DNA from: Macrostomum lignano
Lineage: Eukaryota
Assembly: GCA_002269645.1 (NCBI GenBank)
Contig: NIVC01000114.1
Span: 496,001-560,000, forward strand
Reading direction: 5' to 3'
Length of the DNA: 64,000 nucleotides
Part shown: positions 1 to 64,000 of the stretch, one piece after another
How positions within the stretch are numbered: the first letter of the stretch is position 1
How the letters are laid out: each line of letters begins with the position of its first letter
Translations under genes and position numbers: made by a program
Notes under the pieces: generated by a model
The model's database searches: none
Told to the model about the DNA's origin: nothing
Seen by the model: only the letters and a program-made list of their open reading frames with translations

Positions 1-2343
1 GCTCCTGTAGGATTCAACAACGAAGGCCCATTGGCGTGATGCGGCCGGGCCATTGTTGGCACCCCGATCCAGCTGGGGTGACGACCGCCATTGGTGAGAA
101 TTGAGTCACCACTGCCTGTCGAAGCTGACGCTTGCTCAATGTTCACCGATGCTTGAGACTCGGCTCCAAGTGATGACTGACCAGCAGAGGTGGCGGAGCC
201 TACCGGGGACGGCAGCTCTGAATTTGGCGAAGTCTTTTTGAATGCAAAGCCAAGGCGACAGAATAGCGAGATGGCCGTCTTTACCTGAGGTTGTTAGAGA
301 GTGGGGTGAAAATGAGTTGGTGGATGCTTGCGAGCGTACTTGGCCAAAAAAGCGAGTGTATAGTTCAGCAGAAAATGGGGCGCTTGGCTGGCGGAGAATG
401 GATTGGTGGGTGCTTGGCTGGCGGAGAAAGGATTGGTGGGTGTTGGCTGGCGGAGAATCGGGTGGTGGGTGTTGGCTGGCAGATAATCGGGTGGTGGGCA
501 TTAGCTGGCCGAAAATGGGATGGTGGGTGCTTGGCTGGCCGAGAATGGGATGGTGGGTGCTTGGCTGGCGGTGAATGGGGTGGTGGGTGCTTGGCTGGCG
601 GAGAATGGGATGGTGGGTACTTGGCTGGCGGAGAATGGGGTGGTGGGTGCTTGGCTGGCGGAGAATGGGGTGGTGGGTGCTTGGCTGGCGGAGAATGGGG
701 TGGTGGGTGCTTGGCTGGCGGAGAATGGGATGGTGGGTGCTTGGCTGGCGGAGAATGGGATGGTGGGTGCTTGGCTGGCGGAGAATGGGGTGGTGGGTGC
801 TTGGCTGGCGGTGAATGGGGTGGTGGGTGCTTGGCTGGCGGAGAATGGGGTGGTGGGTGCTTGGCTGGCGGTGAATGGGATGGTGGGTGCTTGGCTGGCG
901 GAGAATGGGGTGGTGGGTGCTTGGCTGGCGGTGAATGGGGTGGTGGGTGCTTGGCTGGCGGAGAATGGGGTGGTGGGGTGGTTGGCACCGTGGCGGTTAT
1001 TTTACAAGCAAATAATAAAATAATAATCAAGCATCCAACCATGCTGAGATCAGCCTGAAGCACACTAGCCAGCTCCTTAATAGTGGTATGCTCGTCAATT
1101 GATATGAAAATCTTATAGAGCAGATTTTCAAACGAGTCACCAATTACTCGATTCATCACGAAGCCTTCTAGTGTGGGCACAACAATGCAATCTTCATCGG
1201 CAATTGGTATGTCTAAATAGACGAAACCTTTCAGGTAGAGCGACTTAAGCAGGTGATAATCAACTGTTCCAGCAACGATTGGGCCGCCGTTTCGATCGAT
1301 CAGGCTGTCAATCAGGCGCCGCTCGATGGGAGTGCACACCTGGATGTTTTGATTGGGGATGATCTTTGTATTAGTGGGGTAGTTAAAGCTTCTCAGGTAG
1401 TAATGGATGGTTTAAAATTGACTTGTTTAGGGGCTATCTGAGAATTCATAAACTATTATAGTCCAGTGGTGATTCTTTCAGGATTATTATAGTTCAAAGG
1501 CGATTGTCAGATGATTGTAATTTAGGGGCGATTCTTACATGGTTTTCAAAGTTCAGGGGCGATTCTTAGATGATTGTTATAGTTTAGGGGCGATTCTTAG
1601 ATGGTAGTTATAGTTTAGGGGGGATTCTTAGATGATAGTTATAGTTCAAGGGAGATTCTTAAATGGTTGTCGTAGTTCAGGGGCGATTCTATTTAAGCGC
1701 TTACTAATCCTATTATTCAGTGCTGATTGTTTGACATGAACAAAAAACTCAGAACGCTCACCTGAATAGCATCATTAGGCACGTATCCCACATGCACCAG
1801 CCACCAAGGCTGTATGACCACATCCTCAATAGGCTGATGCGGTAGGAAATCCCTCACACGCCTCTTACGAATCTCTAATCCCAGAATTCTTCTACTCGAT
1901 CGAGTCTGATTCATCACCTCGATGTACTGATTGCGACCAATGCCAAGGATTCTGACACAATCAGCCGCTGTGAAATTTGGCAAGCAATCGTAACTGCGCT
2001 CCAGATTCATGATAGACTCAACCATGTCTGTGTAATAATGATATGGCGTAACGCCAAGGCCTCTGGCTATCTTAGCTTGCAGATGATAAGGATAGAGCAA
2101 CAGGTGTTCACGGCTGTAAGCCACCAAATCTTCGTAATACTGTCGTTCCGACCGCTTCAACAGGCGCTTACTGTAAGCTCCTATCTGGTGATCTTCAAAT
2201 TTTAACTGGTTGCGCAAACCGAACTGATAAATTGCATTGGCGAATTCGCGTTCTCCACCGAGTTGTTGCTTAGCTGAGGAAGGCAACCGGTTCCAGGTGT
2301 AGCCCTGGCGAAGATAGTTCTCCAGCTCTTCACCTGGGCGCAT
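1..2343 (-). CDS. FAM91A1: FAM91A1 orthologue (WDR11-complex subunit), 5' part; runs off the window start
   Basis: Exons 2343-1762 (MRPGEE...NDAIQ, donor CAG|gtgagc), 1339-1040 (VCTPIE...DLSM, donor ATG|gttgga) and 284-<1 (acceptor cctcag|VKTAISLFCRLGFAFKK). All joins are phase 0. Motifs LLYPYHL, SYDCLPNFTAADCVRILGIGRNQYI, VPTLEGFVMNRV and LLYKIFISIDEHTT match FAM91A1 as recalled. Confidence 0.95.
370..975. repeat. 30-bp G-rich minisatellite filling FAM91A1 intron 2
   Basis: Unit gagaatgggRtggtgggtgcttggctggcg repeated about 20 times. It generates the spurious GGCLAGGEW and SPPAKHPPPH ORFs. Confidence 0.97.
1450..1692. repeat. Degenerate ~31-bp minisatellite in FAM91A1 intron 1
   Basis: Recurring ttcaggggcgattcttagatgattgttatag-like units. 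Confidence 0.8.
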
Positions 2344-2504
2344 TGCTGTGCTGTTGAATATTATTAATTGATTTTTTAATATTGTGCGATTATTCACCAA
2401 TTGTTCTTAACATGCATAAGAATTAGAATGTTCAGATAACGTTTTTTGTGAGTTCGTTTCCTATAGAATTCATTAGATGAATATTTTTAGGTTCAAGTTT
2501 TTAA

Positions 2505-3010
2505 GCGGAATTCCTCAGGTAGCTTTGAAAGCTCAAGGGGAATTCCTCAGGTGGCTTTGAAAGCTCAAGGGGAATTCCTCAGGTGGCTCTGAGATCTCAA
2601 GGGGAATTCCTCAGGTAGCTCTGAAATCTCAAGGGAAATTCCTCAGGTGGCTCTGAGATCTCAAGGGGAATTCCTCAAGTGGTTATGAAAGCTCAAGGCG
2701 AATTCCTCAGGTAGCTCTGAAATCTTAAGGGGAATTCCTCAGGTAGCTCTGAAATCTCAAGGGAAATTCCTCAGGTGGCTCTGAGATCTCAAGGGGAATT
2801 CCTCAAGTGGTTATGAAAGCTCAAGGCGAATTCCTCAGGTAGCTCTGAAATCTTAAGGGGAATTCCTCAGGTAGCTCTGAAATCTCAAGGGAAATTCCTC
2901 AGGTGGCTCTGAGATCTCAAGGGGAATTCCTCAGGTGCCTCTGAAATCTCAAGGGGAATTCCTCAGGTGGCTCTGAGATCTCAAGGGGAATTCCTCAGGT
3001 GGCTCTGAGG
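2505..3010. repeat. 32-bp minisatellite upstream of the FAM91A1 start
   Basis: Unit ggggaattcctcaggtggctctgagatctcaa. Successive ggaattcctcagg motifs are 32 bp apart (2507, 2539...). Confidence 0.95.
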
Positions 3011-3582
3011 GCTCAATGAAAACATACTACGAAAAAAATTCCATAAGCTGCTTAAGCTGCTATGAAGTTACTAAATCCAATAGCTTTAAAAGATAAAGCT
3101 GGCAAGACACGAACATTAAACTGACAGACAACAGCACTGCACTGATTTGAAAATTATATTCATAAATCAAGCAATTCATTACATTGATTTCGCAGAGGGA
3201 ATGTGATTAAATTTCAACAAATAATAAATACAAAGGCAATTTAATAATTTAAAAAGGAGAAAATTTCATATTTAAGATGTGATCGACAATTACAAAAAAT
3301 TACAAAAAATCTCAGTAAATTGAGTAAATTTCAAACTGACGCCTAATTATAGCAATGCTACAGTTTCGGTGTAAATCCGTCTGTCAAGCTACATAAAGTT
3401 AAGAGAAAAGCACTTTTAATTTCAAAGAATTTGGACGGAAACTAAAATAATGCAGCTAGCATATGCGCATGTACTACCACATGTATTGGGAAAAATTAGC
3501 ACAGCTGCTAACAATTAATAGGAGTGTGTGACCGCTTAGTTTAGAGTGTACTGCTTAGGCTAGGCTAGAGAGAGAGGGGGAG

Positions 3583-3639
3583 AGACAGACAGACAGACAG
3601 ATAGACAGACAGACAGACAGACAATCAGACAGGCAGGCC

Positions 3640-3700
<61 letters not shown>

Positions 3701-3740
3701 TCAGACAGACAGACAGACAGACAGAGAGAGACAGACAATC

Positions 3741-3774
<34 letters not shown>

Positions 3775-3825
3775 TCAGACAGACAGACAGACAGACAGAC
3801 AGTCAGACAGGAGAGACAGACAACG

Positions 3826-3878
<53 letters not shown>

Positions 3879-3913
3879 GTCAGACAGAGAGAGACAATCA
3901 GACAGACAGACAG
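3583..3913. repeat. (GACA)n microsatellite
   Basis: Imperfect tetranucleotide run; source of the SVCL ORF. Confidence 0.97.
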
Positions 3914-4099
3914 ATACCATAAATAAGAAAAATCTGTACAAAGAATAGAAACAGATCTGAAAAACCGAACTTCCAAATCAGCAGTTTAGTATAACAAGCA
4001 CACAAATAGAATATTCCGACCAGCAGCAGGTATTGCATAATAAACAAATGAATTATCAACTGATTGGAGCACACTACTATCAGTAGTTCAACTAATCAG

Positions 4100-7000
4100 T
4101 TAGCACTCAGCCAGCGCAGCGAGAATCTCCTGCACCAGATTTCTCACCCCAGCATCGGCTGCATTGTCAGCCCGGCTAGACGTGTCCATCAGCGCCGATC
4201 TGAGCAGCTCCAAACCTGAGGCTGACTCAGCGCTGAGCAGTCCCGGAGCCAGCTGGTTAGCCGCGGCCGATGTGGCAGCGAATCGTTTTAAAATGCGCAG
4301 CACAATCCTGACTCGCTTCTGCACACCGCTCTGCAGGGCTCTGTAAATTCATTTTGTTTTTGATTTGGGATTCTGAGACATCATCGATTTGGGATTCTGA
4401 CTCTGAGACTATCGATTTGGGATTTTGGGACTATCGCTTTGGGATTCTGAGACTTGGGATTTTGGCACTATCGATTTGGGATTCTGAGACTATCAATTTG
4501 GGATTCTGAGACACCATTGATTTGGGATTCTGAGACATCATCGATTTGGGATTCTGACTCTGAGACTATCAATTTGGGATTTTGGGACTATCGCTTTGGG
4601 ATTCTGAGACTTGGGATTTTGGCACTATCGATTTGGGATTCTGAGACTATCGATTTGGGATTCTGAGACACCATTGATTTGGGATTCTGAGACACCATTG
4701 ATTTGGGATTCTGAGACACCATTGATTTGGGATTCTGAGACACCATTGATTTGGGATTCTGAGACACCATTGATTTGGGATTCTGAGACTGTCGATTTGG
4801 GATTCTGAGACTTTAAATTTGGGATTCTGAGACACCATTGATTTGAGATTCTGAGACACCATCGATTTGGGATTCTGAGACTATCGATTTGGGATTCTGA
4901 GACTATCAATTTGGGATTCTGAGACTATCGATTTGGGATTCTGAGACTATCGATTTGGGATTCTGAGACTATCGATTTGGGATTCTGACACCCCATCGAT
5001 TTGGGATTCTGATACCCCATCGATTTGGGATTCTGATACCCCATCGATTTGGGATTCTGACACCCCATCGATTTGGGATTCTGAGACTATCGATTTGGGA
5101 TTCTGACACCCCATCGATTTGGGATTCTGATACCCCATCGATTTGGGATTCTGACACCCCATCGATTTGGGATTCTGACACCCCATCGATTTGGGATTCT
5201 GACACCCCATCGATTTGGGATTCTGACACCCCATCGATTTGGGATTCTGATACCCCATTGATATGGGATTCTGATACCCCATCGATTTGGGATTCTGACA
5301 CCCCATCGATTTGGGATTCTGATACCTCATAGATTTGGGATTCTGATACCTCATCCCTTTGGGATTCTGATACCTCATCGATTTGGGATTCTGATACCTC
5401 ATCGATTTGGGATTCTGATACCTCATAGATTTGAGATTCTGATACTTCCTATCAATTTGGGATTCTGAGAGACCATCGATTTGGGATTCTGAGACCACTG
5501 ATTTGGGAAAAGCAAACCTTGAGAAACCATCCAGACACTCCGGTCCCAGCCAGTCGCAATGCTCGCCACCAAACAGGGAAGCCAGATGCGACAGAGCTTT
5601 CAAGGACTGCTCGTCCACTTCGGGGTCCTCGTGACAGAGCAGCCGGACTAGAGGCCCGGTCAGGTCAGCTAGAGGTCGGACTGTCACCAACAGCCGTTCA
5701 GCCTCAGCGGCGCAAGACTCCGATGACAGAGTCGAATTCACCGTAGCATTGTTAGCAGTGTTGCCTTGGTTACCAGCGGTGTTATTGTTCATTGTTCGAC
5801 GAAGTTGCAATGCTCGGCGAGCAACGTCGGACACGACTCTGAGACAGGCGTTGACGGGGTCAAGGACCGCTTGTAGGTGAGTGGCCGATTCTAGCGCGGC
5901 TGCGGGGTCCATGGCCGGGGCTGTGGCGGCTGATGCCAGCTCGGTGAAGCAGGTACCCAGGGCTGGCACACTGTCTGGCAGCAGAGCGCTGGCAGCTTTG
6001 GAGTCGCGTTGGCTGAGTAGAATCTGGTTGGATGTTTATGCGCAAACAATGTACTTTTGGAGTTACTTTCAGTAGAATTTTAGCATTTTTTATTAAGTTC
6101 AAAGCTGAAATATAAGAGCAGTCCGGCAACAGCATAGCAACCAGTAAGCTACAACATAGCATCCAGTAAGCTACAACATAGCAACCAGAAAGCTACAACA
6201 TAGCAACCAGTAAGCTACAACATAGCAACCAGTTAGCTACATTATAGCAACCAGTTAGCTGCACCATAGCAACCAGTAAGCTACAACATAGCATCCAGTA
6301 AGCTACAACATAGCAACCAGAAAGCTACAACATAGCAACCAGTAAGCTACAACATAGCAACCAGTTAGCTACATTATAGCAACCAGTTAGCTGCACCATA
6401 GCAACCAGTGTAGCTACATTATAGCAACCAGTTAGCTACAACATAGCAACCAGTTAGCTACAACATAGCAACCAGTTAGCTACACCATAGCAACCAGTTA
6501 GCTACATCATAGAAACCAGTTGGCTACACCATAGCAACCAGTTAGCTACACCATAGAAACCAGTTGGCTACACCATAGCAACCAGTTGGCTACACCATAG
6601 CAACCAGTTAGCTACACCATAGCAACCAGTAAGCTACACCATAGCAACCAGTTAGCTACACCGTAGAAACCAGTTAGCTACACCATAGCAACCAGTTAGC
6701 TACACCATAGCAACCAGTTAGCTACACCATAGCAACCAGTTAGCTACAACATAGCAACCAGTTAGCTACACCATAGCAACCAGTGTAGCTACACCATAGC
6801 AACCAGTTAGCTACACCATAGCAACCAGTTAGATACACCATAGCAACCAGTTAGATACACCATAGCAACCAGTTAGATACACCATAGCAACCAGTTAGAT
6901 ACACCATAGCAACCAGTTAGATACAACATAGCATCCAGTAAGCTACAACATAGCAACCAGAAAGCTACAACATAGCAACCAGTAAGCTACAACATAGCAA

Positions 7001-10000
7001 CCAGTTAGCTACATTATAGCAACCAGTTAGCTGCACCATAGCAACCAGTGTAGCTACATTATAGCAACCAGTGTAGCTACACCATAGCAACCAGTTAGCT
7101 ACACCATAGCAACCAGTTAGATACACCATAGCAACCAGTTAGATACACCATAGCAACCAGTTAGATACACCATAGCAACCAGTTAGATACACCATAGCAA
7201 CCAGATAATCAATCAATAAACCAACCGTGATAAGTCGAAACGAATTCAAAGCGGTTTGAGACGTGAAGCCAAACTGTCTATCAGCCAGCAGCTGCAACAG
7301 CAACTGGGGCAGACCTGCAAGCTGAACAATGGCGGCCGCTGACGCTTTCGCCTCGCAATAGCTGCCAAGTAGCTTTAATAGAAAGCAGGGAGCCGGCTCG
7401 GCCTCGAGCAGAAGGGACTCGGACTGAGGAATGATCAAGTCGTCTATCGCAGCTGCGACCGATTCCGATTCGATATCTTGGGCGAGCAGGTGGCAGCACA
7501 TTTCGGCGAATATTTTCATGGCGACCACCTGGGGAAGTGGAACAGCAGGGTGTGTGGATGTGACACAGAAATCTGGCAATTATAAAATATGAAAGTACAA
7601 ATTCTACTTTATAAGTGACATTGTTACTATTTATGACAGGCATTTTTTAAAGGGGTGGAAGCTTTATAAGAAAGAGGGTGGAAGCTTTATAAGGAAGAGG
7701 GTGGAAGCTTCATGAGGAGGGGGCGGAAGCTTCATGAGGAGGGGGCGGAAGCTTCATGGGGAGGGGGCGGAAGCTTCATGAGGAGGGGGCGGAAGCTTCA
7801 TGAGGAAGACAGCGGAAGCTTCATGAGGGGGCGGAAGATTCATAAGGAGAGGGCGGAAGCTTCATGAGGGGATGAAGGTTTAGAGGAAGGAGGCGGAAAG
7901 TTTAATGGGGATGGGGCGGAAGCTTCATGAGAGGGGGCGGAAGCTTCATGAGAGGGGGCGGAAGCTTTATGAGGGGATGAAGCTTCATAGCAAGGGGGAT
8001 GAAGCTTTATGGAAAGGGGCGGAAGCTTCATAGGAAGGGGCGGAGGCTTCATAGGAAGGGGGCGGAAGCTTCATAGGAAGGGGGCGGAAGCTTCATAGGA
8101 AGGGGGCGGAAGCTTCATGGGGAGGGGGCGGAAGCTTGATGGGAGGGGGCGGAAGCTTCAATGAGGCAGCAGCAGAAGAAGCTCACCCTAGTCTCAACAA
8201 CACTGCTGCCAATGAGACCGCCCAGCGGTGGCAACAGTTGCTTAGCAACCAATTCGCCGCAGCCAACCAGCAAGTTGGGATGCAGCACCAGAGATTCTGC
8301 GATAGTCAAAGCGGTAGTGATGATTTCTTCGTGGCTCACAGCCGGTTCAACAACAGTCTTGTGACAGTCCAGTGCCTGACAGTGGCTGAGCAGCTGGCCA
8401 AGAAATGACAGAAACGGAGCCTGAACGATGCGGGACCGCAGAGCCGGAGACCCCGATAGCTGGGCCAGCACCGACGTCAGGGGTAACCACTGGCGCAGCT
8501 GTTTTGCCTGCATCATTTTTCAGAATCGTTAGAAAAGGTTATTTCGATACATATCGGTAGCCTAGCTAATCTTAGTTAGGCAGCATATCCTAGATATAAA
8601 TTTAGGAAATATATACATTTCGATACATATCGGTAGTTCAGCTAATCTTAGGCAACATATCCTAGATATGTGTTGAGGAAACGAGTTAACGACTAAACGA
8701 GTTTAAATCTAAGTAACATTAATTTATAAATTTCGATACATATCGGTAGTGCTAGCTAAGCTAGAGCGAAAACGGGTGAAGCATTAAATTTTGAATTTGG
8801 AATCTCTAATATGTTCCATTCATATCAGTAGTATAATAAGCCACTGTGGAATACTTTCAAATAATGTAGAGTTTTTTATGTACGTATTTCTGCATTTCGA
8901 TACATATCGGGATAAGCAACTACTGTACACAGATATGGAGCTATTGCGCGGCGCATCTGAAGGCTGCGTACGGCTGTTTAGTCCAAGGACTGGGGGGTTG
9001 CCACACACCCTCAATTATCCCAGCTAATGCTGGCACCCATTTTACAGCTGGGTGGACTGAAGCAATGCAGAGTTAAGCGCCTTGCTCAAGGACACAAATT
9101 ATTCTGAGTGGGATCGGGAATCGAACCCCCGACCTTTCAATCATGAGTCAGACGCGCTAACCACTAGGCTACAACCCCTTATTGGATGGGTACAGATCGT
9201 GGCTGGGTTACCCAGAGCAAAAACAACTTAAAACAATTTATTATTTAACAAACAACTTTCGATACATATCGGATAGACAATAATTGTCAAATTTACCTGA
9301 GCATTAGATGGATGCTTTCTACCAGCTACAGCGTCCAACGCAGCGAGAATTTGATCGGTCACGCCGGGCACGCAGGCGCACAGGGTGCCAACCAGTAGGT
9401 CCAGGCAGTGGTACAGGTGCGCCTGCAGCTCCACCCCTGCTGCGCCTCTACCAGCCCCTGGCGTGTCCCGCCTCGAGTCCCGTTCAACGTACACCAACAG
9501 CCGGAGATTGCAGCAGACATTCAACGAATCTGGCGAATTTCGAACTACCGAATCGACTATTAGAAACGCTTTGGCTCGGTTCAACGGATTCGGACTCTCC
9601 AGCTGTTTGAGCACCGAGTGCAGGAAGTCTCGATCCTGGGACAGCTTCTTGCTGAATGGAGCGGTAGGACTGCAGATCAGACTGGCACCCAGCATGCTCA
9701 GCACCGACTGTTGCACTCTGGTCAGACTGGACGGTGCATTCAAGCAGTCCAGCACGCTGGATAGTCCAGCTTTATCAACTACTGATTGACAGATGGCGGG
9801 ACTGATGCGGCACATGCGGCTGAGACTGACAGCTGCACAGATTCGCAGGCTGTCCAGGGTAGCCAGGCGAAGGGTGGACCAGACCAGCTGGCCCAGCTCC
9901 TGGCTGCTGAAACGGGCGGCGTGCTGAGTGTCCTGGTAGCCGCATACCTGCCATGTGGGGGAGCGGCGCGGTTGTCTAATACGGCTAATGGAGCTGGTTA

Positions 10001-13000
10001 GAGGAGCCTGATTGTACTGATTGGAAGTTAAAAATTATAGAGGCGGAAGCTTCATACTAGTAGCAGGGGCGGAAATTGTATACTAGTAGTAGGGGGCGGA
10101 AATTGTATACTAGTAGTAGGGGGCGGGAATTTTATACTAGTAGTAGGGGGAAGAAATTGTATACTAGTAGTAAGGGGCGGGAATTTTATGCTAGTAGTAG
10201 GGGCGGAAATTGTATACTAGTAGTAGGGGGCGGAAATTGTATACTAGTAGTAGGGGGCGGAAATTGTATACTACTAGTAGGGGGCGGGAATTTTATACTA
10301 GTAGTAGGGGGAAGAAATTGTATACTAGTAGTAAGGGGCGGGAATTTTATGCTAGTAGTAGGGGCGGAAATTGTATACTAGTAGTAGGCGGCGGAAATTA
10401 TATACTAGTAGTAGGGGGCGGGAATTTTATACTAGTAGTAGGGGGAAGAAATTGTATACTAGTAGTAGGGGGGGAAGAAATTGTATACTAGTAGTAGGGG
10501 GCGGGAATTTTATGCTAGTAGTAGGGGGCGGAAATTGTATACTAGTAGTAGGGGGCGGAAATTGTATACTAGTAGTAGGGGGCGGAAATTGTATACTAGT
10601 AGCAGGGGGCGGAAATTGTATACTAGTAGTAGGGGGCGGAAATTGTATACTAGTAGTAGGGGGCGGAAATTGTATACTAGTAGTAGGGGGCGGAAATTGT
10701 ATACTAGTAGTAAGGGGCGGAAATTGTATACTAGTAGTAGGGGCGGAAATTGTATACTAGTAGTAGGGGGCGGAAATTGTATACTAGTAGTAGGAGGCGG
10801 AAATTGTATACTAGTAGTAGGGACCGGGAATAGTATACTAGTAGTAGGGGCGGAAATTGTATACTAGTAGTAGGGACCGGGAATAGTATACTAGTAATAG
10901 GGGGCGGAAATTGTATACTAGTAGGCGGCGGAAATTGTATACTAGTAGTAGGGAGCGGATATTGTATACTAGTAGTAGGGGGCGGGAATTTTATACTAGT
11001 GGTAGGGGGCGGAAATTGTATACTAGTAGTAGGGGGCGGAAATTTTATACTAGTGGTAGGGGGGCGGAAATTGTATACTAGTGGTAGGGGGCGGAAATTG
11101 TATACTAGTAGTAGGGGGCGGAAATTTTATACTAGTGGTAGGGGGGCGGAAATTGTATACTAGTGGTAGGGGGCGGAAGCTTCATATCAATAGGGGAGGC
11201 GGAAGGTTCATGATAGTAACGGGTGGCGGCTAAGGGTGGAAACTTAAACTTAAATACCTAGCACAGAAGCCGCTTACCTTCTCAATAATCTTGCAAGCCA
11301 GGTGACTAGTAACGACCTCTTCGCTGCTATGCAAGCACCGGGACACCTGATTGACAGTCATAGCTGGCACAATCCATTTAGCCACTTGCTTGCCCAGAGC
11401 GGACTCTCCAGCTGAGATAGCAACCAGCAGTTCCCCCAGAGCGGCCAGAAACGCCTGTTTGAGTTTAGTGTTGCGAAATTGTTCTCTCAGCATCTCAGTG
11501 AGCTGGGTGGCTGACTCTCCCAGAGGCCAGGTCTCGCACGATGCCGAAGGATGCTGCAGCTTTGATGATGGAGTCGCTGAAGCTGGGGTAGCGGAGGCTA
11601 GCAGAGGGGCCGCCAAGCGGAACAGGTGGGCCAGCAGGCGGCAGAGGCGCAGCTTCAGATCAGCGTGGGTGGTTTCTCGGATCTGCGAGGGGTTGAGATG
11701 GGGGATTGGTGCGTTTTTAGGTGGTAGGCTGCTGACTGCTGCATTGGAGAAAAACAACAATCAGAGAGGCGGAAGATAGGGGAGAATCAAAGATGGAAGC
11801 ATCACAGATAGGGAAGCAATAAAGATAGGGAAGCATCACAGATAGGGAAGCAATAAAGATAGGGAAGCATCACAGATAGGGAAGCAATAAAGATAGGGAA
11901 GCATCAAAGATAGGGAAGCAAAAAAGATAGGGAAGCATCACAGATAGGGAAGCAATAAAGATAGGAAAGCATCAATGATGGAAGCATCAAAGATAGGGAA
12001 GCATCAAAGATAGGGAAGCATCAAAGATAGGGAAGCATCAAATACATGGAAGCGTCAGAGACAGGGAAGCATCAAATACATGGAAGCGTCAGAGACAGGG
12101 AAGCATTAAAGACATGGAAGCATCAAAGACATGGAAGCATCAAAGACATGGAAGCATCAAAGACATGGAAGCATCAAAGACATGGAAGCATCAAATACAT
12201 GGAAGCATCAAATACATGGAAGCGTCAGAGACAGGGAAGCATCAAAGACATGGAAGCATCAAAGACATGGAAGCATCAAAGACATGGAAGCATCAAATAC
12301 ATAAAAAGCATCAAATACATGGAAGCATCAAAGGCATGGAAGCATCAAATACATGGAAGCGTCAGAGACAGGGAAGCATCAAATATATGGAAGCGTCAGA
12401 GACAGGGAAGTATCAAAGGCAGGAGAGCATCAAAGAGAGGAGGGGTTGTAGCCTAGCGGTTAGAGCGTCGGACTCACAACTTAAAGGTCGGGGGTTCGAT
12501 TCCCGATCCCACTGGAACAATTTGTGTCCTTGAGCAAGGCACCAAACTCTGCATTGCTTCAGTTCACCCAGCTGTAAAATGGGAGCCAGCATTAGCTGGG
12601 GTAATTGAGGGTGTGTGGCGACCCCCCAGTCCTTGGACTGAACAGCCGTACGCAGCTTTCAGATGCGCCGCGCAATAGCTGCGGCTGAGCTGTCGGTTGC
12701 ACATCTGCCCATTAGGACAGGTGTAATCAATTATTATTGCTATCAAACAGAGGGAAATCAGACCCCTGGAAGCATCAAACAGGCAGAATGAAAGCAGCAC
12801 CTGATCTCACCTGCTTCAACAAGTCGTTAGCAACAGTACCAGACGCCAGGAGAGGCCGGGCCAGCTCTGCCGGCGTGGTGGCGGTCGCAGAGAACACCGA
12901 CACAGCATAGGACACCAGGTTGATTCGCTTCTGAGACGGCGGTCCCCTCTCGGAGCCGCTGCTGGCGAAGGCCTGCGCCAGGACGCCAGCATGGCGGGCC

Positions 13001-15224
13001 ACTTCAGCGGCCGACATTCCAGCCAGACGGTCTGGCGAGAGCGGCGGCACCGGCAGCGACTTCGTGTCGAATTTCTTATCCGTAATGGAGCCGACAATTC
13101 TGGGATTATCAACAACTGATCCCGCGGAATCCGCGTCCTCTTCTAAGTGGATTAATCGGCGAAGCTCTTCAACGTCGGTGGCAGCAGTTGAGGAGCTTGG
13201 TCGGCGCTGTTGCTGAGGCGTTGCTGGGGCACCGGCTGATGGCGGTCGGCTGGACTGACGACCGCTGATGCTTGAGGCGGCGGCGGCGGCTGCACCAGTT
13301 GATGGTTGCTGCTGTTGCTGCTTGTTGCTGCTGCTGTTGTTGGCAGTAACTGGGCGACTGCCGGCGTGTAAAGTGAAGGAGACTGCATCGTTATGATGAT
13401 GCTGCTGCTCATGCTGATGGAAGCTGGAGTTGTCGGCGGCTGCATCCTCTGGGATTGGCTGAAAATAAAGTTGAGATGTCTGGCTGCATGTCTAGTTCTA
13501 GACGCGCAATAGCTGGTAATCCCTAATTAGCTGGTAATCACTAATTAGCTGGTCTCTGATCCCTAATAGCTGGTCTCCGATGTCTAATAGCGGGTCTCTG
13601 ATCCCTAATAGCGGGTCTCTGATCCATAATTAGCTGCTCTCTGATCCCTAATAGCTGGTCTCCGATGTCTAATAGCTGGTTCCTGATCCCTAATAGCTGG
13701 TCTCTGATCCCTAATAGCTGGTTCCTGATCCCTAATAGCTGGTCTCTGATCCCTAATAGCTGGTTCCTGATCCCTAATAGCTGGTCTTCGATGTCTAATA
13801 GCGGGTCTTTGATACCTAATAGCTGATCTCCGATGTCTAATAGCGAGTCTCTGATCCCAAATAGCTGGTTTCTGATCCCTAATAGCTGGTTTCTGATACC
13901 TAATAGCTGGTCTCCGATGTCTAATAGCGGGTCTCTGATCCCTAATAGCTGGTCTCCGATGTCTAATAGCGAGTCTCTGATCCCTAATAGCTGGTTCCTG
14001 ATACCTAATAGCTGGTCTCTGATCCCTGGTAGCTGGTCTCTGTTCATTCCAGAAAAAAATAATAATCACAGATCCTAAAAAGTCATCCCAAATCCCAACA
14101 AATTATCTCAGATCCCAACACAACACCCCACTCACGGATCTGCTGTTGCTCCTCCCCAGACTGGTATCTCCAAGCGGCTGCTGATTGGGGTGATGACTCC
14201 GACTGGCACGCAGGGACTGCCTAACCGAAGCGAGCGTCTCCTCCAAGCTGACAGACCGATTCAAAGCCATGGATTTCCTAGGCGAAGCATCACCATAAGA
14301 CCCAGCCAAATCCGCCAGTTTGCCTTGCCAGAAAGAATGACTAATCAGTTCCGGCCAGTCCAGCCTCGTGTCCGGATCTTTGTCCAACAACCGGCCAACT
14401 AGATCGGAGAAATCATTGCTTGGCTTGCCGGTCAGTCGGGCACCCTTCACTCTGGGTGGCGGCAGCTGTTTGTACACGATGCCTTCGGCTACATCTTTAG
14501 CAGTGGCGGCAGCGAACGGAGGCCTGCCGGTGAACATGTGATAGAGCAGAGCGCCCAGCGACCATAAATCTGATTTGTAATCGGCGCAAGGCTGATCTCC
14601 ACGAACCATCTCAGGAGCCAGCCAATCAAGATGCGGCGGTTGAGGCTCCCGGATCTGACCGCCACCTCCTCCGCCCCCATCCGCATCACCATCCGCCCCG
14701 GCGGATAAATCCGACTCCTCATCCCCGCCGCCCATATCGACAAAATGACAATACAGATCCGACAGCAGTTCGCCATTTTTAAATGCCAAAGAGAAATCGG
14801 CCAGCTTCATCTGGCCTTCATTATCGATTAGCACTTTACTGGGGCACAGGTCCGCGTACACAATATCGCTGCTATGCAGATAGTGCAATGCTCGAACTAA
14901 ATCCATACCAAACTGCCTGATCGCAGTCTCCGGCAGTGCTCCATCAAGTTGCAACAGGGTATCTAAATCGCCGCCTGAGCACAGCTCAAACACCAGCCAC
15001 AGGTGATTAGTGGTTTCATACCATTCCATAAACTGCACGACAAGAGGGTGCCGCAACTCGCTCACAAATCTCACGTGATTGGTCACGGGAGCTCTGGCTC
15101 GCTTCTTCACACTGCTGATAGCCAGGAAAGCAATGGTGCCTTTGCGGCGACCTTTGTGAGTTGTGGTGCAACCGGCTATGTTGGGCGAATTCGTAATGTC
15201 CTCGTATAGGACAAAATTCTCCAT
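4100..15224 (-). CDS. ULK4: ULK4 serine/threonine pseudokinase with C-terminal HEAT/ARM region, 8 coding exons, 1387 aa
   Basis: Exons 15224-14136, 13458-12811, 11682-11278, 9947-9297, 8507-8187, 7528-7226, 6023-5518 and 4340-4100. All introns are GT-AG, phases are consistent, and the total is 4164 nt. MENFVLYEDI, HKGRRKGT, EWYETTNHLWLVFELCSGG, FRNTKLKQ and KIIEK|VCG match ULK4 as recalled. Confidence 0.95.
4362..5505. repeat. 22/24-bp minisatellite in ULK4 intron 7
   Basis: Units gatttgggattctgagactatc and gatttgggattctgacaccccatc. Confidence 0.97.
6128..7205. repeat. 22-bp minisatellite in ULK4 intron 6
   Basis: Unit catagcaaccagttagctacac (starts at 6133, 6155, 6177...). Confidence 0.97.
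7650..8162. repeat. ~22-23-bp G-rich minisatellite in ULK4 intron 5
   Basis: Unit ggggcggaagcttcatgagga. Confidence 0.95.
8939..9178 (-). mobile_element. tRNA-derived CORE-type SINE, copy 1 (3' truncated), in ULK4 intron 4
   Basis: Reverse complement of the copy at 12442. A box TAGCCTAGTGG, B box GGTTCGATTCC, and body tgtgtccttgagcaaggcgcttaactctgcattgcttcagtccacccagctgtaaaatggg resembling the MIR CORE consensus. Confidence 0.88.
10040..11180. repeat. 27-bp minisatellite in ULK4 intron 3
   Basis: Unit agtagtagggggcggaaattgtatact. Confidence 0.97.
11790..12430. repeat. 17-bp purine-rich minisatellite in ULK4 intron 2
   Basis: Unit gatagggaagcatcaaa grading into gacatggaagcatcaaa. Confidence 0.95.
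12442..12735 (+). mobile_element. tRNA-derived CORE-type SINE, copy 2 (near full length)
   Basis: Starts ggggttgtagcctagcggttagagcg (A box), then ggttcgattcc (B box), CORE-like tgtgtccttgagcaaggcac...cagctgtaaaatggg, and an AT-rich tail aatcaattattatt. Confidence 0.9.
13500..14042. repeat. 21-bp minisatellite in ULK4 intron 1
   Basis: Unit cctaatagctggtctctgatc. Confidence 0.97.
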
Positions 15225-15339
15225 GATTGGCTGCGCTAGTGCGGCCTTGTCAGCAGAAATTTGAACAAATTGACAAGTTTTAAAAATGAATATTTATGGG
15301 GGCAGGAGCGAAAATGCTGGGTGAAAAAAGGTCGGACAT

Positions 15340-15735
15340 TGTTGATGAAGAGGACAGTGAAAGGGGAGCGGAGTGACAGTGCTGATAAGAGGAGTGACAG
15401 TACTTATAAGGGGAGTGACGGGCAGATAAGGAGAGTGACAGCACTTATAGGGGAGTGACAGTATTTATAAGGGGAGTGACTGGGCAGATAATTAGAGTGA
15501 CAGTGCTGATAAGAGGAGTGACAAGGCAGATAAGGGGAGTGACAGTACTTATAGGGGAGTGACAGTATTTATAAGGGGAGTGACAGTATTTATAAGGGGA
15601 GTGACAGTGCTGATAAGAGGAGACAGGGCAGATAAGGGGAGTGACAGGGCAGATAAGTGGAGTGACAGTGCAGATAAGGGAGTGACAGGGGAATAGATGA
15701 AGTGACAGGGGGAGAGGGGGAGTGACAGCTAAGAA
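15340..15735. repeat. ~21-22-bp minisatellite upstream of the ULK4 start
   Basis: Recurring gggagtgacagtRYttatag-like units. Confidence 0.92.
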
Positions 15736-16359
15736 ATAAGAAAACAGGAGTGAAGGCACAATCTTTGGCATGCAAGCGAGCAGTTCATATTGGAATCAAA
15801 ATTCTATTTTATATAATATAAATATTTGTAAATAATTGTGAGCATAAATATATTTCTTTATATTTTAAAAAACTAATTTCTGAGTACGCAACAATCGCAG
15901 TTGTAAAAAAGAATAAAAAAATAGCAACTAAACGAGAAACAGGGGCAAAAAACTTGGAAATTAAAAAAATATTAAAACAATAGCGGCAAAGCAGATCAAC
16001 AAAATAGGGCACATTAAAAATAAAAATACATATAGTGTCACAGAAAGGTAAAGCACCAATTTAAAAACAATTGATTATGTTTTGCCTTTATAGGCACATT
16101 GGAGCTAATTATAAATCTGCGTCATTTTGTTTGCCAGATTTCAACTCATATATGTTACACTTAGCAAGCGCTTAATACACTACTAGAATAAACAATAATA
16201 ATTATTAATAATAAGAGCGCAATCTGATTCGCCCTACTTACTTCTAGCAGTAACAACAAGTACATGCAGAATTAAAAGAGTGAATTCAATTCATCAAATC
16301 ATGCACTCAGTGAAGGCTTTGCCGCGGCCACAATATACTAGAAGGGGCTTAGAAAGGGC

Positions 16360-17465
16360 CTTCTGCCCCTTCTGTAGCTTCCGCCCCTTCTGTAGCTTCC
16401 GCCCCTTATGTAGCTTCCGCCCCTTCTGCAGCTTCCGCCCCTTCTGTAGCTTCCGCCCCTTCTGTAGCTTCCGCCCTTTCTGTAGCTTCCGCCCCTTCTG
16501 TAGCTTCCGCCCCTTCTGTAGCTTCCATCCCCATTCTGTAGCTTCCACCCCTTCTGTAGCTTCCATCCCCATTCTGTAGCTTCCACCCCTTCTGTAGCTT
16601 CCACCCCTTCTGTAGCTTCCGCCCCCTCTCTGTAGCTTCCACCCCTTCTGTAGCTTCCGCTTCTGTAGCTTTTACCCCTTCTGTAGCTTCCGCCCCTTCT
16701 GTAGCTTCCACCCCTTCTGTAGCTTCCGCCCCTTCTGTAGCTTCCGCCCCTTCTGTAGCTTCCGCCTATTCTGTAGCTTCCACCCCTTCTGTAGCTTCCA
16801 CCCCCTCTCTGTAGCTTCCACCCCTTCTGTAGCTTCCGCCCCTTCTGTAGCTTCCGACCCTTCTGTAGCTTCCGCCTATTCTGTAGCTTCCACCCCTTCT
16901 GTAGCTTCCGCCCCTTCTGTAGCTTCCACCCCTTCTGTAGCTTCCGCCCCTTCTGTAGCTTCCGCCCCTTCTGTAGCTTCCGCCCCTTCTGTAGCTTCCA
17001 CCCCTTCTGTAGCTTCCGCCCCTTCTGTAGCTTCCACCCCTTCTGTAGCTTCCACCCCCTCTCTGTAGCTTTCGCCCCTTCTGTAGCTTCCGCCCCTTCT
17101 GTAGCTTCCGCCCCTTCTGTAGCTTCCACCCCTTCTGTAGCTTCCGCCCCTTCTGTAGCTTCCACCCCTTCTGTAGCTTCCGCCCCTTCTGTAGCTTCCG
17201 CCCCTTCTGTAGCTTCCGCCCCTTCTGTAGCTTCCGCCCCTTCTGTAGCTTCCACCCCTTCTGTAGCTTCCGCCCCTTCTGTAGCTTCCACCCCTTCTGT
17301 AGCTTCCACCCCCTCTCTGTAGCTTCCGCCCCTTCTGTAGCTTCCACCCCTTCTGTAGCTTCCGCCCCTTCTGTAGCTTCCACCCTTTCTGTAGCTTCCA
17401 CCCCTTCTGTAGCTTCCGCCCCTTCTGTAGCTTCCGCCCCTTCTGTAGCTTCCGCCCCTTTCGGT
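16360..17465. repeat. 18-bp minisatellite between Rab35 and ULK4
   Basis: Unit ttctgtagcttccRcccc; source of the EATEGA/GRKLQK/GGSYRR ORFs. Confidence 0.97.
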
Positions 17466-17653
17466 AGCGGCTCTGTAGCACGGAGCAAAATTAATTATAA
17501 AGTTAATTTAAAAGTAACTTTACTTTCGTATAAAAAACAAGCGGTTTGGGACAAAGACACACATTCTTCCTTAATTAGAGTTTGTTTTATAATACACAAG
17601 AAAAATTGCACAACTACCCCGAAAACAATTCAAACGGCAATAAAAACAATAAT

Positions 17654-20600
17654 TTAGCAGCATTTCTTTTTTCCACCGCTGCCGGTGCCGCTCTTGACTT
17701 TGGTCACTTTGATGGCGCCGCCGCTGCTGCCTCCTCCGCCTTTGTCGGCGCCGTTGCCTCCGCTCTGACCGCCCGATCGCTTGGTTTTCAGAATCTCCTC
17801 AGTAACTAAATTAAATAGCTGCAATAATTTCAAGTCAGCATTGCATAAAAAAGCGTTAGAACTTGACAATATTAATAAATAATTTGCATAACTAGCTTAC
17901 CAAATCAACATTGACATTGTCTTTGGCGGAGGTTTCCACAAATGGCACATTGAATTCGTCGGCCACGGTTTTCAAGTCTGGCGTTGAGATCACTTTAGTC
18001 TCTGGGCAGTCGTTTTTGTTGCCAACTGGGGAGGGGGGTTCAGTTTTAAATGGTTGACGGTTTGTAGTGTGCAAAACTACCGATATGTAGCGTAGGTAAC
18101 TTTATTAAATATCTGATATTAGACAACTGCCGATATGTAGCGTAAATAATTATATTTTAAAATCGATTTCAGATTAAAACTCAAATTTAGACAATAAAAA
18201 AGCCTAAATACTACTCACCAATAACCTTAGCAACAGCAGTTGGACAGTGCTGTTGAATCTCTTCAAACCAGCGTTTTACGTTTAAAAAAGTGCCAGCAGA
18301 GTTCACGTCGTACACAACAATAATTCCGTGAGCGCCGCGGTAATACGTTGCTGTGATTGTGCGGAATCTTTCCTGACCTGCGATAATGTTTACATACAAA
18401 AAGCGTTAGGCTTAGTAATGCAGTTTATGACCGATTTAAAACCTGTTTATGACCGATTTTGAAATTAGTCTATGACCGAATTTCAAATCACTCTGTGACC
18501 GATTTTTAAATCAGTTGATGACCGATTTTGAAATAAGTCTATGACCGATTTTTAAATAAGTTTATGACCGATTTTACAATCAGTTTATGACCAATTTTCA
18601 AATCAGTTCATGGCCGATTTTCAAACACTCTATGACAGATTTTTAAACACTCTATGACCGATATTGAAATCAGTTGATGACCGATTTTGAAATTAGTCTA
18701 TGACCGATTTTGAAATTAGTCTATGACCGATTTTCAAACACTCTATGACCAATTTTTAAATCAGTTGATGACCGATTTTGAAATTAGTCTATGACCGATT
18801 TTGAAATCAGTCAATGAACGATTTTGAAATCAGTTTAGGACCGATTTTCGAGCACTCTATGACAGATTTTTAAACACTCTATGACCGATTATCCAATCAG
18901 CTTATGACCGATTTTGAACTCAGTTTATGAACGATTTTGAAATTAGTCTATGACCGATTTTCAAATCACTCTGTGACCGATTTTTAAATCAGTTGATGAC
19001 CGATTTTGAAATTAGTATATGACCGATTTTTAAATAAGTTTATGACCAATTTTACAATCAGTTCATGACCGATTTTCAAACCCTCTATGACAGATTTTGA
19101 AATCAATTTATAAAGTAGATGTACAGTTTTCAAAATGTACACCTTACCAGCAGTGTCCCAAATCTGCAGCTTCACTCTGACGCCATTTACTTCAATAGTT
19201 TTAATCTTGAAGTCAACGCCAATAGTGGTGATGTAACTGCCAGAAAAAGTGTCATCTGTGTAGCGAACTAGTAGGGAGCTCTTGCCAACACCTGAGATGG
19301 AGATAAGTGAAAGAAGTGCCAAAATAAAGGCTGAATAAGCAAATATAAATAGTATTGTTAGAATTTAAATAGCTGGGAAATTCCACTAACCATGTCTCTT
19401 ATAAAATGTGTGTACCTTTTCTAGATACTAACTGCCATAATGTAAATAGGTATTTTTTCTCTTTATCTGATACAAAAAAATAATCAATCAAGCTAGATAT
19501 CTATAAGGTCTCTTTGTATCCAGGTTATGCTTGCTATCTGGGGTTGCTTGCGGTCTGGGGGATGCTTGCTGTCTAGGGGATGCTTGCTATCTGGGGGATG
19601 CTTGCTATCTGGGGGATGCTTGCTATCTGGGGATTGATGCTTGAATGCTGTCTGGGGGATGCTTGCTGTCTTGGGAGTTTTTGTTTTTAGAGGGAATGTC
19701 TGTTGTTTTTTATGAAGGCTTTATTTTGCTGTCTATTTGTTATTTGTAAAGAACAAGGATTCTATCCAGATGTCCCCCATCGAAGGGCGAAGATTGCTAG
19801 GTAATAGACTAAATTCAAAAATGTCTTATAAAATAATGTTTGATTGTTATTAGCCTAAAATATGTTAAAACCAACATTAAAATGTACATAGTGGGAGTGG
19901 GATAGCTGTATACTAGACAACAAAATTATGGGGCAGCTGACCAAGGGGTGACCCAGGTGGGTCCTAGGTCAATTTGGTGACAAGACAGCTAGCTATCTGT
20001 TTTTTAGATATAGAGAAGATATCAGGTCAATATTCTTGAGTATAAAATAGTAAATATATAGTGCGTAGAACAGAAGCTACGAGGGGTGTCCAAAAAGTAG
20101 TGATACTTTTAACTGTAGCTCTCGTTCTATAGCTTCCTGTGATTTAAAATTTTATGAACTGATAGCGGCAAATCTCTTCTACAGACTGCTTTTTGAATTT
20201 TTAAAATTGATACCAGAGAACAAAAGTTATACCCACAAAAGTAACAGTACCTGTACCATAGAGTTACACAGATTATATCAAAATTTATGATAGTCAACTT
20301 CTGCACTTATTCATTAAGAAGGCATCGATAAATGTCTTGTTTAAGCAATACCAAAGCCCAATTGCAAAATTATGCTCACTGCGACTGACTGAAATTTGTC
20401 TATGGACAGAATCATGCGCAGAAAAATAAAGCATTAAATTCATTACTTTACTTGCAAACAGAGGAGCTTGCATTTTGCAATTGATTTCATTGCCCATACT
20501 CGATAACACACATGGATGTGCACTCAGTTGTTGCTCAGCAAAGTACTATCTTCACTCTTTGGGGTGCTGGCCATAGTGCCTCAGAAATTCACGCAAAACT

Positions 20601-23600
20601 TTGCTCTGCGCACGGATTCTCTGCAGTCAGCAAAATGACAGTTTATCGATGGATGGAGCAGTTCAGCAAGGGAAGGACTGACTTCGCAGATCAGCATTGG
20701 ACGGGGCGGCCATACGTTCATCGACCTGGCGGACTCCATTCTGAATCTTCTTGATGAGGACTCCCGAATGACCATTAGAGAGATTGCTGACAGGTTGGAC
20801 AAGCCGAAATCAAGAATTCATAGAAGCTTACTCGGCATGGATCTCGTGAAGCTCAGCCTATAATCTGTGTAACTCTATGGTACAGGTACTGTTACTTTCA
20901 TGGGTATAACTTTTGTTCTCTGGTATCAATTTTAAAAATTCAAAAAGCAGTCTGTAGAAGAGATTTGCCGCTATCAATTCATAAAATTTTAAATCACAGG
21001 AAGCTATCGAACAAGAGCTACGGTTAAAAGTATCACTACTTTTTGGACACCCCTCGTACATTGCATTCAATTGCTTTTATGCAAATATAGATATAGGATG
21101 CATGCGCAATATACATGTAATATGTTGCCATTTTAACCAATAGGATACATCATAGAATTATGATTGTGTAGAAAGAAATAAGTAAGCAATTTTGATTGAC
21201 CACATCCATTCAGATTACCTAGCATAACTTAATGCTAGTTCTGTGATTCATGGATTTAGCGGTTAGCAACCAGTAATTGTGATATAATGAGTGCCAATAA
21301 GAGCATAGCAATTTTTTTATATAATATAATTGTCACCTTCACTTAACTGTGTTGCTGAATAAATAAATAAATGTTATTCATTTACTAAATATAGAAGACC
21401 AAGTTTTGTATGACTTTACATTTATAAACATGTGTTTATGTTGACATGCATGCTTAGATGCAACCTAAGGATTCACCCGGCCATTTCTATTGGCAACATA
21501 TACATGTAAGTCACTATTGGCTAAGAGTAGTCACGTGACTGATTCTGATTCCCAAGGTTGCGCATGTATGTTGACATGGTCACAAGCCACAACCATAAGT
21601 TTACGATACACATAGGACAATTGCAACAACTTATATAGCTTGATGGCAGTTTGTAAAAGTAAATTAGAGATAGAAATTAATACCTGCAACAACTTTGATG
21701 ACAACTGTGGAATCATTTAAAAGACAGAAGGAACCCTTGCATCAACTCAGTGGCTTAAATAGTGGAATTTTAATAGAGAAGAACTAGCCCTATAAAATTT
21801 AATGCTGAAAATGTTTAGTATTATCTAACAAAACTCAAACCAATTGAACCTAATCAGAATTTTTAGTAGTAATTAAATAAAAAAAATCAATAGGTAGCCT
21901 AAATTGGCTAGGCACTTGGCCTAAATAAAAATATCAAACAAACATGTATTCATTTCCCAATTGACATTCAGATTCACATTCAAATTTTAACAAAGCCGCT
22001 GTAACTTTTCTTTACTTGAACAAAATGCTTTTAAATTTTACAAAAACTTTGACACAATCAAGAAAAAAAACTACGTAAAATATCTTGGCATATAAAAATA
22101 GACTGTGCAAATTATTCACATATAAAGTTTGTTCTTATCTCCTTAGTATACTATTATGCAACTCAACACAACAGCTTAAAATACATGCAGAGCTACAAAA
22201 CTTTATTTTTTCTCTTGACGCACGTGAGATGCGTTGGCAAGTCAAAAATCAGCACCCTAGCTTAAAGCCTGTACAAGTTATTCACCTGCAAACTTTGTTC
22301 CTATCTCTGTAGTGTATTTTGGGGGTCCAGCTTGACATTTGCTGACAGATACTTCTACTCAATGCAGAGCTACAAAACTTTATTTTTCTAACATCTGATC
22401 ATCTGAAAACAATAGAGCTAATGTCCTGACATTCCCTCAAAGTACAATAGTTTTTGTAATCTAATGCACTAGTATGGGCGTATCTTCATCAGTTCCAGGA
22501 TATTTCGTCCACTGGCATTTCAACAACTGGTATTGTATATGTATATCACGTAACCATGCAGACATTATGGCAACTGGACATTTGGTTCAAGCTAAAATTT
22601 ACTTCCAAGTGTAAATGCTTTAAACAAATTTGATATTGCATTACCATTTCTCACATTCTCTGGCTGGTGCAGAGCTATAATATTAGCTACAATTTGCTGA
22701 GTTGCCATAATGTCTGGTTGACAAACTGCCAATTGACAAAACGCTTTAATCCATTGTTTAAAAAGTCTTCTGCATGGCTGCATGGTGTAGCAGACTCTAA
22801 ATGAGTCCCGTTTTCAACTTCCAGGCTATACCAGATAACTCAAACAATTCTTGATCATGAGGACCCCACTAAAGCAGCGTAAAAATGATGCGATGCATGC
22901 TCATTGAGGGATGTGTGGCAGGGGTCTAAACAGAAATTATTTTTAAGGCTTAGGTGGGTGACCCAGCTATGACCAAAGCCAAATTTGTGAACTTTCTATC
23001 CTGTTATATGTTTCCCATTAGATGAATTCCCTGAATCTTAGTCACTGTCCAGACTACAAAGGCAGAAAGCATAAATACTGTAATATAATTTATATACTTT
23101 CATGGATTATATTCCTAGCTTATGTATGAGTAGTAGATTCATTTTATGCCAGTGAGCAAGAATGAGCTAATTAAGGGTAAATTAAGCTAAAGGTTTCGAG
23201 GGCTTAAATTATTTACTTTACCATTTCAATAAAAGAATTCTCATCAAACTCTAAATATTTTATTTCCTTCCTCTACTACATGATGTTTTTTTCTTCTACA
23301 AAATGCACTAAAAATCTCTTAGTACTTTTTAAGCATGCAGATTAAGCCATGCAGTGCAAGATTTATTTATGCTGGATGCATGATGTTTTTCTTTAAAAGG
23401 TTTTGTTTCATTCATTGCTTTTCCACTTTAAGTTACACTTCGAAAAATGTTAATTTGTTTTGAAAATAAACAGTTGCTCAAGGTATGAATTTTTAACTAT
23501 CCTAATTTTCTAGTTTTTCTTTTTAATATAGCAATATAGTGGTTCCCAGCGAATGTCCAAGCTGGACCCCAAAATACACTATGGAGATAGGAACACAGTT

Positions 23601-24376
23601 TGCAGGTGAATAACTTGTATAGGCTTTAAGCTAGGGTGCTGATTTTGGCATCTCGGGTGTATCAAGAGAAAAATAAAGTTTTGTAGCTCTACATTGAATA
23701 GAAGGTCTGTCAGCGAATGTGAAGCTAGACCCCCAAAATACACTACAGAGATAGGAACAAAGTTTGCAGGTGAATAACTTGTACAGGCTTTAAGCTAGGG
23801 TGCTGATTTTTGACATGCCAACGCATCTCATGTGTGTCAAGAGAAAAATAAAGTTTTGTAGCTCTGCGTTGAGTAGAAGTGTCTGTCAGCGAATGTCAAG
23901 CTGGACCCCCAAAATACACTACAGAGATAGGAACATAGTTTGCAGGTGAATAACTCATATAGGCTTTAAGCTAGGGTGCTGATTTTTGACTTGCCAACGC
24001 ATCTCGCGTGAATCAAATGAAAAATAAAGTTTTGTAGCTCTGCATGTATTTAATCTGCTGTGTTGAGTTGCATAATAATACACTAGGTAGGCCTAGATAG
24101 GAACAAACTTTATATGTGAATAATTTGTACAGTCTATTTTTAAATGCCAAGATATATTATGTAGTTTTTTTTTGATTGCATCAAAGTTTTTGTAAAATTT
24201 AAAAGCATTTCATTCAAGTAAAAAAAGTTATAGTGGCTTTGTTAAAATTTGAATGTGAATCTAAATGTCAATCAGGAAATGAATATGTCAAACAAACTCT
24301 GAAAATGAAAATTGCACTTACCACTATCTCCAATTATAAGTAGCTTGAATAAATGGCTATAATCATTTGTAGCCAT
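17654..24376 (-). CDS. RAB35: Rab35-type small GTPase, 5 coding exons, 215 aa
   Basis: Exons 24376-24322 ([19 protein letters not shown]|gtaagt; missed by the ORF track), 19291-19148, 18377-18219, 18025-17901 and 17818-17654, totalling 648 nt. Motifs [51 protein letters not shown] and C-terminal KKKCC. The FSGSYITT effector segment points to Rab35 rather than Rab1/8. Confidence 0.93.
18420..19100. repeat. 22-bp minisatellite in Rab35 intron 2
   Basis: Unit atgaccgattttgaaatcagtt with variants. Confidence 0.95.
19530..19670. repeat. Short 18-bp minisatellite in Rab35 intron 1
   Basis: Unit gggggatgcttgctatct, about 6 copies. Confidence 0.85.
20080..21056 (+). mobile_element. Internally deleted mariner element with ~200-bp TIRs
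   Basis: TA target sites at 20078-79 and 21057-58. TIRs start CGAGGGGTGTCCAAAAAGT (20080-20277 and 20859-21056). The transposase N-terminal HTH remnant (SASEIHAKL...[14 protein letters not shown], then frameshifted [14 protein letters not shown]) is present; there is no DD34D domain. Confidence 0.93.
21943..24287. mobile_element. MULE/foldback-like element with ~440-bp TIRs and 9-bp TSD
   Basis: TSD tcaaacaaa at 21934-21942 and 24288-24296. 21943-22385 is an inverted copy of ~23845-24287. The right arm continues inward as ~170-bp tandem units. No clear transposase. Confidence 0.8.
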
Positions 24377-24457
24377 AACACTAATTACTAGGAAGGCTTC
24401 TGACTTATATTATTATAACTTTGCTTAGCTATAATTTATGTGTAATATACAAGTTAT

Positions 24458-26006
24458 CAGTGTTGGGCACTTCCGTTACCGAGTAACTTGCAAATGGTAA
24501 CGCAAGTTACTTTTTCGTAAAGCGTTCCTTACGCAAGTTACTTTTTTATTTTAGTAACGGAGTAACGGTAAGTTACTCAAATTTCGGAAGTCCGTTACAG
24601 TTACTTTTCAACAATCGCCATATTTAAATTTAAAACTGAAATTCTTAGCTAGTACGCCGGTTGTCACATGTTTTTGCATTTTTCATTCCTAAATTCAAAA
24701 TTAAGTAATAGTATCATATGGTATTGCGCTTAATTATTGAAGAAATACTTGAAACATGTTTTACTTTGTTAATTTCCGTAAAATATTTTCGCCTTTCATT
24801 TTCGATCGTTACTAAAAATTTTCTAGGTTTGATTCAAACAAAAAACCAAAGAAAGAAATTCATCTGTAGCCTCCACAAGTCCCTCCACTGGCACTGCAGT
24901 ACCAAGGACGACTTAAGTAGAAGGACGGGAAACCTCGTTTCTTAGAAAAGTTTTGAAGGCACTTTTTCCCGAAAAAATACACTACGGAGATAGGAAGTTT
25001 TCATTTTTTCAGCACAAAAATTGTTATTGCGTTTGATAGGAGGCAGATCCAGTGTTCATCTTTTGATATGTTGTACCTTTTTTATTGCTCTATCGATATT
25101 TATAAAGCTTTTCGTTCAGAAAATTAGGATTCTATGTTAATTTTTTATTCTACGTATATTTTCGCGTGTCTTGTGCTTGAAATACATTAGAATGCCACGG
25201 CTCGGCTCTTTAGCTTCATGAGTCTTTTTTATAATTCTTACCCGACTGTGTAGCAAATATTTGTAACAGAGATGATAAAATAGGTTCATAAAACCAAATA
25301 TTGGAGCTGTGTCATGCATTTTTGTGATTTTTAGATACAGGAAATATACGTAGAATAAAAAATTAACATAGAATCCTAATTTTCTGAACGAAAAGCTTTA
25401 AAAATATCGATAGAGCAATAAAAAAGGCACAACATATCAAAAGATGAACACTGGATCTGCCTCCTATCAAACGCAATAACAATTTTTGTGCTGAAAAAAT
25501 GAAAACTTCCTATCTCCGTAGTGTATTTTTTCGGGAAAAAGTGCCTTCAGAACTTTTCTAGGAAACGAGGTTTCCCGTCCTTCTACTTAAGTCGTCCTTG
25601 TGCAGTACACTAGACCATTTTATACAGTTCTATTTATTTTACTCTATTGAATTTTTGATATTCGTTTATTTTATCATTTATAATTTTAATTATTGATTGC
25701 CATTGCCCATTGGTCCTTCTACTTGCCTCACATCGTGTCGCCAATTCCTGTCTCTGTCTGTTAATCGGTTAATCCCAATGCCCAATGGCAAATTTCGGTA
25801 ACAACAATGTGAAAAAATGTGCAATGTGAAAAAAGCAGAAAATTTTGTTAATAACATGGGTAACGGAAGTGAGTAACGGACAGTAACTTAAAAGTTACCA
25901 GGTTTTTGTCTAAAGTTACTAGGCTAACGTAAGTTACTTTTTAAAAATTGGTAACTTAAGTTACAGTAACGCAAGTTACTTTTTTTGAGTAACTTGCCCA
26001 ACACTG
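24458..26006. mobile_element. Non-autonomous hAT-like element with 8-bp TSD
   Basis: Termini CAGTGTTGGGCA...TGCCCAACACTG. TSD caagttat at 24450-57 and 26007-14. Subterminal gtaac/gttac motif clusters. Confidence 0.88.
24903..25600. mobile_element. P-like MITE nested in the hAT element
   Basis: TIRs of about 260 bp starting CAAGGACGAC (fits the CANRG P-superfamily terminus). 8-bp TSD tgcagtac at 24895-24902 and 25601-08. Confidence 0.85.
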
Positions 26007-28039
26007 CAAGTTATAAATTAGTAGTCTAGCAAGCTTAAAACTAACCAAAAGTGTAATAAATTACACAAGACAACTCTAAATTAATAGGGTGAAAAGAAAT
26101 TTGAATGTTTTGAATATGTTAACTCAATTTAATTCAATTGACTATTTAAATCTGTGTTATTAAAATTATTCCTATGAATAAATTATAATAAAGCCACGAT
26201 TCACAGCGTTGCTTAAGCTAGGCCGAAACAATTGGGCAATACTGGAAATAGTGTTTAAATCAGCGTTACACGCAGAATAAAATCCCTCGTTACTGTTGCT
26301 ATAGGCTTGTAGAACTTAAGATATTTTTACACTAATTGTAACAAGTTCACAGAATTCAAAGAGCAAAGAGGTTCCGTGTCCACAGTTTACCCTACTCGTG
26401 CAATTAAAGAATTAATTAAGAATTGCCATGACATTTCACGTAAAAATTTACATTTAAAAATAAACAGCTTTTTTTACCCGCTTAAACAAATCCTTTCCGT
26501 TAGTAACGATATAGGTAAATATATAGAAAGAATTTATTTTATAGCTAATTTTTTTTATTTAGTTGACTTTTTAATTTGAAAAGGGTCAAGTCTATGCTGT
26601 TGCAACAGGTGATTTCGAGTAACTTACTGGCATCAGTAATTCCTAAATTTGTGCTTATAATTTAATTTTTATAATAATCATTATTTAACGTCAGATAATT
26701 GTTCCACTTCAGTCTGCATGAGAGCTTTTGTCGTTGCAAACCAAGGGCGCGTTTGTTAAGGCAGGGAGCTTGCAGTTGATCCGACGGATTGACTGCATTC
26801 ATGTGGGTGGTAATTAGCCGATTCGCCACTGCTGTAAAACTATACAACTAATACCAACATGTGACATAGTAAAATCTAGCACTTGGTTTAGCGTCATTAC
26901 TAATCTGAATACAATCAATATTATAATTGAGATGCAGCGTTTTCTAACATTGCTCCCCGAGTCCACGTTTGTAAAAATAATTAAATCAAAATGGCGCATC
27001 AGATACTATTGTTGGCCAGTGTCGGTGTAGATAGGGAATAAGATAAAATGAATGTAACACTTAAAAATATTTTAGTCTCAGTCGCCTATAATTTTAATTT
27101 GTGAAGCAGCGAGCAGCTACGAATACATGTAAGTTTTCTCGATTTGATCTTGTGTCAAAAAAATAAAAAAACAACGTGCGCACAATGCCTTTGTTTTTAA
27201 CGCACATTTACTTAGCCACGGAATATATTGAATGATCAAATTATTTCGGCTTCTCTCTGTACTCAATCGGCGATTCAATCAAAGCCATCGAAAAAATAGA
27301 ACGAACGGCCGCCGGCAATGCCGCTAGTAGTAGTACTGTATGTGTACATGTACGCGATTATACGCGATCGATTATAAACGAAATCGGCACGCTTCGTGCT
27401 CTAGTTTATTTCTATTTCAGAGCAACTCTAACAAACCAGGGACGCTGATTCTAGTCGAGCCGGTGCTTTCGTGGATGAGGCAATGAACATAGCTAGTTGA
27501 GCGTCGGCTGGACCGACTAGCTAAGCAGGACATTATTAGCAAGAGTGCCGTGTGTGACCCTGCTCGCAAGTCGACCTATACCGTACAGTCTCTATAGCTA
27601 AGACGATATATAGGTCTGCTCGATTATGCAGATGCCGGCAAGACGCGTCAAGTGCCTGGTGAATATGATCCAGGTAGAGCAATGTGACAAACGAGATATT
27701 CAGCAGCGCATCGACACGCTGAAAAAGCGCTTCTCGTAAGTAAAACCCCAGAGAAACTTTTAACTACTAAAAGTGCCCCCGTTTTTCCGCGCATCATACG
27801 CATTTCCACGAGGGATCCTCCCGGGCATTGTTTAATGACGAGCAGTTCCTGTTTCCTGCGGGTTACCTGTTTTGGCCGGGCCAAAACAGATTGTTGGACA
27901 ACTCTGAAACAAAGGTAGCTAGCGGTCCGGTCACACTGGCATATACGCCAAGCACGTTGGCGATTACTTACGTGGATGAAAAACAAGTTCGACGTCACCA
28001 CTATCTCAGTGCCGCGAGACCGCCGCAAAATGCCTAGCT

Positions 28040-29230
28040 GCTTCCACCTGAAGAGAAATTAACCCAAGAAAATCGGAGGCTGTGAAACCATGGCGTGCGC
28101 AAACTACTCGTAAGACCAAGTCGTCCATCGCCATTCTGGGTGGCGATAGAGGAGCAGGCAGCGGAACAGCGGGATGTCGGAGCTCCGGTATGGGACCAGC
28201 ATGTACATGTATAGCTATATCGTCCTCTGAAAGGGAGCGGCGCAGCACGTAATTCACGACCATGATGAAAAGCAGGGGAGCCAGCGTGTTGCCCTGCAGG
28301 ACGCCGGAGATTGTGCTGAACCCATCGGTGGGGGCCGTCGCTCATCCGCACAAACGCCCAGAAATCACTACAGGTCCATCACCGCAGCTACCAGTACAGG
28401 GGGAACGCCGTAGTAGGACCACAACCACTCGATCGCAAGCCTGAGCACGAAAGTTCACGAAGACGATCGACACGGAGCGTTGGCGGGTCTTGCAGGCCTG
28501 ATGTATTGGACCTGACAGGTCTTTGCGATGATGCGTTCCTGCGCAATGCCTCGCTAGTTTTCAGGCTGGTAGAGGCCCCCACTTCGGGATCAAAACGATC
28601 TTGGAGGAGGCCGCCATTGTGGTGGGGCCCATGCAGCTAGCCTTACCGCCTCCAAGACTGCAAGTGCTTTTTCAACAGGCGGTTCCAAACAACAGGAGTT
28701 ATTAGCTCGGGCAGCTTCAGGATACCGGAGGGAATGGAATCGACCCCAGAGTCTGCATTAGCGCGCATGGTCTTCAAGACCCGGCAAACTTCCTCGGAAG
28801 AAAAAGAGCCAGTGTTGAAGGAGTCGGCTGGATTGGCCAGCAGGGGCAAAATTGGGTATCGATCACAGTTGTGGCAGCGTTGTGGCGGCAGTTGTCGGTC
28901 GCTAGTTGAATTTTGCTCACTGCTTCTTTGATGAAGATCTCGGTACCGCTGAGCGTAGATGCTCTACAGCTGGTCCGGAGTAGTACTGGCCTCGTAGCTT
29001 TTCGTAGCCGTGAATAGCAGTGGCGCGCTGCAACTGTTGCTTTGCCCGGAGAATTTCCAGGTCGTTGTCCTACAGCGTCTTGGGTCGATTTGCTTTCAGC
29101 CGTGGCAGGACGGCAGACTGAAAGAGTCAGCAGACTGGTCGAATGCTTCAGCTTAATCCAGCGTTGGTCGATGTCACAGGCCACCAGGCTGTGGTCAGAC
29201 TTCATGCAGATTCGCACTTTCAGCACTTTT
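28040..29230 (-). mobile_element. Degenerate non-LTR retrotransposon (LINE) fragment: end of APE endonuclease plus part of RT
   Basis: Frameshifted pieces SDHSLVACDI (APE end), SSEEVCRVLKTMR...GVDSIP, GVLQGNTLAPLLFIMVVNYVL and a degenerate ADD box (MDDLVL). Confidence 0.8.
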
Positions 29231-32200
29231 GCGATATCCCTGATACATGTATCAGACTAAATAAAAACACAATTTTTGAGATTCCAATGTGGACAAAAAT
29301 GCATTTTTTCCATTTTCTCTCTTTTGTTTTTCGCTCTTTACATATATATTTACACCCATCTGAAAACGCCATAGCTATTGAAGTACAGGCACCATAGTTG
29401 TACCTTTAGGCCTTCTAAAGTGCCTCTTCGATCGAAGCCTTCTCTAGTAGGGTAAGGTAAATGTAGTTGCTGCCACCAGTCCTCCGGGTCTCAGTCTTTG
29501 GTGAGGTGAGCGTCCAGTCGGAACGAAATTAGGCAAGTCGAGAAAGCTCAACACTTCGTGCAAATTTAGGATTTTGGCGACTAATCAGCAGATCCTGTCG
29601 GGGCTCAGCGGGTGATTGCCGTGGTTAGTAGTCTGGGTTTGAGATAAGCACTTGATCGAGACAATGTTTGATTTGCAAATGCAGACAACTCCCGTCGAGC
29701 TCAAAAACTGGGAGTGAATCCTTAACGGAAAGAAGGCTGAAAGGGCTCGTAGTTATAACCTAGCTAGGGCAACCCCCATTGCGTCAGAGCACCCAAGATA
29801 TTGCGTGACGCTGTATCTATTTTTAGAAACTGACATCATGCTGCCTTAGAGAAGGCAAGGGTGCCTGGGCATGGAAACATGATTTCCGCCATAAGCAGTG
29901 ATTAACCGTGCAATAATAAAGGTGTCACTGTACTTCGGATTGCGAGAAAATAGAGATTTTCATGTGACTTGCTCACATGACAAAGGGAGAGACGGGCCAC
30001 CAGTAAAAGCACCAGTGACCGCTGCACGCAGAGGAAAGGAAGAGCATATGCAGGCCACACAGCCTAAGCTGCTCAGTGGCTCCAAACGAAACCAGGGAAA
30101 ATAGGGGAGTGAGGCGGGAAGCAGGCAGAACGAAGGGGGGAGCTCAGCCCCTCACCAGAAAACAGGCAGACCTAGAGCGAGAGAAGCTGCTGACTCGAGT
30201 GAGACACCTAACGGTAATTCTAGCTCGTACTGGCTCACCACACTATTGGTTGGGGTAACAGTAGGCGCAATAACACAGCGTTTCCTTGTGTGAATCTGCC
30301 TGGTGAATTACCGGAATGTATCTGTTCAACGACTCTTGCCCTGAATTTTGCGCGAAGTAGCGTTAAGATTTCGTCACACAAAAACAATTTATACCGGATC
30401 ACTTTTGCACTACCAGAGCTACCAAAACAGGGTTTGCTATCCTGTTTTGCATAAAATTATCTTGTCATGATATCCGTTTTGTTTTGCCAGAGAGAGTGCA
30501 ATAATATCGGATTTATCAAATCAAATAAAAACGGACCAGATGAAGTGTGGTTCGACCCAACTAAGAAGGTTTAAGAAACCCAGACTGCCGGGCGCTGAAG
30601 TTGTCCTGTGACCGTCACTTCAGGCTTATCTTTGTGTATAGATTCAGGTTCAGCCGCCTACTCATTGTTTAGCAATTTGACGATCATTATTCACATTTTT
30701 AATGCAGAACAATCCATTACTACAAACAATGCATTGTCTGTAGGATCGTCAAACAGAAAAACAATGCAAAGAATCAGCGGTACGCAGCACGTGATAACGA
30801 TTTGTCTATGGCTCGCGCCTACCGGCGCTCGCCAGACAATCGTTGTCACGCACTGGGACCGCTGATTATTTATCCATTATTAATTTGAGGTAGATACAGA
30901 TAATTTTGAACTCAAACCTGTCGGTTAAAAAAAGTTGTGCGTAGTCAAAACTTGTCGTTTAATATTCTTGCCGGCTGAGTTGATTTGCTGAAACACACAG
31001 AAGTTTTAATTAATTTTATCCAAACCTGGAAAGCCAAGAGATCGTATTACGTTTTAAGGCATTTGTTTGCAAAGAGATTTAACGACTGAGTCAGTCAGTC
31101 AAAGCGAGTCAGTCAAAGTGTCCATTAGAAATGTTTTTGCTTCTATGGGTTTAAACACGGCAAAAAGGTGGAGAAGCCACTGATTTTTTTATTTCTACTT
31201 TGAAGCAATACCAGTTGCTGTAAAAAAGTAGCAACAAACTTTAAGATCAGTTTTACATGTAAATTCAGTCTTATATATGATAAGAAACAAGACCACAAAA
31301 ATAAGGCAAACCTCTATTAGTGAAGTTTTAAATCGCGAATGCTTTAAAAATATTAATAACAATTAAAATTTACAGTAAAGCGAACATAGAAATTTTTTTT
31401 CTAATTTAAGACTGCGTTTACCAAAAAATCTTCCAATACGCGTTTAACTGAACTTGATGCACAATCATTAAACGGGTATGTAACCATTCTCAATAAAAAT
31501 CTATATTCCACAAATTATGTCATGTGCCGATTTTTTATGCAACGCATTTCGTGAACCTTAAATAGCTACATGCAAGTACACGTCGTCACTAATGATTTAT
31601 AAAGTGTTCGAAATTCAAAACAACAGAATGCGAACATAAAGCTACAGCAAAAAAATACGTTTTAGAAAACTTAATTAATAATGGTTTCCGCTGTCTTACG
31701 CTCGTAACAAAGCATGCAATTATTTTTTCGTAAAGAAAACAAAAACTATGATGGGAAAACAGTTAAAAATCTTACAATCAGGTATATGCCCGAAAGGCTA
31801 CTGCAGCTGTACTTATAAAAATCACATCTAATGATTAAACGAATGCCATAGAAAAAATTCATTTAACCATACGGAATCCCAATCTGTCACACGAGAGCTT
31901 CACCTTGCATCTACGACTACTAATCTGGTGCAATCTTCGCATGCTGTTTTGTTATATTTTAAGGTTCTTAGTGCATTTGTAAATAGTTTCAACCCTTTGT
32001 TATAACTATGTGTCGTTTATTATACCTTGCCGAAGAAATATGACATTTTAAAACACACTTTCGTTAGTTTTCTACGTGTAGCTAGATACAGTGAAGGTAC
32101 GACTTTTTTACCTTTTTTCTTTTGACAAAGGTGCAGAACATTCTCGGCAGAAAGGCTATGGAGCACAAATGCTTATTTATTACGAGACAGACTTCAAAAA

Positions 32201-32406
32201 AATTATTGGTGGTTATGCTTTTTGGTCTATTATTTGATTACATTAGCTCTGCTGACCCTTCGGTAGTTGAAAGTTTAAATAGCTCAGAGTGAAATAATAT
32301 GGAATGAAAAGAATTAGCAACGGCAATGTGAAAAGCCGAATGTGCGTCACAAATTGGGAGCAGCGGTACGCAAGCTTGTCCTTATAGACTTGTAACAGTA
32401 TCGGAT

Positions 32407-35400
32407 TCATGTGGATGCGTGATGCTGCTGCTCAGCAAGCTCTAAAAGCTTGTCAAGTTTCGACTCCATGTCTTTTATTCGACGCCTTTGTCGCGTCATT
32501 CGCTCTTCGAGTTTTGTCAATTTTTCAACACTTTCATTTCTTCGTTCATTTAGCTCCTCCAGCAATGTTTGAATTTGGCGGTTCTCCTGCGTTTCTTGGG
32601 TGAGATCGTACTCCGGCGTTGCAGTTCGTTCCGAATGATCCATTTCTCTACTTTTCTGCTTACTGTCATTCGGCGAATCGTGTCTGTGCTGCCTGTCCTC
32701 TTCTTTTCGCTTAAAATTTTCCAGCATTTCCTGCAGCTCCGATTTTAAATCGGAAAGCTCGTTTGCCGTGCGTGCCGTCACCAGGTCAAAGTCGTTTTTG
32801 TTCCACTGGGAGTCGCGAAGCAGTCGATGTCGGCATCTGCGGAACTGAATTGCTTGGAACTGGAGAAATCGCAGGTAATCTGCGGGGTAGCGCTTTTCGT
32901 CCATCCACCACTTTGCATAATCATCCTGAAAGCGTATTAAGGGGTAGAAAAAATTTAAAACTCAATGAAACCTGACGTAAAAAACGTAGCAAATGGAGCG
33001 ATGCAAAACTTACCTCAAATTGTTTATAGTCAGGGTGAGTTTCAAAGTCACATGTCGCTAAGCTGCTCACGTCGTTTTTGCAACAGTATTTGCAAATTTT
33101 CTTGTTTATGAAGCAAATTAAGCTTAAAGTGTGCTCCAGAAAAGAAAAGGGAGGAGGAAGCGTTGTCATTTTCTTGTACTCCTGTAGCACCTGAAAGTAC
33201 TTTTTTCTCCAGATGCCGATGGCCACGCCGTACATTTGGGTGACTCGCAAATTGAAGAGCGCGATCAGCAGGTTCATCATCACCACATTCACCAGGCCCA
33301 GGAAAATGAATATTAGCAGTTGATAAAACCACTCATGGCCTGGTTTGATAGCGACTTTTCCTAACTTTGTGCTGTCTGGAGAAGAACTGAACTCGATCTG
33401 GTCGAAGTTGTTAAACAGCAAGTTAAACGGCAGGGTGGCAGTTTGAACAAACACTTCCCATCCATAGTACGGATTGTCAACGTCAGCTTTAGGAGCCCAA
33501 GTAAAAGAAAACAGCAAGCAGGTAAAAAAGACTCCAAAAGAGCAGAATATTACCATCAGTATCAGCAGAAATGGTAGCAAGTCAAAAAATATTAAATTCC
33601 CAAGCATGCTTATCATGGGTCCGACACTATAAAATTTCCCAAGAAACGATACAGATCGAAAACAGAAAAGTGCGTATGATGTTCCAAGAATCATCTGACT
33701 TGGATAGGCGTCTTCCGACTTAAAACCTTTAGAGTAATAAAAGTACCTTGTGCCCAGTCCGAAGAGTAGCAACGAAAGGGCAGCGATATCGAGCATATTC
33801 TGCCAGTCTCTGACGTATGGGTTAACCCACTTCACGCGCTTACCTAAGATTACTAAAGCTTTCTTTCCTTTTAATCGTTTTATTTCCCGCAACTCTTGCA
33901 GGAGGAACGAAAAAAAGTACGCCACAAGAACTGCATCCACAGGACCCATCCAGAAAGTTTTCTGAAAATTTATAACGTACCAGCCAAAGAAAGCAAGAAA
34001 CACAATAAAGGTGAATATTTGGCTCAAGAATTTTGCTTTTGGAGAGTTTAGTTTCGAAAATTTTGACTGGCTGGTGAAAAATCTTTTGGAGGCGCTGCAT
34101 AAAAGACAGTTTCCACAACATCCATGTTCCTTTGAGCAAGAGGAGATGGGTTCTCTCCACTCTACTTTCGTCAGATAATAGATGCAGTCGGTTGCAAAAA
34201 GATCCGAGCAATCGGCTTCCTTCACAAGGTCAAGTACGCTGCCGTAATTTATTCTCTCACTTCCATCAGAGACTCGGTATGGAAACTTAGGCCCCAAAAA
34301 TTCGCTGTACTTTTTCATCGATTTTTCTTCGTTGGTCAGAGTTAAGGGTGTTAACTCTCCTTTAATGTATTTAAACAGCAGCTCCCTCTCAGCGCCTTCA
34401 GCGTTAATAAACAACTCATTTAATGCGTTCATTGCAATGTTAGTTACTTTCCTCTGCAGTTGAAGCAATTGCTCATGCTTGTCTTCTGACTTAGCTTGCA
34501 ATTCAACTATTTTCGGACCCAGATGGATGAGCAAGCTGAGGCAGCACGGAATCAGCTCAAATTGTCGAGTCAAAATCAGATCCGGCATAATCTCGTCACG
34601 GTAGAAGAAGGCGGCCAAGTCTAAAATTTCCAATTCAAAAGCAGCATCGACGTGAGTCATTTGCTTGAATACGTTCTGTCGAGGGAAACCGTTTCGAAGG
34701 AGATCTTTCTCGTTTTTGAGTGCATCAAGGAAATAGCTAGTGAAAGACTCCCCTGTTTCACGCGTTACCATGTCCAGGCTAAGTGCAGAGCGAAATATTT
34801 TTGTGGAGTCCATTTCTAGCGCTCTGATCAGCACAATTTTATCCCTCATATGTTTCTTTGTGTTTAAGCCGTGGCTTTGCTTTGTGGCTCTATATTCGTT
34901 CATGATGGGCGCCAGAGTCTTTCTAGCGTCTTGCCTGTCAGGAAGCTTTAGCGCCCTATGAGGCGGATCTAGAAGACGGCACATGTCAATTGTTTTGATT
35001 GCTTTGCGAGAATCATATAAATCACGACTAACCGTTAGTGGATCGGTTCTGTCATGTTGCGGACTTTCAGTTTTAATTAAAACCCCCTCCTGAATTTTTT
35101 TGTTATATTCTCTAGCAGCCTGCGCAAGGTCATCAAATTTTCCGTTTTCAAAGGCGAAGTCCACGCAAGTTTGCCCCGAATGAGACGTTGACCAAAGGCT
35201 TAAGCCTTTCGAAAGCAAAAACACAATGTTTTCGCGATGGCCATAAGCGCAGGCAAAATGCAAGCATGTCTCTCCGTGTTCATTGTTCCCGCAAGATGGC
35301 GGATTTACTTTCTTCTTGATCAGTTTTAAGACTTGAGACTCAGGATCTCCAGTTACTTTTGATAATTTTGCGATTATATGTAGCATAGTTGTCGACTGCT

Positions 35401-37192
35401 CGCCCTGTGTAGATACTGACTGCTGAAGGCTGTACTGCCCGGAAAACGTGTGAATAACGTGGGCACCAGTCGCTGAATTTACGAGTAGTTTATCGAAGAT
35501 CTTTGTTGCTTTTTTGTCTTTAACTTTACGAAGCAGCTTGCACAGAATTGAAGCATCAAGTTTTGTTGCATGCAGGCAGTTCAGACTGAGGTTGTTTACA
35601 GCTTCAGGATTTACATTGGCTTCATTAACAAGCCACATGAATCGATTAAATATTTGCTGTTCAACTCCATCATAAGTGAGTCTACTCTGCATCAGTGAAT
35701 GCAGTAGTGTATTTCCTGCTCTATCGGTTCGGATGAGCTCATCCTGTGGCATTTTTTTAATCAAAGACTCTACAGTTTCGTGCTGTTGATCGGGCTCAGA
35801 TGGACCCATCGCATCGATTGCCAGGTGAAGTACTGATTGATTTTTGTTGTTTCGCTTGCTTAAAATCGAATGAGCTCCATTCTGCTGCGTTAAACTATAG
35901 TGTTTGATAATTTCATTAAGCACCTCATACTTGTCTTTTCTCTTTGCTGCGATGTGGATAGCTGTGTTTCCGTCTTTGTCGCGGATTAGTAGGCTATCGA
36001 CAGACTTTAGCTCGCCGAGCAGTTTTTTTACAGTTTCGAGTCTACAATTTTCCATAGCGTAATGAAGAACCGTAGATTTGCGCTTGTTTTGATCAAGAAG
36101 GCAATGCTGGTGGTCACCTTCTACCGAGATGCTTTTGTACTGTTGAACTCCAGATTTACTTAAATAGGACAATTTTTTCTGAGGTACAGGCCTTTTTTTA
36201 TGGGCTGGTTCCATAGTTTCTTGCTCTCGAGCATGCTGCAATGCAGCCTTCAGTAGCGCTGCATCTTTGCCTTGGCACTGAGCCATCGCATGCAGATAGG
36301 TGTTTCCCTGACTGTCCTTCTGCTCTAGCAGCTTCGTTAACGACACTTTAGAAGCAGCGTCATCAATGAGTTTCATTGCTGTTTCTTCGCTGTAGTGTTT
36401 CAGGGCCAAATGTAGAACTGTCTCCTTTTTGTCATTATTTGATGCTTCTTTGCTAGTAGAAGATAAACTTATACTATACCACGGTTTTAAGATGCTAATG
36501 GCATCGAAATTATTATTTTTGGCAGCAAAGTGCACTACGGTATAGTTGTCGACGTCTTTTTCTGTAAAGACATCGCTAGTCTTCCCTATGCTATCGAGGA
36601 TCTCCTTGAGAGCTTCCTCGCTTCGGAAATACTGAAGTACATGGTGTAATACAGTTTCTTCTCTGTTATTCTTCCAATTCCAGCAAACTCCAAAAGCATG
36701 GTCCTTCACGGTGAGCACCATTTTGTAGTCATTCGCGTTTTGAGCAGCCCAGTGAGCGCACGTGTCTCCGTTTGAATCTTTGTAGTTTGAGAGGTTAACA
36801 GACTTGATAAGTTTGAAATTTGACCTCCAGGACGGCGGCGAGTGATAGCGAGCAGACAAGTGCAGCGGGGTTATATTGTCCAAGTCACGACTTTGCAGAC
36901 AGGTTGCTCCGAACTTCTGAACTAAAGCTGTCAGCGCGTCTTCTCCATTCTGATGCATGGCTGCAAAGTGAGCTGCCGTCCGACGATTGTCATCTTCTAG
37001 TAATTCTAGCTTTTCGAAGTCTTTAATGATATCAATTACCACCTGAAAGTCGTAACTTTTTGCGTAGAAGAGCAGACCTTTGTTTTGATTATTATCGACC
37101 TCTTCTGCGTCCCAAAAAGTAGGTGAACTTTCAAGCCAGCATTTTTCAACATCCGCAATTTGCTTTACATGTGCTCCAGCCGTTTCAGCCAT
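32407..37192 (-). CDS. Ankyrin-repeat TRP channel with TRPM-like core, paralog 1, 1565 aa
   Basis: Exons 37192-33014 and 32925-32407, with an 88-nt phase-0 intron (GAG|gtaagt...ttcag|GAT). About 14-16 ankyrin motifs (TPLHLSA, TVLHLAL, TAIHIAA, TCLHFACAYG). Six hydrophobic segments with SPKAKF, ELREI, DWQNMLD, VGPMISML and MNLLIALF. TRP-box region IWRKKY..LQEY..LPPPF and a C-terminal coiled coil. Confidence 0.9.
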
Positions 37193-37261
37193 CTTTAGAA
37201 AATGACGATTTTGCTCACTGACGGCAGAAACTGCAAAGACATATGGTTAAACATGATCTAG

Positions 37262-39342
37262 TTCTGGGATCTAGGATCTGGGATCTAGGATCTGGGATCT
37301 AGGATCTGGGATCTAGGATCTGGGATCTAGGATCTGGGATCTAGGATCTGGGATCTAGGATCTGGGATCTAGGATCTGGGATCTAGGATCTGGGATCTAG
37401 GATCTGGGATCTAGGATCTGGGATCTAGGATCTGGGATCTAGGATCTGGGATCTAGGATCTGGGATCTAGGATCTGGGATCTAGGATCTGGGATCTAGGA
37501 TCTGGGATCTAGGATCTGGGATCTAGGATCTGGGATCTAGGATCTGGGATCTAGGATCTGGGATCTAGGATCTGGGATCTAGGATCTGGGATCTAGGATC
37601 TGGGATCTAGGATCTGGGATCTAGGATCTGGGATCTAGGATCTGGGATCTAGGATCTGGGATCTAGGATCTGGGATCTAGGATCTGGGATCTAGGATCTG
37701 GGATCTAGGATCTGGGATCTAGGATCTGGGATCTAGGATCTGGGATCTAGGATCTGGGATCTAGGATCTGGGATCTAGGATCTGGGATCTAGGATCTGGG
37801 ATCTAGGATCTGGGATCTAGGATCTGGGATCTAGGATCTGGGATCTAGGATCTGGGATCTAGGATCTGGGATCTAGGATCTGGGATCTAGGATCTGGGAT
37901 CTAGGATCTGGGATCTAGGATCTGGGATCTAGGATCTGGGATCTAGGATCTGGGATCTAGGATCTGGGATCTAGGATCTGGGATCTAGGATCTGGGATCT
38001 AGGATCTGGGATCTAGGATCTGGGATCTAGGATCTGGGATCTAGGATCTGGGATCTAGGATCTGGGATCTAGGATCTGGGATCTAGGATCTGGGATCTAG
38101 GATCTGGGATCTAGGATCTGGGATCTAGGATCTGGGATCTAGGATCTGGGATCTAGGATCTGGGATCTAGGATCTGGGATCTAGGATCTGGGATCTAGGA
38201 TCTGGGATCTAGGATCTGGGATCTAGGATCTGGGATCTAGGATCTGGGATCTAGGATCTGGGATCTAGGATCTGGGATCTAGGATCTGGGATCTAGGATC
38301 TGGGATCTAGGATCTGGGATCTAGGATCTGGGATCTAGGATCTGGGATCTAGGATCTGGGATCTAGGATCTGGGATCTAGGATCTGGGATCTAGGATCTG
38401 GGATCTAGGATCTGGGATCTAGGATCTGGGATCTAGGATCTGGGATCTAGGATCTGGGATCTAGGATCTGGGATCTAGGATCTGGGATCTAGGATCTGGG
38501 ATCTAGGATCTGGGATCTAGGATCTGGGATCTAGGATCTGGGATCTAGGATCTGGGATCTAGGATCTGGGATCTAGGATCTGGGATCTAGGATCTGGGAT
38601 CTAGGATCTGGGATCTAGGATCTGGGATCTAGGATCTGGGATCTAGGATCTGGGATCTAGGATCTGGGATCTAGGATCTGGGATCTAGGATCTGGGATCT
38701 AGGATCTGGGATCTAGGATCTGGGATCTAGGATCTGGGATCTAGGATCTGGGATCTAGGATCTGGGATCTAGGATCTGGGATCTAGGATCTGGGATCTAG
38801 GATCTGGGATCTAGGATCTGGGATCTAGGATCTGGGATCTAGGATCTGGGATCTAGGATCTGGGATCTAGGATCTGGGATCTAGGATCTGGGATCTAGGA
38901 TCTGGGATCTAGGATCTGGGATCTAGGATCTGGGATCTAGGATCTGGGATCTAGGATCTGGGATCTAGGATCTGGGATCTAGGATCTGGGATCTAGGATC
39001 TGGGATCTAGGATCTGGGATCTAGGATCTGGGATCTAGGATCTGGGATCTAGGATCTGGGATCTAGGATCTGGGATCTAGGATCTGGGATCTAGGATCTG
39101 GGATCTAGGATCTGGGATCTAGGATCTGGGATCTAGGATCTGGGATCTAGGATCTGGGATCTAGGATCTGGGATCTAGGATCTGGGATCTAGGATCTGGG
39201 ATCTAGGATCTGGGATCTAGGATCTGGGATCTAGGATCTGGGATCTAGGATCTGGGATCTAGGATCTGGGATCTAGGATCTGGGATCTAGGATCTGGGAT
39301 CTAGGATCTAGGATCTGGAATCTAGGATCTGGGATCTAGGAT
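37262..39342. repeat. Near-perfect 14-bp satellite (GGATCTAGGATCTG)n
   Basis: About 145-150 units that look identical by eye, with variants only at the edges. Lies in the predicted 5'-UTR intron of TRP paralog 1. Confidence 0.98.
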
Positions 39343-39355
39343 GGGATATGGGATG

Positions 39356-42300
39356 TGTTGAAAAAGTAATGTAAATTGTATCTATGCTATTTATAGTAAC
39401 TCTCGTTAGATTCCCCAAGTCTTAGTAGAACTTTCTAGAACGACACTGTATAAGTTTGTCTATGCCTAAAACTAAAGTGATTAAATCAGCCTCTTCTCCT
39501 CTCTTAACTTTCCCCTTTTGCTCGTTGACTAAGAAATATATTCGATCAGCTACACTAATGCGTTTAAAAGCCAACAGGTTATGGGCCCAGCACGCTTCCA
39601 CTGCGCATAAGTGGTAGCTGATTCAGAAGCCTCGCTCAGACGGAAAATAGGCTTGTTCTCGACACGAACTTTCCGAAGAAATGGCGGATGATAAGTTTCA
39701 AGTGGACAAGCTGGGAAGCGGAAACGGGACTACCTGGAAGATTCAGATCAAGTTCTGTCTTATAGCGAGGAAGCTCTGGGGAGTCGTCGACGGTTCCGTA
39801 ATTCTCGCAGAGGATGCTACTCAGGAGCAAGAAAACGAATTTCGAGAGCAGCAACAGAGAGCTGCTGCAGTGATCGTTCTTTCAATCAAGAAAGAGTTAA
39901 TCTATCTAATAACTTCGTGTGGCGAAGATCCACATCGTATGTGGCAAGCTCTCCAACAGCATGCACTTCGAACAAGAATCAACTGCGAATAAGATCTTTT
40001 TGAAGAAACAGCTTTTCCGGCTGCAGATGAGTGAAGGGACCCGCGTACAGGATCATATACGCCATATGAAGGAGCTGACCGACAAACTGGCCTCTATCAA
40101 CGCACCCGTCAGTGAAGAGGACCAAGTGGTCATGCTGCTCAGCAGCCTGCCTGAGAGCTACTCTACCTTGGTTACTGCCTTGGAAGCTCGCGGTGATGAT
40201 TTTACACTGCAGATGGTTCACCAAGCACTCATCAACGAGGAGCAAAAGCGGAGTGAATTAGGTGAGCGAGGGTCTGGTGGTACACAGGAACACAGGGTGA
40301 AGAGTCTGCACTGAAGACCCAAAAAGGCCAAGGTCTGCGACATCGTGTTGTCAAATGTTTCAATTGCGGAAAGATGGGTGATTTTGCCCGAGACTGTCGT
40401 TCAGGAGGAGCGAAAAGGATCGTCAAGGACCACAACGACAAACTTGCACGGTATGTCGCCAAAACAGCCGATGGTGCTGCGACCTGGGACATCGCCGAAA
40501 CCTCGCTTGATGACGATGGACCTAAAAGCAGCTTCAACGAGACATTATTTGTATCGCCCGCGATGACCAGCTCTGACATATGCACCTGGATAATTGACTC
40601 TGGAGCGTCCTGCCACATGACATACTCTAGAGAGCTAGCTCGTACTAGTCAACTACAAGCAGTTTGGACGACCTGAACGGGTCAACCTAGGTGATGGTCG
40701 AACAGTCGAGGCCTGCGGCAGTGGTCAGGTAAAACTCATTATGCTCCTGCCACATGGAAAACGTTTCAAGACAGCTGTAACAGATGTACTTCTAGTGCCT
40801 CAGCTGTCGTGCAATCTGTTTAGTGTTCGAGCAGCAGCAGCAAAGGATAAAGTGATACAGTTCGGTCACTCAAAATGCTGGATTCGCAACAAGGCTGGAC
40901 TACTTGTAGGAAAGGGATCTGTTTGTTAGCAGAATGTACCAGCTTGACTGTAAAGTAAAATTTATGGCGAACGCTGCGGCAGTGGCAACTGCTGATTCAC
41001 CAGACACAAGTGCAACTTTATGGCACCAGCGTCTTGGTCATGTCAACGAACACCAACTAAATCAATTGACCAAAGACCAACTTGTGAGTGGTATCTCTAA
41101 GTTGCAGACTGCATGTGTAGACTTCTGTGAAGGATGTATCGAGGGCAAAATGCACTGCAAGCCTCATAGGTCGATTTCCGAAATCCGCTCTACCGAAAGA
41201 CTACAACTAATTCACAGCGACATATGCGGTCCTATGCAAACAGAGTCATTTGGTGGAAACAAGTACTTCGTCACCTTTATTGATGACTACTCACGCTGCG
41301 TTAAGGTTTTCTTCATGCGACAAAGGTCAGAAGTGCTTGATAAGTTTAAGAAGTTTGAGGCCATGGTTACAACAGAAACAGGACTCAATATCAAAGCACT
41401 GCGAACTGACGGCGGCGGAGAGTATGCATCAAGCCAATTTACAAAATTCCTGGAGCAGAAGGGCATTCGGCATGAGACTACCGTGGCTCATACACCTCAG
41501 CAAAATGGCGTTGCTGAACGGATGAATCGCACTCTCGTTGAATCAGCCCCCACAATGATGGCCCATGCTGGAGTAAGCAACCAGTTCTGGGCAGAAGCAG
41601 TAAACGCCGCAGCTTATGTGCGAAATAGAGTCGTGACGACTGCTCTTACTCCGCAAATGACGCCGTACCAGTGTTGGTATGGGCGCAAGCCCGACGTTAA
41701 GCACTTTCGTGTTTTCGGCTGCGTAGCCTATGCCCACATACCAGATGTGAAGCGAAAGAAGCTAGACAAAAGGGCCGAAAAGCTACGGTTCGTTGGCTAC
41801 AATACGGATGGAAGAAGCTACAGACTGTTTGATGAAAGGTTGAGAAAGACAGTCATCCGCTACGATGTGGTGTTCAACGAGACTGATTTTGGAACCTCAA
41901 AGAAAAGAACAAGAGACAAGGACGCGAGCTGGTTCAACTTGGAACTTGATGAGCCCAATATGACAGAAGAGACACCAGGCAAGAACAGGAACAGTCGGTG
42001 TCGACAGAAACTGATCAGAAGCGATACCCTCAACGTGAAAGGAGAGCCCCTGACCATCTCAAATATGAAGGTGCAAAAATGGCATCTGAAGCCGTACACT
42101 TTGCGTTCAGAATGACCGAAGTTATCGAACCGAAAACGATCGACGAAGCCCTGAAAACTCCGATGGATCCCAACGTAAAATTAGCCAAATACGACGAGGG
42201 CAGCAATCCAGTTGATTCAACAGCTTACCAGTCAATGGTTGGAAGCTTGCTCTATGCAGAAACTGTTACACGTCCAGACATCTCGTATGCAGTGGGAGTT

Positions 42301-43206
42301 GTCTCCAAGTTCAACAACAAACCAAGAGAAATACATCTAACCCCAGTAAAACGAATCTTCCGATACCTAAAGGGAACAATCGACTTTGGCCTAGAGTACA
42401 ACTCTAGTGTAGAGAACTTGATCGGCTATTCTGATGCAGACTGGGCGAGTGACGTAGATGATCGACATTCCACCTCTGGCATCGTGTTTAAGCTATCTGG
42501 TGGCGCTATCAGCCGGCTTAGCAAGAAGCAATCAACCGTCTCACTCTCGACAACGGAAGCTGAGTACGTTGCGCTGAGCTCTGCAGCACAAGAAGCCATG
42601 TGGCTACGGCGGCTACTAAGTGATCTTGAAAGATCAGGATCTGAGCGACCCACTGTGATCTACGAGGACAACCAAGGAACCATTGCTCTTTCTGAGAATT
42701 CTGCTGGAAGCCGACGGACAAAGCACATTGATATCAGACATCACTTCATTCGTGAAGCCGTCAGCAATGGGACTATTCGGGTGGTCTACTGTCCAACTGG
42801 CGATATGGCTGCAGATGCGCTTACTAAGCCGTTACCGAAGGACAAGTTCATGCAACTGCGAACAATGCTTAGAGTTGTTAAAATGTAACAGAGGAGTTTG
42901 AATTTACTGACATCTTAATCGGAACTTTGTGAAAACTGGACAAATTTTTGTAACCGCATACGTGGACAATTTTCATTAAGTGGGAGTGTTGAAAAAGTAA
43001 TGTAAATTGTATCTATGCTATTTATAGTAACTCGTTAGATTCCCTAAGTCTTAGAACTTTCTAGAGCGATACTCTATAAGTTGTCTATGCCTAAAACTAA
43101 AGTGATTAAATCAGCCTCTGGCACCATCTTCTCTTAACTTTCCCCTTTTGCTCGTTGACTGAGAAATATACTCGATCAGCTACACTACTGCGTTTAAAAG
43201 CCAACA
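39356..43206 (+). mobile_element. Ty1/copia LTR retrotransposon, complete ends, non-functional
   Basis: LTRs 39356-39576 and 42987-43206 (TGTTG...CAACA), TSD GGATG, copia-type PBS GGTTATGGGCCCAG, PPT aagtgggag. Gag with zinc knuckle, protease WIIDSGAS, integrase (HSDICGP, FIDDYS, QQNGVAERMNRT) and RNase H (YSDADWA, IYEDNQG, KHIDIRHHF). It has frameshifts and stops, and most of RT is deleted near 42165. Confidence 0.97.
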
Positions 43207-43365
43207 GGATGATATCACTGTTATAGTAAGCAAATATATATTTATTTTTTACTACAAAGTTATGTTAACACAACTTATTTATGTATGAGCTGTCTTTTTT
43301 TTCCTTCAAATTTTTTTTCTTGAAAAATAAATTAATTGTAAATTAATGTGTAATTTTTTACTTAC

Positions 43366-43416
43366 CTCTGCCGCCTCAGCTGGCTACGGGTCTCAACTTT
43401 TTGTTATAGATTTAAT
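43366..43416 (-). other. Putative non-coding 5'-UTR exon of TRP paralog 1
   Basis: Acceptor ttccag| and donor GAG|gtaagt. Its 3' end (agctgaggcggcagag) resembles the putative UTR exon of paralog 2 (agctgaagcggctgag). A TGA is in frame with the downstream ATG. Confidence 0.5.
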
Positions 43417-43539
43417 CTGGAATTGAAGTATGTAGATAGTTTTAGCAATGGAATAATTTTATCTGATTATTTTCATTTTTATTTTTACCTAACCCTAAAT
43501 CGTTTCAACCGCAATCGACATAGTAATATGTTGTAGCAA

Positions 43540-43790
43540 AATACGCATACTGGATATCGTTTCTCCATATGCCATTACAATATCTATTAGCACTTGTAAC
43601 GTAAACACTGGAAATACAGGACCCTTCTGTAGAAGCCATGGAGCACATGCTCGTTCGTAATACTTTTAGTAGCCAAGCACCCTCGTATGTACCTTTGCAG
43701 CCACAAAACCACAAAGGGAAGTCTTACAGTTGGTGTCTTGCGTTTGGACTAGCTCAAGCACTCCCGGATCATATGGGCAAAGCCTGATGA
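43540..43790 (+). mobile_element. Possible 3' remnant of a CR1/L2-like LINE ORF2
   Basis: Stop-interrupted frame ...SQAPSYV...SYSW...ALPDHM loosely resembles the APSY...W..LP C-terminus of L2/CR1 ORF2. Confidence 0.3.
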
Positions 43791-43882
43791 CAGCAACGGC
43801 TACTGATCAGTTAACTAGCTACTGATAGTAATACGACTGTTTAAAAACATCGAGTGATGGTATTGGAACGAGTATTCGATAG

Positions 43883-45168
43883 CAAAGACAGCTTAAACTA
43901 CCGGGACGCGAAACAAGCCAAATCATGGCGAAAAAAGTTGAGTGCTCGTTTGAGTCTATGGGGAAAAAAGTTTAAAAGCATGAAATGGTGTGTGTACAAA
44001 AGTACAAGGCAACTCGTACTCGTAGAAAAGAACACAGAAAATCAGGACTAAATAGAACGAATTTTAGGAGGAACTCAGATGAGGAGCAGCTAGATATGAA
44101 AGATTTCGGATTGGAGAATTTGAAACTCCAAAGACAGAATACTAAAAACTATACCGCAAATTCACTGGCCTCCCAGTCTGCGTAGCTTTCTGTCTTGCAA
44201 TGTAGTCGGTGCAGGTGCAACCTTCGATTAGCACTTTACCAGGCCTTTAAAATAAACATTCGTTAAGCCGACGACTTATACTGCCGTGTCTATAGAGCCG
44301 TCGCACTTCAGTGCTGCAACAACCTTTTCATTGAAGACTTGGAGAGCGAGTGTTACCTTCGTTTTTCTGTATGCTTGAACTGAAGGATAGCAAGCTTCAT
44401 GGGTTAATTCCGTTCGTTTGACAACGTGATATTCTTCTGATTTGTACAGTCGGATCACGTCCATCCATTTGGCCGATATAATTGTCTGCACCTGGCAGTT
44501 GACTAGTTAAATTTTCCATTGGATTCAGTTTGCCAAGTGTTGCAAGTCTCGAATCAAAACTGGCGTATGCATAATGAATGCGCGAACGGAGAAGTTTACG
44601 GCAATAAAAACTGTCTGTCTGTCCGTCTGTATCAAGCACGAAGAGGGAAAGCCAGAGAAGACAGAAGGCGGATCTTTCGGTCTTTCATGTCGACCATTCT
44701 TCAACATGGGGTGTCACTTGGCCAGTGCCTTTGGCATATGTCCATGTGTTCAGTCACTTTCTAGAATGGTAAATTTTATCGCAGTGGTTATTTTTAACAA
44801 TTTGTTTGTAATAAATTCATCCACGCACACCAGCGTATGATCGCGTAGAATTAACATCCTTCTTACCTCAAAAATATTTGGTAGGGTTTGTCTCCAGCGC
44901 TCCCGGTCTCGTGCATCTCAAAGAAGAGCAAATATCGTTTTCCGGCTGTTTTCTGAGTTATGGTTTGATCTGCAGTTAAAGACGCTGCACTTTCTCGAAA
45001 TTTTTCACAGTCGCACAAGAGTTGAGGGCTTTTTATTTGCCCTCACACCTCTTTAGACTGAAGAGTTATAGTTGGAACGGCCATAGAACACTGCTTTCAA
45101 ACGAGCCCCCAACTCCCTTTCACCATGATTTGGCTTGTTTCGCTTCCCGGTAGTTTTATTTGTCCCTG
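43883..45168 (-). mobile_element. Decayed, internally deleted P-superfamily transposon
   Basis: Diverged TIRs CAAAGACA/CAGGGACA...aactaccgggaMgcgaaacaagccaaatcatgg. Minus-strand transposase remnants HPMLKNGR and AKWMDVIRLY..E...KRTELT...KVTLALQVFNEKVVAAL resemble P/THAP9 transposases. No matching TSD was found. Confidence 0.75.
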
Positions 45169-45457
45169 AGCACAGTAGTCAGATATACAAATAACGCTCG
45201 AGGAAACATTTACATCTCAAACGTCGTTCTCTCAGTTGGGAGAAATAAATTCGCCGGCAATATACGAGTAGCACAAACCATGATTAATCATTGAGTTAAT
45301 ACATTTCGACCGTGTTACGAGCTACATTATGTCAAAATAATTTTGAATAATTTTTCAAACGGACTGTAGGAAGAATGAGGATGAAGTGACTTGAAAATCA
45401 AGGGGTGATTTAAACTCGATGACAACCTGTCGCAGTAAAAATTCTGTTAGACTCTGT

Positions 45458-45649
45458 TAGGGGTGGATTTAGGGAGAAGGGGGCTTGACAGAACATATTG
45501 CACCCCCCAAAAACCTAAGTTTGAGCCACCTAAGCTTGATTTTTTGCCCCTATCCGTATTTTTTTGTGCCCTTTAGCTTATTGGCGCCCCTTATACTCGT
45601 GCTGGCACCCCAAACTTGAATCGCCCCCCCCCCAAATGATCTGCCACTG
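45458..45649. mobile_element. Short hAT-like MITE
   Basis: Imperfect termini tagGGGTGGATTT / GATCTGCCACTG. TSD unclear. Confidence 0.35.
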
Positions 45650-47929
45650 TTAGAGTTACGTAGGAATTTAGATACTCGTGTGAAAACTTAAAAAATTCAA
45701 TCGGAAAATATGTCAGTTTGATAACTTACCAAAATTCTGTGATGCCTGCCGTCACTTGAAATGTTTCCGAGTGAAAGCTCGGACCTGCGCTCCGGGGGGC
45801 TTCTGTTACACTTTAAAACCTTTTTTTTCAATATAAATAGAAGCTGAAACTCCTAACAAAGTGGCGCCACTTTGACTTAGCTGGGAGGCTAGCCCGAGCC
45901 TGCCCCCTCCCCCTCATCCACTCTGAATATTTTTGGAATGCGAAACTTGCAAACTTGCCAGGGGCTTGAGTCTAGTCTAGGTACTATTGTTCTGCTCTGG
46001 AGAAGCATTCAAAAAAAGGTAAAAAAACCGTCAGCTGGAAAGCTCTTTATTGTAAAAGGTTTGGTAGCTATACTTCAAAACGAAGAGCTTCTGATATTAA
46101 GCATTTGGCAACGGTTAACTCGCAGCAAAGGGCAAGTAGTCGTGTACGTTTTGCCGAGTTCGGTCTTCCTGAGAGAGATTTTCTCTCTTTCACTACCTCC
46201 CCCCTCTATCTCTCTCATCACTGAGTTAGTTAAGCAATAAGCGAAACAGAAAGAAATTCTAGAAAATAGGCATTGCTGCTGCAGCCAGCTATCAGTGTGC
46301 CTTTCTAAGGAATGAAAAGGCATGAAAAACATCAGATTTTCAGTTTCTTTGGTAAAAGTGCAAGACTAGAGCACCCCTAGTCTGACCCCATACTTAAAGC
46401 AAATCAAAGCAGTATTTTATACACTATTTCTAATTTAGTCTGCAGAAAAATATACGTGATTCATTCTATCTGACGATCTACATGTATGTTGATCAAAGCT
46501 AATTTAGCCTATTTAGTTAAATCTAAATCTATTGAGATAAACGATAATATTTCATGTTCTTGCCTCACTCTCACATTCCTAAGCCTACCAACTCAAGGGG
46601 GTCACGCTACACTGCATAGTCTTCCTTTTTACGAGCTAAGTTCACTATGACCGACTGGAATTCATAAAATATAGCATAAAATATGGGATTAATTGCTTAT
46701 CAATTTCAGCAGGAGAGACAGCTCTATCTCTATGCTACGCTATGATATGCTTACTGTTTAAACATTTCGTCCTTTACCCTCATGTGCGACCCTAATGACA
46801 CTTTCTGCTTTATCATAAATCATAGCATTTTTATTTCAGTAATGAATACTCGTATGATGATTGGGAAATCGTGTTTTAAATCGTTGGTTCGTTATTCGTA
46901 TATTTGTTGAAATAAAACAATTGAGCTCGTCAATCTATTTGCGCTTGTTCCTATCTCTGTTGCCGTTCGTACGCATTTATAAAATTGTGGCAGCGGTAGT
47001 ACCGATAAATGAATGAAATAAAACCAGATACATGCAATAATTAATCTCCAATCCTCAGATATCTCACCTTCTTACACAGAGTCAAAATCAATGTGTTTTA
47101 TGCCTATAAAAACGGAGTAACAACGAACTGGCTACGCGGACAAGGATAAATTAAGTTTTTCAAAATAGCAGACATAGTTCATCCTCTAGCGGATATTCAG
47201 GAGGCAGCACGACAGTTAATGCCTGCACGACAACTGTTGAGGTGGTAGTGAATTAAATTCCAATCAAAGAAAAAGTTTTGTAAATGTGCATTTACTTTTT
47301 TAAAATTCATTGCACAATGTTTCCTTTTGTTTGTGCGTGTGTTCCCTGTTGCTTTTGTTCAATTTAAAAACTAAGTAAACCAATGTACTGTAGTAGTAAC
47401 AAATAGTTTCTAAAACCAGTTTTTTATTTCTCTGTTTGGTATATTATATTTTCTTCTAATTACTAATAATAACTATAATGTTGCGCTCTGAGTTGTTGAA
47501 ACTAGCACAGCTAGCAGTCAGTTGTCTCCACAGTCAGCTATCGCTGCAGGCAATTGTGCGCAGGCAATTGTCGTGGAACCATTCAGGAGCCGATAGCGTG
47601 ACTAACGGGGCTCACAGATTCAATGAAAGATTCAGCTGAAGTACCAACTTCTAGCACAGTGGAGGCGGATCTTCATTCAAGCTTATCTTACCTGCTAATA
47701 CGTAGCAAAGCAGATCAAACAGTGATAGGCAATCAAGGTAATACTAATGTTTTAAAAAATGAGCAGAACCAACGTTAAACGTCTTAAGGAATTCTTACGG
47801 AAAAATAATTTAACTGTCAAATTCAAAGCAAATCAAGCCGTGTACGAGCTACGACCGTAGTAAAACGTTTTATATCCATTTCTTAATATTTATAATGTCA
47901 AAATTCAGATTAAAATTTGCAAAGAAGCA

Positions 47930-48052
47930 AAAGTAAGAAGTAAGAAGCAAGTAAAAAGAAGTAAGAAGTAAGTAGAAAGAAGTAAAAGAAGTAAAAAGAA
48001 GTAAGAAGTAAGTAGAAAGAAGTAAAAGAAGTAAAAAGAAGTAAGAAGCAAA
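47930..48052. repeat. Purine-rich (AAGT/AAG) low-complexity tandem repeat
   Basis: aagtaagaagtaagtagaaagaagtaaaag-like units repeated. Confidence 0.85.
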
Positions 48053-48492
48053 AGAATCAGCGATATTTAGTTTTTTTACATTGAATACACGTAAGTTCTC
48101 ATGTACTAAAAAAATAAGAGGATAAGAATTTACTAAACTCCAGTTAGGTAACGTTAAATTAGCTAGTCAAATTACATTCGTATTTATAAAAAGGCTGATA
48201 TTAGCGGTGGCTTAAATTTTCATACCAGCTTTCAGAGAAGGTACATAAATTGTTAACAAATCAGAAAAAAAATCTGCAAAAATTTCAAAACTAAAAAGAC
48301 TGATTAGCGATGTTGACCTGTATTCACTATAAGACTGAACGTCGTTTATTAGAGCGGTAGCCTCTCTGTCAGTCAAAAATTGTTTCTTATATATATATAT
48401 ATATATTTAATATTTATTTAATATATATATTTCCTTAAGCAAGTGCAGTTTTATTAGTTACACGTACGTGTAGCAGCTGCTACACTACCGTT

Positions 48493-51400
48493 TCATTTTG
48501 ATAAGTGATGAGGCTGCTGATTAACAAGAGCCAGTAGCTGGTCCAGCTTCGACTCCATGCCTTTCATTCGCCTCCTTTGTCGATGCATTTTGTCTTCAAT
48601 TTTTTGGTATTGTTCCTTCAGCTCTTTAAGCAGCTTTTGATTGCTGTCGGTATCAGATAATTTTCTGGGCATACGCGGCTCCGGTTCCATGGTACTTGCT
48701 TGGGACAGCGAGTCCTGCTTGCGGTAGCTGCTTTTACTGTGCTGTTTTGCGTCTTCAAGCATCTCCAGCAACTCCGACTTTAAATCCGACAGCTCATTTG
48801 CTGCGTGTGCCTTCACCACGTCAAAATCGTTTCTGTTCCACTGGGTGTCTCGCAGCAGGCGGGAGCGGCACCGACGGAACTGAATGGCCTAGAACTCCAG
48901 GAAACGGTTATATTCTGCAGGGTAGCTTCTTTTGTCCTGCCACCAACAATCCGACGTGTTCGCCTAAAAGTAAAATAAAAAACTTGCAAAGATTTGTTTT
49001 AATTTTATATACAACGGCGGCGAAAATCCAAAAGAGGAAGATAATTAACTCACATTATCGGCGTCGAAATTATTTTCATTGGAAATTGAATTCTTCGCAC
49101 CACAGCCCTTACAACAGTGCGAAAATACGAACTGCAGAATGTTGAAAATGTACTTCAGAAAGCTGAAAGGCGGTGGAATTGTAGTAAGTGTCTGGTACTC
49201 CTGCAGCATCTGAAAGTACCTCTTTCTCCAAATCCCGGTGGCCACGCCATAAATTTGAGTGACTCGCAAGTTGAAGAGCGCGATCAGCAGGTTCATCATA
49301 ACCACATTTACCAGGCCCATGAAAATGAATACTAGCAAATGATAAAACCATTCATAGCCTTCCTTGATGGCAACCTTTCCTAGCTTTGTGCTGTCTGGAG
49401 AATAAGTGAATTCGATCAGGTCGAAGTTGCCGAACAACAAGTTGAACGGCAGGGTGGCAGCCTGAATGAACATTTGCCATCCATTGTACGGATTTCCAAC
49501 GTGAGCTTCAGGATTCCAGGCAAAGGAAAACAACAGACAAGTGAAAAATACGCCAAAGCAACTGAAAATGACAAACAAGATTGTCAAAAATGGCAGCAAG
49601 TCATAAAAAATTAGACTTGACAGCATGTTGATCATTGGTCCGACGGCTTCGAAGTAACTTAGAAGCGAAACTGAGCGAAAGCAGAAAAGAGAAAAGGACG
49701 TGCTCAAAATCATTTGGCTAGGATAGGCGTCCTCCACCTTGAAACCCATCCCATAGTAGAACCACCGTGCGATCAGACCAGCAAGCATTAGCAGAATGGC
49801 CAGTAGGTCAAAAATATTTAGCCAGTCAACCATGTAGGCAGGAACGGACCATACATGTGAACCGATCTTGCAATTTTCTCTTGCTTTGCGTTGTCTCCAG
49901 ATTTCAGTTGCTTCTTGCAAGCCGAAAGAAAGAAGATACGCTACAAGAAGTGCATCAACTTCTGGCAGCGGAAAGCTTCTCTGGAAGTTCAGAATGTACC
50001 AGCCGAAAAATCCAAGGAACACAACGAATGCGACAGTGTGGATCCAGAACTTTGCCTTTGGTGACTCGGGTTTTGAAATTTTCGGCCTGTACGAGAAGCT
50101 GCACAGGCTGGGGCAACAGCTTTGAGAATTCGTTTGCTCCCTTGAACACTCATAAATAGGCTTCCTCCACTCTTCTTTGGTCAAAGAATAGATGCAGTCA
50201 GTGGCAAACAGATCTGGGTTGTCGGCTTGTTTGACAAGGTCAAGCACGCTGCCATATTTTATCTGATCATTGTGTCCATCTGAGACTCGATATGGAAATT
50301 TTGGCCCCGAGGACTTGTTACATTCTGCAGCTGCTCCGTCTTCGCTGCTTAATTGCAGATTTTTCATTTCTCCTCTAATGTACTTGAAGAGCAGCTCGCT
50401 TTCGATGCTGTTAGCGTTAATAAACAGCTCATTCAGCGCGTTCATTGCAATGTTTGTGACTTTCTTCTGCAGTTGAAGCAGCTGCTCATGCTTGCCTTTT
50501 GCCTTGGCTCGCATCTTGATGATTTCGGGACCAAGCTGGATGAGCAAGCTGAGGCAGCACGGAATCAGCTCAAACTGTCGAGTCAGAATCAGATCGGGTA
50601 GGATCTCGTCGCGGTAGAAAAACGCGGCCAAGTCTATCAGTGCCAATTCCGAGATGGCGGCATCAACGTGAGGCATATTCTTGAACATGTTCTGTCGTGA
50701 GAAGGCTTTTCGGATGTCTTCTTCTGTGATCAGGGTTTCGATGAAATATTCTGTAAATTGTGCTTCTGTTGCATTTGTCAGCATGTTTAAGCTAAGAGCA
50801 GCGCGAAATATTTTTTTGGAGTCCATTTCGAGCGCTCTGATCAGAACCATCTTGTCCGTTTTTTGCTTTTTCGTATCAGCGCCCCTTGTAAATTGCTTTT
50901 GTCGCCTTGTAGTTCCATAGTCGTTCGTTATCGACACCAAAGTCGTTCTCGCAGCTTGCCTGTCAGGCAGCGCTAGCGCTCTTTGAGGCGGATCTAGGAG
51001 ACACAATACGTCGACCATTGTGATCTCTTTGTGAGTGGTTGGAACATCAATTAGATCTGAACTCACCTCAGCAGAAGAATTCTGGTCGTTATTGAATCTA
51101 CATGCATCATTGTATCCCCGAACAGCTTGAACAAGGTCGTAGAAATTTCCGTTTTCATAGGCGTAGTCAACGCAAGTCCGTCCTGAATGGGACTCCGACC
51201 AAAGGCTCAGACCACTCCACAGCAGAAAATGAATGTTTTCCTGATGTCCGTAAGCGCAAGCAAAGTGCAAGCATGTCTCTCCATGCTCTGCGTTTTCGCA
51301 AGATTGCGGATTGACTCTCTTCTTGATGAGAATGTCTTTATGAGTTTTTGATACTTTTGCAATCACATCCAGCATTGTCTGCCCGCCTTGAAGACTGCTC

Positions 51401-53202
51401 AACTGCTGTAGATCGTATTGGCCTGAGAAAGTGTGGATGATGTGAGCACCTGTCGCTGAATTAACTAACAGAACCTCAAAGAGCGTTGCTGCTTCTTCTT
51501 TCGACAGCAACTTGCACAGAACTGAAGCATCGAGTTTTGTCGCGTGTAGGCAGTTCAGATTGAGGTTGTTTACAGCTTTCACATCGACTCCCATACTGAC
51601 GAGCAACTTGAATCTATCCAAAATGTGCTGTTCGACTCCATCATAGGTGAGTTGGCTCTGCATCAGCGAATGCAGCAGCGTGTTTCCTGCTTTGTCGACG
51701 AGCTTGAGCTCTTGCTCTTGCTCTTGCTCTGACATCGCTTTTAAGAGATTCTCAATACTGAGCTTTTTAAAATTCTCTTTGGTAGCTTCTGGGTAATTCT
51801 CGGAATCAGCAGAATCGAATACATCGATTGCCAGGTGAAGCACCGATTGATTTTTGTTGTTTCTCTTGCTTATAATCTTGACTAATTGTCTCTCCATTTT
51901 AGTTTCAAATTTTTCAATTAGAAGATTGAACATTTTGGCTTTGTCCTTTCTTTTAGCAGCAATGTGGAGAATTGTGTTGCCGGCTTTGTCGGCAATCAAA
52001 AGGTGGCGAAACTTCTTTATTTTAGCAAGAAGTTCCTTAACAGTTTCCAACTGACAATTTTCAACAGCGTAGTGAAGAACAGTGGATTTGCGCTTGTTTT
52101 GGGCAAGCAAATAGCTGGATTCGTCTGCAAACTTTGCAGATTGAATTCCTGGCAAATCTGTGGATAAAAAACCAGGAGCTTTACTCATGTCTTGCTTTCG
52201 AGGACGTAATCTTTGTGCCTGAACTTGGCGTGCCTCCAAATCTTGGTTCTGGAAAGATTGCTTCTGACTCTGCCTTGACGCAACTTCTACAGCTTTTAGG
52301 AGCACTGCATCTCTTCCTTGGCACTGAGCCAGTACGTGCAGAGAGGTGTTGCCCTGATTGTCTCTCAATTCGCACCAATGAGGCGGTAAATAATACTGCT
52401 CAAGCAGCCTCTTCGCCAACTCCTCGCTACAATGCATCAGTGCCAAGTGTAGAACTGTTTCCTTCTTTCTGTTCGTTGATACTAACCAATTGTTTTGTCT
52501 TTTCATCCATTTCTCTTGCACATATTCGATAGCATCTATTTTGCTTTTGGCTGCAAAGTGTGCTGCCGTATTTCCCGCCGCATCTTTTTCACCAAGGATA
52601 CCACTCGTCTTTGCAATGCAATCTAGAATATTTTTGAGAACGTTTCTGTCTTGGCAATACTGAAGTACGTGATGAAATACAGTTTCATGTCCATTATTTC
52701 TCAACTTCCAGCAAAGTCCGGAAGCCTGGTTATTTACGGTTAGCACCATTGTACAATCTTTTGAGTTTTGAGCAGCCCAGTGGGCGCACGTGTTGCCGTT
52801 GGAGTCTCTCAGTTGATATAAACGGACCGATGGGACGCCTTGAAAGTTTTTCTCCCAAGACTGAGCCGAATGATAGCGGGCTGACAAGTGCAAAGGAGTT
52901 ATTTTGTCAACGTCAGGACTCACAAGACAGGCCATTCCAAACCTCTGAACAATTTCAGCGAGTGCCTCTTCTCCATCTTGATGCATGGCTGCATAGTGAG
53001 CGCCAGTTCTAAGATTGTCATCCATCAGGAGTTGCAGATCCGTACTCTCTTCACTTAAAATTTTACGGACCTTGATAAAGTCATACTTTCTAGCGACAAG
53101 GAGCAACTCTTTGCTCGGATTGTCGTCTACCTGTTCTTCAGTGGCACTTTCGAGCCAACAAAGGTCCCCGTGTGTGCTTTTCTTGTAGTCAGCTTCCGGC
53201 AT
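48493..53202 (-). CDS. Ankyrin-repeat TRP channel with TRPM-like core, paralog 2; premature TAG in last exon (1407 aa to the TAG, 1539 aa if read through or corrected)
   Basis: Exons 53202-49054 and 48963-48493, with a 90-nt phase-0 intron. Colinear with paralog 1. In-frame TAG at 48891-48889 (RFLEF*AIQFRRCR) where paralogs 1 and 3 have Gln. Confidence 0.85.
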
Positions 53203-53292
53203 TCCGAGAAGCTGTGTATACCGTTGAGCAGAAGTGCAGGCCTGAAAATGCACAGAATAAAAAACAGGTTGCTTGTTTATTTTCAACAGCTA

Positions 53293-55427
53293 CACCTTTT
53301 CTCGTTCAATTTCAATAACACAGCAGTTCTTTTTTTAGACAAGACGATATTCTATTTAGACACTCTAGGATTTGGAGCACAGTTCCAAGCATTCAAATTA
53401 GAAAAACTGAAATTCTTTTTAGATTGTCGCTTTGTGAATATTCAGTTTAGACACATACTTAAATTTTAGTTATAAGTTACTGCTTGCAAACAAACTGTCA
53501 TTCAATTTAGACTAGCAACATTCTATTTCGTCACAAGGAAAGGGCTGGACTGGCTAAAAAGGTGTACGAACCTGTGACGTTGCCAGTTCAAGGTGGTCCC
53601 GCAAAAGGGCCGTTGGACTACAATTTCACTACAATTTCTCATTTAAAATTCTCCAGTCTTGTATTCTCACGTTTACTTGTAGTAGCGCCCAGCGAATCTG
53701 TATCAATTGCTAAATCACTGCGTACTTTGTAATCTTTGCGTACGGTTGTAGGGTCTCGCGCGATCGATAATTTCTGTTTCTTGTTTTTCCCCCGCCAGCC
53801 AATGATAACTCTCCGCATATATTATGCTAACCTTCCTGCGCTCCTTTATTAACCCCGCCTGGCGGCGGGCTGGGGGTTTTTCATTCTTTTTCGCTCTTCC
53901 CCTCGTCGCTCGCTTCTTTCTCTCTCCTTAACTCTCGCCACGGCTCCACTCCGTCTGGGCCAGACTTGTTTTTCACATTCTTGCTCCACCTTGTACTGCC
54001 ACGGGCTAACGCCCAATCTCGCCACTACTTGTCTGCTTGTCTACTTGCACTCACTGCCATCACTGTGCTCACCGCCATCACTTACTACGTTGCGTCGCCA
54101 CTGCACCCTTCGTCAACTACTTGACTTCATATTTTCAATTACTTCAACCCGTTGTTGCAGCCGCCAGTGCCCCAGAACGCTATAAGCTTTGTATTGACAT
54201 TAACCATATTAATAACGACAATAAACTAGCTTATGGCAGTCCTCTGCCTTTATACGCCAAGTGCTCCGCTACACAATCCGCTCCGCAAGAATTTGACTCC
54301 CCAATTAATTTGGGACTACAACGACTTAACGTGACAAGTAATTCTCGTCAAAACGGCCCTTTTGAGGGTTACAGTCACCACAACAATAACGTGACAAACC
54401 GAAAAACCTGTTGCTTCTTTCAAATCACCATTTGAATCGTTTTTACCGTTTTTTTATTTAAAAGCAAATGAAAGAGAAAGAGAGAGATAAAGAGAGAGAT
54501 AAAGAGACAGATATACAGAACAAGAATTCTTACATTAGTGCACCAAAGCAAAACACGAATACGCGATGTTGGCGAAGGCGAAAGCAGTAACGAGGCGAAG
54601 AAAAGAAAGAACTGCGCGGAAACACTGCCAACTCAGCAGCGCGGCTGGAGTAAAATACCCCCCCCCGCCGGCGGAGGGGTGGGCGCCCCCTAAACAACAC
54701 AGAACGTACACACGCGTCGGGGGGGGGCGCACCACAGACGCAGCGCGCTTGGGCACTAAAGCCGGTTTGCTCAAGGCAAGCCTAGCGCAAACCGCAGCCG
54801 AATTTCGGAGCAGAACTGCAACATCTGCACGTCAAACTTAGCGTATGTTCTGCCGCCCTTTGATCGCTTTTCTCTTCTTCCCGATCGAACGATGGAATAT
54901 GCCGCAGTTCTTTTGATTCCCATCCTCTCCACCAAGAAAACAAAATCCTCACCAGCTCGATCATCATTGGATATTCTCCTATAGGGCCCTCGTCGGTCTT
55001 GTTCTTCTTCAACCCCTTCTTCTACATCGTCGAGCTCTTCTTCGTCTTCTCCAATGTCTTCGATAATTCGATAATCTCCTCTTCATCTTCTACATGTACC
55101 ACAGCGGCCATCTTTTTCTTATAAAATTTGATAAGTAGATTTTTGTGTGAACTTTTAAAAGTTATCTTTGGGGAAGTTGGGAGAGGTGAGCCTTGTGCTT
55201 GGTGTCTAAAATGAATGCTGGCTGTTTAAATTGAATGTGCCAACACCCATATATGACACTTTTATCCACTTTTATCAGTCTAAACTGAATATTCACTGGC
55301 TAAAAAGAATTTCAGTTTGTCTAATTTGAATGTTTGGAACTGTGCTCCAAACCTTAGAGTGTCTAAATAGAATATCGTCTTGTCTACAAAGAACTGTTGT
55401 GTTGTTGAAATTGAACGAGAAAAGGTG
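53293..55427 (-). mobile_element. Tc1/mariner-superfamily (ITm) element with ~155-bp TIRs and a truncated transposase
   Basis: TA sites at 53291-92 and 55428-29. TIRs CACCTTTTCTCGTTCAATTTC (53293-53452 and 55278-55427). Minus-strand remnant from ATG 55111, with an 8-bp duplication frameshift, then YRRISNDDRA..GEDF..MGIKRTAAYSIVRSGR..KGGRTYAKFD (HTH-like). Confidence 0.8.
53573..54396 (-). mobile_element. Solo LTR (probably Ty3/gypsy) nested in the ITm element
   Basis: TG...CA ends (TGTGACG...CGTGACA), 4-bp TSD AACC at 53569-72 and 54397-400, and AATAAA on the minus strand near 53845. Confidence 0.7.
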
Positions 55428-55514
55428 TAATTTATCAATGAAAATTGTAGGTATTTACATTGTACCATGACCCTTTTGCCCAGCGGGCCAATAATTGTGC
55501 CCGATAATGGTAGA

Positions 55515-55840
55515 TTGCGTAGTAGGTAAGGCTACGCGCACTCGTGTTTGGCCATTATTTCAGCCCCTTACCTACTACGCAACGTCATTGTCTATAAGAC
55601 ACAGCCTGGCCATTATTTCAGCGTGCCGGAAGCGGTCATTATTTCAGGGTAAGAGTCTGCGTGCGTGCGACTGCGTAAAGAGGGCGGTATTTGGGCCATA
55701 GACTATAAATAAAAAAGCTGTTGGGCCATAGACTATAAATGAATAAGCTGATGATAGGCTTGAGCTGACGAGAAGTAGCTGAAATAATGGCCAGTTGAGT
55801 TTGTCATTACGCCAGGCTGTGTCTTCTGGACAATGTCATA
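55515..55840. repeat. Compact inverted-repeat-rich element (MITE-like)
   Basis: Hairpin ttgcgtagtaggtaagg/ccttacctactacgcaa. Three direct copies of ggYcattatttcag plus one inverted copy. Inverted gacacagcctggc/gccaggctgtgtc, and a 30-bp direct duplication gggccatagactataaat. Confidence 0.55.
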
Positions 55841-56177
55841 GACTCGATTAAGGCCCGCTGACTCGAATGGACACATTGGAAAAATAAGTGAAGCATATAT
55901 GTCCATGGTTTAAACTGCAATAAATGCCCGCAAATTCCGGGCGGTTAATAGTACATAATTGCGGGCGTTAATGGGTATTAACACCCATGCTTTGAGCTTT
56001 AACGCCATCAAAGCATGGGTATTAATATACTAATAATTTGAGAAATTCGAGAGCCTGGCTAACAGGTGTCGTACGTGGCTGGAGTCAACAATTTTGAATT
56101 TAATGACTGTGGCCAATCATATTGAGTTGATTTTAGTGCTTTGATGCACTCGTAGATGTACGAGTATATACTCCATA

Positions 56178-56426
56178 GGGGTTGTAGCTTATTGGTTCAC
56201 GACTTGAAGGTCGGGGGTTCGATTCTTTACCTACTCGGAACATTTTGTGTCATTAGCGAAGACACTTAACTCTGCATTGCTTCAGTTAACCCAACTGTAA
56301 AATGGGTGCCAGCATTAGCTGAGACTTTCCAGTCCATGGACTGCACAGCCCTATACAGCCTCAATAGCCGTCTGTTGCATACTTGGCCCAATTGGTGCAG
56401 GTGAAGTCAATTACATTACCATATTA
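56178..56426 (+). mobile_element. CORE-type SINE, copy 3, with TSD
   Basis: Same head and body as the 12442 copy, with a deletion in the head. 11-bp TSD atactccatag at 56168-78 and 56427-37. Confidence 0.85.
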
Positions 56427-57036
56427 ATACTCCATAGCAAAAATACTGTCTGTTTGGTAATTATTGATTTTACAGATAACAGACAAACATGCGAATAAAA
56501 ATCAATCGAAATATTTGAGGAATTCTGTTTTTTGTTTTGTTCAACAGGAGCCACTCCAAAACGTCGACAGGCTTAGTCGCATTCATTTGTTCAGAATTAA
56601 ACAGAACTAATTTGAGAAGTTAATAGACAGTTCTAGACCTTTAGAAATGCTAACTTTCTGAAGAGAAGTTTGTCGAAATTTTACTGGTATACTTATAAAT
56701 TTCGATCAAATCTTCTAGATGACTTTTGTCGATTTTTTCAAATGAATTGTCTATGACAAAAAAAACCTATTCAGCGCTGTACAAATCTTGCAATGGCTGT
56801 ACGAAAAAAAGAAGTTCAGTAGATGATTCAGTGTTTGGAATTTTTAGATAAAGTTCTTTTGCTATAACTAGTCGAAAATGTTCTTTTTCTAGAGCGTCTG
56901 TATAAGGCGCAATATTAAATTGCGTTTGTTGTGGCATAGAGGCAATACTGTACTTAGACAAAATTTTATATTTAACTTTCTATTATATGATGATAAATGT
57001 GGATACAGGTATGAACTTGATGCTTCATTTACTCAC

Positions 57037-57106
57037 CTTCTCAGCCGCTTCAGCTTCAGCGAGTCGTCAAGTCAAGGACCACTAGAAGTCCTTGCGTCAA
57101 GTATTT
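57037..57106 (-). other. Putative non-coding 5'-UTR exon of TRP paralog 2
   Basis: Acceptor atttacag| and donor AAG|gtgagt. Stops in all frames. Its 3' end resembles 43366-43381. Confidence 0.5.
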
Positions 57107-57931
57107 CTGTAAATGAACCGATTTGATGTTATTGGAATTAATGCCGGATTAACACTGCAATGAAATCAATGAAAGTAATGAAATCAAACAAAAGTACACA
57201 ATAAAGATTGGAAAGTTTCGTAGATTTTGCTCATTCTTTTGAGATCAATGGAAACCGGGGGTGCGGAAAGTTTCAGATATTCAAGAGAGGTGGATTAACA
57301 ACTTATTGTAGTAAGAAATATGACTATTACAAGCTGTACGTTTCCAAAATTTATTGAAAGATATCTTACCAAAATAAATGAGAGCGCAGACTGCAGATTC
57401 CAGCTTGCATACCTAGCGCCAGCCACTCGCAATTACAGCTGCCTTGTCTTTTATCGTTTCACCGCGGCACAGGGTGTCGGCTATTATTTTTTTTATAAAA
57501 AAACAATTGTACAGAAGTGCAGGCAAGTGGCGCCATTTTGAATGAAGATGAGTTGCACTGGCGGGCTCTCGACCCTCGAGATATAGAGTCTTAAGTTCGA
57601 TCTCATTTTGCGAAGATGCAGCGCGCCTCTGTAAAAAAACGAACTAAGGGCAGAGGGTAAGATATTTTCTCTACCCTCACACCAGGCAGGTAAAATAGAA
57701 AATGAAGGAATGAAATGAGTACAATTCTAGAAGCATGTTGTTGTGCCACTATGCTTGCTCAAGTCTATCTTATTGATCCTGCAGGTTTAATTAGTTTTGG
57801 CAGTTTTTAACGCTTGCCCAGAAATAGTATAGCTAAAAATAATCTTATTATTAAGTCCCTATTTAAGACCTTTCTAAGTATTTTTCGAAGTTTACTGATT
57901 TTAACAAGCAAAAACGATTTCAACTAAAAAT

Positions 57932-58200
57932 GGGATTATGCCGTAGCCTAGTGGTTAGAGAGTCTGACTACGACTGAAAGGTCGGAGGTTCGATTTTCGA
58001 CCTTTACTCGAAAAAAATTGTGTCCTTGAGAAAAACACTTAACTCTGCATTGCTTCAGTTCACCCAGCTGTAAAATGGGTGCCAGGATTAGCTGGGTTGA
58101 TTGAGGGTGGTGTCTGGCGACCCCCAAGTCCTTGGACTGAACAGCCGCACGCAATAGCTGCGGCTGAGCTGTCGGTTTTATCACCACTCTGATTAACTAT
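57932..58200 (+). mobile_element. CORE-type SINE, copy 4
   Basis: tagcctagtggttagag (A box), ggttcgatt (B box) and tgtgtccttgag...cagctgtaaaatggg...gcaatagctgcggctgagctgtcgg. Confidence 0.85.
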
Positions 58201-58565
58201 TGGATTGAATCTAAGCGCAGGGAAGGAGGGGATAACGCTTCCGACTGCCAGAAAATCCCTCTGAAGGGCCCTGCTTTGACTCAACCCCCGAGACATCAGG
58301 GCATTAACCAGGACCCTATATCAGACCATGGCTGTTTTGCTACGCATCGCTATCTCCAAGAAAAAATCCGTAGCTAGGAATGCCTCATTCATCTATAAAT
58401 GTCCAGCCTCTAATCAGGACTAGACAGGCTCACCTACCTCGGCCAAAACTCGGACCTTTCCGACGTTTCCAGACCCGAAAATTTCTGCCAGCTCGTCCGC
58501 TAACTAAAGGCTACGGGGCAAGCGACCATCCATGGAGTCTAGTAAGTCAAGAGCTGTCGGTTGTA

Positions 58566-60533
58566 CAGTCATGGCCACGGGAAGGAACTGATTTCCCGCG
58601 GGATTTCCACAGGTCATTCCCGCGGGAAACACATTTGATTGGCTCGCTCCACCCACCCCCACCGAGACGCGACCCTCTGTTGTGTCACCCTATTATCACC
58701 CTATTATAGCGCTTGGGGGCACAGTTGGAGTTACAATCCCAGGAATTCAGAACACAATATTTTTTAACTTGCAGACAATGAGACTTCACTGCGGCAATCA
58801 GAATATGCCTTCATCAAGATGCAGCGATGGAAGCAGATTTTGTCCGAGCGAGCACGGCGGCAGCGTGACCAAGACGAACCGACTAGGGGATTTCTCAGTA
58901 TTGGCACTCAGAGTGACAACACTGAACTGCAAGAGCCGTCTGTGAAGAAAAGAAAAGTGGGCGTGACCTCCAGCGACGGGCCATCTGCAACTCAGCGGGC
59001 AGCTAACAAGATAAAAAAACTACGGCATCAGAAGCCAAAAGCAACTGTATTGCGCCGAATTCCTGCAGCTGCCACAGCCGCAACTGAGCCTTCGAGATCC
59101 GCCGCTGCTGATCCAGCTGTTCAACCATTACTTTCACTTAGTGCTAATCACGGAGAGGCCGCCTTTCAGAAGTTGCTGGAAGGAATCGATAAAGTGGTTC
59201 AACTGCATCAAAGCAGCAAATCAAGTCAGAATTCCTTGATCAGCGAAACTGTGTGCTCAGAACTGGCAATAATGAAGGCCGATATTAGTGAGCTCAAGCG
59301 CTCTGTATCTTCGATTGAGCTACACCTAACGCAGATTCTTCAAGCTCTCGAGAAGCCTCCTGTGATGCCATCATACATGCCAAAAAGCCCTGGAAACGCT
59401 GCTGCGCTCTCCACGGGTGCTCCGGTAGCCACTCCAACTCCAAGGCGGCTGAACGGACTCACACATGTTGCAACTACACCTGCAGGCTCGCTGTCAGCTG
59501 GACGGGGCACACCGAAGTCGCTGCAGATAGTAGGCATTGACTACCGCTGCAAGGCACTCTCACAGTTTGATAGCTTTCACGATCTCGTGACTCCAGTTGA
59601 ACTTGACGACCTGACACCTGCCGATCTGCATGCTGTGAAAGTTAAATCTGACTCCGCTGGATCGTTTGCAGCTCAACTGTCACGATTAGCAATTCCTGGT
59701 TACGAAAGGTACAAACCGACAGTTGGACAGCCTCGGCTTCAAGGAAAGCAAAGTTATCCAATCTTCATTCTGCAGCAGATAACGTCAATCACTCTGCAGC
59801 ACTTTCCAACTGCGCGGAAGGATGAAATCAGTGCAGCGATTAATCAAGAGGCGAGAGATCTCTTGAAGCAAGCCAAGAATTGCAACAGCTGCACTTTCTG
59901 TCTGGGCAGGACTCGAAGAAGCGAGAAACATGTATTTGAATGACCTGTTGATTGAAAATGTGCTTCAATCTCACTGACCATGTATACAAAAGGCAGTAAT
60001 ATACCTTATAGGTCCTCTTTTTAGTGGTTATACAGGTATGTAATTACGTTACATGTATGTAATTAATACGCAGTACAAGACTATACGCACATACGCACTA
60101 GAAGTGTTCTGCGCACAGCAATTATTGATACACCTAACTTTTCTGCTATTGATTTGCATGAGTTTTTTCACTAAAAACATGCGCAGTATATCTTGCTTTG
60201 TGGTCTCCTTGAGATGCACTCCAGATGCCATAGTTCACTTTACGCTCGTAATTGAAAACTATAAGATCTTGAAAGAGCAAAATTTTAACTGTTTCATGTA
60301 ATTAGTATATAGTCTAGATTATTGAAAATGACTCACAACTAGCATTGATGATTTCAAAACTATCAGTATACACCCCAACTGCCAGCAAAGCCTTCTCATT
60401 CGCTTAAGACCCCTTTTCATCCAGCGGGAAAGGGTTCGGGCAAAGGGAGAGCTGTAGCAAATAGAAAGCCTTTCCCGCGGGATTCCCGTGGGAGCACCCG
60501 CGGGAAATTAGAGCCTTCCCGTGGCCGGTACTG
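58566..60533. mobile_element. Putative Tc1/mariner-type TIR cassette without transposase, carrying a BEN-domain ORF
   Basis: TA-CAGT...ACTG-TA ends. About 64-bp imperfect TIRs (31 of the first 37 nt identical), each with two CCCGCGGG palindromes. Confidence 0.6.
58819..59943 (+). CDS. BEN-solo-like protein (basic NLS, coiled coil, C-terminal BEN domain), 374 aa
   Basis: Uninterrupted ORF. VKKRKV; heptad segment ELAIMKADISELKRSVSSIELHLTQILQALE; C-terminal SDSAGSFAAQLSRLAIP...GKQSYPIFILQQI....HFP....EISAAINQEAR aligns by eye with BEND3-type BEN repeats. An upstream in-frame acceptor ttgcag (~58774) may extend the N-terminus. Confidence 0.75.
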   Translation: MQRWKQILSERARRQRDQDEPTRGFLSIGTQSDNTELQEPSVKKRKVGVTSSDGPSATQRAANKIKKLRHQKPKATVLRRIPAAATAATEPSRSAAADPAVQPLLSLSANHGEAAFQKLLEGIDKVVQLHQSSKSSQNSLISETVCSELAIMKADISELKRSVSSIELHLTQILQALEKPPVMPSYMPKSPGNAAALSTGAPVATPTPRRLNGLTHVATTPAGSLSAGRGTPKSLQIVGIDYRCKALSQFDSFHDLVTPVELDDLTPADLHAVKVKSDSAGSFAAQLSRLAIPGYERYKPTVGQPRLQGKQSYPIFILQQITSITLQHFPTARKDEISAAINQEARDLLKQAKNCNSCTFCLGRTRRSEKHVFE

Positions 60534-60974
60534 TACACCCTGCTGGACCTCACGGTCGTCGAAAAATGTACTAGCCAGAAGGAAATTACCCAGGTTGAAG
60601 GACTGGGGAGGCATGCTTTTGCCTTGTCTATCCACCGAAAACTAAACCAAATGAAAGCAAAAGCAGGTTGTTGCACCAGTATATCTAACGTCTGACAACT
60701 TTAGGAGCGCCCAATTATGCCTCGATTCGTGCCTGAAAGGCTAATCAGGGTGTCAAACTGGATTTCAGTAGGTGAAACTCAGTCTACAGCATGAAATTAA
60801 AAAAACTTCCATCATTCAATCATCCAGTTTCTTCACACTAGCTGGATGCATGCTGTCCATCTGCCGTTAGCATTCCAGTCCAAGATAGTGTCTGAGGACC
60901 CATTTTTCCTGGCCTCTGACACTTTCTCCGGTTCAGTAGTTGCCGCGTAGGTTGCAAGTGTTAAGGAGAAAACC

Positions 60975-61775
60975 CCTGGTGCTACAGTCCCTGTTGCTAA
61001 AGCCCCTGGTGCTAAAGTCCCTGTTGCTAAAGCCTCTGGTGCGAAAGCCCCTGTTGCTAAAGCCTCTGGTGCTAAATCCTCTGGTGCTAAAGCCCCTGGT
61101 GCTAAAGCCCCTGGTGCTAAAGCGCCTGGTGCTAAAGCCTCTGGTGCGAAAGCCCCTGGTGCTAAAGCGTCTGGTGCTAAATCCCCTGGTGATAAAGCCC
61201 CTGGTGCTAAAGCCCCTGGTGCTAAAGCCCCTGGTGCTAAAGCCTCTGGTGCGAAAGCCCCTGGTGCTAAAGCGTCTGGTGCTAAAGCCCCTGGTGCTAA
61301 AGCCCCTGGTGCTAAAGCCCCTGGTGCTAAAGCCCCTGGTGCTAAAGCCATTGGTGCTAAAGCCCCTGGTGCTAAAGCCCCTGGTGCTAAAGCCATTGGT
61401 GCTAAAGCCTCTGGTGCTAAAGCCCCTGGTGCTAAAGCCCCTGGTGCTAAAGCCTCTGGTGCGAAAGCCCCTGGTGCTAAAGCGTCTGGTGCTAAATCCC
61501 CTGGTGCTAAAGCCCCTGGTGCTAAAGCCCCTGGTGCTAAAGCCCCTGGTGCTAAAGCCATTGGTGCTAAAGCCCCTGGTGCTAAAGCCCCTGGTGCTAA
61601 AGCCATTGGTGCTAAAGCCTCTGGTGCTAAAGCCCCTGGTGCTAAAGCCCCTGGTGCTAAAGCCCCTGGTGCTAAAGCCCCTGATGCTAAAGCCCCTGGT
61701 GCTAAAGCCCCTGGTGCTAAAACCCCTGGTGCTAAAGCCCCTGGTGCTAAATCCCCTGGTGCTAAAGCCCCTGCT
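60975..61775. repeat. 15-bp minisatellite
   Basis: Unit gctaaagcccctggt, about 50 copies; open in five frames (LAPGA, GFSTR, KPLVL, AKAPG). Confidence 0.95.
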
Positions 61776-63270
61776 GCTGGCACCCGCACCCAAACAAAAT
61801 TCTTGTGGCACCCCTAGCTGAAATACACGAGCATCTTTATTTGATAATGCAAAAAATTTTTTCTCTTTTTACGAGTTAATTAGCCGGATTGTCACAAGCA
61901 GGAGGCGAAGACAAACAGAAAGAGATGAAATAACGCAAAAAGCAGCTAGCCGTAACTAAGCTGTTTTACTTCGGTTAGTTTAAATCGATTAAAATCGATT
62001 AGACGGTTTATTGCCCTTAAATAATATTTGTTTATTAAGAGGGCAGCAAAGGTACTGAATCAAATAAACAGACACTAAAAAATCAGACAGTACCCTAGAA
62101 AACAAGAGCCAGTGTAGACCATATTCTAGAAAGTGGAACAGATCAGTAATCGGTGATTATCTGCATAGCAATACATCTCGACAAAATCAACCTGAGATGT
62201 TGGGAACTTTTGAACAATTTGCAGCTGCAAGTACTCGAAGTAAGTAAAAATGAAAAAAATCATTGGATTAGCAGAAGAATAAAAAATTTAGATATATACA
62301 TCGTTTCTTATCAACTCCTGGTTGATTTTGATTTCTTCAGGAAAAAGAAATTTTAAGATAATATGGCGTTGTAAAAAATAAAAGCGTATAATAATGGGAG
62401 CAATATCGAAGGGATTGTACTGTTTTAATAGTAAAAAAGCACAAAATTTCATTTTAGTGAATTGGCTATGACGAACGCGGCATGAGCCATTTTACGAGTC
62501 GTAAATAATAGTCGTATCATATACGTAAGTAGATAGACGCAAAAATCAAAATACCGTGAAGCATAGGATACAAAATCTTAACTTCCATGCAAGCACATGT
62601 CCATGGCTAATTTCTGCGCTTTGGTAACTGGGGAGCAATTCGTAGATATAATGAGCATCAATCAAAAAAGCAAAGGGTAATCCGTAGGTCTTAATAAAGG
62701 TCGTAGTTAAGAAGATAAACTTGACACAAAGAAAAATCGTAAATTACTAAGACGACACTTTTGGTAAAAAAATTCTGAAATCTATCGCATACGAGCGTAC
62801 CTAAATACAAGCAGCTCATTTTAGTACATTGGATAAAATAAGTTAAATATGTGCTGTTAATCTGCGCAGGTTAAAGAGTGCAAATAAATTAGCAATGTTA
62901 AAAACAAGGCCACTGCTTTATCCCCCACCCGCCCTATCTTGTGAACCGTCACGGAAATCAATATTTTTGCTTCAATGCGCTAAAAAATACCGCCAAAAAT
63001 GAGTGCTAACAACATCCATTCCCAAACTTATGTTCAAATTTAGTCATGTAGAATTTTGCCTTTGTCCCCCCACCATAAATCTATGGCGATATCCATAGTC
63101 GCTTGTACTTCTAATTATGAGGCGATTCTTACGACTTCAACGTTTGGGATCTATTTGAAATAGGCTTAAAATTTGAGTTATGGCTTTAACATAATGGCAT
63201 TTCTAGAAAATAAAAAAAGTTTTTAATAGCCAAACTGGTCAAATTAGGCCGCGTGATCAGTTAAAAAGAG

Positions 63271-64000
63271 CTACTGCTGCTGACCCGAATCCATTGTAGG
63301 TGGACTAAGTTGTCCCCGAACTTCGACTGCACGGTCAGGCCTTACTAGGGCAAGCAGCTGTTCCAATTTTTTATCGATATCATCTATCCGCTGCTTGAGG
63401 TTTTCCAAGTCGTCACTCTTATCTGCCGACTTATGAGCACTTTCATGCTCATGCTTGCCATGCTGCTTCAGGTTATCCAGCATTTCCTGCACCTCTAATT
63501 TAAAATCCGCCAGCTCGTTGCCCGTGTGCGCCTTCACGACGTCGAAATCGTTTCTGTTCCACTGCGTGTCGCGCAGCAGGCGGGAGCGACAACGGCGAAA
63601 CTGAGTCGCTTGGAACGCCAAAAACCTGGTGTAATCAGCGGGGTAACTTTTCTTGTCCAGCCACCATCTCTTCGTTTTGTCGTTCTAAAAAAACAGAAAG
63701 GTAGCCGTAGATTTTCTTCAATGTTTGAGAAATTTATGAAGCGAAATCTGATGAAACTTACCATATCATCTTCGTTCATATTACCAGAACCATTGTTTGA
63801 ATTGCTGTCAGCAATTACTTTATTCTTCTTGCGATTGCAACATTTACTGTAAACGAATGTCGGAAAATTGAAGAAAAAGTACACCAAAAACGAAAATGGT
63901 GGCGGAAAAAGAGACATCTCTTGGTACTCTTGCAGCATCTCAAATGATCTCTTTCTCCAGATCCCGATAGCCACGCCGTACATTTGGGTGACTCGCAAAT
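63271..64000 (-). CDS. Ankyrin/TRPM-like TRP channel, paralog 3, 3' end only
   Basis: Exons >64000-63762 (RVTQMYGVAIGIWRKR..LQEY..FPPPF) and 63684-63271 (WWLDKKSYPADYTRFLAFQATQFRRCR...coiled coil). 77-nt phase-0 intron at the same position as in paralogs 1 and 2. Confidence 0.9.

Follow-up and report, generated by a model that had tools for sequence, protein, structure and literature searches.

Tandem ankyrin-bearing TRPM-like channel genes in the flatworm Macrostomum lignano

The window analysed here is a stretch of 64,000 nucleotides from Macrostomum lignano (contig NIVC01000114.1). Its minus strand contains a tandem cluster of ion channel genes, which combine a long ankyrin array with the transmembrane core of a TRP channel. 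To which TRP family do these genes belong, and is their architecture a new one? A first-pass annotation had described at least three colinear paralogues. The tandem cluster is there, but only two two-exon genes (A and B) are complete; the third one (C) is represented by S6, the TRP box and exon 2. The tandem arrangement is present twice in the M. lignano genome, as homeologous blocks.

All features are on the minus strand, with positions counted along the window. Gene A (37192..32407) is complete and codes for 1565 amino acids in two exons; once spliced, it is 100% identical to P0001, the M. lignano protein PAA BOX15_Mlig002051g1. Exon 1 (33014..37192, aa 1-1393) contains the ankyrin array, a linker, S1-S6, the TRP helix and LPPPF, and is followed by a GT donor at 33013. 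Exon 2 (32407..32925, aa 1394-1565 and the stop codon) contains a conserved WW..YPADY..FLQFQAIQFRRCR motif and a heptad or coiled-coil region. Gene B (53202..48493) has the same architecture and is also complete in the window. Its exon 1 (49054..53202, aa 1-1383) starts with an ATG at 53202, has a GT donor read at its end and shows 56% identity with gene A. Its exon 2 (48493..48963) has a normal stop at 48495..48493. An in-frame TAG is found at 48891..48889 (codon 1408), where the homeologue has CAG; it precedes the coiled coil, so that this region is lost. Only the last ~0.7 kb of gene C lie inside the window, so that any ankyrin array would lie beyond the window end. The end of exon 1 (63762..64000) contains the end of S6 and the TRP box IWRKRSFEMLQEY (63998..63762) and FPPPF, and the gene continues past the window end; exon 2 (63271..63684) has an intact C-terminal region with its stop codon, 100% identical to the last 137 amino acids of P0007.

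A single short GT-AG intron interrupts each gene directly after the post-TRP region: 88 nt in gene A (32926..33013), 90 nt in gene B (48964..49053) and 77 nt in gene C (63685..63761). The splice sites and the exon 2 motif are common to the three genes and to an unrelated metagenome contig. The long open reading frames are found at 32921..37192 (1423 aa) and 49045..53286: Reading frames of 4.2 kb at ~42% GC cannot have arisen by chance. A copia-type retroelement is located between genes A and B.

The proteins begin with an ankyrin solenoid. About 14-16 repeats had been proposed; the long array is confirmed by Pfam and by an AlphaFold model, with 16-17 repeats in each complete protein (genes A and B). 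In gene A, the solenoid (aa ~30-701, 35090..37105) has 16-17 helix-pair repeats in two blocks, separated by a disordered loop (aa 331-361). The model of aa 1-745 has a pLDDT of 82.6, and Pfam detects ankyrin families only (Ank_2, Ank_4, Ank) in the N-terminal 700 amino acids. The SLOG/MHR1-2 domain (Pfam LSDAT_euk) gives no Pfam match in gene A at E<=0.1, and no Nudix domain is found in it by Pfam. A phmmer search with the N-terminal 800 amino acids of a TRPM3-like protein gives no match in genes A, B or their paralogues. TRPS channels are defined by SLOG and Nudix domains and have no ankyrins (PMC7306681). We have rejected an assignment to TRPS, since Pfam finds neither domain and ankyrins are present.

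Such a solenoid in front of a six-helix TRP channel is also found in TRPN (NompC) and TRPA1. The best fold matches of the gene A ankyrin model are ankyrin-1, AnkB, NompC and fly TRPA1 (Foldseek); for the last two, the modelled repeats can be superposed on the solenoid of the channel. These genes might then be divergent TRPN or TRPA genes, whose transmembrane core resembles TRPM only superficially. The number of repeats, near that of TRPA1, agrees with this reading, and NompC is the top PDB sequence match of the ankyrin region. Nevertheless, NompC has 29 repeats, and neither the transmembrane core nor the linker is TRPN- or TRPA-like, as detailed below, which makes such an origin extremely improbable.

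The transmembrane core of gene A (aa 1051-1350, 33143..34042) is modelled by AlphaFold with a pLDDT of 80-95, as expected from the S1-S6 and TRP box described previously. The helix limits in this model are S1 1051-1074, S2 1083-1107, S3 1130-1154, S4 1159-1184 and S5 1191-1227, then a pore helix (1243-1259) and S6 with the TRP helix (1283-1341), followed by LPPPF. All the motifs quoted in the first-pass annotation (DLAAFFYRDEI, NIAMNALNELF, YGSVLDLVKEAD.SDLFATDCI and IW.K.Y..LQEY..LPPPF) are found in the translations. Pfam Ion_trans gives no match in gene A. In phmmer searches against the PDB, however, TRPM3 is detected with E values of 1e-16 and ~6e-15 and nvTRPM2 with ~6e-15, compared to 3e-3 for the NompC transmembrane region. 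When the core alone is used, 67 sequences are found at E<=10; the 60 matches listed are all TRPM1-8, with no TRPA chain among them. The same is true of the fold: Foldseek gives nothing but TRPM among its 50 best matches, in near full-length alignments (665-840 of 779 columns). Among the matches listed, canonical TRPM channels are thus the only solved structures which resemble this core in sequence and fold. With a family HMM, TRPM-type cores reach 117-160 bits, compared to 64 bits for P0010, the NompC orthologue. TRPA was rejected because of the TRP helix with its W, present in the window family, and the lack of TRPA among the 60 PDB matches listed. TRPN was rejected because of the number of repeats (16-17, compared to ~29), the 64 bits of the NompC core and a linker comparison with an E value of 0.39.

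This linker joins the solenoid to the core. In gene A (aa ~726-1040, 34073..35017) it includes the motifs RQFELIP, NIAMNALNELF and SVLDLVKEADCSDLFATDCI..EW, and is modelled as helices with a pLDDT of ~80-94. It had been described as MHR4-like, a likeness which holds in an indirect way. A direct hhalign comparison of the window family linker with canonical TRPM MHR4 is not significant (E 0.07 over 36 columns). On the other hand, the linker matches the pre-S1 regions of flatworm ankyrin-bearing TRPM-like proteins (P 93%, E 2.7e-7), which in turn match canonical TRPM MHR3/4 (E 8.7e-20). From these profiles we consider the linker to be homologous to TRPM MHR3/4, only through the intermediate flatworm sequences. 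No similarity to the NompC linker is found (the E value of 0.39 given above). The Foldseek alignments to TRPM also span the linker, but they are not fully independent, as the AlphaFold input alignment contained TRPMs. Pfam PF25508 (TRPM2-like, MHR3/4) gives no match in gene A; it is found together with ankyrins and Ion_trans in a M. lignano relative, P0058.

The domain order is therefore 16-17 ankyrin repeats, MHR4-like linker, S1-S4 voltage-sensor-like domain, S5-pore-S6, TRP helix and heptad C-terminus, and both core and linker show TRPM affinity. The chimeric architecture proposed by the first-pass annotation is real: A long ankyrin array is found without SLOG/MHR1-2, in front of an MHR4-like linker and a TRPM-like core. 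Canonical TRPM1-8 (alpha and beta clades) share with these genes the W of the TRP helix, LPPPF and a C-terminal heptad region, but have a SLOG/LSDAT domain in the place of the long array.

The idea that this architecture is novel has to be abandoned, as it has already been catalogued in TRPM_MCLZ of parasitic flatworms, a member of a "TRPM-like" clade with N-terminal ankyrin repeats and without SLOG/MHR1-2 (PMC10788528, PMC11731825, PMC12861061). In Schistosoma mansoni this channel is Smp_333650, the meclonazepam target, with >60 orthologues; it has been functionally expressed, as an ankyrin-bearing TRPM-like channel which generates Ca2+ signals (PMC10788528, PMC11731825, PMC12861061). Like the window genes, TRPM_MCLZ has N-terminal ankyrin or ankyrin-like repeats, lacks SLOG/MHR1-2 and Nudix, and is confined to flatworms. 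Both have an MHR4-like pre-S1 region with RQFD(I/L)P and ..DL...A......W motifs, TRPM-like S1-S6, a TRP helix followed by LPPPF, and few exons (three in TRPM_MCLZ, two in the window genes).

The differences are also clear. The ankyrin region of the window family has ~16 repeats in 700 aa, compared to ~250 aa in TRPM_MCLZ orthologues such as Dicrocoelium P0086; the number of repeats is roughly double in the window branch. Identity over linker and transmembrane core is ~20%, linker and pore filter are divergent, and the TRP box is IWRKKYF instead of (H/L)W(M/L)A.RY. TRPM_MCLZ is a single gene in schistosomes, the window family is greatly expanded in Macrostomum. The TRPM_MCLZ pocket has conserved H827 and H831 in S1 and R943 and H/Y/F946 in S4, with H831 invariant in 63 orthologues (PMC12861061). 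We have compared it using the orthologues P0086, P0192 and P0181 as proxies for the S. mansoni sequence. In gene A, H827 and H831 are replaced by Q and F, and the H946 position by S; only R943 and the S2 Glu remain unchanged. Since the S1 histidines and H946 are missing, the meclonazepam pocket is not conserved. The window genes were rejected as TRPM_MCLZ orthologues: The pocket histidines are replaced and the family forms a separate clade (98.5% bootstrap), with no orthologue of TRPM_MCLZ in it.

Other flatworm proteins combine ankyrins with TRPM modules. M. lignano P0058, P0074, P0077 and P0093 have ankyrins, MHR3/4 and the transmembrane core. P0214 and P0084, a Clonorchis "TRPM2", have ankyrins, SLOG, MHR and the transmembrane core. 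Both groups belong with the window genes to the general TRPM-like superfamily and share with them the N-terminal ankyrins and a post-TRP FL.(F/Y)QA motif, but they have only ~5-7 ankyrin repeats, and PF25508 can still be detected by Pfam, unlike in gene A; P0214 also retains SLOG. They form clades separate from the window family, with bootstraps of 95.5% and 84.5%.

These values come from a neighbor-joining tree of 119 transmembrane cores, with a single TRPN sequence as outgroup. The window subfamily has a 99% bootstrap and the long-ankyrin family as a whole 98.5%. This family is lineage-expanded, as had been suggested: It is nearly confined to Macrostomum and comprises 17 or more clusters when grouped at 50% identity. 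Deep nodes are another matter. All ankyrin-bearing sequences without SLOG fall into one group, from which SLOG-bearing ones are absent, with a bootstrap of 46%, and the window family is sister to the TRPM_MCLZ type at 26%. The low support of these nodes could also fit an independent and ancient TRP lineage, sister to TRPM or to TRPM and TRPS, which kept its ancestral ankyrins and never had SLOG. All other group-1 TRP families have ankyrins (PMC7306681), HMMs of ankyrin-type and SLOG-type TRPM give the window cores about the same score, and the MHR4 signal is very weak in the direct comparison. We consider this unlikely. All the named ankyrin-bearing TRPM-like sequences found are from flatworms, which fits better with a lineage-specific origin, and MHR3/4 (PF25508) and the post-TRP motifs are common to the family and TRPM-type proteins. 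In addition, P0214 has both an N-terminal ankyrin block and SLOG, which offers a simple route from ANK-SLOG-MHR to ANK-MHR. The window genes are very probably tandem TRPM-like channel genes of a TRPM-derived lineage which lost SLOG/MHR1-2 and has an N-terminal ankyrin solenoid, with TRPM_MCLZ as its characterised member. Within this already described architecture, the window family represents a branch which is new and expanded.

A wider proposal can be made, though we would rather bet against it: Flatworm ankyrin-bearing TRPM-like channels would be a distinct TRP subfamily with an ankyrin array in place of the SLOG module, and the long-ankyrin family a large radiation of sensory receptors, with array length varying between copies. 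Three clades with good support make it up: the TRPM_MCLZ type, the short-ankyrin type of Macrostomum and the window family. The source of the array could be an N-terminal ankyrin block, as still found beside SLOG in some flatworm TRPMs, or the cryptic ankyrin repeats in MHR3. TRPM would then be a lineage which had regained its ankyrin repeats, and the published view of a simple ankyrin loss before the TRPM-TRPS split would need qualification.

As members of a separate Macrostomum branch of the flatworm "TRPM-like" lineage, the tandem duplicates would code for subunits of tetrameric cation channels. The C-terminal coiled coil would hold four subunits together, as it does in TRPM channels. The coiled coil noted earlier agrees with a significant heptad periodicity in gene A (aa 1495-1560, 32425..32622), a value reached in 0/2000 shuffles; Pfam TRPM_tetra gives no match in this gene. 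During gating, S6 would be coupled both to the S1-S4 cavity and to the TRP helix. We take the cytosolic Ca2+ site of TRPM2/4/5/8 to consist of S2 E..Q, S3 N..D and the TRP-helix E. The core alignment of the window family has E..E/D/N, N..D and E at these positions, with the S2 E and S3 N..D in common, which makes Ca2+ modulation likely. Meclonazepam, praziquantel and menthol act in the S1-S4 cavity of related channels; by likeness to them, this cavity may take small-molecule or lipid ligands. The ankyrin arm might provide a surface for docking or tethering, or act as a conformational spring. The role of these channels is probably sensory or neuromuscular, and the extent to which the family has expanded in this free-living worm suggests that paralogues are tuned to different stimuli of either kind.

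The selectivity filter is F-(G/N/S/T)-N-F-D, compared to F/Y-G-(Q/E) in canonical TRPM; in gene A, N takes the place of the glycine. With this residue in gene A and the stop codon in gene B, either copy may fail to give a working pore or tetramer. The array might even be a decaying remnant without channel function, its redundant homeologues drifting to pseudogenes after the recent M. lignano genome duplication. Besides these two changes, the homeologue of gene A has lost eight ankyrin repeats by a 1080-bp deletion, and the intervening copia-type element would also fit. We find such a decay quite improbable, as the 4.7-kb reading frame of gene A is intact, gene B is intact except for one codon, and the 1080-bp deletion does not shift the reading frame. 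All three genes and the metagenome contig keep the splice sites and the exon 2 motif. Finally, gene B differs from its homeologue (the P0002 gene) by 1.6% at the DNA level, with a dN/dS of 0.23: Purifying selection acts on this gene.

The window, eukaryotic DNA of the free-living flatworm Macrostomum lignano, contains three tandem channel genes on the minus strand, A, B and C. An ORF of 1423 amino acids (32921..37192) shares 98-100% identity with GenBank protein BOX15_Mlig002051g1, and its 4.2-kb size rules out a chance ORF. Read from the DNA, gene A has two exons (37192..33014 and 32925..32407), separated by an 88 nt GT-AG intron (33013..32926). Their spliced product has 1565 amino acids and agrees with the GenBank protein in every residue. 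Gene B, 56% identical to gene A, has the same kind of structure: exon 1 (53202..49054) starts with the ATG at 53202 and is followed by a 90 nt intron and an exon 2 which starts at 48963. Gene C is represented by the end of exon 1 (63998..63762), which codes for the end of S6, the TRP box and FPPPF, a 77 nt intron and exon 2 (63684..63271). No further copies are found in the window by tblastn. In the first-pass annotation, three or more paralogues had been described, each having 14-16 ankyrins; these correspond to two complete genes and one tail, because only the end of gene C lies in the window.

Pfam detects only ankyrin families in the gene A protein, at amino acids ~60-690, and the channels have no SLOG/MHR1-2 domain. 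In an AlphaFold model of amino acids 1-745 (mean pLDDT 82.6, pTM 0.76), the ankyrin arm has 16-17 helix-pair repeats, arranged in two blocks with a disordered loop (amino acids 331-361) between them. The closest folds are 24-repeat ankyrins, NompC and the 17-repeat fly TRPA1. A second model, of amino acids 621-1399 (pLDDT 79, pTM 0.75), presents an all-helical linker (amino acids ~734-1013), then a pre-S1 helix, S1-S4, S5, a pore helix and a long S6-TRP helix. At the start of exon 2 the three genes have a motif in common, WW..YPA(D/E)Y..FL.FQA.QFRRCR, and the end of this exon has a hydrophobic periodicity of 3.5 residues, above 2000/2000 shuffles, which is consistent with a C-terminal coiled coil.

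When the whole gene A protein is compared with the PDB, NompC is the top match, through the ankyrins only. The TM core (amino acids 1046-1367) matches TRPM3, TRPM2, TRPM7, TRPM4 and TRPM5 at 1e-16 to 1e-12, and the NompC TM region does no better than 3e-3 in the same comparison. A search with only the TM core matches 67 distinct PDB sequences at E<=10, and the 60 of them that are listed are all TRPM1-8. An HMM of the family TM cores gives 117-160 bits to TRPM-type cores, versus 64 bits to the NompC orthologue P0010. The best 50 Foldseek matches of the model which includes linker and TM core are all TRPM4, TRPM3, TRPM2 or TRPM5, with alignments of 665-840/779 columns and a query TM-score of ~0.5. 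A profile comparison of the NompC linker with the linker of the window family found no similarity. The PDB matches of the TM core, the HMM scores and this null result are the grounds on which a TRPN or TRPA affiliation is rejected. Membership of the window family in the TRPM superfamily is solid, and the tandem array of chimeras initially read from the DNA, with an ankyrin arm joined to a TRPM-matching TM core, is real.

The linker had also been described as MHR4-like. Compared directly, profile to profile, with the pre-S1 region of 40 SLOG-bearing TRPMs, it only reaches E 0.07, below significance, with the expected segment aligned (SVLDLVKEADCSDLFATDCI..W). On the other hand, flatworm ankyrin-bearing TRPM-like proteins have a pre-S1 region which the linker does match (P 93%, E 2.7e-7, 126 columns), and this region matches canonical MHR3/4 (P 99.2%, E 8.7e-20, 237 columns). 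One of these ankyrin-bearing proteins, P0058 from M. lignano, has the Pfam domains TRPM2-like (PF25508), ANK and Ion_trans. Since the direct comparison falls short and the flatworm proteins act as a bridge, MHR4 homology of the linker is supported transitively only.

Three word-indexed searches, with the full protein, a linker and TM profile and a mixed flatworm profile, returned only matches in M. lignano or matches to ankyrins alone. It took an exhaustive HMMER search with the linker and TM profile, covering 1.84 billion representatives, to reach other flatworms and TRPMs; this search gave 1147 matches, 37 of them below 1e-30. All matches spanning both linker and TM core are from M. lignano, except for one contig filed under a 'Kangiellaceae bacterium' MAG (JAZBNS010000602.1 of GCA_036350755.1, 1-5106), which encodes a family member of 1537 amino acids. 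Its GT-AG intron (~4616-4690) is in the conserved position and is followed by the conserved exon 2 motif, as in the window genes; the contig is therefore eukaryotic and was mis-binned with bacterial sequence. The next tier contains ankyrin-bearing SLOG-less proteins of Opisthorchis, Dicrocoelium and Schistocephalus, together with several M. lignano clusters; ordinary TRPMs come after them.

When 119 TM cores are compared by neighbour joining (294 columns and 200 bootstraps, with NompC as the outgroup), the window subfamily receives 99% support and the whole family with the long ankyrin array, 17 representatives at 50% identity, 98.5%. A lineage-expanded, divergent subfamily was suggested at first reading; the family is distinct, and strongly expanded in Macrostomum. 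A Macrostomum group with short ankyrin regions has 95.5% support, and the parasite group 68%. All ankyrin-bearing SLOG-less cores appear together, with no SLOG-bearing sequence among them, but with 46% support, and HMM scoring of ankyrin-type against SLOG-type TRPMs does not discriminate: The window TM cores are no closer to the ankyrin type. For these two reasons the exact place of the family within the TRPM superfamily is not solid. Some flatworm TRPMs, P0214 of M. lignano and P0084 and P0211 of Clonorchis and Opisthorchis, have an N-terminal ankyrin block before the Pfam domains SLOG, TRPM2-like and Ion_trans. They are possible intermediates between canonical TRPMs and the SLOG-less ankyrin types.

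This is not a new kind of channel, because the architecture has already been published for parasitic flatworms. The schistosome meclonazepam target TRPM_MCLZ (Smp_333650), with 1380 amino acids and three exons, has N-terminal ankyrin-like repeats and no MHR1/2-SLOG; its clade adjoins the TRPMs, its authors proposed the name 'TRPM-like', 63 orthologues are described in trematodes, monogeneans and cestodes, and functional expression has been achieved (PMC10788528, PMC11731825, PMC12861061). According to Himmel et al., TRPM and TRPS lack ankyrins, whose loss probably preceded the split between the two (PMC7306681); the Marchant group has already noted that the flatworm ankyrin-bearing TRPM-like clade is an exception.

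The parasite ankyrin-bearing proteins found in our searches are TRPM_MCLZ orthologues. The key S4 position is Tyr in the Dicrocoelium protein P0086 (1378 amino acids) and Phe in the Schistocephalus orthologue, in agreement with the reports for Plagiorchiida and cestodes, respectively. The Opisthorchis viverrini protein annotated 'ankyrin repeat protein' (P0042/P0181) has two tandem TM cores. These correspond to the duplicated terminal exon, 3a/3b, reported for TRPM_MCLZ of Opisthorchis and Clonorchis, which makes this database entry a fused model. The window genes, on the other hand, are not TRPM_MCLZ orthologues. In a comparison made through its orthologues, TRPM_MCLZ has two S1 histidines where the window genes have Q and F, with S at the S4 position, and the ankyrin region covers ~700 amino acids in the window genes versus roughly 250 in the TRPM_MCLZ type. 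A search of the literature on Macrostomum TRP channels gave a mention of TRPV only and no paper describing the window channels, and the window gene identifiers were not found in the literature. The novelty lies in the family itself, which is distinct, strongly expanded in Macrostomum and marked by a doubled ankyrin arm, by its divergent linker and by its unusual filter.

In S2, the Glu of the TRPM E-x-x-Q motif is retained in the window family, whereas the Q position is occupied by E, D, N or K; the N-x-x-D of S3 and the Glu of (L/V)xEY in the TRP helix are also kept. In TRPM2/4/5/8, these S2, S3 and TRP-helix positions bind cytosolic Ca2+. P0099, considered as zebrafish TRPM5 for site numbering, is a different protein, so the putative Ca2+ site has been assigned by motif alignment and established knowledge. 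Conservation extends to the S4 Arg and the TRP Trp. The pore filter is LLF(G/N/S/T)NFD in the window subfamily, unlike the (F/Y)G(Q/E) of TRPMs, and FG(I/L)F(E) in others. The gene A pore (LPFNLLFNNFDQIE, ~33430-33460) has Asn, FNNF instead of FGNF, at the position of the selectivity-filter glycine present in its paralogues and in all TRPMs. The residue is S or T in other close paralogues, so this site is unusually variable within the subfamily. Mechanism and modality of the window genes would be those suggested by analogy with their relatives.

A 24.7 kb region on another contig of the same assembly (NIVC01000045.1:134125-158835) is colinear with 34389-64000 of the window, with 97-99% identity. 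It shares with the window all three channel genes and the copia-type retroelement; therefore, it is a homeologous block. Gene B and its homeologue differ in 73 of 4708 bases (dS 0.033, dN 0.008, dN/dS 0.23), and gene B, apart from one TAG codon, is under purifying selection. This TAG, the sole in-frame stop, is codon 1408 (48889-48891, minus strand), CAG in the homeologue (98% identical). It would remove the last 131 amino acids, including the heptad/coiled-coil region; a recent loss, an allele or a base error might each account for it. The gene A homeologue has an in-frame deletion of 1080 bp (window 36168..35089; amino acids 342-701), which eliminates the second ankyrin block, about eight repeats.

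TRPM is the one TRP group defined in textbooks by its lack of ankyrins, and the window family documents a domain replacement within this group, with SLOG lost and ankyrins present. Two anti-schistosomal drugs have TRPM_MCLZ and TRPM_PZQ as their targets. M. lignano, free-living and amenable to transgenesis, has dozens of relatives, among them the tandem-array family with its doubled ankyrin arm, and offers a route to what the ankyrin-bearing TRPM-like channels sense and to the role of the ankyrin arm. The gain is one of classification and scope, with no new principle, because the proteins were already public as 'hypothetical' and the architecture was published.

Other features are found in the window. 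A Ty1/copia-type LTR retroelement (~38878-43884, plus strand) lies between genes A and B, with gag (39919-40314), a segment that holds gag-pre-integrase, integrase and SH3 (40934-42115), and another pol ORF (41998-42888). Its reading frames are fragmented, and it is 98.5% identical to the copy in the homeologous block. Minisatellite arrays (291-1339, 3555-3941, 4947-5969, 10371-10867, 12046-12533, 13541-14069, 16338-17488 and 60833-61821) contain long repetitive ORFs in several frames, with units such as GGEW.., GALAP.. or SYRRGG.., and also cause strong local GC-skew excursions. Upstream of the cluster, on the minus strand, unrelated genes contribute a protein kinase exon (14103-15224; Pfam Pkinase, 3e-41) and a FAM91 N-terminal domain exon (1717-2400; Pfam, 1e-64). 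Between genes B and C, an ORF of 374 amino acids (58819-59943, plus strand) has no Pfam match, and its DNA is conserved in the homeologous block.
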